In this document: positions 1-64,000 of the stretch, piece after piece
How the letters are laid out: every line of letters begins with the position of its first letter
Position numbering within the stretch: position 1 is the stretch's first letter
DNA from: Okamejei kenojei
Lineage: Eukaryota
Reading direction: 5' to 3'
Length of the DNA: 64,000 bases
NCBI GenBank assembly: GCA_035221665.1
Contig: CM069147.1
Span: 25,606,001 to 25,670,000 of the forward strand
Made by a program: the position numbers and the translations under genes
The notes under the pieces: generated by a model
Seen by the model: the letters and a program-made list of their open reading frames with translations, nothing else
Told to the model about the DNA's origin: nothing
Databases searched by the model: none

Positions 1-1829
1 TCTTACTTTAACTACATAAAACATGTATACCCGAACCGTTGGTGTTGGGCCTGGAGAAAAGTATACAGTCTCCGTCGCTAATGGGATCCTTATTATTTAT
101 CAAGAAAGAACTAACATGTAAAAGCAACGAGGTTGTGCCATTGCTTTTGGATAGAAAGTACGTCCAGTGCAAGATTGGGCAAATAAGTTAAGGGCAATGT
201 TTACAATGCTCTCTCTCCATTAGCTTTCCATTTCAATTTCATATTTTCAACATTCATCTGGGGGGGGGGGGGGGGTGCTGCTATTAATTCCCATTGGAAG
301 CCCGCGTACTCGCACAGTTATCTCCAGCGCGTTTCCTCCGACTGAGCCAGGTCAACGGGCTCGATTTCCTATGTCTTTTCTGAGACATTGTTTGACATTT
401 TCTGATAATCGCACGTTCTGTAATCGCAAATTTCACTGGACCTTAATTGGTACATGTGACAATAAACTGACCTTGAAACCTTGAAACGTATCGCTATTTC
501 TATAAGCACCCTCTACTTCAACATGTTTGCCTCCATCATAGTTTGGTCCTCAGCCATGCATGCTCAATTTATCAGTCTGCTGCTCTGAAATCTCGTCCCA
601 ACACCCACCTGGAACAAGAAGAGCTTTCTCCTTGTCCATAAGGTCAAGGTCATAAGGAATGGAGTAGAATTAAACCATTCGGTCCGTCAAGTATACTCCA
701 CAATTCAATCATGGCTGAACTATCTCTCCCTACTAACCCCACTCTTCTGCCTTCCCCCCACAGCATCTGACACCTGTACTAATCACGAATCTATCTATCT
801 CTGCCAATAAAATATCCACTGACGGCCTTCGCTAGCAAATTATTCCACAGATTCACCAATAATCTGTAGGTAATCTTAAGTAATTTTAAATGCTGCAGAA
901 TTAGTAATGAGTTCGAAAAAAACCCATTATTTCAATTGGAAACCTGAAACTCTCAGACCAATAAAACACTGAGTGCCAGTTAGCAAGTCCAAGGCAGAGA
1001 AAACTTCAGAAGGATGATTTAACAGGCCTGGGGTTCCTTGAGAAGGGCAATCGCCAACTTGGACTCAACAGCGACACATCTAGTAGAGCTGCTGTTTCAC
1101 AGCACCAAAGATACAAGTTCAATTCTAAATTGGGCCCTGACAAATGTAGAGTTTGCACCCTCTCCCTGTAATCATGTGGGTTTTCTCCTGGTGCTCCAGG
1201 TTTCTCTCACACCCCAAAGACGTGTGGATTTTTGCAGCAGCAATCGAGACTCCATGATAGGTTATAAGGGATAGGAGAAGAATTAGGCCATTCAACCCAT
1301 CAATTCTACTTCGCCATTCAATCGTGGCTGATCTATCTATCCATCCTAACCCCACTCTCCTGCCTTCTCACCATAAGCTCTTGTACTAATGAAGAATCTA
1401 TCTATCTCTGCCTAAAAAAATATCAACTGACTGCCTCCACGGCCTTCTTTTAATTATTTAATTTTGAGGCTATGACCTCTAGTCCTAGACTCTCCCGCAA
1501 GTGGAAACATTCTCTCCACATGCACTCTATCCAAGCCTTTCACTATTCTGTATGTTTCAATTAGGTTCCCCATTCTTCTGAACTCCAGCGAATACACGCC
1601 CAGTGCCGACAAACGCTCAACATAGGTTGACCTACTCATTCCTGGGATCATTCTTGTAAACATCTTCTGTACTACTACCCTCTAATCACATGGAATCATG
1701 CTCTATATTTTAAGCGGCCATCGCAGTCATGGCACCAGCTGACCGCTGATCTCCCTCTCCTTTCTTTATCGGAAAGGCATTGTTTCACCACAAATCATCG
1801 TCACTCTCCTGTATCTGCGAGCACCTAGT

Positions 1830-1986
1830 TGCCTTCTCACCATACCTTCGCATTCAGCGATAATATTGTAATGTTTGCCCTTTCAAAACTTCCATTAACA
1901 CCACACAGGGTGCCTTCTCATCGTACCTTCGCATTCATCGATAGATATTATAATGTTTGCCCTTTCAAAACTTCCAGTAACACCAT
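1830..1986. repeat. Two-copy about 80-bp tandem duplication, left arm only
   Basis: TGCCTTCTCA...TACCTTCGCATTCA...AATGTTTGCCCTTTCAAAACTTCCA.TAACACCA occurs twice; single copy at 59045-59115. Confidence 0.8.
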
Positions 1987-2064
1987 CTGCGTACTCCCGC
2001 CAGAGTTAACCTTTTCTGATTTTAGTTACGACAGTAAATTTGGTGAGGTCTATTGCACTTGGGG

Positions 2065-2340
2065 TACACCAGCTGTAGAGATACTGCCTGAACAGCGCCA
2101 GAGACACAGGTTTGATCCTAACCATGGATGCTGTCCGTGTGGAATGTGTATGTTCTCAATGTGACCGGGTTGTTGTTCTTCGGGTGATACGGTTTCCTCC
2201 CACATCTCTTAGATGTGGAGGTGTGAAGGCTAATTGGCTTCTGTAAATTGTCGGCAGTGTGTAGTGAGTGAATTAAAAAGTGTTCTAACAGAGAAATATA
2301 TGCCGGTGATCGATGATCAACGTGGACTTGGTGGGCTACC
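2065..2340 (+). mobile_element. Decayed V-SINE (orthologue at 58690-58950, minus strand)
   Basis: ACAGCGCCAGAGACACAGGTTTGATCC...GGTTTCCTCCCACA. Confidence 0.7.
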
Positions 2341-2903
2341 TCAATGAAGTCACAAAAAACGCATTATGGAATATCTTCCAACTACATTGACTAAAACTTT
2401 AGACCTGAAAAATGAATTCAACAATTTCAGAAAATTGGAAGTAAACTGGCAGTTTCTATGAATGAAAATAATGGCATAAATTCCAGATGCTGGGCGCATA
2501 AAATTAACAAAACATAGAAATGTCTAGGAGCACAGAACAGATCAGACAGATCAGAGGAACGCCCATCAGCCGGAATTATCGCTACTCCGTATTGTATGTA
2601 TGACCGTTCGAACATTTTCTTATTTCTCCTTTCTTTTCATTTTCCTCTTCTGTTTGAATCTCATCACAGTTCAGTAACAATGATAAAAGAAAACATCGAA
2701 CAGCGTATGTTATTAAATCTCCCTTAGCCTCTGTCTTCAGGCTTGTTGGTTTGGTCCCTTGGAACTTGAAATATGTGGATTACTATCGCTCTCCAATCTC
2801 CAAGGTTACAGTGATAAGACTGAAAATTATTTTACATATAAACAGAAAACAGTGCCCTTATTATGCAGGGAAACAGCTTTACAAGTATTTGCTGAGACGA
2901 CTT

Positions 2904-3073
2904 ATAGACAATAGACAATAGGTGCAGGAGTAGGCCATTTGGCCCTTCGAGGCAGCACCGCCATTCAATGTGATCATGGCTGATCATCCCCAATCAGTAC
3001 CCAGTTTCTGCCTCCTCCCCATATCCACTGACTCCTCTATTTTTAAGAGCCCTATCTAGCTCTCTCTTGAAAG
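2904..3073 (-). mobile_element. Short CR1 3'-end fragment, left arm only
   Basis: (ATAGACA)n-type tail followed by GGTGCAGGAGTAGGCCATT CR1 3' UTR. Confidence 0.8.
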
Positions 3074-3512
3074 CTTGTTGGTGTTCTGTGTGCTGTCCTG
3101 GTCATCCTGCTATACGTTGCATGTAATTGTTAGAAAAGGTGCAGAAATTATTTACCAAGGTATTAGCTGGAGTTATCCGGTGATGCCGAGTAGGTTGTGA
3201 TCTCTTCCCATGTGGCATAGGAGGTTTACCTAATTCAAGTATATAAAATTATGATGGTCGTAGAGAAAGTGAATGATTACAGTCGTTTTAGTCAGGGTAA
3301 TGGATTTTGAACATGGAAGATGAGGAGGGGCCCTAGGGGCAATTTCTTTCCGAGGAAGCGACAGAAGCGTATACAATTGTGATTTTCAAAGGATATTAGG
3401 ATAGGGGAAATAGGTCAAACGCGGGCAGACGAGTCTAATCCGGAATGCCAACTTGCTTGACGTCGACAGGGCGGGTCGAAGGGTCTTGCCTCCATGCTGT
3501 ATAGCTCTATAT

Positions 3513-6500
3513 AATAGTAAGATTAAATGAGAACTTACCAGTTGAAGTTTGATCTTTATTTTATGAGGAGTTACGATGAGGGATTACGTGAAGACCCCGC
3601 CAGGACGCATGCGCGACATTCTTCAAAGCAGTGGTGTGAAATCACAGATACCAGAGTAGACTAATATAGTAAGATAAGAGAGAACTTCCATACCAGTTGA
3701 ACTTTATAATAGAGGGTTTTGGAGCGGAGGGCACGTAATCCCTCATCGTAACTCCTCATAAAATAAAGATCAAACTTCAAACTGGTAAGTTCCCATTTAA
3801 TCTTACTATTTTACTTCGGAGTCACGTGAGTGACTACGTTGAAGATTTCAAAGCTCTGTGATTTCATGCCTGGAACGAGACCATGCTCACACACTGCCAT
3901 TCTGGGACGGAGGATGAACGTATTTCACACACGACACTGTGCTGAAAAACAATAAAGGTATTATTCATACCTAAAATAATATGCCCCACATTGGGTAATT
4001 TATTTTACAGAACTTAATTTTTCCCTGCAAACGTCTCAGGATCGACCAGGGTTTATTATAAAGCATTGAATGCGTTCATTGCTCCACCCCGCTGTGGCAA
4101 GTATGTGGTCCATAGGAACTCCCATCATCCTAGCGTCCGATGTAGATGCAGCCCTGTTGGAGTGAGATTTGAAACATTAGTATTCACCACTGCACGTAAA
4201 TACCACCCGAACCAATCTGGATATGGTTTGCACTGTGACCTTAGGTGAGGGCATTTATGGCTAATGAGAAAGCTCTCTCCGTGCCCATAAGTGTCTTAGT
4301 GACTATATATTGGAAAGTATGTGTCACTATGCAGAGCCGACTATCTGCAGGATAGGCCAGAACTCTAATATTGGCCAAAGGAACCGGGTCAGTCTAGTTT
4401 AAGTACCCCTGTATGTAGTAGGTTATCTGCCATTTGTGACAGACATGACGTCCTATTCTAGCTTGTGTAAGGACTGGACCCGTTGTGCTGATCCAAGTGC
4501 CATAATCATTCCATCTAGGATATTAGTTTGTCCAGAGTGAGCCCCGATATTGGTGTCCATCCTCGTAACATGGTGTACTACCTATGTCCCATATATGGGT
4601 GTGTCTGGGCCTGGGAGGAATAGAGTACAAATACCCCTCATTCGTTTAGGTACTAGTGGGTGTGATCCTATAGCCAGGTGATCACTCCCTCTGCCCAGAT
4701 ATTAGATAGGGCACTCCTTGCACTAATGGCACTGTAACTCAATCCTTCATCGACATGAAGGGTGGCCAGAACTCCAGCACTTCAGTGTTGGTGGCTGAGT
4801 CATATGTAGTGTTCGTCCTGGTGCAGAACACTTCCCATTTCCTGACATATGTCAGGTACTGTCTTCTCGTGGACTCCCTGCACGACGCTGAGATGGCATT
4901 GATCGTCCTGTCGGAGAGTCTGTATCCCAGAAATGGCCTGTTCAGAAACTGCAAATCAACAAGTACATACAGTCATGGCACGGATACTTTCCCGCACGGG
5001 TGTGTGCCAACCTCCTTGGCCGTTGTTGATCCAGATGCAGGGTTCTGAGACCATCTTTGTACTGTTGGGGAACCATGGTACCCGTTGCGGCGTCTTGTTT
5101 AATTATTGTAAGACTCGCCTGATGAGGCAGAAGGGGGAAAATGCATAGCAAAACAAATCGCCCCCCCCCCCCCCCACAATGCAGCGAGAAATCGTCCATC
5201 GCTGCTGCCCCTGGGTCTGGTTCCCAAGCAACATATGTTGGTAGTTGGTGAATTAGTCCGGATGGAAAGAAGGTCGATATCTGGTGTCCCATACCGGTCT
5301 ATAATATCTGTAAACACTTTCCGATCCAACATCCATTTAATGTTGTCGTTGAATTTACGTGACCTGATGTCTGCCACTGTATTTAGCTTACCTGGAAGGA
5401 AAGTGGTTGAGATCCAAATCTCTCTCCCAGACACCAGTGCCAGATATTATTAGCAATTCATCACATGATATCGACTTTATTTCACCCATATGATTATATA
5501 TAGGCCCCCAGTGTGGTATCAGTCTGTACCGTACATGCAACTGGTGCTCATCTGAGCAGTAGGCCCTGAGTCCATGAAACACTCCCAGCATTTCTAGATA
5601 ATTAATTCCTAGTGCTTTAAACAGAATAATTTTTGTGCACTCATCTGCCACCACAACTTGCGGTGGTATTAGTTGCTCCCCAACCTTTAGCACTGGCATC
5701 TGTCTGTAATGTACCCTAGGGATATAGAATGGGTTGATGGGGTTAGGATAATATGGAACATTTCTATCCACCAGTTTAATTCTAATTTACTTTCCTGGTA
5801 GATGCATAGGCCTATTGAAATGGCCTGTATGATTTTTGAGAGCTAAAATTTCCCTCTTCCAGGTTTTAATATGGAGTGGTCCAATTGTGCTGCTGGGAAC
5901 GCAGCCACCAATTCCCAATCACTCTTGCTCCTTGCCGAATGGATGGTTCCCTGATGCCAGTGAGGCTTTTGCATACTCCCATCAAGTCTGTCACTTTGTT
6001 TGGTGGCAAGGTGATAGACATATGAACAGAGTCAATAGTGAACCCAAATAATCCATGGTAGTGGAGGGTTCCAATTTTGATTTATCTGGATGTACGTTAA
6101 ATCTCTGTGTTGTGGCTGATACCACCAATGTAGCCAGCTCCAATTTTCACCTACAATGAGAATATCATCAAGGTAATCCATGACGATATGGTTATGTTTC
6201 TTTAAGTATGCTAAAGCTGGTTTAATAAATTTGTAATAGCCTGGGTGCTGATGACAACCCATTGGATAAGGCATACTGCCATTGCTGTCCCATCCAGATA
6301 AATTTCAGGTATTTACGATGACCCTGTGTGTGACAAACGTGTCTATTTTGAAATGGGCATACTGAACGGAAGTATTTAGTTTGGTCAAATCTGTAATGAT
6401 ACGGCAACCACCATCTTTTTAGTTTTTTATAAATATATTTGATACGAACTCTTGAAATTCTCTGATTGTTTTCTCAATCCCTTTTGTGTTTAGTCTTAAC

Positions 6501-8125
6501 AGTTCAGCATGGCCTGCTGTTCTCTCTTTTTGTGAAATATGAACTTCCTGCTAGGCGTATGCTGAACTGGGACGGTAGTTCGTATACAAATTCAATTTTG
6601 TCATTCTGAATACTTCCGAGTATGTAAAAGTTCAGAGGTAAAAGTGCAGCACACATGATGAAACAAGTGCAACCGTCCCCCAACTTTAATGAATCGGACA
6701 TGCAATGTTTTTTTAAGACAACCAGACCCACCTACCTCCATGGTTACCGGTGTTGTGTGGGTTTGTCTCCACAGTTGTTTATTCTGGTATTGTGTTGCTG
6801 CATTGTGGGGTTGGCGCATTTTCCATGAAGGCCGGGCTGGGCCATGGTCTGAAAGACCGCTGTGCAGGTGGGCCGGCCTTCGAGCTTTCACCACCAGATG
6901 GTCTTCCATAGCACCGATGTCTGGTGGGTGTGTAGGGGTGCTGCCGCTGTTGATAGTGGGTTTTAGAGGTGCTTGGCACCTTGATCAGGCCTATAGCCTT
7001 GGCTTCCTCATGCAGGTCTTTCACCTGCTTCGGGAGGTCCCCCAACAGCAATTTTGGCGCCTGTGTGCTAACTTGTCTTGCATAATTCCGCACTTCTTGA
7101 TGATGCTCTTCCTGTAACTGTAAATCTCCACTGAGTATTACACAGTCTTCTAGAGCATCACGTAACTCTTCAGGCAAATCAACCCCATCAGTTGTCCTGG
7201 TACTGCTGTGATTTTAGCAGCCAGCAGTTTCCTCTGGAGCTTCACCTCCTGGCTCCTTATAGATGGGCTCCTGTTGCCCCAGATGGGGTCATAGACTGCT
7301 GGTACTTTAAGAGAAATGGAGTTCTCTGGAGCAATGTACTTCCCAGCCATAAAGTTAATGGCTTGCTCCTGTAGCTGTTTTGTAGCCATGTATTTTGTAC
7401 TGGCTTGCAGCTTTGTATAGGCAGTCCTTCTTGAGTTGATACAGCATGTGTCCCACAATCTTCTGCTGCTCTCTCTTCTGGCACCCCTCACAGTTGACTG
7501 TTCAGCCATTGCCCCTTCTTCAGGGTCAGCCCAGCTCTGACCCCTAATGCTCCCCTGCGAAGAGGGTGAGACATTTGGCAGTCCTTGAAAGGATCCTGCT
7601 GTGGGTCTGCGAAGAGACCCACTGTGACTCTGCCCCTGCATAAGCAGGTCACGCTGGAGCACTGCTCCCCACCCGCTCCCGCGGGAAAGACGCCCGCCGT
7701 CGCTATCTGTGAACGGGGTGTCTTCAGGTCCGGACCCAGCCGAGTCAACGGACCTGTCCGACTTCCGGGTGGTTTTGCCGCCGACCGCGGCGCACCTGCG
7801 GTCTGTAGCGGCGAGAAGCCGGGAGCTGCTGGCAGCACCTGCAGCTCTGGAGAGACGGCACGCTGCTGGCTGCTTCCACAGCAGCGGTATCAAGCTGCTG
7901 CTCTCCCCTGCGCGACTCCATGGTGCTTCCTCCTGAAAAAGAAATTACACCGGGTCGCCACGCTCACCAGAAAAGGTAAGACTTACCTTCAGTAATTTTT
8001 CAAAATTCGCGCTGGAGGAGCGGCGCTCCTCCCGACTGTCGCTTCCGCAATGCGTTCGACGATATGTCGCGCATGCATCCTGGCGGGGTCTTCACGTAGT
8101 CACTCACGTGACTCCGAAGTAAAAT
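3513..8125 (-). mobile_element. DIRS1-type tyrosine-recombinase retrotransposon, full-length but frameshifted
   Basis: Minus-strand fragments: gag-like (7893-6779), RT (HIVMDYLDDILIVG), RNase H (WISTTFLPGKLNTVADIRSR), MT-like segment (GTPDIDL...QLPTYVAWEPDPGAAAMD) and YR N-terminus (STRRQYLTYVRKWEVFC). ITR 3585-3619 vs 8064-8098. ICR 3732-3840 is complementary to both termini. No TSD. Empty site in the right arm near 57646. Confidence 0.93.
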
Positions 8126-8536
8126 CAGAGATAAACAGCGAGTTCAATCGTTCGCTATTAAAAAAACATACAAACACAACTGTCATCTTTGCACAATGTC
8201 TCATACTAACCAGTATCTAATTACCTAGACTGGTCATACCTTTTCATTTCAACGAAGACACGCTCACTATCTTCATTCAAACTTTTAAAACGGTCTGGCG
8301 TACGTTTTGGCTGGGAATTCATGAAATGCCTTGACATGAAACAGACATTATTGAAGGTATTAACCTCGTACTCATTCCAAGAATTCTGTGAGTTTCAACG
8401 GTCGGAACCAGGAGGGTGGCGTGAGACACGTTGCAACTATAAACCGATCGACTATCCACTACTTGCAGGAAGCTGGAAACAAGGTATAATCCTTCATCGT
8501 TCCGTATTTTAGTGGTACTTATTCCAGAAGTGATTT

Positions 8537-11500
8537 AGAAACATAGAAACATAGAAACATAGAAATTAGGAGCAGGAGCAAGCCATTCGGCCCTTCGAGT
8601 CTGCACCGCCATTCAATATGATCATGGCTGATCATCCACCTCAATATCCTTTACCTGCCTTCTTTCCATACCCTCTGATCCCTTCAGCCACATACAACTC
8701 CCTCTTAAATATGGCCAACGAACTGGCCTCAACTACCTTCTGTGGCAGAGAATTCCACAGATTCACCACTATCTGTGTGAAAAACGATTTTCTCATCTCG
8801 GTCCTAAAAGACTTCCCCCTTATCCTTAAAACTGTGACCCCTTGTCCTGGACTTCCCCAACATCGGGAACAATCTTCCTGCATCTAGCCTGTCCAACCCC
8901 TTAAGAAATGTGTAAGTCTCTATGGGATCACCCCTCAATCTTCTAAATTCCAGCGAGTACAAGCCGAGTCTATCCAGTCTTTCTTCATATGGAAGTCGTG
9001 CCATCCCAGGGAATCAGTCTGGTGAACCTTCTCTGTACTCCCTCTATGGCAAGAATGTCTTTCCTCAGATTAGGAGACCAAAACTGTACGCAATACTCCA
9101 GGTGTGGCCTCACCAAGACCCTATACAACTGCAGTAGAACCTCCCTGCTCTACTATTCAAATCCTTTTGCTATGAATGCCAACATACCATTCGCTTTCTT
9201 CACAGCCTGCTGCACCTGCATGCCTACTTTCAATGACTGGTGTACTATGACACCCAGGTCTCGCTGCATCTCCCCTTTTCCTAATAGGTCACCATTCAAA
9301 TAATAGTCTACCTTCCTGTTTTTGCCACCAAAGTGGATAACCTCAAATGTATCCACATTATACTGCATCTGCCATGCATTTGCCCACTCACCCAATCTAT
9401 CCAAGTCATCTTGCAACATTCTAGCATCCTCCTCACAGCTAACACTGCCCCCCAGCTTTGTGTCATCCGCAAACTTCGAGATGTTGCATTTAATTCCCTC
9501 GTACAAATCATTAATGTATATTGTAAATAGCTGGGGTCCCAGCACTGAGCCTTGCGGCACCCCACTAGTCACTGTCTGCCATCCTGAAAAGGACCCGTTC
9601 ATTCCTACTCTTTGCTTCCTGTCTGCCAGCCAGTTCTCTATCCACCTCAATACTGAACCACCAATACCGTGTGCTTTAAGTTTGTATACCAATCTCTTGT
9701 GTGGGACTTGTCAAAAGCCTTCTGAAAGTCCAGATATAGCACACCCACTGCTTCTCCCTTATCCACTCTATTAGTTATATCCTCAAAAAATTCCACAAGA
9801 TTCGTCAGACATGATTTACCTTTCGTAAATCCATGCTAACTTTGTCCAATGATTTCACCACTTTCCAAATGCGCTGCTATCCCATCTCTAATAATTGACT
9901 CTAGCAGTTTCCCCACTACCGATGTTAGACTAACTGGTCTGTAATTCCCCGTTTTCTCTCTCCCTCCCTTTTTAAAAAGTGGGGTTACATTAGCTACCTT
10001 CCAATCCTCAGGAACTACTCCAGAATCTAAAGAGTTTTGAAAAATTATCACTAAGGCATCTGCTATTTCTGGGGCTACTTCCTTACTGGGATGCAGCCTA
10101 TCTGGCTCTGGGATCGGCCTTTAATCCATTCAATTTACCTAACACCACTTTCCGGCTAACCTGGATTTCACTCATTTCCTCCATCTCATTTGACCCGCGA
10201 TCCCCTGCTATTTCCAGCAAATTATTTATGTCTTCTTAGTGAAGACAGAAACAAAGTAGTTATTGAATTTGGTCTGCCATGTCCTTGTTCCCCATGATCA
10301 ATTCACCCGTTTCTGACTGCAAGGGATCTACATTTGTTTTAACTAATCTTTTGCATATCGATAAAAACTTTAGCAGTCAGTTTTTATGTTTCCTGTCAGT
10401 TTTCTTTCATACTCCATTTTCCCTTTCCTAATTAAGCCCTTTGTCCTCCTCTGTTGTTGTCTGAATTTCTCCCAGTCCTCTGGTCGGCTGCTTTTTCTGG
10501 CTAATTTGTACGCTTCATCTTTTCTTTGATACTATCTCTGATTTCCTCATTATCCACGGATGCGCCACCTTCCCTGATTTATTCTTTTGCCATACTGGGA
10601 TGAACAATTTTTGTAGTTCATCCATGCAGTCTTTAAATACCTTCCATTGCATATCCACCGTCAACCCTTCAAGAATCAATTGCCAGTCGATCCTGGCCAA
10701 TTCACGTCTCATACCCTCAAAGTTACCTTTCTTTAAGTTCATGACCCGTGTTTTCTGAATTAACAATGTCACTCTCCATCCTAATGAAGAACTCAACCAT
10801 ATTATGGTCACTCTTGCCCATGGGGCCATGTACAACAAGACTGCTAACTAACCCTTCGTCATTACTCAATATCCAGTCTAGAATAGCCTGCTCTCTCGTT
10901 GCTTCCTCCACAGTTGCTTCCTCCACATCAGGAACAATCAACATGGATTTGTGCCTGGAAGGTCATGTTTGACAAACCTTCTTGAATTTTTTGAAGCGGT
11001 AACTAGGGAAATTGATGAGGGTAAAGCAGTGGATGTTGTCTATATGGATTTCAGTAAGGCCTTTGACAAGGTTCCCATGGAAGGTTGGTTCACAAGGTTC
11101 AATCTTTGGGTGTTAATGCGGAGTAGCAAGATGGATTCAACAGTGGCTGAATGGGAGATGTCAGAGAGTAATGGTGGATGGCTGTTTTGTCAGGTTGGAA
11201 GCCGGTGACCAGTGGGGTGCCTCAGGGATCTGTGTTGCGTCCACTGTTGTTTGTCATGTACATCAATGATCTGGATGATGGGGTGGAAAATTGGATAAGT
11301 AAGTATGCAGATGATACTAAGATAGGTGGTATTGTGGATAATGAAGTAGATTCTCAAAGTCTACAGAGAGATTTGGGCCATTTGGAAAAGTGGGCTGAAA
11401 GATGGCAGATGGAGTTTAATGCTGATAAGTGTGAAGTGCTACATCTTGGCAGGACAAATCAAATAGGACGTACATGGTAAATGGTAGGAATTGAGGAATG

Positions 11501-13909
11501 CTGTGGAACAGAGGGATCTAGGAATAACTGTGCATGGTTCCCTGAAGGTGGAATCACATGTAGATAGGGTGGTAAAGAAAGCCTTTGGTGTGCTGGCCTT
11601 TTATAAATCAGAGCATTGAATATAGGAGTAGGGAAGTAATGTTAAAATTGTACAAGGCATTGGTAAGACCAATTCTGGAGTATGGTGTACAATTTTGGTC
11701 GCCTAGTTATAGAAAGGATGTCAACAAAATAGAGAGAGTACAGAGGAGATTTACTAGAATGTTGCCAGGGTTCCAGCAACTATGTTACAGAGAAAGGTTG
11801 AACAAGTTTAGGTCTTTATTCTTTGGAGCGCAGAAGGTTTAAGGGGGGACTTGATTGAGGTCTTTAAAATGATGAAAGGGATAGACAGAGTTGACGTGGA
11901 TAAGCTTTTCCCATTGAGGGTTGGGAAGATTCAAACAAGAGGGCATGACATGAGAATTAAGGGACAGAAGTTTAGGGGTAACGTGAGGGGGAACTTCTTT
12001 ACTCAGAGGGTGGTGGCTGTGTGGAATGAGCTTCCAGCAGAGGTGGTGGAGGCAGGATCGATTTTAACATTTAAAAGTAAAGTGGATAGGTATATGGACG
12101 TGAAGGGAATGGAGGGGTATGGTCTGAGTGCAGGTAGATGGGACTAGGGGGAAAACAAATGGTCGGCACGGACTGGAAAGGGCCGAGAGGGCCTGTCTCC
12201 GTGCTGTAATTGTTATATGGTTATATGGTTATATGTTGGTTTAGAAAACTATCCCGCATACATTCCAAGAAATCCTCTTCCTCAGCACCCCTGACAATTT
12301 GATTCACCCAATCTATATGTAGATTGAAGTCACCCGTTATAACGGTTTTACCTTCGTTGCAAGCATTTCTAATTTCCTGTTTGATTTCATCCCCAACTCC
12401 ACTACTACTGTTAGGTGGCCTGTAGACAACACCCGCTAGCCTTTTCTGCCCCTTAGTGTTTCGCAGCTCCACCCATATCGATTCCACATCCTCCAAGCTA
12501 ATGTCATTCCTTTCTATTGCGTTAATCTCCGCTCTAACCAGCAATGCTACCCCACCTCCTTTTCCTCTCTGTCTATCCTCCTGAATATTGAATATCCCTG
12601 GATGTTCAGCTCCCAGCCTTGTCACCCTGGAGCCATGTCTCCGTGATCCCAACTATATCATAAGTATAATAGCTATCTGCACATTCAACTCATCCACCTT
12701 TTAACGAATGCTCCTTGCATTGAGATACAAAGCCGTCAGGCTTGTTTTTACAACATTCTTGGCCCTGTTACAATTATGTTGAAAAGTGACCCTTTTAGAT
12801 TTTTGCCCTGGATTTGTTTTCCTGCCACTTTTCACCTTGCTACCTATTGCTCCTATCCTCATTTTACACCCCTCTGTCTCTCTGCTCACACATGTAAGAA
12901 ACCCTCCACTTCTTATTCTCCATTTGTTTATTTTTTTTTCTTCTTTCCTCCGTACGTGTTGCGTCTGACTGCTTTTCTTCTCTGCCTCCTGCCTCACACA
13001 CGGACTACTTGCCTTCTCTATTTGAGTCCCTCCCCCCAACCGATCTAGTTTAAAGTCTCCCCAGTAGCCTTTGCAAATCTCCCCGCCAGGATATTGGTTC
13101 CCCTCGGGTTCAAGTGCAACCCGTCCTTTTTGTACAGGTCACACCTTCCCCAAAAGAGGTCCCAATGATCCAAAACTTGAATCTCTGCGCTCTGCACCAG
13201 TCCTTTAGCCACGCATTGATCCTCCCCTTGCTCCATTCCTACTCTCACTGTCGCGTAGTACAGGCAGTAATCCTGAGATTGTTACCTGTGCGGTCCTTCT
13301 CCTTAACACTCTTCCTAACTCCCTAAATTCTCCTCTCAGGACCTCCTCTCTTTTTCTACCTATGTCATTGGTACCTATATGTACCACTACCTCTGGCTCC
13401 TCTCCCTCCCATTTCAAGATATCTTGGACACGTTCAGTCACATCCTGGACCCTGGCACCAGGGAGGCAAACTACCATCCGGGTCTCCTGACTGCGTCCAC
13501 AGAATCACCTATCTGACCCCCTAACTATAGAGTCCCCTATTACTGCTGCCCTCCTCTTCTTTTCCTTACCCCTTCTGAGCAACAGGGCCGGTCTTTGTAC
13601 TGGAGGCCCGGTCGCTGTTGCTACAGGTAGCTGTGCCCCCAAACAGTACTCAAACATGAGTACTTATTGCCAAGGTGTACAGCCACCGGGGTACTCTCTA
13701 GTCCCTGCCTCTGTCCCTTGCCTCTCCTAACCGTGACCCACTTTTCTGCCTCCTGTGGTTTTGGTGTGACCACCTGTCTGTAGCTCCTCTCTATGGCTTC
13801 CTCACTCTCCCTGACCAGACGGAGGTCATCGAGCTGCTGCTCCAGGTACCGAATACGGTCCATTTGGAGCGCCATCTTGACGCACCTGGTGCAGATGTGG
13901 ACGTCTGGA
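8537..13909 (-). mobile_element. Near full-length CR1 LINE (ORF1 Zn-finger and SGNH esterase; ORF2 EN/RT fragments) inserted in the C1 exon
   Basis: ORF1 DVHICTRC and VVCLPGARVQDV...VVVHIGTNDIG. ORF2 GVVYRPPN, GDFN, NYRPVSLTS, GVPQGSVLGP, KFADDTK. (CATAGAAA)n tail at 8537-8564. TSD GATTT. Confidence 0.95.
10929..12233 (+). mobile_element. 5'-truncated CR1 of a second subfamily nested antisense in the host CR1
   Basis: RSCLTNLLEFFE, GVPQGSVL, KYADDTK. (GGTTATAT)n tail near 12212-12234. The host ORF2 resumes on both sides. Confidence 0.92.
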
Positions 13910-14184
13910 GATTTTGTGGTCATCTTTACACCAGGTAAGTTCACAGTCCTTCGGGAAAAACAGAGCAGTTGTACAGTTTAGGGCCAAGGAAGGGGTGTTC
14001 ATCTGTTTAATCTTCAAAGGCGTCGGTGACACTGCAAACAATTTAAGATAAAGGAGTTAGCACCCCTATATGTTTATTTAGAAGACAATATAATCGCTTT
14101 CGAAATGGATAATACCATTGCATCTTGAGCGTTCCTTTAGTAGTAAAATATTTTAACTATGTTGTTGGTAAATCATGTACGGAC

Positions 14185-15964
14185 GTGGCGTCGAAGGATG
14201 CGAAGCTGGAGCAAAGAAGTGGATGCCAAATAACCGAACGGGAACGAAGCCAAAACGCCAACCAACCGAATGGGTGGGGCGCCTAAATGCAAACTAACCG
14301 AAAGGGCGGGACGCCTAAAAGCCAACTAACGGAAAGGCTGCTTCGCCTACAAGCCAACTAACCAAATGGCCGCTCAACCGAAAAGTCAAATAACGGACAT
14401 GACGTCACAGGGGGCGGGATATGTCAGCGATTGGTCCAGATCCCTGCGTCCATCATGTCTGACTACACTTATGCAGAGCGGCTATGGAAGTTGAGAAAAT
14501 TGGCACTGACAGCGGTCTGTGTGAAGGGACAGCACCTACTAACACTGAAAGCACTATAAAACCAGCTGCCACAAGCCCTTCCCATGGGACAGGGTTTTAA
14601 CTCGGCATTAAAAGTAAAAAAAGAGTGACATTGATTTAAAAACAAAAATGTTACATGTATAAATAGGTCTTACATTTGGGAACCTGGTTAATTAAGTGGT
14701 GGGTTTATTTCCCTGTCCTAACTATGTATTTGCTTTAGCCGGTGGTCACATCCATTCCATCCCTCCCTTGCAAATGAATAGATGCAAGCGCATGTAAAGC
14801 CGATGAAATGAGATGAGAAATGAGAAATACATGAAGCCGATGGAATGAGACAACTGTCACACCAAAGATAGACACAAAATGCTGGAGTGTCTCGGTGGGA
14901 CGGACAGCATCTCTGGAGAGAAGAAATGGGTGGTGTTTTGGGTCGAGACCCTTCAGACGCAGTCTTCAGGTCTGAAGAATGGTTTCGACCCGAAACGTCA
15001 CGCATTCCTTCTCTCCAGAGATTCTGCCTGTTCCGCTGAGTTACTATAGCTTTTTGTGTCCATCTTCGTTTAAAGCAATTTACAGATTAGCTGGTGTTTT
15101 GTGCGTGGGACCTTTTGTGCATTACGCAGGGAACCAGACGGTAATAAATAAAACATGCTTCTTGTTGTCAATGGGGGGGGGGGGGGGGGGGTGGGAGGAG
15201 ATACAATTGTTCGTTGTCATGCACACTTGTCATCGGCCCGCCAGGCAATTTGTGTGTGTCCCGCATGTTTTAAAAGCGATTTACTATGGCTGCCAATGCT
15301 CCGAGCCAAGTGCCCCCGCGGCCGGGGTGGGGGTGAATCACCAGGTTTGGGTGTCATGGGGTAATTCACCCTGTAAGTGGGTCGGGGTCTGGGTGTCCGG
15401 GGATCATGGGGGGGGGGATTATCCTGTCCCACACCTCTGCTCCACCCAACGCTGCCGACACACAACCCGTCACAGTGCGGCCGCATGGGGAGACACGGCG
15501 GAGTGTGGCCGTGGCCGTGGGAGTTTGGGGCCTGTCCCAACGGATGCGCTCCTTCGGCCGCTTACAACTTGGTGCTCGGATTCAAAGTGCCCAGTCACCT
15601 ATGGCTTGTGTGGGAAAATGACCCCCACAATCCAGTCTCCACCGGCCAGTGATGTGATGGACGAGGGGGTCTGGACCAATTGCTGGTAAGACCTGCCCCT
15701 CGGCGACGTCATGTCCGTTATTTGACTTTTCGGTTGAGCGCCATTCAGTAAGTTTGCTTTTAGGTGACGCAGCCTTTCAGTTAGTTGGCTTTTAGCCCCC
15801 CCCCCCCACACCCTTTTCGTTAGTTTGCATTTAGGTGCCCCACCCTTTCGGTTAGTAGGCGTTTCGGCTTTGTACGCTTTCAGTTATTTGGCGTTTCGGC
15901 TTAGTTTCCATTCGGTTATTTGGCATCCACTTCTTTGCTTCGGCTTCTCGTCCTTCAACGCCAC
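14185..15964. mobile_element. Non-autonomous DNA element with long (about 230-260 bp) internally repetitive TIRs
   Basis: 14185-14410 is the reverse complement of about 15705-15964. Each TIR is built of about 28-bp subrepeats (AAAGCCAACTAACCGAAAGG-like). No transposase ORF seen. One TIR is retained in the right arm (56725-56950). Confidence 0.75.
14865..15070. repeat. Head-to-head Penelope-derived pLTR pair (orthologue at 53250-53455; similar pair at 41215-41410)
   Basis: Inverted pair of the ACACAAAATGCTGGAG...GGGTCGAGACCC repeat. Hammerhead core at 14972-14999. Confidence 0.75.
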
Positions 15965-16469
15965 CGGGTACCATGACATAAACTATCGAACTTGTAATAA
16001 GGATCAATTAAAAGCAAATCACACCCGATATCTCAAGTAAACCAAATAATTTAATGTGCCGCAATCAGATAGTAGGCCTTTCAACAATTCTGTTCCCAAT
16101 ACAAGTGAATATGATTATTAAGGAGTTATTTCAAATTCAACCATGAAATGCCAAAGCTTACGTTTAAAGAATAAACAAGAAGATCTAATGACAGAATGCA
16201 GAATAAATTATTTATGGGGAAAAATGAAGATTCACGGGGATGGGGATATGGAAAGATGGTATGTTTCATCGACTGTGTTCATGGCGAATAGGATATATGG
16301 GTGGCGGGCATGCGGGGGGGGGGGCAGTTAATTTAGAATATGGTTATGTGGGTCAACACATCGCTTGTGTCTTATAATGGAATACATCTAGAGACGTCGA
16401 GAATTGATTAAAACAAAACATCAAATTAAAAGTGTGTATCAATAAAGAAATAACGTGAAAAGACCTATA

Positions 16470-17135
16470 TGAAGACTGGAGGATGGCTAATATTGTGGCT
16501 ATATTTGAGAAGGGCTGCAAGGAAAAGCCTGGGAACTGTAAACCAGTCTGTGGTAGGAAGGCCACTGGAAAGGATTCAGAGGGATAAACTATGTAAGCAT
16601 TTGATTAGAAAGGATCTGATCGAGGATTGTCATCATGGTTGTATATTTGAAACAACGTGTGTTACGAATCCGATTTATTTTAAAGCAACCAAAATGGATG
16701 ATTTGGGCAAAGTAGTAGACGTTGTCTGTATGGACCAGAAAAGACTTTGACACGGTTCCACATGGTGCGTTGCTCTGGAACAATAGATCCCATGTAGTCC
16801 AAGGAGAGCTCGCCACTGGGTAGAGAAATTGTTCCGTGTAAAGAAGCAAAGGGTGATGGTGGAATGTTGTATTTTGCCGACTTAATTCATGGAAAGGCAA
16901 GAGGGGAACACTTACCAATAACCTAAGGGGCATCCTCTTCATGCAGATGCTGGTGGTAAATGGAATGAGGTGCCAGATGAGGTCGCTGAGGCAGGTGCTT
17001 TTACCAGACATTTGGATGGATACAAGGGGGGGGGGGGGGGGGAGGTTTTGAGGGATATGGGCCAATTACGGTGGGACATCTTGGTCAGCATTGGAAAGTT
17101 GGGCTGAAATGTCTGTTTTCATGCTCTAGGACTAT
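16470..17135 (+). mobile_element. Old decayed CR1 fragment
   Basis: Degenerate EDWRMAN...GKVVDVVCMD motifs and CR1-type 3' UTR. Confidence 0.65.
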
Positions 17136-20100
17136 TCAATGATAGCCTTTATTTTTGCAAAACGTGTTGTGGAAGAAAATATTAATATCCTTTCTTACTT
17201 AATTTTGATTGGAATTGAACAAGGTAATGAAAGGGTGTTTGGATGTGACAACTGGCATCTCTCGTTGACCAGCTGTAGAAGAGGTTCGTGGGAATCGGCA
17301 AAGTAAGATTCGACGTTGTATCTCTTGTCTAGGAATGTGTTGAACGGTGGATGGTAAATGTAAACATGAAATAGTAGGCGTAGATCAGGAAGCTTGTTTC
17401 TCTCAGCAGTGTGTTACGGTAGGCCACCCTCGCCCCTACTGCTAGTAGCGTAGAAACGTTGCAGTAAATGGGGAGCTTATGATTGGCTCGGCAGGGGATG
17501 GTGGCGCGGTCTGCCTAAAATGTCAGATAGAATAATATCAAGATGCCCTTGTATTGTCTTTGACTTGTATTAACCATTTGTTGTTGAAAAAGATTGTCAT
17601 AAACAAAAGGTATGTTACGACTAATGAAATAAATGGTACCTATGTAGTACATAGTATATTTTCGTGTAGTTGTATCTAACAAAAACAAAAGTTGTTTACT
17701 GCACAGATAACTGTCGGCTAATTCTCTTGTGAAGTCAGAGAACGGGTGAGCAGTTAACAGCCGTCATCGCTTCATTATATCTCTTGAAGAAAACCTGCAA
17801 AGTTTCCGCTTTTCATTTTCCTTTAATTTCCCACGAAATTCATTTCTTGCACACGTGTCAACCCAATGCCAAATATATTCAGGAACAAATATCAAATTAT
17901 GACCAATAATCAACAGGTCAAGAATAGATCAAGGGTAATGGACAATAATATGTCCAGGTCTGAACTAGGAATTATGTCATATAGAAATTGGCTGATTAAG
18001 TAAATCATAACCTTTCAGATCGAGTAGTGGAGGGTTATCTACCCAAGTGGACTAACGGTGGACAATTGATAAATTAAGACATTACATCTCACATTAGATT
18101 ATGTAAAAAGATGAGGATAATTATAGCTCCTACACTATCATGCCAACGAACGGAATTGCTTCCCTCCAATGATGTAATAACTGGGTGAAGTTAAGACGCC
18201 CTCTTATTATCAAAATGTACAAACTCCATACAGACAAGCACCTGTAGCTAGGATCGAACACTGGCCTCTGGCGCTGTATGCGCTGTAAGGCTGCAACTCT
18301 ACCGCTGCAACACCGTGCAGAGGCACAAATATTGGATTGGTATTATGTGGTACAGATATAATACAATAGCACAAAAATACTGCTCCATATGTAGCCTTTC
18401 ATGACGCAACAAGCGAAGTAGAGAAATGGCTTCACACGGAACCTGTGGAAAATGACACCCAAAGGAAACTGTAATTTGTTCCCACAAACTGAACGTACAA
18501 GGAGGATCCAGACAAATGAAACTTAGAATTACTTCTTGACCACAGCAAGCGTGGGATGAGAGAGAGGGAACAGGAAGATTTTTGTGGAAGTAGCATGAGT
18601 GATGTATTGGCTGTGATCCAATTGGTCTTTGACATCAGCTTGCCACATCTAGGGGGTGGGAGATTGCAACCTTCATGTGGTGCGCCCTGTTTCGACGAAT
18701 GCAATCAACCTGGCGTGCACAGTCAAATAATATCAAATAGAACAAGTTGTCCTACAACTTTAGGCTGTGCACGCCATATGCAAGAAGAAGAAGCTACATC
18801 TATAATGGAAAATAACACAGAGGAAAGAAGAAATCACTGGAGATAATCCATAATGTTCTAAGCATGTACACAAAAGGCCAGATTGGAACTGAACAATGCC
18901 GTGACGCAGTCACATTGCTCACACTTCCTCCTCGATAACTATCAGCACAGTGGCACCTCAAGGCTGTGTGCTTTTACGATATCCATGGATGTGTACCCGG
19001 AACAGTTCCAACTCAACCTTTAAATTTGAAGACTACACCACCGTTGATGAACTAATTACACGTAATGATGTGTCAGAGTGGAGTTGGGAGATCCATCATC
19101 TGATCAAACTGTGCTGGAACAACAATCTGGCTCTCAATGTCAGTAAGATTGCTGATTGTTGACTTTAGAAGAGGAAGGGCCAGGATTCATCAGCCTGTCT
19201 TCATCGATGGGTCAGTGATGGAGAGAGTCAAAAACTTCAAGTTCCTTGGCATGCATATTTCTGAAGATCTGTCCTGAACTCCACACATCCATACATTCAT
19301 ATGAAAGCCCTCCAATACTTCTAATTCATAAGAAGATTGAGGAGATTCGATATGTTGTCATTGAGTCATAGAGTCATACAGCATGGAAACATGCCATTCG
19401 ACCCAAACTTACCCACATCGGCCAACATATCCAAGTTATACTAGTCCCACCTTCCCGCATTTGGCCCATATCCCCACAAACCTGTCCTATCTGTCTAAAT
19501 GCTTTTTAAACTTTGGGATAGCCCCTGCCTCAACTACCTCCTCTGGCAGTTTGTTCCATACCCATCACCATTTGCTGAAAAGGGTACCCCTCAGTTTCCT
19601 ATTAAATCTTTCCCCCTTCATCTTAAACCTATGCCATTTTGTCCTCAATTCACCTACTGTGGCCAAGAGGCTCTGTGCATCTACCGGAACTATTCCTCTC
19701 ATGAATTTATGAACATCCATAAGATCGCATCTCATCATCCTGCGCGTAAATGAATAGCAACTCAGTAATCCACCTCACCCTACAGCTCAGACCCACTAGT
19801 CATGTCAAAATCCTTGTAAGTCATCTCTGCATCCTTTGCTGCTAGACAACATATTTAATCGAAAACACTCTTAATCCTTTACAGTCTTCATTCCACTGCT
19901 CTGGGTAAAAGGCGATTTATTCCTGACATGCTCTTGTAAGCCTCAATAAGATCACCCCTTACCCTCCTGCGCTGCAAGGCATCAAGTCATAACCTGCTCA
20001 GGCTCTCCCTATAGCTCAGACCCTCGCGCCTGCCAATATCCTCGTAAATCTGCTCTATACCCTTTCCAGCTTATCTACATCATGCGTAGTTGCAGAGGCA

Positions 20101-21422
20101 GATGCGATAGGGGCATCTTAAACATTTTTTTAATAGGCAAATACTGGGAATGGAAGGATATGTCTCGCAAAGAGCGGATATTAATTTAGTTTGGCATCAT
20201 ATTCGGCACCGAAATTGTGGGCCGAAGGGCCTATTCATGTTCTATGTTTAGGAGTTGTTGAATTCTTTTTTGAGCAGTTATAAGTTTCGAAATTGATGGG
20301 ATGCTTTAGGTATTTGTCGTGTTCGCAATACATGTCACGGTACTTAAACTGGACAAGGTAGGGTAGCATGTCTGTGTGTATTCAGTTGTTGCTGATGTGG
20401 GATTGGAATAGTGCGCTGTGCGGAGGGAAGAGCGTACTTAGTTGGGTGAAGCTTTCTGGCATATTTCCACCCAGAAATCCAGTGTGACGCTGACGTGTAA
20501 TTATCATTCAGACTGAAGCTTCTTCTGATTTCTTTCTCCCCTTCTTTCTCCCCCACTCGACGCTCTTCTGAGTTTCAATGAAACTCGACGTAAATTGACG
20601 GATAACGTTTTGATTAATATTCTCAATTTGCAATTTAATCATTTGAATTCTGGTACTACTCCTTTGTTTACATATATTGTGACGTTGCATTGTTCTCAGA
20701 TTTCCCCCCGTTTATAAAGTAATGGTTTTTTTTTCTTCCACCCACACTAATACGCCACCACGCACCTCACATATTCTTCCTTACGATACCTGTGAATTTC
20801 TTTAACAATTTTCATCATGAACTTTTGTTACTTCCTATAACGTTCTCGGCTGAAACTAATTTCTGTAGTCGCAGATATGTTGTGACTCGTATTTTAACAT
20901 TCATATTATTTGAAACTATGATTTCCTAAAATCACGGTAGAATAGTATTTTACACAAGATTGCGGTTAGAATATATCACTCTCACTATTCACCAAATGTT
21001 TCTTCCAACAACATACCTTTTGTTAACATTTATTAGATGGACAAGAAATAGCTACATAAATAGTCAAACATGGATATTCTGCAAAATAGCTCAATTCGTG
21101 ATATGCCAAGAATGTTCAATCATCCGGATATCACAGGTCTCGACTCGAACGCAATGTTTTTTTTTGACTAAACTACTGCAGCCACAATACTCGCTAACAT
21201 ATGATGGTTTCCATTTCATTGACTACCAACTGCAATCTTAATCTATACTCCTTTCGCTGGATGCAGTTCAGGTCCCGCCTAGAAAATTAACCCCAGACAT
21301 AAAAAAGATAACTAAATGATATGAAATTACAGAATAATGATTGTCCAAAGATCTCATGGCCCACCACGACAAACGAATTACTTAATTGGAGCAAAACCTC
21401 TAGTACAGACTAAGCAAGGGTT

Positions 21423-21798
21423 AGTTCCAACACCGTAAGTTGGAGGAACTGCACCTCATACAACACCGCAAGTTGGAGGAACAGCACCTTCCCACCTCTC
21501 CCTCAGGCCCTCGGGCCCTGGCATTCCCTCTATCTCTATCTCCCTCCCCCACACTAGTCGCACTAGCTTCTCATGTTCGCACCACAAACAGCTTACAATG
21601 GCTTGTTCCCTTTATCATCGATACTTTTTAGCATATCTTTCATTCATTGTACTTTATCTCTCCACGTCACCGTCTATATCTCTCGTTTCCCTGATCCATG
21701 ACCAGTCTGAAGAAGGGTCTCGACCCGAAACGTCGCCTATCTCCTTCGCTCCTTAGATGCTGCTGCACCCGCTGAGTTTCTCCAGCCTTTTGTGTACC
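21423..21798 (+). mobile_element. Penelope-like element fragment with minimal hammerhead motif
   Basis: Encodes RKLEEQHL (GIY-YIG C-terminus-like). CTGAAGA-AGGGTCTCGACCC-GAAA-CGTC at 21707-21734. TSD CAAGGGTT at 21415-21422 and 21799-21806. Absent from the right arm. Confidence 0.8.
21707..21738 (+). ncRNA. Putative minimal type I hammerhead ribozyme motif
   Basis: CUGAnGA core, stem II GGGU-CUCG-ACCC, GAAA, palindromic ACGU and a GUC cleavage triplet. Helix I pairing is weak in this copy. Confidence 0.55.
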
Positions 21799-21887
21799 CA
21801 AGGGTTCGTTTATCGCTGCTTTATAACTCTGTAGCACAGCATATTTCTGTGTTTCTATTGGGATACGAAACATCAAGTAAGACTCGC

Positions 21888-24253
21888 CATGTACAATAAT
21901 CATCGTGCCATTGCCTTTGGAACTGTTTCCTTTCCCGTATCTCACACTGCAATAATAGATCCCGGAGTCACGGAAACCCACGTCTAACAGATGTAATTCG
22001 TCAACTCCCTTCAGGACATTGTTCATTGTCATCCTCCTGATTGGGATCAGAGCCAAAGTCTCTTCTTGACCCTCTTTCTTCCAGTATACATCCAGCAGTG
22101 CTTTCTGATCGATGTTTTGGAAAGCATAGAAACATAGAAATTAGGTGCAGGAGTAGGCCATTCAGCCCGTTTCACGCCATTCAACTATGATCATGGCTGA
22201 TCATCCAACTCATGTATCCCGTACCTGCCTTCTCTCCATACCCTCTGATCCCCTTAGCCACAAGGGCCACATCCAACTCACTCTTAATATATAGGCCAAT
22301 GAACTGGCCTCAACTACCCTCTGTGGCAGAGAGTTCCAGAGAACCTCACCACTCTCTTGTGTGAAAAAAGTCTTTCTCATCTCGGTCTTAAAGGATTTCC
22401 CCCTTATCCTTAAGCTGTGACCCCTTGTCCTGGACTTTCCCAACATCTGGGAACAATTTCCCCTGCATCTAGCGTGTCCAACCCCTTGTAAGAATTTTGT
22501 AAGTTTCTATAAGATCCCCTCCAATCTTCCTAACTTCCAGAGAGTATAAACCGAGTCTATCCCATCTTTCTTCATAAGACATCCCGTGACAATCCCAGGA
22601 ATCAGTTCCTTGGTGAACCTTCTCTGCACTCCCTCTATGGCAATAATGTCCTTCCTCAATTTTGGCGACCAAAACTATACGCAATACTCCAGGTGTGGGT
22701 CTCACCAAGACCCTGTACAACTGAAGTAGAACCTCCCTAGCTCCTGCACTCAAATCCTTTTGCTATGAAAGAAACCATACCATTCTCTTTTTTCAACTGC
22801 CTGCTGCGTCCTGCATGCCTACTTTCATGACTGGAGTACATGACACCGCAGGTCTCGCTGCATCTCCCCTTTTCTAATCGGCCACCATTTAAATAATAGT
22901 CCCTGCTTTCCTGTTTTTGCCACCAAGTGGATAACCTCGCATTTATCCACATTATACTGCATCTGCCACCATTTGCCCACTCACACAGCCTATTCCTAGT
23001 CCACCTTGCAGTCTCCTAGCCATCTCCTCACAGCGAACACTGCCCCCCAGCTAGTGTCATCCGCAAACTTGAGATAATGCCTTCAATTCTCCTCATCCAG
23101 ATCATTAATATTTATTGTAAATAGCTGGGTCCCAGCACTGAACCCTGCGGTACCCCACTAGTTACTTTACTGCCTGCCATTGTGAAAAGGACCCGTTTAC
23201 TCCTACTCTTGCTTCCTGTTTGCCAGCCAAGTTCTCTATCCACATCAATACTGAACCCCCTCATTCCGTTCTGTGCTTTAAGTTTGTATACTAATCTCTT
23301 ATGTTGGGACCTTGTCGAAAGCCTTCTGGAAGTCCAGAATATACCACATCCACTGGTTCTCTTTATCCACGCTACTAGTTACATCCTCGAAAAATTCCAC
23401 AAGTCGTCAGACATGATTTACCTTTTGTAATCCATGCTGACTTTGTCCAATGTGTTTTCACCACTTTCCCCAAATCCGTGTGCTGCTATCCCATCTTTAA
23501 TAACTGACTCTAGCAGTTTCCCCACTACCGATGTTAGACTAACTGGTCTGTCATTCCCCGTTTTTCTCTCTCCCTCCCTTCTTAAAAGAGGGGTTACATT
23601 TGCTACCCGCCAATCCTCAGGAACTACTCCAGATCTAAAGAGTTTTGAAAGATTAACACTAATGCATCCACTATTCCTGAGAGCACTTCCTTAAGTACTC
23701 TGGGATGCGCCTATCTGGCCCTGGTGGATTTATTCGGCCATTTAATCTATTCAATTTACCCAACACTCACTTCCCGACTGACCTGGATTTCACTCAATTC
23801 CTCCTTTGACCCACAGTCCCCTGCTATTTCAGGCAGATTATTTATGGTCTTCCTTAGTGAAGACGGAACCAAAGTAGTTATTCTATTGGTCCGCCATATC
23901 CTTGTTCCCCATGATCAACTCACCTGTTTCTGACTGCAAGGGACCTACATTTGTTTTAAACTAACCTCTTTCTCTTCACATATCTATAAAAATTTTGCAG
24001 TCAGTTTTTATGTTCCCTGCAGTTTTCTTTATTTCTTTCATAATCTATTTTTCCTTCCTAATTAAGCCCTTTTGTCCTCCTCTGCTGTCTCGATTTCTCC
24101 CAGTCCTCTGGTATGCTGCTTTTTCTGGCTACTTTGTACGCATCATCCTTTGCTTTGATACTAAAGCACAGTATAAGGATACATTTTCACCTTTCACCTT
24201 CGTTACCTTATCGGGAATCTGACGCACAGTCAACGAGAAGGGCCGGTCAATTA
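21888..24253 (-). pseudogene. V exon of left copy, interrupted by CR1
   Basis: (V)IDRPFSLTVRQIPDKVTKVKGENVSLYCAF | QNIDQKALLDVYWKK...DSGIYYCSVRYGKGNSSKGNGTMIIVH. TSD AAAGCA at 22121-22126 and 24163-24168. Confidence 0.9.
22127..24162 (-). mobile_element. 5'-truncated CR1 LINE inserted in the V exon
   Basis: Closely matches 53672-55683 but with many 1-nt indels. (CATAGAAA)n tail. TSD AAAGCA. Confidence 0.93.
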
Positions 24254-24449
24254 CTGTCAGAATTAAAAAAAAACAAACGTTAAACTTGTGAAATGACAAT
24301 GAACCGATTGATAAAAATCCAAATGGCTGACATAGATCGACCGAAAAGTAAGAGTAACTAGGGTAGAAGTTTGAAAATTGTACATCTTATTCTTTTCGCG
24401 GATTGACTTTCCCCCTGTTTTTTCATTTAATAGAGATAAATATATTAAC

Positions 24450-24504
24450 CTGTGTAACCCATGTGCAGAATCGAGAGACACAGCAGCACGGCAAACATAA
24501 ACAT
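24450..24504 (-). pseudogene. Leader exon of left copy: MFMFAVLLCLSILHMGYT-G|
   Basis: Reverse-complement homologue of 44583-44637 with the same ATG and GT donor. Confidence 0.8.
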
Positions 24505-24611
24505 TCTGAACAAAGGCAGTGAAATTCAACGATGTTTGCTCTCTGACAGCGAGTCAAGCAGTGAAGCTTGTTGGCGACCGTCTTGCAGCAATACCGCGTG
24601 GCCCGAATGGT

Positions 24612-24631
24612 TCTGTTTCACTTTGACGTCA
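24612..24631 (-). promoter_or_regulatory. Putative CRE plus IRF element upstream of the left-copy ATG
   Basis: Perfect TGACGTCA (24624-24631) adjoining AAAGTGAAA on the minus strand (24616-24624). Confidence 0.4.
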
Positions 24632-25099
24632 TCGCGCTGAGAAGCACATTCAATGTCACGGAGGACACTGACGTTGCAGATATTACCTAGGGAATATGGC
24701 ACATTTTGTGTATCATGGAAAGTTTTGATTTGATGCAGCGTCGCGAATGTCACACACCCGATTAACTTTTACAGGTGCTTTAAATGATATGTCCAATGAA
24801 AAGTAGAATATCAAAGTAACGCAACGAGAAATACATAAATATAATTCGTGGAATGTGTCGAAAGAAATGTCTCGCCAGTCAAATCTAAGCGCTTTACAGA
24901 TACTGCAGCAGTTTGAATGGGAGAAGAAAACCAACGCGTAGAACAAATAATCATATACTGTACTATATCTCTGCCTTGGGGGAAAAAGACAAATTATGCT
25001 TATGGATATGCCGGTGAGTAAGGGACGGGCGCAGTAGATAGGCGAAAAGAAATACTTTCAAAACCTAAATGTTACTAAAGAGTTTAATATTTAGAGAAT

Positions 25100-25390
25100 A
25101 TAGAAACAGTCCCATCGGAGCATCGAATCCGCACCAACCATCGATCACCCCTTGACACCAGTTCCATGTTATCCCACTTCCTCACCCACTACCTGCACGT
25201 TGAGGGCAATTTACAGCAGCCAACAAACCAGTAAGTCTCTGGGATGTAGGAAGAAATCAGAGCACACGTAGAAAACCCATGTGGTTACAAGGTGAACTTG
25301 CAAATTCCATACAGACAGCACCGACCGAGGTTAGGATCGAACGAGGATCTCCGGCAATGTGAGGCGGCATCTCTAGCAGTTCCCACCATT
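25100..25390 (-). mobile_element. Decayed V-SINE (partly deleted orthologue at 43320-43490)
   Basis: Minus strand GTTCGATCC B box and TTTCTTCCTACATCCCA V-domain-like block. Confidence 0.65.
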
Positions 25391-26354
25391 GAAGAGACTT
25401 ATGCGCCCAAGCATTGATGAATTCCAATCCAGCTGGTCTTCTATATTCACAGATTTGTAGAATTTTGATATATATATTGGATATTATACTCCGCGGTTCT
25501 ATAGATTCAGTAATTATTCCTGGTTAGTTCTGAATAACAAATGTGAAACTTCTCTTTGGTTTCCAATGTTTCTTGGTTAGTTTCTGTTGGGGATGGGGGG
25601 GGAAGTGTATTTGGGGAAACATTGTTTCCGTCACTTACGTCGACGGAGATGCGATTTGCTCCGTGTCGCATCTCCCCCACCCCCTTTGCGGCCTAATAAC
25701 CTGGAGTGGTGCGCCTTTCCTGGATACCGGCCCGGAACTTCAGCCGCGGGTGCGGTGCGGACTTACCACCATGGAGCCGGGGATCTTTTACCGACGATCG
25801 CTAGAAAAGAGCTCTGACCGCTGCGGCTGCTGCTTATTTGGGGTTTCCACAGACTTTCAATCTTCCGCAAGCTTTTCAACATCGGAACTCGGTGAAAAGA
25901 GCACATAGAATAGGGATCAGCAAAGACGTGTGAATTGTGACTTGATTGATGATTCGAAAGCGATGAATCGGAATAAACAGACACTTCTCAATGTGGAACA
26001 TGAAATTATCCTTTATTGATGTATGAACAGGTTTGATCAATGGATTCGGCAAAGTGGCCAGGTTTAGCGTTGCCTTAAAAATACGTGGTGAGTAATATGT
26101 CACGACAGATGAAATACATTGAGGAATTGCCGTGGCAGATGAAGTACCATGAGGGAAATTGAAATTATGCACACCCGCAGACAGACAGTGCACACGTGCC
26201 GATTATATTTTTTTAGGGTAAGAAATGCGGAAATGTTGATATTCAAAGGTGCCCGCATGTCACCGAAGTCTAATCATTATTCATTTCCGCCAAACAGTGA
26301 GGTTCGATAAGCAAGTGGTAAGTTAATGTTAGATCCATACAAAAAAGTTGGTAG

Positions 26355-26890
26355 ATAAAAATACTGGAGAAACTCAGCGGGTGACGCAGCATCTATAGAG
26401 CGAAGGAATAACGGTCTCGACCCGAAACGTTACCTATTCCTTCGCTCCAGAGATGCTGCCTCACTCGCTGAGTTTCTCCAGCATGTTTGTCTACGTTAGA
26501 TTTTGCCAGCATCTGCAGTTCTTTCTTAGACACAAAAGCTGGAGTAACTCGGCGGGACGGACAGCATCTCTGGAGAGAAGGAATGGATGTCGTTTCGGGT
26601 CGTGGCCCTTCTGCAGACTGGTTAGGTATAAGGGAAACGAGATATATGGACGGTGATGTGGAGAGATAAAGAACAATGAATGAAAGCTCTGCAAAACAGG
26701 TAACGGTGATAAAGGAAACAGGCCATTGTAAGCTGTTTGTCGGGTGGAAATGAGAAGCTGGTGCGACCTGGGTGGGGGAGGGATAGAGAGTGAGAGAATG
26801 CCCGGGCGACCCGAAGTGTGAGAAATCAATATTCACACCACTGGGCTGCAAGTTTCCCAAGCGAAATATGAGACGTTGTTCCTCCAATTG
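26355..26890 (-). mobile_element. Penelope-like element 3' end with inverted terminal repeats
   Basis: QLEEQRLIFRLGNLQPSGVNIDFSHF resembles the PLE GIY-YIG C-terminus; followed by head-to-head pLTR-like repeats. Confidence 0.75.
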
Positions 26891-27454
26891 GTTATTGCTG
26901 TAGAAATTCAGTACCAGAATACACTTGTCATCTTGCAACAACATACGGTCTAGTTGAGGCCACATCCGGCCTAATTTGTTACGGTTTAGCTTATTTACTC
27001 CAGAAGTGAACAATTCCATCAATAGGGCTACGAGGAAGATTCGCCAGACCAGCCTGAAATTGCGGGGAATATCATGACAGGAGATATGTGGTTGGAAGTA
27101 TTGCTTTCTGTAGGATTTTGGAAGGTTCACAGAGTCGTGTAGCACGGGAACAGTCCTGTCATAGTGGTACAGTCATAGAGCACGGGAAATAGGCCCTTCA
27201 CGGTAAAATGTGCCAAAAGCTTTCCTTACTAATACATTTCCATGTGACGTAATATACAGGTAACCATGTATGCGTATGCCTAGTTCCCTCTGATCTATAA
27301 TATTCCTCAGGCTTCACTGTAAATACCCTGCACTGTGGTGACCTCCCAAAATGCAACAACTCGCAATTTGTTTGCATTAAGCTTAATTAGCTTTCCCTCA
27401 ATCCGTGTGGGCGCAACTGCTCCTGCTGTAATTTTTGATGACCGTCTTTTTAGT

Positions 27455-27745
27455 TTAGAGGTACAGTGTGGAAACGGGCCCTTTCGCGCACCAAGTCTGC
27501 ACCAACCAACAATCCCCATATATTAACACTGTCATACACACACTAAGGACAATTTACATTTAGACCAAGCCAATTAACCTACAAACCTGTACTGCTTTGG
27601 AGTGTGGGAGGAAACTAAAGATCTCGGAGAAAATTCACGTGGTCACAGGGAGAACGTACAAATTCCATATAGACAGCACCCGTAGTCAGAACGAACCCGA
27701 GTCTTTGGCGCTCTGTAAGGCAGCAACTCTACCATTGCGCTATCG
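27455..27745 (-). mobile_element. tRNA-derived V-SINE
   Basis: Reverse-complement orthologue of 40400-40690. Confidence 0.8.
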
Positions 27746-28249
27746 TGCCGACCCTGTCTACGATACCACCTCCATTAATGGCATCTGCAGACAATGTAAT
27801 CACGCCTTGTTTCTTCTCATCCAAATTGTTAATATGAAACAGAAACAGCAATGGACCCAGACCCGATCCATGAACACAGCAAGAGTCACAGGCTTCAATC
27901 TGGATGGGTTTTTTTTTAACTACTTCCTTCCATAAATCAGATGTTCTACCCATTAAGCTAGCTCTCGCGCCATCTAGCTTTCCAGTGTAACTTGGCATGC
28001 AGAACCTTCCGCATAAATATTATCCCCGGCCTTGCCATCTTCAACCTTCTAAGTTGCCTCTTCAAAACTCTTGATCATATGTGAGTCTATATCACCTTCG
28101 TAAATACACCAGGTTCAATGTCACTGATCAGCCATTGCTCATAAAGCTGCATTTATATCTTAACTCAGAATACTCTCCAGTAACATATCTGCCATAGATG
28201 TCAGGCACAGATCTATAATTCCTAGACTTTTCCTTTCATGAAAAACATG

Positions 28250-29330
28250 AAAATCTGGGAACTTGGGGGCAATCAATAGAAGTGTCTTGAGGGCAATCGG
28301 TAATATGATAGAGGTGTTCAACGTCCTAACGTGTAAAACGTAGAGAAATCCTCCGGGCCTGATCAGATTTATCCGAGGGCACCGCGGGAAGCTAGAGAAT
28401 AAATTGCAGGTGACCTGGCTGAGATATATGAGTCATAATTAATTATGGGCGAGGTGCCGGAAGATTGCAGGGTGGCAATTGTGTTGGTAGGAACTGGAGC
28501 TGCTGGTTTAAAGCGAAGATGGACACAAAATGCTGAAGTAAATCAGCCAGACAGACAGCATCTCTGGAGAGAAGGAATGAGTGACATTTTGGGTCGAGAC
28601 CCTTCTTCAGAGGGTTTGGAGTGGAGGGCTCTGAATAGTGGTGGGCCTCCAGGATCGGTGCTGGGCTTATTGTTATTTGTGGCTTACTGTATATCAACGA
28701 TTTGGATGAGAGCATACAAGGCCGGATTAGTAAGATTGCAGACGACTTAATTGTAGATGTATCGTAATATTGTAGATAGCGAAAATTGTTATCAAAGTTT
28801 ACAGCTGGATCTTGTTCAGTTGGGCAAGTGGGCTGATCAATGGTTGATGAGTGTAATGCAGATAAGTGTGAGGTTTTGTACTTTGGGAGGTCAATGTGGG
28901 CAGGACCTGTATAGTAAACGGCAAACGCCAGGGAGTTTGTAGAGCAGAGGGGTCGAGGTATGGTGGTACAGTACATGTTTCCTTGACATTGGTGTTAAAG
29001 TGGTTAAGAAGGCTTTCGGCATACAGGCCTTCATCAGTCGGGGTAATGAGTATAGAATTCGGGATGTTATGTTTCAGCTCTATAAGGAGCTGGGGCGCCG
29101 TTTTCCACATGATAGTGGGGATATGAAATGAACCGCCAGATGAGATAATTGAGGCTGAAACTACAACAACATTTAAAGGATATTTGAACAGGACATGGAT
29201 GGTTTTGGAGAGCAAACGCCGGCAGATGGGACTAATGAATATGAGACACCGTGATCGGCATGATGCATTCCAGCCCCTCTGCCAACATATCTCTGTGTAA
29301 AAGAGCTTGCCCCATACATCAATATTAAAA
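28250..29330 (+). mobile_element. Old decayed CR1 fragments with a nested Penelope-derived repeat (orthologue about 38800-39900, minus strand)
   Basis: Degenerate GEVPEDCRVA, GSVLGLLLF and LGKWADQW motifs. Confidence 0.7.
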
Positions 29331-32177
29331 TTCCCCACTCAGTTTATATCTATGCCCTCTAATGTTGGACATTCCCCACCCTAGGATAAAATTTGTGATA
29401 GACCATCCTATCTATGTCGGTCAGTTGGCCTTTAATCGACGTCACCATGTCCAATGTAAACGTGACCAACAACATCTGCTCACCATTTCATCTCCCCCAA
29501 TATCTAGATGGATCCTTACTTGCAGTTATCTTAAAACTTACGGATTTATGATCAGGGATCCCAAAATACACTTTTACTGAAACATCAAGTTCATTTTCCA
29601 AAGCAAGGTGTAACATGGTCCGCTTCGAGTTGCAATATGAACAGTCTGTTTCAAGAAACTACCTTGGATACACCAAGCTTGCTCTCTTTAGATCTTCTGC
29701 ACGAGAAAAGTCATTAGTCAATAATGGGGATTTGTCACCGATACCAGAAACCGATGTTTCCGACATCTTTCTCTAAATTCTCCCACATATCTTGTTTCTC
29801 TCTCATTCACCGGCTATATGGAAGCCGATGATATAACCCCATTAGAGTTGTTACACCTATCTTTATATTGTGTTCCACCCATTTTGCCTTAGTAGATGAG
29901 TCTGTGAGTGCTGCTGACATGTTCCTGATTTGTAATGTATTCCTGTATCTCTTGTACCCCCATCCCTATAATGTATGAAACATCAAAACTCATAAAGGTT
30001 GAGTTAGCAGTCTACGATCAAGTCAAGTCAAGAGAGTTCATTGCCATGTGTCCCAGATAGGACAATGCAATTCTTGCTTGCTGCAGCACAATAGAATATT
30101 GTAAGCAGTTCAGTTCAAAATACAGAACAGTTCAGTTTCAACATACACATTAATTATAAGCAGATAAAGTGCAATAGGCTGTTACAGTTTAGATTCTGGT
30201 TGTTGGCGAGTTTAATCGCCTGATGGCTGTGGGGAAGTAGCTGTTCCTGAACCTGGATGTAACAGATCTCAGGCTCCTGTACCTTCTGCCCGATGGTAGC
30301 GGAGAGATGAGTGCGTGCCAGGTGGTGAGTGTGTCCTTGATGCTCATCTGCTTTACCTGTAATACTCCTTGGAATAAACACATCTCAACCGATCTGTTTC
30401 AACGTGTTCTTTAGCCTCACTCAAAACACACTCCAGGGCATCATCTTATCATTTTTTTTTAACCTTATTCCTGTTACTCACATCCATTTCAGCCCAATGG
30501 GTTCATTACCACGATCTTGACCATTTGCTGTTCATGGGCTAACCTGTCTGCTCCACAAACCGCTCTCCCCCCCACCAACCCGTGGCTCACTCAACGCACC
30601 GTCGTGCATAAAGATCCTCTTAGTAAATACTCAAAGTAACAGCAGAGGACCACGCTCTACCTTCCAGGTTCAACGGCACACCGTCCGTTTTAGTATAGGT
30701 GCCCATTGTTCTGTAAGGATACCAATGATCCATATATTTTATGCTCTTCCACCTACACCAGGACCTTACGCCACAGTATTCCTTGGTATCTCTGTTATCC
30801 TTTCGGTACCGTTTTGTAATCCCGGATAGCGCAATACAGGTGGTCTTGGTTTTTTTCACCGACTACCGAACTCCTAATTTCTCTTTGCAGGCCCTCGTGT
30901 CCCTTTCTATAACTTGACATTTATACTACATGGACACGAGATAGCTTTCCACCTCACACCCTCCGTTCTAACAATGTTCCGTGCTTGAACACGTGAATCT
31001 GTAACATCAGACAATATAGTGAGGACAGAGCGTTCTTGTGTATCTCCTTGCAGCTAGCGAAACAACGCGAAAAAAGTTCATTCGTCAAAGAAGACAGAAT
31101 CTTCATTGCTAAATAAGATCTTGCGCCGAAGGGGCACATCGTGTCAGTAGTTTTAAATGGTTCGGTGGAGAATCGTAAAGCAGGGTGAACAACAGCGAAA
31201 CGCCGACGATAATATTCTGTTACTTCTCCTTATTGGAAATAATTATGATTGTTGAAGTGCCAGGGGTGGCCTCCGGGTTGCGGAGTGGGACTCGTCAGAT
31301 GTCGGTGTCGGTATAAAGGTATTCAACCATAAATTTTCAGAGGCCTACGTTAAATCGGAAAAAAATCCTACTTTTTAAACATGCTACACACTTTTCACCG
31401 AGAGATTGAGAAATCACATCTGTGGCAGCTCATTGGCGCGAACGACCAGAAACAAAACGTAAACAAAACGCCATTACAGGTCGATTTCCCTCCACCTGCT
31501 ACTGATGTGATATATTGTCTGGTTAATTTCTGGAATTCTAAAAGTTATTTCAATCATTCATTTATGGGGGGATATGATATTATAAATGAACTTAGCACAT
31601 TGCGAATATTCATGATTTACTGGCAAAATAGATCGTTAGTGATGTTATATTCCGTTCAACAGCAGTAAACACATGTCTTGGCAGAGCGTCCAAACAATTT
31701 GGTTTATTCGACAAGAAGCAGAACGCACTGAAAATTTCTACTTTCAGTGGGGATGTTGACACAATCTTAGTTGGTTTAAAAGGTTAAGTAAGGGGTTTGG
31801 GATAAATGAAGGGATTAAAAGGTTAGGGCCATTTAGGTAAACTAACAGTCAATAACGGCTAACCTAAACTAACGGGGGGGGGGGCGGGGGGCTGCGTCCC
31901 TTAGATCCGCACTTAATCCCTTATGAAACAGATTTCCTTGAAATTATGTTTACAGTTATTACCAATGAATGAGACAACTGAAAGTGTGTTACGTTATAGA
32001 TAAGATTAGAGAAGTACGTCAGTGTCTTCCGCCGGTATTTACTTACTTAACCTCGTTATTTTGTGATGTATATAAGATGTATCGCTATAATTCCCATTTA
32101 ATGCACTGGAGGATGAAATCACTAATAGTGTATTAATTCTATTTTTCTTTTTAACTGGAAAATAACATTCTGAGGAT

Positions 32178-32677
32178 NNNNNNNNNNNNNNNNNNNNNNN
32201 NNNNNNNNNNNNNNNNNNNNNNNNNNNNNNNNNNNNNNNNNNNNNNNNNNNNNNNNNNNNNNNNNNNNNNNNNNNNNNNNNNNNNNNNNNNNNNNNNNNN
32301 NNNNNNNNNNNNNNNNNNNNNNNNNNNNNNNNNNNNNNNNNNNNNNNNNNNNNNNNNNNNNNNNNNNNNNNNNNNNNNNNNNNNNNNNNNNNNNNNNNNN
32401 NNNNNNNNNNNNNNNNNNNNNNNNNNNNNNNNNNNNNNNNNNNNNNNNNNNNNNNNNNNNNNNNNNNNNNNNNNNNNNNNNNNNNNNNNNNNNNNNNNNN
32501 NNNNNNNNNNNNNNNNNNNNNNNNNNNNNNNNNNNNNNNNNNNNNNNNNNNNNNNNNNNNNNNNNNNNNNNNNNNNNNNNNNNNNNNNNNNNNNNNNNNN
32601 NNNNNNNNNNNNNNNNNNNNNNNNNNNNNNNNNNNNNNNNNNNNNNNNNNNNNNNNNNNNNNNNNNNNNNNNNNNNN
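32178..32677. other. Assembly/scaffold gap (500 N)
   Basis: Run of exactly 500 N. Confidence 1.
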
Positions 32678-33439
32678 TACATGCAGACAGCACCCGTCGT
32701 CAAGTTCGAGTTCTGCGTCTCTGGCGCGTGAGAGACGGCGGACTCGAACCATTAGTAAATAATATGTACAAATTGGAACATTCATGGCTAACGCGTTGTT
32801 TACAGTCGAAATATATTAGTCTCTGTATTTTCCTTTTATTTCCTTCAAAAAGATCCTATCAAATAACATCGTCGTTAGCCCCCTTGTCACGTTTAAAAAG
32901 TTGGATATTTTATCCGATTTACGTAGTCTGAAATTTATGTGGATTCCGAGCCGGACCTTTTTTAACCGACCGACTCCAGCACATCAAAATTGCTTCGACT
33001 CCGACTCCGACAACTCCCAACTCACGACTCCACACCCTATCAACAATGTAATTTAGTTAAATAAGCGAAGTATCAAATTTACCTATCCTCCCCGTTTCCC
33101 TGGTACCCGGATTGATTCTCTTTCGGCCTTTACTACTGTCGATGTTCAACCTGGCGCAAGATCTTTATTTACATTGAAGATTGTCTGCTTTCTTGTCGAT
33201 TATGAACTTAGTCACGGACTCGTGTTAAAGGTAATCGAGAATAAACAAAACAAATCTGGCAGGTATAATGAAGGTGCATCTATTCACTCATTATCTATAA
33301 GGGCCTAGTTCAATTCGCTATGGAAAACGTGTGAATTTAATTATATTTTGTTTAAAAATGAAATTTACTCATACTGATACTTAAATTGGCGGGGCTGATT
33401 CTTCAAATCTCGATGTTGCTAAATAAAGCCCTTATAGGA

Positions 33440-34310
33440 TTGTGTTAAATCTGGAACTTTCAGAAGGCTTTACGACAAGGTCCCACTAAGAGATTAGCAT
33501 ACAAACTTAACGCACACGTATTGGGGTTTCAGTATTGATGTGGATAAGAGTAACAGGCTGGCATCCATGAAGCAAGATAGAGTAAAACGTCATTTTCAGA
33601 ATGGCAGCAGTGACTATGGAGTACCGCAAGGCTCAGTGCTGGGACCCAGCAAATTTATAATAGATGATATTTAATGCTTTTTTAATCTGGATGAGGAATT
33701 GAATAACATCTCCAAGTTTGCGATGACACGATGCTAGGGGGGCAGTGTATAGCTGTGGGAGGATGCTAGAAGGCTGCAAGTGACTTGGATATGATGGGAT
33801 AGTGGGCAAATAGAGTCATGGCAGATGCAGTAATTGTGGTAATTGTGAGGTATCACTTTGGCGCAAAAACAGGAGGTAACTATTAACTGATTGGTGGCCG
33901 ATTAGGAAAAAGGGAGATCTTATAGAGACTTACAGAATTCCTTAAGGGGTTTGAGAGGCTAGATTCAGGAAGATAGTATCCCGATGTATGGGAGCTCCAA
34001 AATAAGGGGTCACAGTTTAAGGAATAAGGGGGAAGTCTTTAGGACCGAGATGATAAGATCTTTTTTCACACAGGAGAGTGGCGATTCTATGGCATTCTCT
34101 GCACAGAAGTGTAGTTGAAGGGCAGTTCATTGGCTAATATTTAAGAAGAGGTTAGATGTGGCCCTGTGGCCTAAAGGGATCAGGGGTATTATGATAGAAG
34201 GCAGGTACAGGATACTGATTTGGATGATCAGCCCATATCATAATTGAATGGCGGTGCAAGCTCGAAGGGCCGAAGGACTACTCCCCTGCACCTCTTTTCT
34301 ATGAATTCTA
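33440..34310 (+). mobile_element. CR1 ORF2 3' fragment in low-quality sequence beside the gap
   Basis: Recognisable CR1 RT/3' UTR with dense 1-nt indels. Confidence 0.8.
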
Positions 34311-36327
34311 GATTCAATATCATAACCTTGTCCCCAATCTAGCTACGTAATTTCAACCTATTAATGTGTTCGCTTTCAATGCCACCTGAAACATACTAGT
34401 GATTGGGGTGAGCTACCCATGAACACAAAATTAAACTATGTCTTGTAAAAAAACATAGGAGATGAGTACTTGCATACAAAATCCGCAGAGGAAACACGAA
34501 CTAAAGCGAGATGAGTTGAAAGAAATCGGCAATGAATTTTCTGATCAGAAAGGAAAGAATGCATCAATCATGTGGCTCTACATCTGCTAGAATGATCTAC
34601 TTTATGTGCAATCACAGAACATTTACGTGCTTACTTGCAGGGGCTTTGAAGAATTGAAACTAAAGACGTGGCTCAAACCGGAACAGGTTAGGAAATAATT
34701 AGACCTCACGAAAGTAAAAGAATGTCGGCAACGTAATCAATCATTCATTCAAATGTCCTTATTTTATTACACTCCGTCTGAAACGATTAAATGAACAGGT
34801 CTTCACTACCGGATGCATGTAAATCTAAATTACAGACCTTACACGAACTGAAGCGGACCCCCCGAGTACAATTTTTGCCTCATTTTAGGAAGGTTTATAT
34901 TTAAGATTAAAAGGACCACAGGCTCGCATATTAACGGCAATATTATATTCGAGTTAGTAAATGTAAAGCAAATAACTGCATTGTTCATATTTATCTTCAA
35001 ATTAATGTTCCAGGTTGAACAAACAAATCGTGTGGTTAATGGTATGCAGTATTTTGTTGAATAAAGCTTTACAACTAATTCGATTACGAGCTCATATTGG
35101 TTGCACGGTTATTCTTCACAATTGTAATGTTAACTGGATGCAACAAAGTGAGTTTTAACTGTCCACAAATTCGAATTGCAATTCGGAATGCTGTGAAGCC
35201 GCATTTAAAATGATCGCATTTTAACAAAGGTATTTAATTAGAATAATTAACTTAATTACATTGATTAAATTAACCTACTTACATTAACATCCATTATGCA
35301 TATATTGCCGTTTGGCGTTCATGGATTGAACAAGTCTGCTTTGGTATGAACTGGACTGTTGTTTCTGTACGTAGAACTGTATAATTCCGTCCGTTTTCCA
35401 TGCACTGTCACAAAAATAATACCTGGGTCGCAGTTTGTTTGGGTCCAACGACTACGTGCGTCAAGCAAGTTATACATTAATACCAGTTTAATCCATATAA
35501 AGTCACTCTCCCGTTCCATCACCCACAAACACTACGCGACATCTTATCCAATTATCCTATCGACTCATTTTTTCGATATATGTGAATTATCGGAGCACGT
35601 GGTTAGTACTGGTGTCAGAGATTAGTTCTTGATTAGTACAGGTGTCAGAGGTTATGGGGAGAAAGCAGAAGAATGGGAATAAGAGGAACGGGTACATAAG
35701 CCATGATTGAATGGCAGAGTGTACTTAATGGGCCATTTGGCCTGATTGTTGTCCTATCGCTTATGACCTCATGACGTGGTCAACTGGAGAACGGGAAAAA
35801 ACCCCTCGGGCGGCTAGATTCAACCCGGGGCTTCTAGAGTTGAGGTAACACATCTGTAAGCTGCACGCTTCTCCCATCTTACTACATCTCCGTGTCAATT
35901 TAAAACAGTAATCATAACGCTTCGTCATTTACATCAGTTGGTGACTACGTGATAGACGGGAGATATCTTTGAACGTCTGAAATTAGTGAAGCGATTGATT
36001 CATTTCCGCGAGGGAGAGATAGGCTGAATGTTAACTCATTCAGCGTATTTCTGAGCAAATATTTGTGATTCAGAGAAGAAGTAAAAAGTATGAAAACATC
36101 TTGTTTATCTAAGTGTTGAATGAACGTCACTGTTAAATTAGATCAAATGAAATAGTGACAGTCGACTCCAGTCAATGGTTTCACTGGCAGCAAGAGATAC
36201 TCAATAATGCTCTGTCCTCACTATATTGCCTGATGTTACGGATGTCACGTCGTAAACACAGAACATTGTGAGACGGGAGGGCGAGAAGCCATATCTCGTG
36301 GTCCATATTAGTATCAATTCCATATAA

Positions 36328-36715
36328 CGAAACATAGAAACATAGAAAATAAGTGCAGGAGGAGGCCATTCGGCCATTCGAGCCAGCACGGCCATTCATT
36401 GTGATAATGGCTGATCTTTCCCAATCAATAACCCGTACCTGCGTTCTCCCCATATCCCTTGATTCACTAGCCCCATAGAGCTCTATCCTAACTCTCTCTG
36501 AAAATACATCCCAGTGACTTGGCCTCCACTGCCCACTGCGGCAGGAAATTCCACAAATTCATAACTCTCTGGGAGAAAACGTTTTTCATCACCTAAGTCT
36601 TAAATGGCTTCCCCCTTTATTCTAAGACTGTGGGCCCCCCTGGTTCTGGACTCGCCCAAACATTGGGACCATTTTTCCTGCATCTAGCTTGTCCGGTCCT
36701 TTTATAATTTTTATG
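36328..36715 (-). mobile_element. CR1 3' fragment
   Basis: (CATAGAAA)n tail plus CR1 3' UTR. Confidence 0.8.
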
Positions 36716-39700
36716 TTTCTAAATAAAAGGGACACGAGGGCATGCAAAGAGAATTTAGGGAGTTCGGTATTCGGTGAAAAAAATACACCTCCAGGATTGC
36801 TATCTCGGGATTACAAAACGGTACCGAAAGGAAATAGCAGAATAATCCAAGTGAATACGTGGCTAAGACCTTGGTGTGGGGAGAAGTGCATAAAATATAT
36901 GGTTTTCTTACAGGACAAATGGGACGTATATAAAACAGACGGGTTGCAATTGAACTGTGAGGTAGAGGCGGTGTCCTTGCAGTTACTTGTGTTACATGGG
37001 AGGATTTATGCACGAGGGGTGGGGTGGAGTGAGCACGGAGGGCGCGGGGGGAGGGGGGGGCGTGGGAACAACAGGTCAACCCATGGAACAGCTAGTGGCA
37101 AGATCGGGGTTATGACTCATTCGTCTGAAATGGAGGTGAGACAGAAAAAGGTTAATAAAACATGTCAAGATGGATGATCTGAAGTGTGACAAAAATGCTG
37201 GAGAAACTCAGCGGGCGAGGCAGCATCTATGGAGCGAAGGAAATAGGCAACGTTTCGGGCCGAACCCCTTATTCAGACGTGTGTTTTGTAATATGGAGTG
37301 TGTTTTGACTGAGGCTACGGAACACGTTGAAACAGATCGGTTGAGGTGTTTATTCTAAGGAATAGTACAGTTAAAGCGGATGATCGAAGACTGCTAACTC
37401 AACATTTATGAGTTTTGACGCTTCATACATTATAGGGATGGGGTACAAGAGATACAGGATGTGCATTACAAATCAGGAAAATGTCAGCGGCACACACATG
37501 CTCATCTACTGAGGCAATAGGGTTGTAACACAATATAAAGAGAGGTGTAACAACTCTGATGGGATTATACCATATAGTCGGTGAATGACAAAGAAACAGG
37601 TATGTGGGGAGATTAGAGAAAGATGTCAAAACAACAAGTTTCCGGTATCGGTGACAAATCCCTATTATTGACTGTGACTTCCTCCGTGCCGAAGATATAA
37701 CGAGAGAAAGCTTGGTTAGGTGTATCCAAGGCCGTTTCTTGAAACAGTCTGTGGATATTCCAACTCGAAACCGGAACATGTTACACCTTGCTTTGGGAAA
37801 TGAACTTGATGTTTCAGTAGAAGAGCAATTTGGGATCCCTGATCATAAATCCATAGGTTTTAAGATAGCTACGGATAAGGGTCCATCTAGTATTGGGGAG
37901 ATGAAATGGTGAGCAGATGTTGTTGGGTATATTTACATTGGACATGGTGGTGGAGTCGATTTAAGGCCAACTGATCAGAAATCAGGACCAGTATATGCCA
38001 GTAAGGAGGAGGAATAATGTTGTATAGGCGAGGGAAGATTGGATGACCTGAGATATTGTAAATTAGGTGAAAATATGCTGGTGCACTTTGAGAACAAGAA
38101 AGAGGCGTTGTGGGTTCTCTTCAAAAGCCTTAAGGTGCATAAATTCCAAGGGCCCGGTGGAATCTGCCCCCTTTTCTTGAGGGAGGCAAGGGAGGAGATG
38201 TGATTGCAGCGCCTTTGATGAGAACTTTGGTATCCACTTAAGCCATAATCGATTTCCCGGATGACTGAAGAGTAGCGAATGTTGCCCTTTTCTTTCTGAA
38301 GGAAAGAAGTAATCAAGGAAATGACAAGCTATTGAGGTTCATGTCAGTCATCGGGAATCTAATGGAGCTCACGTCTCATTTAATTTAATGTAACGATGAA
38401 GGTGATTTATGTGGATTGGGTAGTGACATTTGTCTGCATGGATTCCAGCAAACCATTTCGAGAAATTCCGTAATTGAATGCTAATCGAGAAGATTTCAAT
38501 TTGAGGGACACATGGTGATTTGTTACTTTGGATTGATTAGCTGCAGTTAGTTTTACGCACAGTTCTGGTTGCCCCATTACAGGAATGATGTGGATGCAGA
38601 GGAGGTTTACCAGAACGTTGCCTGGATTAGAGAGTTTCTGCTACAAAGAGAGGTTGGATAAACCTAGATTATTTTCTCTGGAACGTCAGAGGCTCAGGGG
38701 ACAATAGATACAATTATTTTGTTTTAATATGATGCGCATAGATAGGGTAGTCTGTCACAAATTTTATCCTAGGGTGGGGAATGTCCAACATTATAGGGCA
38801 TAGATATAAATTGAGTAGGGGACGTTTAATATTGATGTATGCGGCAAGCTCTTTACACAGAGATATGTTGGCAGAGGGGCTGGAATGCATCGTGCTGATC
38901 ACGGTGTGCATTCATCCCATCTGCCCACGTTTGGTCTCCAAAACCATCCATGTCCTGTTCAAATGTCCTTTAAATGTTGTTGCAGTTTCAGGCTCAATAA
39001 TCTCATCTGGCAGTTCATTTCATATCCCCACTATCATGTGGAAAACGGCTCCCCAGCTCCTTATACAGCTGTAACATAGCATCCCAAATTCTAAACTTAT
39101 TACCCCTGACTGATGAAGGCCTGTGTGCCGAAAGCCTTCTTAAATACCCTGTCTACCTGTGATACCGCTCTCAAGGAACTATGTAATTAACCAGCACACC
39201 TTGACCCCTCTGCTCTACAAGCTCCCTGGCGATATGTCGTTTACTATTGATGTCCTGCCCACATATGACTTCCCAAAATATAAAACCTCATACTTATCTG
39301 CATTACACTCATTGACCATTCATCAGCCCACTTGCCCAACTGAACAAAATACTGCTGTAGCCTTTGAATACCATTTTCGCTATCTACAATATTACCCAAT
39401 TAACAGTCGTCTGCAATCTTGCTAATCCGGCCTTGTATGTTCTCATCCAAATCGTTGATATACAGCAAGCCACAAACAGCAATAGACCCAGCACCGATCT
39501 TGGAGCACACCACTGTTCAGAGCCCTCCATCGAAACCATCTGAAGAAGGGTCTGGACCCATAACGTCACATTCCTTCTCTCCAGAGATGCTGTCGGTCCC
39601 GCTGATTTACTTCAGCATTTTGTGTCCATCTTCGCATTAAACCAGCAGCTACGAACACAATTGCCACCCTGCAATCTTCCGGTGTCTCACCCATAGTTAA

Positions 39701-40399
39701 TGATGACTCGTATATCTCAGCCAGGTCACCTGCAATTTGTTCTCTAGCTTCCCGCAGTGCCCTCGGATAAATCTGATCAGGCCCGGAGGATTTCGCTACC
39801 TTTTACACGTTGGGACGTTGAGCACCTCTATCGTAATACCGATTGCCCTCAGGACACTTCCATTGATTGCTCCCAAGTTCCCAGATCTTCATGTTTTTCA
39901 TGCAAGGAAAAGCCTAGGAACTATAGATCTGTGCCTGACATCTATGGCAGATATGTTACTGGAGAGTATTCTGAGTTAAGATATATATGCAGCTTTATGA
40001 GCAATGGCTGATCAGTGACATTGAACCTGGTGTATTTACGAAGGTGATATAACCTCACATATGATCACGAGTTTAGAAGAAGCAACTTAGAAAGTTGAAG
40101 ATCTAAATCAGAGGCCAGATATAATGTTCATATGGAAGGTTCTGCATGCCAAGTTACCCTGGAAAGCTACATGGCGTGAGAGCTAGTTTAATGGGTAGAA
40201 AATCTGATTTATGGAAGGAAGTTGTTTAAAAAATATTTTAAAATTCAGACTGAAGGCTGTGACTCTTGCTGTGTTCATGGATCGCGGCTGGGTCCTTTGC
40301 AATTTGTGTTTTATATCAACAATTTGGATGAGAATAAATAAGGCATGATTACAATATCTGCAGATGCTATTAATGGAGGTGGTATCGTAGACAGTGTCG

Positions 40400-40690
40400 A
40401 CACGGCAGCGCAGTGGTAGAATTGCTGCCTGACAGCGCCAAAGACTCTGGTTCGATTCTGACTACGGGTGCTGTGTGTGTGGAATTCCCTGTGACCACGT
40501 GAATTTTCTCCGAGAACTTTAGTTTCCCCCCACACTCCAAAGCAGTACAGGTTTGTAGGTTAATAGATTTGGTCTAAATGTAAATTGTCCTTAGTGTGTG
40601 TACGACAGTGTTAATGTATGGGGATTGCTGGTTTGTGCAGACTTGGTGGGCAAAAGGGCCCGTTTCCACACGGTACCTCTAAACTCTAAA
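40400..40690 (+). mobile_element. tRNA-derived V-SINE (orthologue at 27455-27745, minus strand)
   Basis: CACGGCAGCGCAGTGGTAGA...GGTTCGATTC B box, V-domain block; interrupts an old CR1. Confidence 0.8.
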
Positions 40691-40694
40691 AAGT

Positions 40695-41066
40695 AGAAGC
40701 CGGCTGCGATGCTAGTTGAAGGTCGTTGCCGGAGGTTGCAGGTAGTGGAAGGTAAGACCTTTTTTTCACCCAGTTTTATTCCACCAGGGAGGTCTTACCT
40801 TCCACTACCTGCAACCTCCAGCAACCACCAACTAGCATCGCAACCGGCTTTGACGAAAATATTACCGATTTTTAAAACGGCAACCTATTTTTAGTCGCGA
40901 CCGGTTTTTATTTTTTTTTAATAATCGCCGGAACACAGAAGAGGCGGAAACCACTTTCGACCATTAGGGGGACTGACAAAAACTTCCGGGAACCGCTCGG
41001 AAACATTGGGTGGGGCGCAAAGTCTCCAGAGGTTTCCGTTCAGGTTTCAGTGGGACAGGGGCATTA
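40695..41066. mobile_element. Partial MITE (PIF/Harbinger-like terminus) with an internal about 60-bp hairpin
   Basis: 40698-40760 is inverted to 40790-40849. Ends AGTGGGACAGGGGCATTA. A second copy lies at 63520-63840. Confidence 0.6.
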
Positions 41067-41564
41067 AAGTGCAGCCTGGGGAGCAAACGGTTCGACGAAC
41101 GTTCGGCCTGCTTCTGCTGCCGTTGGAGGTGAGACGTTGCGTTGGCCTGGGGCTCACGGCCGTTACGTTCCGGATCCGCCCCCACTTCTAGTCCCAGAGC
41201 AAGGCCAAGAAAATTGAAGATAGACACAAAATGCAGGAGTAACTCAGCGGGACCGGCAACATCTCTGGAGAGAAGGAATGGATGACGTTTCGGGTCAAGA
41301 CCCTTCTTTCAGACTGAAGGGGGGTCTCGACCCGAAACATCATTCATTTCTTCACTCCAGAGATGCTGCCGGTTACGCTGAGTTACTCCTACATTTTGTG
41401 TCCATCTTCAAATGACGTCACGCGATCCAGACGGCTGTGCGTACGCATCAAGTCTCGCGCGACCTTCGCAGGACTGCCGCGCATCAACGCGACCACGAGG
41501 TCGCGTAATTAGCGTGCCAAGGACACGTAAGTGGGACTGGGACTTAACTTACCACTTGCTTGTC

Positions 41565-41995
41565 ATAGAATCGTAGAATCATAGAAAATAGGTGCAGGAG
41601 TATGCCATTCGGCCATTCGAGCCTGCACCGCTATTCAATATGATCATGGCTGATCATCCAACTCAGTATCTTGTACCTGCTTTCTCTCCATACCCCCTGA
41701 TCCCTTTAGCCACAAGGGCCACATCTAAATCCCTCTTAACTATAGCCAATGAACTGGACTCAACTACCTTCTGTGGCAGAGAATTCCACAGAATCACCAC
41801 TCTCTGTGTGAAAAAAGATCTTCTCATCTCGGTCCAAAAAGACTTCCCCTTATCCTTAAACTGTGACCGCTTGTTCTGGAGTTCCCCAACATCGGGAACA
41901 ATCTTCCTGCATCTAGCCTGTCCAACCCCTTAACAATTTTGTACGTATCTATAAGATCCCCACTCAATCTCCTAAATTCCAGCGTGTACAAGCCG
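41565..41995 (-). mobile_element. CR1 3' fragment, right arm only
   Basis: (CATAGAAT)n tail plus similarity to 8565-8965. Empty site near 26305. Confidence 0.85.
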
Positions 41996-43557
41996 AACCT
42001 CACTGTTTGTTGAAAATGAATAATGAATAGACTTCGGTGACGTGCAAAAACAATAATGATTATTAGACTTCGGTGACTTGCAGGTACCTTTGTATATCAC
42101 CATTTCCGCATATCTCACACTAAAAGAATATAATCGGCACCTGTGCACTGTCTGTCTACGTGTGTGTATAATTTCAATTTCTCCTCATGGCACTCCATCT
42201 GCCTCGGCATTTACTCATTGTATTTCATCTGTCGTGACATATTACTCACCACGTATTTCTAAGGCAACGCTAAACCTGGCCACCTTGCCGAATCCGTTGA
42301 TTAAACCTGCTCATACTTCAATAACGTATCATTTCATTTTCATTGGGCTGAGCTTCCACATTGAGAAGTGTCTGTTTATTCCGATTCATCGCTTTCGCAT
42401 CATCAACCCAAGACACAATTCACACGTCTCTACTGATCCCTATTCTAAGTGCTCTTTTCACCCAGCTTCGATTTTGAAAAGCTTTGGGAAGATTGAAAGT
42501 CTGTGGTAACCCCAAAAAAGCAGCAGCCGCTTGCAGACGCACCACGATGTGCACTACTAGAATAACAAGGCAGCACATGTTTGCTATGATACTTGATCCG
42601 ACTTTCCCGTTTCGCGGCGATCCTGTCCCTCTCTTTCCCTCGCTCTCCAAGTTCAAGTTCAATAACCAGTTAAATTTGAGTCACCATACAGTCATACGAA
42701 GGGAAAAGAGCACAGTACACACATAAAATAAATTGTACAAAAACATGCACCACAGTGGAATCAACATTCCTCACTGTGATGGAAGGCAATAAAGTTCAGT
42801 CATCTTCCTGTTTTCTTCACGCGTGGTAGTCGGGGCCTTGAACCCTCCCCAGTTCGCCGCTGCCGACGGTCCGATGTCCAGGACCTCTCGGCGGGATAAT
42901 CGAAACTCCGGCGTCCGGACGGATTGGAACACTCCGCGGCACGGAGTAAAACGAGTCGGCCTCTTTCTACCGGAGACCGCGGGCTGCACGGTGGTCAAGC
43001 CCACAGGCCCCGCGGACGGAGCTCTTCTTCTGGCGATCCTCGGTAAAGGATCCATGGCTCCGCGATGGTAAGTCAGCGTCGCACCCGCGGCTGAATCTTC
43101 GGGCCGGTATCCAGGAAAGGCGCAGCACCAGGTTGTTGAAAGTTTCACATTTATTCAGAACTATCCAGAAATTATTACCGAATCTATAGAACCTCAGAGG
43201 ATAATATCCAATATATATATATGTCAAAATTCTGCAAATCTGTGAATATAGTAGACCAGCTGATTGGAATTCATCAATTCTTAGGCGCATAAATCTCTTC
43301 AATGTTGGTAAATAGTAGATATGGGTTTCTACGTGTGCTCTGGTTTCTTCCTACATCCCAAACACTTGCTAGTTTGTTGACTGCTGTAAATTGCCCTTAA
43401 CATGCAGGTAGTGGGCGAGAAAGTGGGATAACATGGAACTGGTGTCAAGGGGTTGGCGTGGATTCGATGCTCCGATGGGACTGTTTCAATATTCTCTATA
43501 TTCTATACTCTTTAGTAACATTTAGATTTTTTATTCACCGGCCTATCCATATAAGCC

Positions 43558-44095
43558 AATTTTGGTTGCCTAGTTAAAGGAAGGATGTCAACAAAATAGA
43601 GAGAGTACAGAGGAGATTTACTAGAATGTTGCCAGGGTTCCAGCAACTATGTTACAGAGAAAGGTTGAACAAGTTTAGGTCTTTATTCTTTGGAGCGCAG
43701 AAGGTTAAGGGGGGACTTGATTGAGGTCTTTAAAAATGATGAAAGGGATAGACAGAGTTGACGTGGATACGTTTTTCCCATTGAGGGGTAGGGAAGATTC
43801 AAACAAGAGGGCATGACATGAGAATTAAGGGACAGAAGTTTCGGGGTAACGTGAGGGGGAACTTCTTTACTCAGAGGGTGGTGGCTGTGTGGAATGAGCT
43901 TCCAGCAGAAGTGGTGGAGGCAGGATCGATTTTAACATTTAAGACTAAAGTGGATAGGTATATGGACGTGAAGGGAATGGAGGGGTATGGTCTGAGGGCA
44001 GGTAGATGGGACTAGGGGAAAACAAATGGTCGGCACGGACTGGAAGGGCCGAGAGGGCCTGTTTCCGTGCTGTAATTGTTATATGGATGTATGGT
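43558..44095 (+). mobile_element. CR1 3' fragment (same subfamily as 10929-12233) about 490 bp upstream of the right-copy ATG
   Basis: Near-identical to 11690-12225. TSD-like TATAAGCC at 43550-43557 and 44096-44103. Absent at the left-arm site near 25000. Confidence 0.9.
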
Positions 44096-44455
44096 TATAA
44101 GCCTTGTTTGCCTTTTTCCCCAAGGCAAAGATAATGTACAGTATATGATTATTTGTTCTACGCGTTGGTTTTCTTCTCCCATTCTAACTGCTACAGTATC
44201 TGTAAAGCGCTTAGATTTGACTGGCGATGCATTTTCCTTCGACACATTCCACGAATTCTATTTATGTATTTCTCGTTGCGTTATTTTAATATTCTACTTT
44301 CCATTGGCCATATCATTTAAAGCATCTGTAAAAGTTAATCGGATGAAGCTGCATCAAATCAAAACTTTCCATGATACACAAAATGTGCCATATTCTCTCG
44401 ATAATATCTGCAACGTCAGTGTCCTCCGTGACATTGAATGTGCTTCTCAGCGCGA

Positions 44456-44475
44456 TGACGTAAAAGTGAAACAGA
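44456..44475 (+). promoter_or_regulatory. Putative composite CRE-like plus IRF element about 120 bp upstream of the right-copy ATG
   Basis: TGACGTAA (44456-44463) overlaps AAAGTGAAA (44463-44471). Motif match only. Confidence 0.4.
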
Positions 44476-44582
44476 ACCACTCGGGCCACGCGGTATTGCT
44501 GCAAGGCGGTCGCCAACAAGCTTCACTGCTTGACTCGCTGTCAGAGAGCAAACATCGTTGAATTTCACTGCTTTTGTTCAGA

Positions 44583-44637
44583 ATGTTTATGTTTGCCGTG
44601 CTGCTGTGTATCTCGATCTTGCACAATAGTTACACAG
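44583..44637 (+). CDS. Leader (signal peptide) exon of VJ-C1 IgSF gene, right copy: MFMFAVLLCISILHNSYT-G|
   Basis: ATG at 44583, hydrophobic core, phase-1 GT donor (ACAG|GTTAAT) that joins in frame to the V exon. An identical-length 55-nt exon is conserved in the left arm. Confidence 0.8.
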
Positions 44638-44838
44638 GTTAATATATTTATCTCTATTAAATGAAAATAACAGGGGAAAAAAGTCAATCCGCGTAAAGTA
44701 TAAGATGTACAACTTTCAAACTTCTATCCTACTGTACTCTTACTTTTCGGTCGATCTATTTCAGCCTTTTGGATTTTTATCAATCGGTTCATTGTCATTT
44801 CACTAGTTTAACGTGTGTTTTTTTAAAAATTCTGACAG

Positions 44839-45162
44839 TAACTGACCGGCCCTTCTCGTTCAGTGTGCGTCAGGTTCCCGATAAGGTAACGAAGGTGAAA
44901 GGTGAAAATGTATCCTTATACTGTGCTTTCCAAAACTTCGATCGGAAAGCACTGCTGGATGTATACTGGAAGAAAGAGGGTCAAGAAGAGACTTTGGCTC
45001 CCACCCCAAACAGGAGGATGACAACGAACAACGTCCCGAAGGGATTTGCCGAATTACATTTGTTAGACGTGGGCTTCCGTGACTCCGGGGTCTATTATTG
45101 CAGTGTGAGAGACGGCAAAGGAAACAGTTCCGAAGGCAATGGCGCGAGGATTATTGTAAACG
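44839..45162 (+). CDS. Germline-joined VJ-type Ig V-set domain exon (NKp30/SIRP-like), right copy
   Basis: Acceptor CTGACAG|, donor |GTGAGT, 324 nt, phase 1/1. Translation (V)TDRPFSFSVRQVPDKVTKVKGENVSLYCAF...DVYWKK...AELHLLDVGFRDSGVYYCSV...SEGNGARIIVN has the B-strand Cys, C-strand Trp, DSGxYYC and a GxG J-like G strand. Confidence 0.93.
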
Positions 45163-47339
45163 GTGAGTCTTACTTGATGTTTCGTATCCCAATAGAAACA
45201 CATACATATGGTGTGCTACAGAGTTTTAAAAAATAGCGATAAACGAACCGTTGCTCAGTCTTTACTAGAGGTTTTGCTCCAATTAAGTAATTAGTTTTTC
45301 GTGATTGGTGAACCATGAGATCTTTGGACAATCATTATTCTTTCCTTTCATATCATTTAGTTATCTTTTTTTATGTCTGGGGTTAATTCTCTCGGCGGGA
45401 CCTCAACTGCATCCAGCGAAGGGAGTATAGATTAAGATTTCAGGTCAATGAAATGGAAACCATCATATGTTAGCGAGTATTGTAGCTGCAGTCGTTTAGT
45501 CAAAAAACCATTGCGTTCGCGTCGAGAACTGTGATATCCAGATGATTGAACATTCTTGGCAGATCACGAATTGAGCTATTTTGCAGAATATCCATGTTTG
45601 ACCATTTATGTAGCTATTTCTTGTCCATCTAATAAATGTTAACAAAACGTATGTTGTTGGAAGAAACATTTGGTGAATAGTGAGCGTGATATATTCTAAC
45701 CGCAATCTTGTGTAAATGACTATTCTACCATGATTTTAGGAAATCATAGTTTCAAACAAAATGAATGATAAAATACGAGTCATGACACATCTGCGACTAC
45801 AGAAATCAGTTTATGCCGATAACGTTATAGCGGAAGTAACAAAGGTTCATGATAAAAATTGATAAAGAAATTCAGAGGTATCGTAAGGAAGAATAGGTGG
45901 GGTGCGTGGTGGCGTATTAGTGTGGGTGGAAGAAAAAAACACATTACTTTATAAACGGGGGGAAATCTGAGAACAATGCAACGTCACAAAATATGTAAAC
46001 AAAGGAGATGAAAGTAGTACCAGAATTCAAATGATTAAATTGCAAATTGAGAATATTAATCAAAACGCTATCCGTCATTTTACGTCCAGTTTCATTGGAA
46101 CTCAGCAGAGCGTCGAGTGGGAGAACAGAAGCTTCAGTCTGAATGATAATTACACGTCAGCGTCATACTCGATTTCTGGGTGGAAATATGCCAGAAAACT
46201 TCACCCAACGCTCTTCCCTTCACCCAACGATCTTCCCTCCGCACAGCGCACTATTTCAATCCCACATCAGCACCTACTGAATACACACAGACACGCTACC
46301 ATACCTTGTCCAGTTTAAGTACCGTGACATGTATTGCGAACACGACAAATACCTAAAGCATCTCATCAATTTTGAAACGTATAACTGCTCAAAAAAGAAT
46401 TCAACAACTCCTAAACATAGAACATAAATAGGCTCTTCGGCCCACAATTTCGGTGCCGAATATGATGCCAAACTAAATTAATATCCGCTCTTTGCGAGAC
46501 ATATCCTTCCATTCCCTCCATTTGCCAATTTAACCATGTCTGAGATACCCATATCGTATCTGTCTTTGCAACAACGCATGATGTAGTTAAGCTGGAAAGG
46601 GTATAGAGCACAATTACGAGGATGTTGCCAGGCGCGAAGGTCTGAGCTATAGGGAGAGCCTGAGGAGGTTATGACTTGATGTCTTGCAGCGCAGGAGGGT
46701 AAGGGGTGATCTTGTTGAGGTTTAGATGAGCATGACAGGGATAAATCGGGTATATGCATCGCCTTTTACCCAGAACAGTGAAATGAAGACTATGTAAGCG
46801 AAACATTTCACCACATTAAATTACAATAACAGAGAAGTGTTCGTCGCAGTTGAAAGAGCAATTATGAGCGCGCTACCAGGAAAGCGAAATTGTCAGTCCC
46901 ATGCACCCTTTCTTTCAAGGAACGATTAAATTGCTTTCCAACAGGTGTTTATTTTATTTATTTTTCACGGTCTTGATTGACTCTGCTTCCAGCACATTTC
47001 CGATCACTACTTCAGGTTCAAGTCCAAGTTACATTTATTGTCACATGCACCAATTAGTGCAGTGAGATTTGAGCTATCATACAACCATACAAATAAAAAT
47101 AACACACTAGAAGATATAATTTAACTTGAACAACCCCCACAGCGGAATCATCGTTTCCCACTGTGAGGGAAGGCAATAATGTTCAGTCATCTTCCTCTTT
47201 GTTCACACGTGGTCGGGGCCTTCCGGCCACGGGTGAACTCCTGGTTTAAGCCCTCCGCAGTGCCGCTACGGACGGCCCGAAGTACAGGTCCTGAATCTGG
47301 ATCTGGATGCAATATGCTGACAAGCTCTAGATAGGAGCA

Positions 47340-48850
47340 TCATTCAGCACTATTATGGTGGTGGACGTGCTAGTCCAGATGGATATGCTTTTGGAGTGCA
47401 TCTTTGTATGTGCTGATGTTTTAGAGATCTCTGATGCTGGCTGGTAGGGTATTCCAATCCCTTGCTGTCTTGAAGAAAAACGAGTAAAACTGTGCTAATG
47501 AAGTGCCGTGCGGAATGAAATAATTTCCAGGTTGTTAGCTTCTAGTTGACATGCCTTGGTTATCTGGATGTGGTCCTCCATCTTTAAATCAATAGTGGTA
47601 TTATTGATCTTGTGGAATGTTGTCAGTCTGATGATCTTGCGATGAGTAGTAGGTGGATGAAGTTTAAGGTCCTTTATCATGCTGAGCTCTACCACTTGTA
47701 GTTGTTAGATATGAACCTTGCTGCTCTGTTTTGTATTGCCTGGATCTTATTGATTTTCCCTTGAGTGATAGGATCCCTCATGGAGCAGCAATATTCAACA
47801 TGTGTACATACAAGGCTTTTATATGCTTGGATCTTAACTTCTTTGGGTGCATTTTGCAGATTGCGACTAGAAAGCTGATGACACTACTGGCTTCGGCTGT
47901 TGCTCCTTCCACATGTTTGTTCCATTTCATGTTTTCAGACAAAGTAACTCCTAAGTAATTAAAACTAGAAACAGCCATTAGCTGATGTCCAGAATGTATA
48001 GGAATGATGGATTGGTTTAGATTTCCGAGTATAACGCATGACATTTCATGTTTTCTGGTTTGAACATCATTTGCCATTTCTTCTACCATCTCTCCAAAGA
48101 GTGAAGATCTTTTTGAAGCATCAGGCAATCATCATGAGATTTGATTAGTCGATAAACCATACAATCGTCGGCGAAGAGGCAGACCTTAGATGTGATGTTA
48201 TTTGGGAGACTGTTATAGTAGACTAAAAACAACAGCGGTCCCAGCACAGTGCCCTGTGGCACGTCAGAGTCGACATGGGCTGGTTTTGAGGATGTTCCCT
48301 GGACTACAACTGACTGCTCCCTCTGAGTTCAAAAGCTAGTTATCCAGGAGTGAAGTGAGCCCTCTACACCAAAGTATTTGAGATGGTGAAGAAGCCTCTG
48401 ATGTGGAACAGTGTCGAAAGCTTTTGCAAATTCTAGCACCACTGCGTCCACTTGTTTGGTTTCTTCCAGAGAGCTGAAGATTTTGTGAATTGTAGTTATC
48501 AGCTGAGCATCATATGATCGTCGGGCCCGGAAACAATGTCGCGTATGACCGAGGATGTTGTTTCTCTCCAAGTGTCCCATGATATGTCGATAGATGACGT
48601 TATCTAATAGTTTACAACAAACTGAGGTGAGCGACACCAGCCTGTAATTTGAAGGGTCAGTTCCACTCCCTTTCTTAAATAAAGCAGTGATGTTGACTTG
48701 CCTCCAATCACGAGGTGCTTCACCTCTCTGAACACTCTACGAGAAGATGATTTGCAAAATGGGTGTCACTTGTTTAAGTAACACAATTTAAGTATTCTTG
48801 GAGAGATGCCATCTGGACCAGAGGCTTTGATTGCTTAAATAGATTGATAA
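47340..48850 (-). mobile_element. Decayed divergent CR1-group LINE RT region
   Basis: SLTSVCCKLL...RSYDAQLITTIH...QVDAVVLEFAKAFDTVPHQRLL; DNA for GVPQGTVLGP-like and LFADD motifs at 48150-48270; YLGVTLSENMKWNKHV. Confidence 0.85.
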
Positions 48851-48912
48851 ACTTTCAATCTATTTAATCACTCCCCCCACCCCGCACACCCCCCCCCCCC
48901 CCCCAAGAAAAC

Positions 48913-49220
48913 GCGGCACGGCGACGTAGCGGTAGAGTTGCTGCCTCAGCGCTTGCAGCGTCGGAGATCCCCGATCGATCCTGACTACGGGTGTGGTCTG
49001 TCCGGAGAATGTACGTTCTCCGCGTGACCGCGTGAATTCTCTCCGAGATCTTCTGTTTCCTCCCACACCCCAAAGACGGACAGGTATGTTTGTAAGTTGG
49101 CTTGGTAAATGTAGAACATATCACCAGTGTGTGTCTGATGGTGTTAATATGCGGGGTTCGCTGGTTCTCGCGGAATCGATGACCCGAAGTTTCCGCACTG
49201 TATCTCTAAAATTAAAACAC
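48913..49220 (+). mobile_element. tRNA-derived V-SINE (HE1-like)
   Basis: GCGGCACGGCGACGTAGCGGTAGAG (A box-like), GATCGATCC (B box-like), central TTTCCTCCCACA V-domain-like block, (CTAAA)-type tail. Confidence 0.8.
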
Positions 49221-52200
49221 TAAAGAAAAGCAGAATCCCCATGGTATGGAGGGCGTGCTTGATGCTGGGCGCAATAAGGAGTTTATGGTCAGGGATAGCG
49301 ATTATAAGTATATGACAGGTACAAAATGATGTGGTTCAGTGAAGATATCATCACATTGGAAGAAACAAATAGCGAGGTCGTGTATTTTATAAATAGAGAG
49401 AGTTGAAGGTGTTGAGGTTCAAATGGTCCCGAGCATCACTCGGTGAATGATTGAATGTTTGCTTCAACATTTTTGTCTGTTATGATTCACATGAGTTACA
49501 TATTTTTGCTGCAGACATCTGAGTGTTGGAATCTATCCCAAAGCGTTAAGCGTGATCAACCGCCATATGTACAGAATCTGAACATATGAGCAGCAGCATA
49601 GCGGGTCTGTAGCACAGTACTCAGCAAACAAACCAAAAGAAGGTCAATAGAAAACTATATTAGTGCAAAACAAAAACAAATGCTCCAAAGTTCGGAGTAC
49701 AACAAAGACGGTTCGTATTCGATGTTTGGTTGGTGTTTGTAGTGTATAATAGCCTGATGGTTGTTGGGGGAAAAACTGTTTCTGAGCATGGAGGTCAGTG
49801 TTTTCAAATGCCTAGACCTTCTTCTCAACGGCTTGTGTGCAATTGCAGTGTGGCAAGGTTTTGTCGGGTCTTGATGATGCTGGCTACCTTTTTGGGGCAG
49901 CTTCTCCTATAGATCTCTTCGATCTTTTTGTAATTCCTTATCCTGGGTGTTCGCGTTACCGAACCAGGCCATGATGCAACCTGTTAATACGCTCTCTACC
50001 ATATATTGTAAAGGATTAAGAGTGCTTTCGATTAAAGATGTTGTCAACCAGGAAAGGGTGCAGAGAAGACTTACGAGGATGTTGTCACGACTAGTGGGTC
50101 TGAGCTGTAGGGTGAGGTGGAGTAGGCTATTCATTGATGCGCAGGAGGATGAAGTGTGATCATATGGAGGTTTATAAATTCATGAGAGGAATAGTTCCGG
50201 TAGGTGCACAGAGCCTCTTGGCCAGTGTAGGTGAATCGAGGACAAAATTACATAGGTTTAAGGTGAAGGGGAAAATATTTAAAAGAAAACTGAGGGGGAA
50301 CCTTTTCAGCAAAGGGTGATGGGTATGGAACAAACTGCCCGAGCATGTAGTTGAGACAGGGGCTATACCGAAGTTTGGACGGATATATGGATAGGACAGG
50401 TTTGGAGGGATATGGGCCAAATGCGGGCAGGTGGGACTAGTGTAGCTTGGTCATGTTCGCCGATGTGGGGAAGTTGGGCCGAAGGGCATGTTTCCACAGT
50501 GTATGACTCTATGACTCAATGACAACATATCGAATCTCCTCAATCTTCTTAGAAATTAGAAGCATTGGAGGGCTTTCATATGAATGTATGGATGTGGGGA
50601 GTTCAGGACAGATCTTCAGAAATATGCATGCCAAAAAACGTGAAGTTTTTGACTCACTCCATCACTGACCAGTCAATGAAGACAGGTTGACTATCCTTGT
50701 CCTTCCTCTCCTCAAGTCAACAATCAGCAATCTTACTGACATTGAGAGCCAGATTGTTGTTCCGGCACAATTTGATCAGATGATGGATCTCCCACCTCTA
50801 GTCTGACACATCATTAAAACAATTACCTGTAATTAGTTCATCAACGGTGGTGTAGTCTGCAAATTTACAGGTTGAGTTGGAACTGTTCCGGGTACACATC
50901 CATGGGTATTGTATGAGCACACAGCCTTGAGGTGCCACTGTGCTGATGGTTAGCGAGGAGGAAGTGTGAGGAATGTGACAGCTTCGCGGCATTGCTCAGT
51001 TCCAATCTGGCCTTTTGGGTACATGCTGTTAGAACATTATGGATTATCTCCAGTGATTTCTTCTTTCCTCTGTGTTATTTTCTCTTATAGATGTAGCTTC
51101 TTATTCTTGCGTATGGAGTGCACAGCCTAAAGTTGTAGGACAACTTGTTCTATTTGATATTATTTGATTGTGCACGCCAGGTTGATTGTATTCGTCGAAA
51201 CAGGGCGCACCACGTGAAGGTTGCAATCTCCCACAACCTAGATGTAGCAAGCTGATGTCAAAGACCAATTGGATCACAGCCAATACATCACTCATGCTAA
51301 TTGCACAAAAATCGTCCTGCTCCCTCTCTCTCATCCCACGCTTGCTGTAGTCAAGAAGTAATTCTAAATTTCATTTATCTGGATCCTCATTGTACGTTCC
51401 GTTTGTTGGAACAAATTACAGTTTCCTTTGGGTGTCATTTTCCACAGGTTCAGTGTGAAGCCATTTCTCTACTGCACCTGTTGAGTCATTAAAGGCTACA
51501 TATAGAGTAGTATTTTCGTGCTATTGTATTATATCTGTACCACATCATACCAAGCCAATATTTGTGCCTGTGCACGGAGTTGCAGCCTTACAGCGACAGA
51601 GGCCCGCGTTGGATCCTAGCTACAGGTGCTTGCTGTATGGAGTTTGTACATTTTGATAATAATAAGAGGGCGCCTTCATTTCACCCAGTTGTTATATCAT
51701 TGGAGGGAAGCAATTACGTTGGTTGGTATGATAGTGTAGGACCTATAATTATCCTCATCTTTTTACATAAGCTAATGTGAGATGTAATGTCTTAATTTCT
51801 CAATTGTCCATCGTTAGTCCACTTGGGTAGATAACCCTCTAATCGACCTGAAAGATTATGATTTACTTAATCAGCCAATTTCTATACGTCATCATTCCTA
51901 GCTCAGACCTCGACCTATTACCCTTGATCTATTTTTGATCTATTGCTACTTGGTCATAATTTGATATATGTTCCTGAATATATTTGGCATTGGGTTGACA
52001 CCTGTGCAAGAAATGAATTTAGAGGGAAATTAAAGGAAAATGAAAAGCGGAATCTTCGCAGGTTTTCTTCAAGAGATATAATGGGGCGATGGCGGCTGTT
52101 AACTGCTCACCAGTTTTTTGACTTCACAACAGATTTAGCCGACAGTTATACTGTGCAGTAAACAACTTTTGTTTTTTGTTAGTATATTTTTGTATAGTTG

Positions 52201-53671
52201 TATCTATCTACTACATAGGTATCAATTATTTCATTAGTCATAACATACCTTTTGTTTATGACAATCTTATTCAATCTTAATACAAGTCAAAAACAATACA
52301 TGGGCATCTTGATATTATTCTACCTCACCTTTTAGGTGGACCGTGCCACCATCCCTTCGCCGAGCGATCCATAAGCTCCCCATTTACTGCAACGTTTCTA
52401 TGCTACAAACGGCAGGGGGTGAGGGTGGTCTTCTGAAACACACTGCTGAGAGAAAGAAGCTTCCTGAACTGCATCTACTATTTCATCTTTACATTTACCA
52501 TCCACCCTTCAACACATTCCCAGACAAGAGATACTACGTCGAATCTTACTTTGCCGATTCCCACGAACCTCTTCTGTAGCTGGAGTCCAGCTGCTGGACA
52601 ATGAGAGATGCCAATTGGCACACACAAACACCCTGCCATTACCTTGTTCATTTCCAATCAAAATTAAGTAAGAAAGGATATTTTCTTCCACAACACGTTT
52701 TACAAAAATAAACGCTATCATTGAATACAGTCCTAGAGCACGAAAACAGACATTTCAGCAGAACTTTGCAATGCTGACCGAGAAGTCCCACCGTAATTGG
52801 CCCATATCCCTCAAAACCTTTCCCCCCTTGTATCCGTCCAAATGTCTGGTAAAATCACCTGCCTCAGCGACCTCATCTGGCACCTCATTCCATATACCCA
52901 CCAGCATCTGCATGAAAAGGATGCCACTTAGGTTCTTGGTAAGTGTTCCCCTCTCCCCTTCCCATGATTTCAGTCCACAAAATACAACATTCTACCATCA
53001 CCCTTTGCTTCCTTACATGGAGCCATTTCTCTACCCATAGTAAATCGTTTTGAAAACATACGGGACACACACAAATTCCCTGGCGGGCCGATGACAAGTG
53101 TGCATGACAACGAACAATTTTATCTCCTCCCACTACACCCTCCTTGACAACAAGAAGCACGTTTTATTTATTACCGTCTGGCTGCCTGCGTAACGCACAC
53201 AACCTCGCACACACAAAAACACCAGATAATCTGTAAACTGCTTTAACTGAAGATGGACACAAAAAGCTGGAGTAACTCAGCAGAACAGGCAGCATCTCTG
53301 GAGAGAAGGACTGCGTGACGTTTTAGGGTCGAAACCATTCTTCAGACCTGAAGACTACGTCTGAAAGGTCTCGACCCGAAATGCCACTCATTCCTTCTCT
53401 CCAGAGATGGTGCCTGTCTCACTGAGACACACCAGCATTGTGTGTCCATCTTCGGTGTGACAGTTGTCTCATTTAATCGGCTTCATGTATTGTGCGCATG
53501 GAAGAGACGCTTTACATGCCGCTTGCATCTATTCATTTGCGAGAGAGGGATGGACTGGATGTGACCACTAGCGAAAGCAAAGACATAGTTAGTACAGGGA
53601 AATAATCCCACTACTTAATTAACCAGGTTCCCGAATGTTAGATCTATTTATACATGTAACATTTTTGTTTT

Positions 53672-56502
53672 TAGAAACATAGAAACATAGAAATTAGGTG
53701 CAGGAGTAGGCCATTCAGCCCTTCGAGCCTGCACCGCCATTCAATATGATCATGGCTGATCATCCAACTCAGTATCCCGTACCTGCCTTCTCTCCATACC
53801 CTCTGATCCCCTTAGCCACAAGGGCCACATCCAACTCCCTCTTAAATATAGCCAATGAACTGGCCTCAACTACCCTCTGTGGCAGAGAGTTCCAGAGACT
53901 CACCACTCTCTGTGTGAAAAAAGTCTTTCTCATCTCGGTCTTAAAGGATTTCCCCCTTATCCTTAAGCTGTGACCCCTTGTCCTGGACTTCCCCAACATC
54001 GGGAACAATCTTCCTGCATCTAGCCTGTCCAACCCCTTAAGAATTTTGTAAGTTTCTATAAGATCCCCTCTCAATCTCCTAAATTCCAGAGAGTATAAAC
54101 CGAGTCTATCCAGTCTTTCTTCATAAGACAGTCCTGACATCCCAGGAATCTGTCTGGTGAACCTTCTCTGCACTCCCTCTATGGCAATAATGTCCTTCCT
54201 CAGATTTGGAGACCAAAACTGTACGCAATACTCCAGGTGTGGTCTCACCAAGACCCTGTACAACTGAAGTAGAACCTCCCTGCTCCTGTACTCAAATCCT
54301 TTTGCTATGAAAGCTAACATACCATTCGCTTTTTTTCACTGCCTGCTGCACCTGCATGCCTACTTTCAATGACTGATGTACCATGACACCCAGGTCTCGC
54401 TGCATCTCCCCTTTTCCTAATCGGCCACCATTTAAATAATAGTCTGCTTTCCTGTTTTTGCCACAAAAGTGGATAACCTCACATTTATCCACATTATACT
54501 GCATCTGCCAAACATTTGCCCACTCACCCAGCCTATCCAAGTCACCTTGCAGTCTCCTAGCATCCTCCTCACAGCTAACACTGCCCCCCAGCTTAGTGTC
54601 ATCCGCAAACTTGGAGATATTGCCTTCAATTCCCTCATCCAGATCATTAATATATATTGTAAATAGCTGGCGTCCCAGCACTGAGCCCTGCGGTACCCCC
54701 ACTAGTCACTGCCTGCCATTGTGAAAAGGACCCGTTTACTCCTACTCTTTGCTTCCTGTTTGCCAGCCAGTTCTCTATCCACATCAATACTGAACCCCTA
54801 ATACCGTATGCTTTAAGTTTGTATACTAATCTCTTATGTGGGACCTTGTCGAAAGCCTTCTGGAAGTCCAGATATACCACATCCACTGGTTCTCCCTTAT
54901 CCACGCTACTAGTTACATCCTCGAAAAATTCCACAAGATTCGTCAGACATGATTTACCTTTCGTAAATCCATGCTGACTTTGTCCAATGATTTCACCACT
55001 TTCCAAATGTGCTGCTATCCCATCTTTAATAACTGACTCTAGCAGTTTCCCCACTACCGATGTTAGACTAACTGGTCTGTAATTCCCCGTTTTCTCTCTC
55101 CCTCCCTTCTTAAAAAGAGGGGTTACATTTGCTACCCGCCAATCCTCAGGAACTACTCCAGAATCTAAAGAGTTTTGAAAGATTATCACTAATGCATCCA
55201 CTATTTCCTGAGCTACTTCCTTAAGTACTCTGGGATGCAGCCTATCTGGCCCTGGGGATTTATCGGCCTTTAATCTATTCAATTTACCCAACACCACTTC
55301 CCGACTGACCTGGATTTCACTCAATTCCTCCTTTGACCCACAGTCCCTGCTATTTCCGGCAGATTATATATGTCTTCCTTAGTGAAGACGGAACCAAAGT
55401 AGTTATTCAATTGGTCCGCCATATGCTTGTTCCCCATGATCAACTCACCTGTTTCTGACTGCAAGGGACCTACATTTGTTTTAACTAACCTCTTTCTCTT
55501 CACATATCTATAAAAACTTTTGCAGTCAGTTTTTATGTTCCCTGCCAGTTTCCTTTCATGATCTATTTTTCCTTTCCTAATTAAGCCCTTTGTCCTCCTC
55601 TGCTGGTCTCTGAATTTCTCCCAGTCCTCTGGTATGCTGCTTTTTCTGGCTACTTTGTATGCATCATCCTTTGCTTTGATACTATCCCTGATTTCTCTTG
55701 TTATCCACGGATGCACTACCTTCCCCGATTTATTCTTTTGCCAAACTGGGATGAACAATTTTTGTAGTTCATCCATGCAGTCTTTAAATGTCTTCCATTG
55801 TATATCCACCGTCAACCCTTTTAGAATTAATTGCCAGTCAATCTTGGCCAATTCACGTCTCATACCCTCAAAGTTACCTTTCTTTAAGTTCAGAACCATT
55901 GTTTCTGAATTAACAATGTCACTCTCCATCCTAATGAAGAACTCAACCATATTATGGTCACTCTTGTCCAAGGGGGCACGTACAACAAGACGGCTAACTA
56001 CCCCTTCCTCATTACTCAAAACCCAGTCTAAAATAGCCTGCTCTCTCGTTGGTTCCTCTACATGTTGATTTAGATAACTATCCCGCATACATTCCAAAAA
56101 ATCCTCTTCCTCAGCACCCCTGCCAATTTGATTAACCCAATCTATATGTAGATTGAAGTCACCCATTATAACTGTTTTGCCTTTGTCGCATGCATTTCTA
56201 ATTTCCTGTTTGATACCATCCCCAACTTCTCTGCTACTGTTAGGTGGCCTGTACACAACACCCACCAGCGTTTTCTGCCCCTTAGTGTTTTGTAGCTCTA
56301 CCCATACCGAATCCACATCCTCCAAGCTAATGTCCTTCCTTTCCATTGCGTTAATCTCCTCTCTAACCAGCAACGCTACCCCACCTCCTTTTCCTTTCTC
56401 TCTATCCCTCCTGAATATTGAATATCCCTGGATGTTCAGCTCTCAGCCTACGTCACCCTGGAGCCATGTCTCCGTGATGCCAACTATATCATAATCATTA
56501 AT
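53672..56502 (-). mobile_element. Young 5'-truncated CR1 LINE (ORF2 EN+RT almost complete, three frameshifts) in the V-C1 intron
   Basis: Consecutive ORFs 56373-55321, 55324-54647, 54702-54292 and 54320-53769 with EN and RT motifs. Absent from the left arm (empty site near 14637). Confidence 0.95.
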
Positions 56503-57103
56503 ATCAATGTAACTCTTTTTTGAATTTTAATGCCGAGTTAAAACCCCGTCCCGTGGGAGGGGCTTTGGTAACTGGTTTCATAGTGCCTTCATTGTTGGTC
56601 AGTGCCGTCCCTTCACATGGACCGCTCTCAGTGCCAGTTTTCGCAACTTCCATAGCCGCTCTATATAAGTGCAGTCAGACGTGATGGACGCGGTGGTCTG
56701 GACCTATCGCTGGCAAGTCTGGCCCCTGTGACGTCATGTCCGTTATTTGATTTTTCGGTTGAGTGGCCATTTGGTTACTTGGCTTGTGGGCGACGCAGCC
56801 TTTCGGTTAGTTGGATTTTAGGCGTCAGGCCCTTTCAGTTAGTTTGCATTGAGGCGTACCACCCATTGGTTCGTTAGCGTTTCGGCTTCGTACCCTTTCG
56901 GCTATTTGGCTCCCACTTCTTTGCTTCGGCTTCTCGTCCTAAGACGCCACGTCCGCACACGATTTCCCAACAACATTGTTAAAATAGTTTACTAATAAAG
57001 GAACGCTCAAGAAGTTATGGTATAATCCATTTCGAAAGCGATTATATTGTCTTCTAAATAAGCATATAGGGGAGCTAACTCTTTTATCTTAAATTGTTTG
57101 CAG

Positions 57104-57385
57104 TGTCCCCGATGCCTTTGAAGATTAAACAGATGAACACTCCTTCCCTGGCCCTAAACTGTACAACAGCACCGTTTTTCCCGGAGGACTGTGAACTTAC
57201 CTGGTATAAAGATGACCACAAAATCACTTCTGGAATAAGTACCACTAAAATACGGAACGACGAGGGATTATACCTTGCTTCCAGCTTCCTGCATGTAGTG
57301 GATAGCCGATCGGTTTATAGTTGCAACGTGTCTCACGCCACCCTCCTGGTTCCGACCGTTGAAACTCACAGAGTTCTTGGAATGG
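57104..57385 (+). CDS. Ig C1-set constant domain exon, right copy
   Basis: Acceptor TTTGCAG|, donor |GTATGA, 282 nt, phase 1/1. LNCTTAPFFPEDCELTWYKD and YSCNVSHATL match the C1-set hallmarks CxxxxF(Y/F)P...W and YxCxVxH. Confidence 0.92.
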
Positions 57386-60300
57386 GTATGAGGTTTATAC
57401 CTTCAATAATGTCCTGAGATATATCACTGTTTCATGTCAAGGCATTTCATGAATTCCCACCCAAAACATACGCCAGATCGTTGTTAAGTGTTTGAATGAT
57501 GATAGTGGGTGTGTCTTTGTTGAAATGAAAAGGTATGACCAGTCTAGGAAATTAGATACTGGTTAGTAAGAGACATCGTGTAAAGATGACAGCTGTGTTT
57601 GCATGTTTTTTAATAGCGAATGTTTGAACTCGCTGTTTATCTCTGATCATATAGAGCTATACGCATGGAGGCAAGCCCCTTCGACACGCCCTGTCGACGT
57701 CAAGCAAGTTGGCATTCTGGACTAAAATCATCTGCACTCATTTGACCCATTTCCCCTCTAAATCTTTCCTATCCAAATATCCATCCAAATATCTTTGAAA
57801 ATTACACTTGTATACGCTTCTGTGGCTTCCTCGGAAAGAAATTGCCCCTTGGGCCCCTCTTAATCTTCCATATTAAGATTCCATTACCCTGGGGAAAACG
57901 ACTGTAAGCATTCACTTTCTTTACGCCCATCATAATTTTATATACTTGAATTTGGTAAACCTCCTTTGCCTCATGGGAAGAGGTCACAACCTACTCGGCA
58001 TCACCGTATAACTCCAGTCAAGAATTCCAGGTATTACCTTGGTGAATCCTTTCTGTACCCTTCCTAATTTAATGACATGCTACATATAACAGGATGACCA
58101 GGACAGCACACAGAACACAGAACGAGTCGTCTCAGCAAATACTTGTAAAGCCGTTGATTGCATAATAAGGGCACTGTTTTCAGTTTATTAGTAAAATAAT
58201 TTTCAGTCTTATCGCTGTAACCTTGGAGATTGGAGAGGGATGGTAATCCAACATATTTCAAGTTCCAAGGGACCAAAACAACAAGCCTGAACACAGAGGC
58301 CAAGGGAGATTTAATAACATACGCTGTCATTAACTTCGATGTTTTTTTTTTCATTGTTACTGATCTGTGATGAGATTCAATCAGAAGAGGTAAATGACAA
58401 TAAAGTAGAAATAAGAACATGTTTGAACGGGCACACACACAATACGGAGTAGCGATAATTCCGGCTGATGGGCTTTCATATGAACTGTCTGATCTGCTCT
58501 GTGCTCCCAGACATTTCTATGTTTTGTTAATTTTATGCACCTGTTATCTGGAATTTATCCCATTATTTTCATTCATAGAAACTGCCAGTTAACTTCCAAT
58601 TTTCTGAAATTGCTGAATTTATTTTTCAGATCTAAAGTTTTAGTCAATGTAGTTGGAAGATATTCCATAACGCTTTTTTGTGACTTCATTGAGGTAGCCC
58701 ACCAAGTCCACGCTGATCATCGATCACCGGCATATAGTTCTCTGTTAGAGCACTTTTTCATTCACTCACTACACACTGGCGACAATTTGCAGAAGCCAAT
58801 TAGCCTTCACACCTCCACATCCAAGGGATGTGGGAGGAAACCGTATCACCCGAAGAACACCAACACGATCACATTCCACACGGACAGCATCCATGGTTAG
58901 GATCAAACCTGTGTCTCTCGCGCTATTAGGCAGCAGCTGTACAGCTGGTATTCCCCAACTCAAATAGACCTCACCAAATATACTGTTTTAATTGAAATCG
59001 GGAAAGGTTAACCCTGGCGGGAGTACGCAGGTCCCTGGATTTTATTAATGGCAGTTTTGAAAGGGCAAACATTACGATATCTATCGCTGAATGCGAAGGT
59101 ATGGTGAAAAGGCAAATATGTGCTCGCGGATACAGGAGAGTGAAGATGGTTTGTGGTGAATTAATGCCTTTGCGATAAAGAAAGTAATGGGAGATCAGCG
59201 GTCAGCTGGTGCCATGACTGCGATGGTCGCTTAAGATATAGAGCATGATTCCTTGAGATTAGAGTACGGAAGATGTTTACAAGAATGATCACAGGAGTGA
59301 GTAGGTCAGCCTATGTTGAGCGTTTGTCGGCACTGGGCCTGTTTTCGCTGGAGTTCAGAAGGATGACGGGGTACCTCATTGTAACATATAGAATAGTGAA
59401 AGGCTTGGATAGAGTGCATGTGGAGAGAATGTTTCCACTTGCTGGAGAGTCCAGGACGAGGTCATAGCCTCAGAATGTATAATTAAAAGAAGACCGTGGA
59501 GGCCGTCAGTGAATATTTTTTAGGCAGAGATAGACAGATTCTTCATTAGTACAAATGTCAGAGCTTATGGGGAGAAGGCATCAGAGCGGGGTTAGGATGG
59601 AGAGATAGATTGAATGGCGAAGTAGAATTGGTGGGACAAATGGCCTAATTCTACTCCTATCCCCTATAACCTATCCTGGAGTCTCGATTGCTGCTGCACA
59701 AATCCACACGTCTTTGGGTTGTGAGAGAAACCTGGAGCACCAGGAGAAAACCCACGTCATTACAGGGAGAGAGTGCAAACTCCACACAGACAGGGCCCCA
59801 GTTAGAATTGAACATGTATCTCTGGTGCTGTGCCTCGGACTTGCTAAATGACACTCATTGTTTTATTGGTCTGCGAGTTTCAGGTTTCCAAATGCAATAA
59901 TGGGATTTTTTTCGAATTTATGACTAATTCTGTAGCATTTAAAATTACTTGAGATTTCCTTCAGATTATCGGTGAATTTGTGGAATAATTTGCTACAGAA
60001 GGCTGTGGAGTCCACCAGTGGATATTTAACAGGCAGAGATAGATAGATTCTTGATTAGTACAGGTGTCAGATGCTGTGGGGGGAAGGCAGAGAGAGTTCA
60101 GCCATGATTGATTTGTGGAGTATGGGCAAGGAGGAAGCTCCTTGTCCCTTATACTTATGGACAAGGAGAATGCTCTTCTTGTTCCAGCTGGGTGTTGGGA
60201 CGAGATATCAGAGCGGCAGACTGATACATTGAGCATGCATGGCTGAGGACCAAACTATGATGGAGGAAAACACGTTGAGGTAAGGGGTGCTTATAGAAAC

Positions 60301-60752
60301 AATGATACAACGTTTCAAGGTTTCAAGGTCAGTTTATTGCCACATGTACCAATCAAGGTCCAGTGAAACTTACGATTACAGAACGTGCGATTATCAGAAA
60401 ATGTCAAACAATGTCTAAGAAAATACATATAGGTAATGGAGCCCGTTGACCTGGCTGAGTCGGAGGAAACGCGCTGGAGATAACTGTGCGAGCATACGGG
60501 CTTGCAATGGGAATAGATCGCAGTACCCCAGCCACCCCCCCTCCCCCCCAAGATGAATGTGGAAAATATGATATTGAAATGGAAAGGTAATTTAGAGAGA
60601 GCATTGTAAAGATTGCCCTTAACGTATTTACCCAATCTTGCACTGGACGTATTATCCAAAAGCAATGGCGCAACCTCCTTGCTTTTTACATGTTAGTTCT
60701 TTCTTGATAAATAATAAGGATCCCATTAGCTATGTACCTGCCTTAACTTTAG

Positions 60753-60873
60753 TCACCATTATGAAATACTCTCGCCAGGTACCACCCATTGTATATGTTG
60801 TTATTTGCTTTATAAATCCAATCGTTTAATGTTGGCTGTCTCTTCATCGTTTCGGTTTTCATACGGTACAAAG
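60753..60873 (+). other. Candidate transmembrane exon, apparently frameshifted
   Basis: A phase-1 acceptor (CTTTAG|) gives VTIMKYSRQVPPIVYVVICFINPIV then TAA at 60827. Removing one T from GTTTAAT continues NVGCLFIVSVFIRYK and ends at a phase-1 donor (AAAG|GTAAAT). The segment is deleted from the left arm. Confidence 0.35.
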
Positions 60874-61897
60874 GTAAATGTAAAATTTCCACCTCCCCGC
60901 TACGATGATAACGAGCTCAATCACAGCGACTGGGGCTGTATACTTTTCTCCGGGCCCAAAACCAACGGTTTGGGTGTACATGTTTTATGTAGTTAAGGAA
61001 AGAAAACTGGTGCTTGGGATCAGCTAGACCCTAATTGTACCAAACCTACTGCCGCCCCATTTCATTCCCTGCACAGTTCCATCAACTCCCCACGAAATGA
61101 CCATCACATTAATGACAAAAATAGACACAAAACACTGGAGTCGCTCAACGGGATAGGCAGCGTCATTGGAGAGAAGGTAACATACTTAATGAGTATGTAC
61201 AATGGCCAATGAACCAACAACCCTGCAAGTCGTTGAGGTTTAGGAAGATGTTAGAGTATCCTACGGAAGTAACGTGGTCACCGTGGGAATATAAAAACTC
61301 CAGAGAACACTGGAGGTCAGAATTGACCCAGGATCTCTGGAGATGTGAAACATCCGATTTACTAACTGCGAAGATGTGCCAGGAGTAGATCTTCCGCGGG
61401 GTGGCATAACGTGACTTATGTCTACATTGTTCAAACCATTTTGAAGGCAGGGATAGTGCACGTGCAACACCTCGATGGTGCATCAATGATTGGATCGCCA
61501 AACCCGCTCAGAGATATATCACAACTCCGAATAATTCTAATCTCTTGTTGATAAATGAATCATATCGACTGCAGTTATCTTTCCAAAATTTCAACAGTCG
61601 GTCGATATGTCAATTAAACAGCCTTTACGATGTTAATGATCCCAACACTAAGAAGGCACAGACCCGAAACCCAGTAGCATAATCTATTTTACCGAATACA
61701 AAATACATTACAGATCGTGCACGAGAAATCGTGTTTTTATGCCCAGTGTAATTCATTTTTGATGTGTTCACTCCAGGTAATTCGTTTCCTTAAATTGTAT
61801 ATTTTGAATTGGAGGTTTCCTCGCTGTCACCAGTGACACGGCAAAACGGGGAGAGGGGGTGACAAGCGCATCCGTACAATGTCAAAATAGATTGTAG

Positions 61898-61989
61898 ACA
61901 TAAAGTATGAAGGAGAAATAAAGGAAAATGTTTACGATAATAATCAGGCAGAATATATAAAGAGTAAAACAAAGTTCAGTCCTCCTTAA
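61898..61989 (+). other. Candidate tyrosine-rich cytoplasmic terminal exon (D)IKYEGEIKENVYDNNQAEYIKSKTKFSPP*
   Basis: Phase-1 AG (weak pyrimidine tract) compatible with the candidate TM donor. Hydrophilic, three Tyr including a YxN motif. Confidence 0.2.
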
Positions 61990-62039
61990 AGGATACTGAT
62001 CGAAATTTTTTAATTTTGGAATCCGTATTAAGGATACCG

Positions 62040-62660
62040 TTTAGGGTACTTGGATGCACATGATAAAATAAGCATGGTAAAATAAGCATAAGGGAGATCT
62101 TGCCTGTCAACTCTTTTATTGTTTTTTGAGGAGCTAACACGCGGGATAGACGAGTGTCAATAAGCGTCGGTGCACAAAAGGCTGGAGAAACTCAGCGGGT
62201 GCAGCAGCATCTAAGGAGCGAAGGAGATAGGCGACGTTTCGGGTCGAGACCCTTCTTCAGTCAATAAGCGTCGTTTTCTTGGAATTTTAATAGGCCTTTG
62301 ATAAGGTGCCACGTGAGGCCGTTACACAAAATAGAAGCGCAAGTCATTAGAGGCAAGGGATTAGCACGGATTGAAGTGTTACTGACCGGCAGAAGACAAA
62401 CAGTGTCAATGAATGGGCCTTTTGTGATTTGTTGTGGTTGACTAGTGGTGTTCTGCAGGGGTCGGCGTTGTGTCTGCTGCATTTTACATTATATGTTAAT
62501 TATCTGGATGATGAAATTGATGGCTTTTTCGCCAAGTTTTCAGATGACACTAAGGTACGTTCATGGGCAGATAGTGTTGAGGAAGCAGGGAGTTTGCTGA
62601 AGGATCTAGACAGTTTGGGAGAGTGGGTAAATAAGTGGCAGATGGACTGCAGCGTAGCAC
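62040..62660 (+). mobile_element. Old decayed CR1 RT fragment
   Basis: LTSGVLQGSAL...AKFSDDTKV...LGEWVNKWQM. Confidence 0.75.
62170..62259 (-). mobile_element. About 90-bp Penelope-derived insertion carrying a hammerhead motif
   Basis: Minus strand CTGAAGAAGGGTCTCGACCCGAAACGTC (62260-62233). Flanked by the 14-bp direct repeat GTCAATAAGCGTCG (62156-62169, 62260-62273). Confidence 0.8.
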
Positions 62661-63019
62661 ACTAAAAATGTGGAACCCATTCTGTAATTCCCTGTTCATG
62701 TAATCCGATTATTCAATGAAGATAACCTCTGAAAAATTATAATATTCAGCTTTTATTTTCCCTTTAGGAATTAGCGTTAAACTCGTCTGCTTTCTGGCGG
62801 GTGGATTTGCCATATGCGTGCTAATTATTCTAGCGCTGGCATTTTTTGCCAGGCGGTGCAAATTACACAGTACTGAAGGTAAGAAATGAGTTGATTCTTG
62901 TCCGAAATTAGTGATACAAGGAACTGCAGATGCAAAGCACAAAGTGCTTGAGTAACTCGGCCGTTTGACAGCATCTGGGGATACAGTGGATAGGGTATTT
63001 TTAATGGTTGAGTCACATT

Positions 63020-63515
63020 TGAAGAATAGAATAGAATAGAATACCTTTTACTGTAATTGAAACAACTTGGTTTGAACGAAATTGCATTTTCTACACTTGT
63101 TACATTACAAAAAACCCAAGACCCACACTTAATACAGTTTACATAAACATCCATCACAGTGAGTCTCCAACACATCCTCACTGTGATGGAAGGCAAAGTC
63201 TTATCTCTACCCTTTGTTCTTCACCCTCGGTCCTGCAGTCCAACTGCAGCAACTAGGCGAACTGGGGCTTCGATGTTAAAGCCCCCGGCGGACGATGGTA
63301 GGTCCTGTGGCCATTAAGCCACGCGGGGCGATGTTAGGCCCCGGCTCCGTGTCCTTTAAACACTGCGATTCCAGCGGGAGAAGTTGCCGTTGCGGGAGAT
63401 CCGAAAAGTCGTCTCCCACGAGAGACCCGGAGCTCCCGATGTTCTTGTCCAGCGGGCCTGCGGCCGGAGCCTACGAAGTCGGGTCGCAGGCGAGCGCCAC
63501 CACAGCTCTACCCGC
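63020..63515 (-). mobile_element. Non-autonomous retroelement with a 14-bp stem-loop near its 3' end and an (ATTCT)n tail (relatives at 42650-43130 and 47010-47290)
   Basis: TCCATCACAGTGAG (63150-63163) is the perfect inverse of CTCACTGTGATGGA (63177-63190). (AGAAT)n at 63023-63042. Confidence 0.6.
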
Positions 63516-63519
63516 TCTC

Positions 63520-63840
63520 TGGTGGAATAAAACTGGGTGAAAAAAAGGTGTTACCTTCCACTACCTGCAACCTCCGGCAACCACCTTCAACTAAGGCTTC
63601 GCAACCGGCTTCGACTAAAAAATTACCGATTTTTAAAACGGCAACCTATTGTAAGTCGCGGCCGGTTTTGAATTTTTTGAAATAATCGCCGGAACATGGA
63701 AGAAGCGGAAACCACTTTCGACCATTAGGGAGACAGACAAAAACTTCCGGGAACCTCCGGGAACCGCAGGGAACCCTTGGGTGGGGCGCAAAGTCTCCAG
63801 AGGTTTCCGTTCAGGTTTCCTAAGTGAGACAGGGGCATAA
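63520..63840. mobile_element. Partial MITE of the same family as 40695-41066
   Basis: Direct similarity to 40795-41066. Ends AAGTGAGACAGGGGCATAA. Confidence 0.6.
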
Positions 63841-64000
63841 CGATCGGGCTATTTAAATAGGGGCAGTTATCACAGGAAAGCGGAAGCAAACAATAGGGTT
63901 TCAACTTTTCCGTTTGCTTCTCCTTAACATTATGACTAACGAGGAGAGGATTTGTTCAAATAACAAGAATAGCATGACCGCAATGATCAATTTCTACAGC

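Follow-up and report, generated by a model that had tools for sequence, protein, structure and literature searches.

The window, a 64,000-nucleotide stretch of Okamejei kenojei (GCA_035221665.1, scaffold CM069147.1, positions 25,606,001 to 25,670,000), contains two copies of an IgSF receptor gene on either side of a 500-N scaffold gap (Table 1; eight-digit coordinates in the text are scaffold positions). The right copy is a non-rearranging VJ-C1 receptor, because its V-set domain (Pfam V-set, E = 5e-11) and a G-x-G J-like motif share a single exon, ending GNGARIIVN before a GT donor, it has a C1-set exon (Pfam C1-set, E = 2e-13), and none of 15 RSS-like motif hits lay within 300 bp of the 12 V intervals in the 664 kb surveyed. 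Its tail is encoded by three cytoplasmic exons beyond the window. The second of these, the penultimate exon of the gene, has 88 bases versus 87 in two paralogues, producing a frameshift as assembled, either genuine or introduced by the assembly; one tyrosine motif is retained upstream of it. The left copy is a pseudogene, since CR1 elements split both its V and C1 exons, its transmembrane (TM) segment has acquired polar residues, and a search for its last two exons did not find them. The CR1 inside the left V exon differs by ~2.5% from other copies and is therefore younger than the divergence of the two sides.

Many repeats are specific to one side of the gap. A sequence-only reading of the window had named DIRS, CR1 and Penelope elements as side-specific; this holds for the DIRS-type element and the CR1s, while Penelope comes down to one short match (26813-26896). 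Window positions 31323-32177 hold a dispersed repeat of no assigned class, at least 850 bp long, that recurs many times elsewhere in the assembly on other scaffolds. In the flanks, there is a fairly intact DIRS-type element with reverse transcriptase and tyrosine recombinase (L048:3303-7684) and a stretch that we take to be LTR-retrotransposon-like (L055:3600-6000).

Table 1. Features of the window (window coordinates)
Feature	Position	Strand	Remarks
Left arm	77..31063		End of left contig; one unit of tandem VJ-C1 array; inverted chain
DIRS-type retrotransposon remnant, left-specific	3516..8123	-	Reverse transcriptase, RNase H and tyrosine-recombinase matches
Left copy, C1 exon	8372..14031	-	Split by 5,378-bp composite CR1 (8532-13909), AAATC on each side
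Left copy, VJ exon	21888..24253	-	Split by 2,042-bp CR1 (22121-24162) right after first cysteine codon
Left copy, leader exon	24450..24504	-	
Left contig end, error-laden	29854..32169	+	Overlaps start of next-but-one contig in same orientation
500-N scaffold gap	32178..32677		Likely false join
Middle contig start, 27 kb	32679..59524	+	Repeated, error-laden, in same orientation at far end (25744473-25771990)
Right arm	36178..60730		Start of 133-kb reversed middle contig
Right copy, leader exon	44583..44637	+	
Right copy, VJ exon	44839..45162	+	Single V-set exon; GNG J-like motif within same exon
Insertion with LINE-type reverse transcriptase, right-specific	46792..50006	-	
Young CR1 LINE in V-C1 intron, right-specific	53674..56497	-	1% from another copy in the region
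Right copy, C1-set exon	57104..57385	+	
Right copy, transmembrane exon	62768..62878	+	No charged residue

Layout and sequence place these genes among elasmobranch receptors that carry automatic names. In a word-indexed protein search for longer relatives of the V exon, none of 241 candidates passed; a HMMER scan did find such relatives, and the nearest database proteins are from sharks and rays, with V domains 43-52% identical (e.g., XP_072135199.1 and XP_067905923.1). Elasmobranch VJ-C1-TM receptors named SIRP-alpha-like, tapasin-related-like and NCR3LG1-like have the same leader-VJ-C1-TM-tail layout and several tyrosine motifs; the names are automatic, and the likeness is one of sequence and layout. 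As in SIRP-alpha-like inhibitory receptors, the TM segment is uncharged and the cytoplasmic tail carries tyrosine motifs, four of them in an intact paralogue. This architecture suggests that intact family members would be inhibitory receptors signalling via their cytoplasmic tyrosine motifs. SIRP has a V-C1-C1 ectodomain and NKp30 a V domain only; with one C1 exon each, the array genes lack the ectodomain of the SIRP family proper.

The genes also resemble, and differ from, other relatives of antigen receptors. UrIg and UrIg2 are non-rearranging antigen-receptor relatives, and UrIg2 has at least nine C1 domains, nine in nurse shark, according to PMC12227049. UrIg2 as described there likewise has VJ in one exon followed by C1, and among solved structures it ranks second as a match to the C1 exon (E = 1.3e-14), but it is absent among the 29 V-exon matches, and the array genes have a single C1, a TM segment and a tyrosine-motif tail where UrIg and UrIg2 have several C1 domains. 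Joined-VJ IgSF receptors include SIRP, NITR, NKp30 and PRARP in PMC11599192, and joined-VJ genes are likewise listed in PMC10751288. What these four have in common with the array genes is that the V exon contains the G-x-G J-like motif and that the copies are clustered and of birth-and-death type; their domain counts differ from those of the array genes. A literature search returned work on UrIg, the CD28 family and mammalian SIRP and nothing on this family, which the UrIg 2023, Ohta 2019 and PRARP papers or their supplements may describe.

The two copies belong to a receptor array that extends well beyond the window. In the window plus 300 kb on each side (664 kb of scaffold) we distinguished six gene types, labelled A-F, and three 500-N gaps, at 25509004, 25638178 (the gap in the window) and 25771991; the last two bound the 133-kb contig that carries the right arm, hereafter the middle contig. 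An intact A-type paralogue ~200 kb away (25430904-25445772) has leader, VJ, C1, TM and tail, the last with the four tyrosine motifs TYADI, TYGQV, TYTTL and EYAGI. An A-type remnant at 25484305-25487926 retains C1 and tail exons, and leader, V and TM exons were not found in it. Between the right and left copies, 21 of 25 V differences fall in amino-acid-changing codons, as do 7 of the 15 C1 differences scored, a contrast between small numbers. The gene types and the exon comparison support the earlier suggestion of a birth-and-death immune cluster. A search of 100 kb on either side turned up no flanking marker gene. A related cluster lies on the same scaffold at 20.36-20.76 Mb; its 11 matches to V exons and 8 to C1 exons do not all face the same way.

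Sequence left of the gap recurs inverted on the right. Self-BLAST recovered the two arms as a collinear inverted chain flanking the gap, running from 77-999 paired with 60730-59828 to 30919-31063 paired with 36318-36178, and so bore out the inverted recurrence as a property of the assembly. The chain comprises 20 pieces with a mean identity of 87.1%, and takes in 14,314 of the 32,177 bases on the left and 14,255 of the 28,053 on the right; the unmatched part of both arms is mostly arm-specific insertion. Earlier counts of exon differences between left and right copies (25/324 in V and 16/282 in C1) were reproduced exactly. Of the ~61-kb palindrome proposed for positions 1..61003, the inverted match stands and the extent does not, since homology continues past both window ends (25,568-25,637 kb against 25,712-25,643 kb, and further); that interval also misses the TM exon of the right gene.

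The arms are real and distinct sequences. They differ by 8.9% substitutions, of which transitions make up a share of 0.49, and by 8.5 short indels per kb. This share and the scarcity of indels uphold the view that simple duplication of a contig would not give arms so diverged. We rejected false homotype duplication as an account of the arms, since differences of the read-error kind only are limited to contig-end overlaps (transition shares 0.15, 0.19 and 0.24). Of the properties of a genomic palindrome, real and distinct arms are present, with transition-rich divergence and both arms found in two samples, but the assembly itself speaks against a head-to-head joint on one chromosome, as the left contig end overlaps a different contig and the right contig start matches its own far end. 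The arm orientation depends on the 500-N join, as had been pointed out before.

Gene polarity isolates the middle contig as the sole reversed piece. In the other contigs, every A gene reads minus and every B-F gene plus, and the middle contig shows the opposite, with A on the plus and C and D on the minus strand. Homology of the middle contig to the other contigs (collinear chains of at least four pieces) amounts to 151,148 bp, all minus, and homology among the other three contigs, counted the same way, to 85,738 bp, all plus. From this pattern it follows that the inverted match reaches far past 61 kb, with its limits falling exactly on the two gaps.

Contig ends show where the sequence on each side of the gap belongs. 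The end of the left contig (25635854-25638169) dovetails in the same orientation with the start of the next-but-one contig (25772497-25774823), the overlap lying within 8 and 6 bases of the contig ends. Identity across these 2.3 kb is only 75-78%, but the differences are like read errors (transition share 0.15; short indels, 83 per kb), a pattern distinct from that of the arms (Fisher P ~6e-22, on counts back-calculated from rates). Judging by this error pattern, the two sequences would represent the same locus. The dovetail was the only full-length match among the 57 matches listed when the last 1.2 kb of the left contig was compared genome-wide, and its partners have a dispersed-repeat insertion site in common, while paralogues lack the repeat. 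The first and last 27 kb of the middle contig match each other in direct orientation (transition share 0.24, 41 short indels per kb), and the far-end copy runs on into a C-type gene, not into the left arm. Against the left contig end, the start of the middle contig is 10.7% different with a transition share of 0.50, the level of paralogues. The two sides of the gap thus do not point at each other, since the left overlaps another contig and the right matches its own far end. The frameshift-riddled A-type gene at 25756400-25769800 is an error-laden duplicate of the right copy. At 25498782-25519794, ~10 kb occurs on both sides of the 25509004 gap; the two versions differ in the read-error pattern (transition share 0.19), and this is another unmerged overlap.

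Reversed polarity confined to the middle contig, the overlap of its flanking contigs and the 27-kb identity of its own ends all point to an artefact of layout. A loop excised from a tandem array by an assembler yields a contig with the same sequence at both ends. In the reading we prefer, the arms are real copies, ~9% diverged, of one tandem VJ-C1 unit, and their head-to-head layout is probably due to scaffolding: the assembler would have cut the 133-kb contig out of the array as a loop, possibly joined via a 10-kb near-identical block between C- and D-type genes (a candidate entry point), and the loop would then have been set backwards between two contigs with mutually overlapping ends. The chromosome itself would carry both copies on one strand, separated by about one 106-kb unit. 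The competing account, a real inverted duplication offered as one option by the sequence-only reading, has the 133-kb segment truly inverted in the chromosome and the assembly broken at its breakpoints. It agrees with the assembly's own placement, with the reality of both arms, and with the presence, at other places in the array, of adjacent genes of different types (A minus, B plus) that also stand head-to-head. However, the left contig continues in the contig after the next gap, so that the overlapping flanks leave no room for the segment, and an inversion predicts near-identical inverted ends shared with the neighbours, where the middle contig instead departs from the left contig end at paralogue level and matches its own far end. 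We therefore regard it as very improbable, and a true 280-kb inverted block within the array as equally so.

Evidence from sequencing runs bears on whether the arms are paralogues or alleles. Over window positions 24200-44150 we compared four runs, three from the same species (two samples from two studies) and one from a related species. All three same-species runs contain stretches from the left as well as the right arm, differing by 0-5 substitutions over 320-460 bp. The related species has right-arm pieces at 95-97%, including pieces of a segment that the right arm has and the left lacks (5 differences in 181 bp and 8 in 246 bp); these are closer to the right arm than the arms are to each other, which we counted in favour of real copies. 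At L025:1324-1388, contigs of both same-species samples skip a 63-bp stretch, and a 3-4% divergent version of the adjoining sequence in one sample indicates that the locus is polymorphic. Apparent heterozygous sites were rejected as proof, since many read letters match paralogues.

The middle contig could alternatively represent the other parental haplotype, a false heterotype duplication in which the arms are alleles and the palindrome is still an artefact. Such a duplication has a gap between the duplicated pair, and gaps do lie on both sides of the middle contig (25638178 and 25771991). After circular permutation, the contig runs collinear with a complete unit along the flanking path (106 kb versus ~111 kb), and it differs from the next contig by 0.3-2.3% over most of the 10-kb block and by 3-7% around it. 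Polymorphism between samples is visible, and in one run the contig depth of both arms (10-14) is roughly half that of other parts of the middle contig (19-25), which would also suit alleles. Yet this depth pattern is absent from the other two same-species runs and two runs of one sample disagree, an inconsistency for which we rejected contig depth as a test of copy number. The presence of both arms in two samples from two studies weakens the two-haplotype option, which the sequence-only reading had also raised. Arm divergence resembles that of undoubted copies in the array (9.4-12%), and the middle contig has its own old junction, where an E-type gene is absent and the flanks differ by 15-25% from both neighbours, a structure needless for an allele. 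Weighing the other way, no contig bridged this junction in any of the four runs and one sample has a 3-4% divergent version there; with a 390-bp part nearly without cover, the missing bridge is uninformative. We consider the haplotype account unlikely, and it is quite probable that the arms are paralogues rather than deep alleles. Since both this account and the preferred loop reading make the layout an artefact, the palindrome is, on the assembled sequence, very unlikely to exist in the chromosome.

Errors of this kind have precedent: PMC9516828 describes false duplications beside gaps in long-read vertebrate assemblies, both error-driven (homotype) and haplotype-driven (heterotype). The present case resembles those described there in its gap-separated duplicate on one scaffold and in error-laden, under-collapsed contig ends (27-kb, 10-kb and 2.3-kb overlaps). 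It differs in that the arms themselves are paralogue-like, so that the probable artefacts are confined to the overlaps and the placement.

These results change how the locus can be used. The palindrome is unfit as evidence for inverted duplication, shared promoters or arm-to-arm conversion. Gene count and order in the assembly are wrong here: duplicated contig ends account for ~40 kb of the 664 kb examined, and the A-type "pseudogene" at 25756-25770 kb could be annotated as a false pseudogene. A by-product of modest interest for comparative immunology is a set of tandem receptors with single-exon VJ plus C1 and tyrosine-motif tails, known in databases by automatic names only. As a tentative possibility, the loop may mark a copy-number-variable array of little-studied elasmobranch non-rearranging VJ-C1 inhibitory receptors with diversifying V domains, in two clusters on one chromosome, which would be a living relative of the architecture of the antigen-receptor precursor.

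What the first reader, a model, noticed from the sequence alone, without database searches (positions are those of the whole stretch)
44583..57385. Non-rearranging antigen-receptor-like gene: germline-joined NKp30-like VJ domain spliced to a C1-set domain
Seen: L, V and C1 exons are all open and joined by phase-1 introns. The V exon already contains the J-like G strand (SEGNGARIIVN) and has no flanking RSS. Its C-terminal half (AELHLLDVGFRDSGVYYCSV...GNGARIIV) resembles NKp30/NCR3 as I recall it (AELHIRDV...DASIYVCRV...GNGTRLVV). Known: NKp30 is V-only. C1-set domains are limited to a few jawed-vertebrate families (Ig, TCR, MHC/b2m, tapasin, SIRP and some others). A joined VJ plus C1 gene is the architecture proposed for the pre-RAG precursor of Ig/TCR, and VJ-C1/PRARP-type genes have been described in tetrapods. 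Inference: this may be an uncharacterised cartilaginous-fish VJ-C1 immune receptor family.
Basis: partly seen in the sequence, partly recalled or inferred. Interest (0 to 1): 0.9.

Follow-up and report, generated by a model that had tools for sequence, protein, structure and literature searches.

The report
Shark-type VJ-C1 membrane receptor gene
This is the front part of a non-rearranging immune-receptor gene (leader, antibody-like V domain with built-in J, one C1 domain, membrane anchor). It belongs to a large gene family found in sharks, rays and chimaeras, whose members public databases name inconsistently and which no paper I could search describes.

Summary
Leader (44583-44637), V (44839-45163) and C1 (57104-57385) exons are open, have GT-AG borders, are all phase 1, and score as V-set and C1-set. 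I add a fourth exon: an uncharged transmembrane exon at 62768-62878, also phase 1. The V exon carries its own J-like G strand and has no RSS.

The gene is one member of a multigene family. Searches found that family only in Chondrichthyes: at least 14 species of sharks, rays and a chimaera. Its layout is VJ-C1-TM with either a multi-tyrosine ITIM-type tail or a short N-x-x-R activating form. Automatic names for its members disagree (SIRP-alpha-like, tapasin-related, NCR3LG1-like, MHC II beta-like, Ig lambda-like).

By sequence the family lies equally far from Ig lambda, UrIg2 and SIRP-alpha. In trees it is its own clade (C1 100/99, V 98/88). It lies nearest true SIRP, weakly supported, and is not nested inside it.

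The NKp30 likeness is generic. NKp30 is the Foldseek top hit, but it ties with VNAR, TCR V-alpha and PD-1.

Expression, the cytoplasmic tail (beyond the window) and synteny could not be tested. UrIg and UrIg2 already fill the "non-rearranging VJ-C1 in sharks" niche. This is therefore a new, SIRP-like variant, not a new category.

The parts
44583..44637 (+). Leader exon (L1): ATG plus 18 codons (MFMFAVLLCISILHNSYT) plus 1 nt; split leader, phase 1; donor GT at 44638
   Evidence: Sequence read. Same length and the same ...YT end as the N-terminus of family protein P0005, with 7 of 18 residues identical. Conserved at 92% nt in the paralogue.
44638..44838 (+). Short leader intron (201 nt), GT..AG, as in Ig/TCR-type V genes
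   Evidence: The split-leader layout is also described for UrIg2 in PMC12227049.
44839..45163 (+). VJ exon: V-set Ig domain with germline-joined J-like G strand (GNGARIIV); phase 1 in, phase 1 out; no RSS
   Evidence: Pfam V-set 4.9e-11. Family V HMM 137 bits. AlphaFold pLDDT 82.8. RSS scan negative. C28, W43 and C87 invariant, and G99, G101 and V106 nearly invariant, in the family.
45164..57103 (+). V-C1 intron, 11.9 kb, filled with retroelement debris, including a LINE endonuclease/RT on the minus strand at 53769-56373
   Evidence: The paralogue's equivalent intron is about 7.9 kb.
57104..57385 (+). C1-set Ig domain exon (…YSCNVSH… hallmark); phase 1 in, phase 1 out
   Evidence: Pfam C1-set 2.5e-13. 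Family C1 HMM 122.5 bits. AlphaFold pLDDT 90.0. Best folds are MHC class II beta-2 domains, TM 0.78-0.87. Sister to the Mobula protein P0005 at 97/95.
62768..62878 (+). Transmembrane exon: (G)ISVKLVCFLAGGFAICVLIILALAFFARRCKLHSTE(G); uncharged membrane core; acceptor AG 62766-67, donor GT 62879-80; phase 1 in and out. Cytoplasmic exons lie beyond the window.
   Evidence: tblastn of family proteins P0005, P0168, P0140, P0151, P0160 and P0145 hits this spot with their TM region (E 0.002-0.2). Splice sites read. The frame joins the C1 exon's last G to GA, giving Gly.

Best explanation
The locus encodes the ectodomain and membrane anchor of a type I membrane receptor of the immunoglobulin superfamily. 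The parts are a split leader, one V domain with a germline-joined J strand, one C1-set domain and an uncharged transmembrane helix. It does not rearrange.

It is one copy of a multigene family found across cartilaginous fishes. Family members come in two forms. One has a long tail with three or four ITIM-type tyrosines. The other has a short tail and an N-x-x-R transmembrane motif. That makes it a paired inhibitory/activating receptor family, built like SIRP (and used like teleost NITR), but with a single C1 domain.

Inferred mechanism: the fast-evolving V domain binds a still unknown ligand. The C1 domain acts as a stalk and possibly as a pairing surface. In this copy the uncharged TM predicts an inhibitory tail that, once phosphorylated, would recruit SHP-type phosphatases.

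Shown here: exons, domain types, absence of RSS, family membership and the family's clade status. Inferred: splicing in vivo, the tail of this copy, the signalling, and any ligand.
For: - Exons, phases and domains.
- No RSS.
- Family: the C1 exon finds V-C1-TM proteins of Mobula, Heterodontus, Heptranchias, Scyliorhinus, Chiloscyllium, Carcharodon, Cetorhinus, Amblyraja, Callorhinchus and others at 45-55% identity.
- There is a clear score gap to everything else: family C1 domains score 40 bits or more, all others 37 or less.
- The full alignment shows our V and C1 fitting the family consensus, and shows the conserved tail motifs xxYAxL, TVYAQ, LTYAxxDL and xEYAxI.
- Short N-x-x-R forms: P0170 and P0017.
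- Careful trees: family C1 clade 100/99 and V clade 98/88; the window's domains are sister to Mobula P0005 (C1 97/95, V 94/67).
- The TM exon matches family TMs and has no charged core residue.
- Models are confident (pLDDT 82.8 and 90.0), with a V-type and a C1-type fold.
Against: - There is no expression evidence. No RNA run holds the V exon. The four runs laid on 57000-62950 covered only repeats and gave zero depth on the C1 exon.
- The cytoplasmic exons lie outside the window, so the inhibitory tail of this copy is unverified.
- The TM match is short (E 0.002 at best).
- The neighbouring paralogue is a pseudogene, so this copy could also be decaying outside the exons seen.
- The apparent restriction to Chondrichthyes rests on word-indexed searches, which miss distant relatives.
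Confidence: 0.65

Rival explanations
1. It is a bona fide SIRP: the cartilaginous-fish (co-)orthologue of the SIRP-alpha/beta family of bony vertebrates, having lost or never gained the second C1 domain.
For: - NCBI names many members SHPS-1/SIRP-like.
- The family V HMM's best non-family hits in the sample are coelacanth SIRP V domains at 32-40 bits, against 26 or less for other V domains. Those coelacanth proteins and P0091 are true SIRPs (2wng at 2.5e-32 and 6.3e-43).
- The family profile aligns along human SIRP-alpha V-C1 (57.8 bits) and d3, including the VPPT linker (43.6 bits).
- In the careful C1 tree the family sits on the SIRP/NCR3LG1-like side of a 93/66 split.
- Forcing family plus sarcopterygian SIRP C1 into one clade gave a tree 8 lnL units better than the free quick search (p-AU 0.71). 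Forcing family plus IgL-like gave a tree 13.7 units worse (p 0.27).
- The four-tyrosine tail of relatives resembles SIRP-alpha as I recall it.
Against: - There is one C1 exon, not two, between V and TM.
- A family member scores the same against Ig lambda (54.7), UrIg2 (53.2) and SIRP-alpha (53.2). A true coelacanth SIRP scores 115.6 against SIRP-alpha and 62.5 against Ig.
- SIRP is not among the top 60 PDB hits of our V exon or the top 50 Foldseek hits.
- The family is a separate clade, never nested in SIRP.
- The activating forms use N-x-x-R, not the Lys/DAP12 pairing of SIRP-beta.
- A 2026 survey dates the SIRP family to Tetrapoda (PMC13262535).
Confidence: 0.25
2. It is an NKp30 (NCR3) homologue that carries an added C1 domain.
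For: - NKp30 (3noi) is the Foldseek top hit of the V model (E 2.2e-9, TM 0.76, 23% identity).
- phmmer aligns NKp30 over nearly the whole V exon at E 0.002.
Against: - The margins are negligible. VNARs follow at 3.8e-9.
- VIA-align ties NCAM, VNAR, TCR V-alpha and PD-1 at Z 14-14.8, and no NKp30 entry is among the 50 rows shown.
- By sequence, VNAR (1e-5) and TCR-mu rank above NKp30.
- NKp30 is V-only with a charged TM. Here there is a C1 domain and an uncharged TM.
- Shark NCR3 is already known as a separate MHC-linked VJ gene (PMC12227049).
Confidence: 0.04
3. It is a relative of the antigen-receptor lineage proper: a germline-joined IgL-type gene or a UrIg/UrIg2 paralogue.
For: - Ig lambda V-C and UrIg2 are the top profile hits in PDB (63.9 and 55.4 bits per stretch).
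- Some members are auto-named Ig lambda-like.
- The layout has a split leader, VJ and C1.
- The AU test does not reject a family + IgL-like clade (p 0.27).
Against: - It has a TM exon, and its relatives have ITIM tails.
- It has a single C domain, against three or more in UrIg and UrIg2.
- The white-shark UrIg2 orthologue P0001 (9dmx at 4.8e-86) and the IgL-like and IgH C domains fall on the other side of the 93/66 split from the family.
- Per-domain scores to these groups are 37 bits or less, against 40-100 within the family.
Confidence: 0.05
4. This particular copy is a dead or silent gene: intact-looking exons in a cluster that is turning over, with nothing functional made.
For: - The neighbouring inverted paralogue is clearly broken by insertions in both Ig exons.
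- The introns are full of retroelements.
- No transcript evidence was found.
Against: - Four consecutive exons are open with canonical splice sites and all structural residues intact.
- C1 dN/dS against the paralogue is 0.25, which indicates constraint.
Confidence: 0.15

Closest known systems
SIRP family (SIRP-alpha/beta/gamma; SHPS-1)
   Same: - Non-rearranging V domain with a J-like strand, followed by C1-set domain(s), then TM.
- Inhibitory members have a multi-tyrosine tail, alongside activating short-tailed members (paired receptors).
- Nearest true relatives in the V tree and the C1 tree, weakly supported.
- The family profile aligns along human SIRP-alpha.
   Different: - One C1 domain instead of two.
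- Sequence similarity to SIRP is no greater than to Ig lambda or UrIg2.
- It forms a separate clade.
- Activating forms carry N-x-x-R rather than the TM lysine that pairs with DAP12.
- CD47 binding is unknown.
UrIg / UrIg2 (elasmobranch non-rearranging Ig-like genes; PDB 9dmx)
   Same: Cartilaginous-fish genes with a split leader, a single-exon VJ domain and C1-type domains, without RSS (PMC12227049).
   Different: - UrIg has three C domains and is secreted. UrIg2 has nine to eleven C domains.
- Neither has ITIM-type tails.
- Their C domains cluster with Ig C domains, away from this family.
Teleost novel immune-type receptors (NITR)
   Same: Large, fast-evolving clusters of non-rearranging VJ-containing type I receptors, with inhibitory (ITIM) and activating (charged TM) members (PMC7916673).
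   Different: - The second NITR domain, where present, is not C1-set.
- NITRs are known only from bony fish.
- No sequence relationship was tested here, because no NITR sequence was at hand.
NKp30 / NCR3
   Same: Compact V-type domain with a germline J-like strand. Top Foldseek hit of the V model.
   Different: V-only, with a charged TM and activating function. The similarity is generic.
PRARP (chicken and other non-mammalian VJ receptors)
   Same: Non-rearranging VJ domain, TM and ITIM. This is from my own recollection of Fu et al. 2019, which is not held in the library.
   Different: As I recall, PRARPs are V-C2-TM or V-TM. Here the second domain is C1-set (C1-set 2.5e-13 against C2-set_2 4.1e-5).

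Membership tests
Chondrichthyan VJ-C1-TM receptor family (unnamed; NCBI models variously called SHPS-1-like, tapasin-related-like, NCR3LG1-like) | V and C1 domains fall inside the family clade and fit its consensus | tested here: met
   V is 47-52% and C1 50-56% identical to members. Family HMMs score 137 and 122 bits. Clade support is C1 100/99 and V 98/88, with the window's domains sister to Mobula P0005.
Chondrichthyan VJ-C1-TM receptor family (unnamed; NCBI models variously called SHPS-1-like, tapasin-related-like, NCR3LG1-like) | Architecture: leader, one VJ domain, one C1 domain, TM | tested here: met
   Four phase-1 exons in that order. No further Ig exon on the + strand.
Chondrichthyan VJ-C1-TM receptor family (unnamed; NCBI models variously called SHPS-1-like, tapasin-related-like, NCR3LG1-like) | Cytoplasmic tail with ITIM-type tyrosines, or a short tail with an N-x-x-R TM | not testable with these tools
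   The tail exons lie beyond base 64000. The uncharged TM predicts the inhibitory form. Tails were seen only in homologues.
SIRP | Ectodomain of one V-set and two C1-set domains | tested here: not met
   Only one C1 exon lies between V and TM. Most family proteins are V-C1. The definition is taken from PMC12975943.
SIRP | V domain clearly most similar to SIRP d1 | tested here: not met
   SIRP is absent from the top 60 PDB hits of the V exon. Family member P0161 ties Ig lambda, UrIg2 and SIRP-alpha at 53-55 bits. Coelacanth SIRP scores 115.6 bits to SIRP-alpha.
SIRP | Phylogenetic placement within or sister to SIRP | tested here: inconclusive
   The family is not nested in SIRP. Sister placement is compatible with the data (AU p 0.71, constrained tree 8 lnL better) but weakly supported (93/66 and 91/84). 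Mammalian SIRP, NCR3, tapasin and PRARP were not in the sample.
SIRP | ITIM tail that recruits SHP-1/2; CD47 as ligand | not testable with these tools
   The tail is outside the window.
NKp30 / NCR3 | Single V-type domain only, charged TM residue, MHC linkage | tested here: not met
   A C1 exon is present and the TM core is uncharged. Linkage is not testable in this window.
NKp30 / NCR3 | Specific V-domain similarity | tested here: inconclusive
   NKp30 is the Foldseek top hit by a hair. phmmer gives E 2e-3, below VNAR and TCR-mu. In VIA-align the 50 rows shown tie at Z 13.9-14.8, and NKp30 is not among them.
UrIg / UrIg2 | VJ followed by three or more C1-type domains; C domains orthologous to UrIg C1-C3 | tested here: not met
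   There is a single C1 domain. The UrIg2 orthologue P0001 has its C domains on the Ig side of the tree, apart from the family.
Rearranging or germline-joined Ig light chain / TCR | RSS-flanked V and J segments, or a secreted V-J-C light chain without TM | tested here: not met
   No RSS near V. A TM exon is present. The C1 clade is separate from IgL-like C domains, although a forced clade is not rejected (p 0.27).
PRARP | V-C2-TM or V-TM layout (from my recollection of Fu et al. 2019) | tested here: not met
   The second domain scores C1-set 2.5e-13 against C2-set_2 4.1e-5 and folds like MHC II beta-2. No PRARP sequence was available for direct comparison.

The most novel reading that the evidence does not exclude
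The family could be a surviving membrane-bound lineage of the pre-RAG VJ-C1 receptor stock. On this reading it would be the sister of SIRP and a close cousin of the gene that became Ig/TCR. It would retain a single C1 domain that can pair as Ig/TCR/MHC C1 domains do, and would already be wired to ITIM/FcR-gamma-type signalling. That would give the hypothetical "VJ-C1-TM ancestor" a living, testable representative in every cartilaginous fish.
Probability: 0.12. Interest if true: 0.85.

Novelty: new variant of a known kind. Interest (0 to 1): 0.55.

Why it matters
C1-set domains occur in only a few jawed-vertebrate families, all tied to adaptive immunity. Non-rearranging VJ-C1 genes are the proposed raw material for antigen receptors.

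This finding points to a large chondrichthyan-wide family of VJ-C1-TM paired receptors. By sequence the family lies equally far from Ig lambda, UrIg2 and SIRP, and databases label it five different ways.

It would add a third non-rearranging VJ-C1 lineage in sharks beside UrIg and UrIg2. It could push the SIRP-type inhibitory receptor design back to the base of jawed vertebrates. It would also give cartilaginous fish a counterpart to teleost NITRs. A practical consequence is that the automatic names of these genes should not be trusted in comparative studies.

Tried and rejected
**Expression**
- The look-up of sequencing runs on the V exon found only DNA-type holders.
- Read laying of X19-X22 on 57000-62950 covered only intronic repeats. 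Depth on the C1 exon was zero and no C1-TM joint was seen. These runs are probably DNA or too shallow, so nothing follows either way.

**Joined model**
- As the operators instructed, the joined L+V+C1 protein was never built or searched. Every search used single exons by reference or natural database proteins.

**Reference sequences**
- Three word-indexed protein searches (P0007, alignment A1, coelacanth P0197 region 120-450) returned only chondrichthyan or coelacanth proteins. Mammalian SIRP, NCR3, tapasin, NCR3LG1, PRARP and NITR sequences therefore could not be put in the trees.

**Loci of homologues**
I could not check exon structure or synteny of homologues, or build V-only profiles by reference.

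**AU tests**
- Family plus all 15 proteins auto-named SIRP-like was rejected (p 0.021). The SIRP-named set alone is rejected just as strongly (p 0.022), so that result reflects mis-named proteins, not the family.

**A corrected label**
- I first labelled a V cluster "UrIg2-like". The PDB search showed it is VH of a heavy chain (P0215), so I dropped the label.

**Second C1 or other Ig exon between C1 and TM**
- None was found.

**Literature**
- Searches for a description of the family found none. Fu et al. 2019 and Flajnik et al. 2023 are not held.

**Assembly gap**
- The 500-N gap at 32178-32677 was left untouched.


Full report
**What is in the sequence**

- The leader starts at the ATG at 44583, encodes 18 residues plus one base, and ends at a GT donor at 44638.
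- After a 201-nt intron, the V exon runs from 44839 (AG at 44837-38 behind a T-rich tract) to 45163 (G|GTGAGT).
- The C1 exon runs from 57104 (TTTGCAG|) to 57385 (G|GTATGA).
- Every junction is phase 1 and every exon is open.

Pfam scores the V exon as V-set (4.9e-11) and the C1 exon as C1-set (2.5e-13), both above the curated cut-offs.

The V exon reads straight through ...DSGVYYCSVRDGKGNSSEGNGARIIVN into the donor, so the J-like G strand is part of the germline exon.

A scan for heptamer-spacer-nonamer signals found none near the V exon. It found two weak sites in the whole window, against about one expected by chance.

**A fourth exon**

tblastn with full-length relatives hit 62764-62886 with their transmembrane segments.

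The sequence shows a clean exon at 62768-62878:
- The acceptor is TTTTCCCTTTAG| and the donor is G|GTAAGA, with phase 1 on both sides.
- The last G of the C1 exon completes a glycine codon.
- It encodes ISVKLVCFLAGGFAICVLIILALAFFARRCKLHSTE.
- The membrane core has no charged residue.

A six-frame scan with family HMMs shows one V (137 bits) and one C1 (122 bits) on the + strand and nothing else between C1 and TM. The gene is therefore L-VJ-C1-TM, and its cytoplasmic exons lie past the end of the window.

**V and C1 as one gene**

I could not show splicing directly. Three observations support a single unit:
- An inverted copy on the minus strand (24798 down to 3403) is about 90% identical, introns included, and keeps the same L-V-C1 order.
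- All related proteins have V followed by C1.
- The exon phases fit.

The 11.9-kb V-C1 intron is long because of retroelement insertions, among them a LINE endonuclease/RT at 53769-56373.

**What family it belongs to**

A full HMMER scan of 1.84 billion representative proteins with the C1 exon gave, as best single-domain hits, 45-55% identical proteins of 230-490 residues from cartilaginous fishes.

Their names in the sources disagree: [quoted passage not shown], "signal-regulatory protein beta-1-like", "tapasin-related protein-like", "NCR3 ligand 1-like", "CD276 homolog", "H-2 class II beta chain-like", "Ig lambda-1 light chain-like", or uncharacterized.

The species include Mobula, Hemitrygon, Amblyraja, Leucoraja, Heterodontus, Heptranchias, Scyliorhinus, Hemiscyllium, Chiloscyllium, Stegostoma, Carcharodon, Cetorhinus and Callorhinchus.

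Best-domain scores to our C1 exon are 40-100 bits inside this set and 37 or less for every other protein.

Our V exon is 47-52% identical to the same proteins.

In the alignment both exons fit the family consensus: YWWK, DSGVYYC, NGxGTxLIV, VPPTPLKI, CxTAxFFPE, LTWYKNG, EGLYxVSS, VYTCxVSH.

Full-length members continue into a TM and a tail with conserved xxYAxL, TVYAQ, LTYAxxDL and xEYAxI motifs. Others end shortly after a TM that carries N-x-x-R (P0170, P0017). That is the pattern of a paired inhibitory/activating receptor family.

**Relation to known families**

Sequence scores do not single out a parent family:
- The family profile scores 63.9 bits against an Ig lambda V-C, 57.8 + 43.6 against human SIRP-alpha (V-d2, and d3 with its VPPT linker), and 55.4 against UrIg2.
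- A single member (P0161) ties all three at 53-55 bits.
- By contrast, a true SIRP from coelacanth scores 115.6 bits to human SIRP-alpha and 62.5 to Ig.

So the family fails the simple test for being a SIRP.

Trees say a little more. For them I used sequences whose identity I checked against PDB: P0200 and P0091 are SIRP, P0001 is UrIg2 and P0215 is a VH heavy chain.
- The family C1 domains form a clade (100/99). They lie on the same side of a 93/66 split as the sarcopterygian SIRP C1 domains and a tetrapod SIRP-/NCR3LG1-like group, away from IgH, IgL-like and UrIg2 C domains.
- The family V domains (98/88) group at 91/84 with SIRP V and one VH cluster.
- Forcing family plus sarcopterygian SIRP C1 into one clade gave a better tree than the free quick search (p-AU 0.71).
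- Forcing family plus IgL-like cost 13.7 lnL (p 0.27).

SIRP is therefore the best candidate for nearest relative. The family is not nested in SIRP, and the support is modest. Mammalian SIRP, NCR3, tapasin, NCR3LG1 proper, PRARP and NITR were not available to me as sequences, so this phylogeny is incomplete.

**The NKp30 idea**
- The AlphaFold model of the V exon (pLDDT 82.8) has NKp30 (3noi) as its Foldseek top hit: E 2.2e-9, TM 0.76, 23% identity. Shark VNARs follow at 3.8e-9.
- VIA-align puts NCAM Ig1, VNAR, TCR V-alpha and PD-1 level at Z 14-14.8.
- By sequence, NKp30 is at E 2e-3, below VNAR and TCR-mu.

The V domain is a compact V type with a short C'-C'' region. Its likeness to NKp30 is real but not specific. 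The C1 domain and the uncharged TM are not NKp30 features.

The C1 model (pLDDT 90.0) superposes best on MHC class II beta-2 domains (TM 0.78-0.87). That confirms a genuine C1-set fold and explains some of the odd automatic names.

**Likely function**

Shown: a non-rearranging VJ-C1-TM gene that belongs to a chondrichthyan paired-receptor family.

Inferred:
- This copy is of the inhibitory type, because its TM is uncharged.
- Its tail, like those of its relatives, would recruit SHP phosphatases.
- The V domain binds the ligand.
- The C1 domain is a stalk and perhaps a pairing surface.

Against the neighbouring pseudogene, V has dN/dS 0.93 (20 non-synonymous and 6 synonymous changes) and C1 has 0.25 (7 and 8). 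This fits a V domain under relaxed or diversifying selection on a conserved stalk. One partner is a pseudogene and the counts are small, so this is only suggestive.

**Novelty**

Published non-rearranging VJ-C1 genes of elasmobranchs are UrIg and UrIg2 (PMC12227049, PMC10751288). Neither paper mentions this family, and their text does not mention SIRP.

A 2026 survey dates the SIRP family to Tetrapoda (PMC13262535).

Six literature searches found no description of a shark VJ-C1-TM-ITIM family. The library lacks most subscription journals, and two key J Immunol papers were not held.

Gene models are public, so the sequences themselves are not new. What appears undescribed is the family as such, together with its position between SIRP, IgL and UrIg2.

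**Limits**
- No expression evidence could be obtained.
- The tail of this gene lies outside the window. Earlier unchecked notes of this scan place a four-tyrosine tail about 0.8 kb beyond the end. One of them starts at 62768, which matches my TM exon.
The window's V and C1 are sister to manta-ray proteins, which suggests an elasmobranch, possibly a batoid.

Noticed in passing
window 24798..3403, minus strand (V pieces 24248-24147 and 22131-21889; C1 pieces 14029-13874 and 8534-8373): This is an inverted, head-to-head paralogue of the L-V-C1 unit, about 90% identical in nucleotides, introns included. An insertion of about 2 kb splits its V exon at the first Ig cysteine (YCAF becomes FYAF). An insertion of about 5.4 kb splits its C1 exon. 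It is a pseudogene.
   Followed up: partly
window 44841-45162 vs 24248-21889, and 57106-57384 vs 14029-8373: Between the intact gene and its pseudogene copy, the V exon has dN/dS 0.93 (20 non-synonymous, 6 synonymous changes). The C1 exon has 0.25 (7 and 8). V diverges by amino-acid change while C1 is conserved. The counts are small and one partner is a pseudogene.
   Followed up: yes
window 53769-56373, minus strand: A LINE-type retroelement sits in the V-C1 intron. It has an endonuclease ORF (Exo_endo_phos_2, 2.3e-11) and RT ORFs (RVT_1, 6e-18) in adjacent frames. More RT fragments lie at 9153-9692 (minus strand), and by ORF translation only (no Pfam test) at 47778-48637 (minus strand) and 62429-62665 (plus strand).
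   Followed up: partly
proteins P0170 (Heptranchias) and P0017 (Chiloscyllium), family members from other species: These are short-tailed family members. Their TM carries N-x-x-R (NFCRFLLGL, NIFRLILGI), the motif of FcR-gamma-coupled activating receptors. The family is therefore a paired inhibitory/activating set.
   Followed up: partly
proteins P0001, P0215, P0091, P0135, P0056: Automatic names around this family mislead:
- P0001, "titin-like" from Carcharodon, is a UrIg2 orthologue (9dmx at 4.8e-86).
- P0215, "titin-like" from Mobula, is a VH-bearing heavy chain.
- P0091, unnamed, is a true SIRP.
- The C1 domains of alligator "SHPS-1-like" P0135 group with turtle "NCR3LG1-like" P0056, not with sarcopterygian SIRP.
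   Followed up: yes
window 32178-32677: A 500-N assembly gap lies between the two gene copies. It was left as it is.
   Followed up: no
window 57104-57385 (C1 exon): There is an extra cysteine in the C1 domain (FFPEDCELTW) beside the two canonical ones. The pseudogene copy and Heptranchias P0161 (EECNLTW) share it. It may be a free or interchain cysteine.
   Followed up: no
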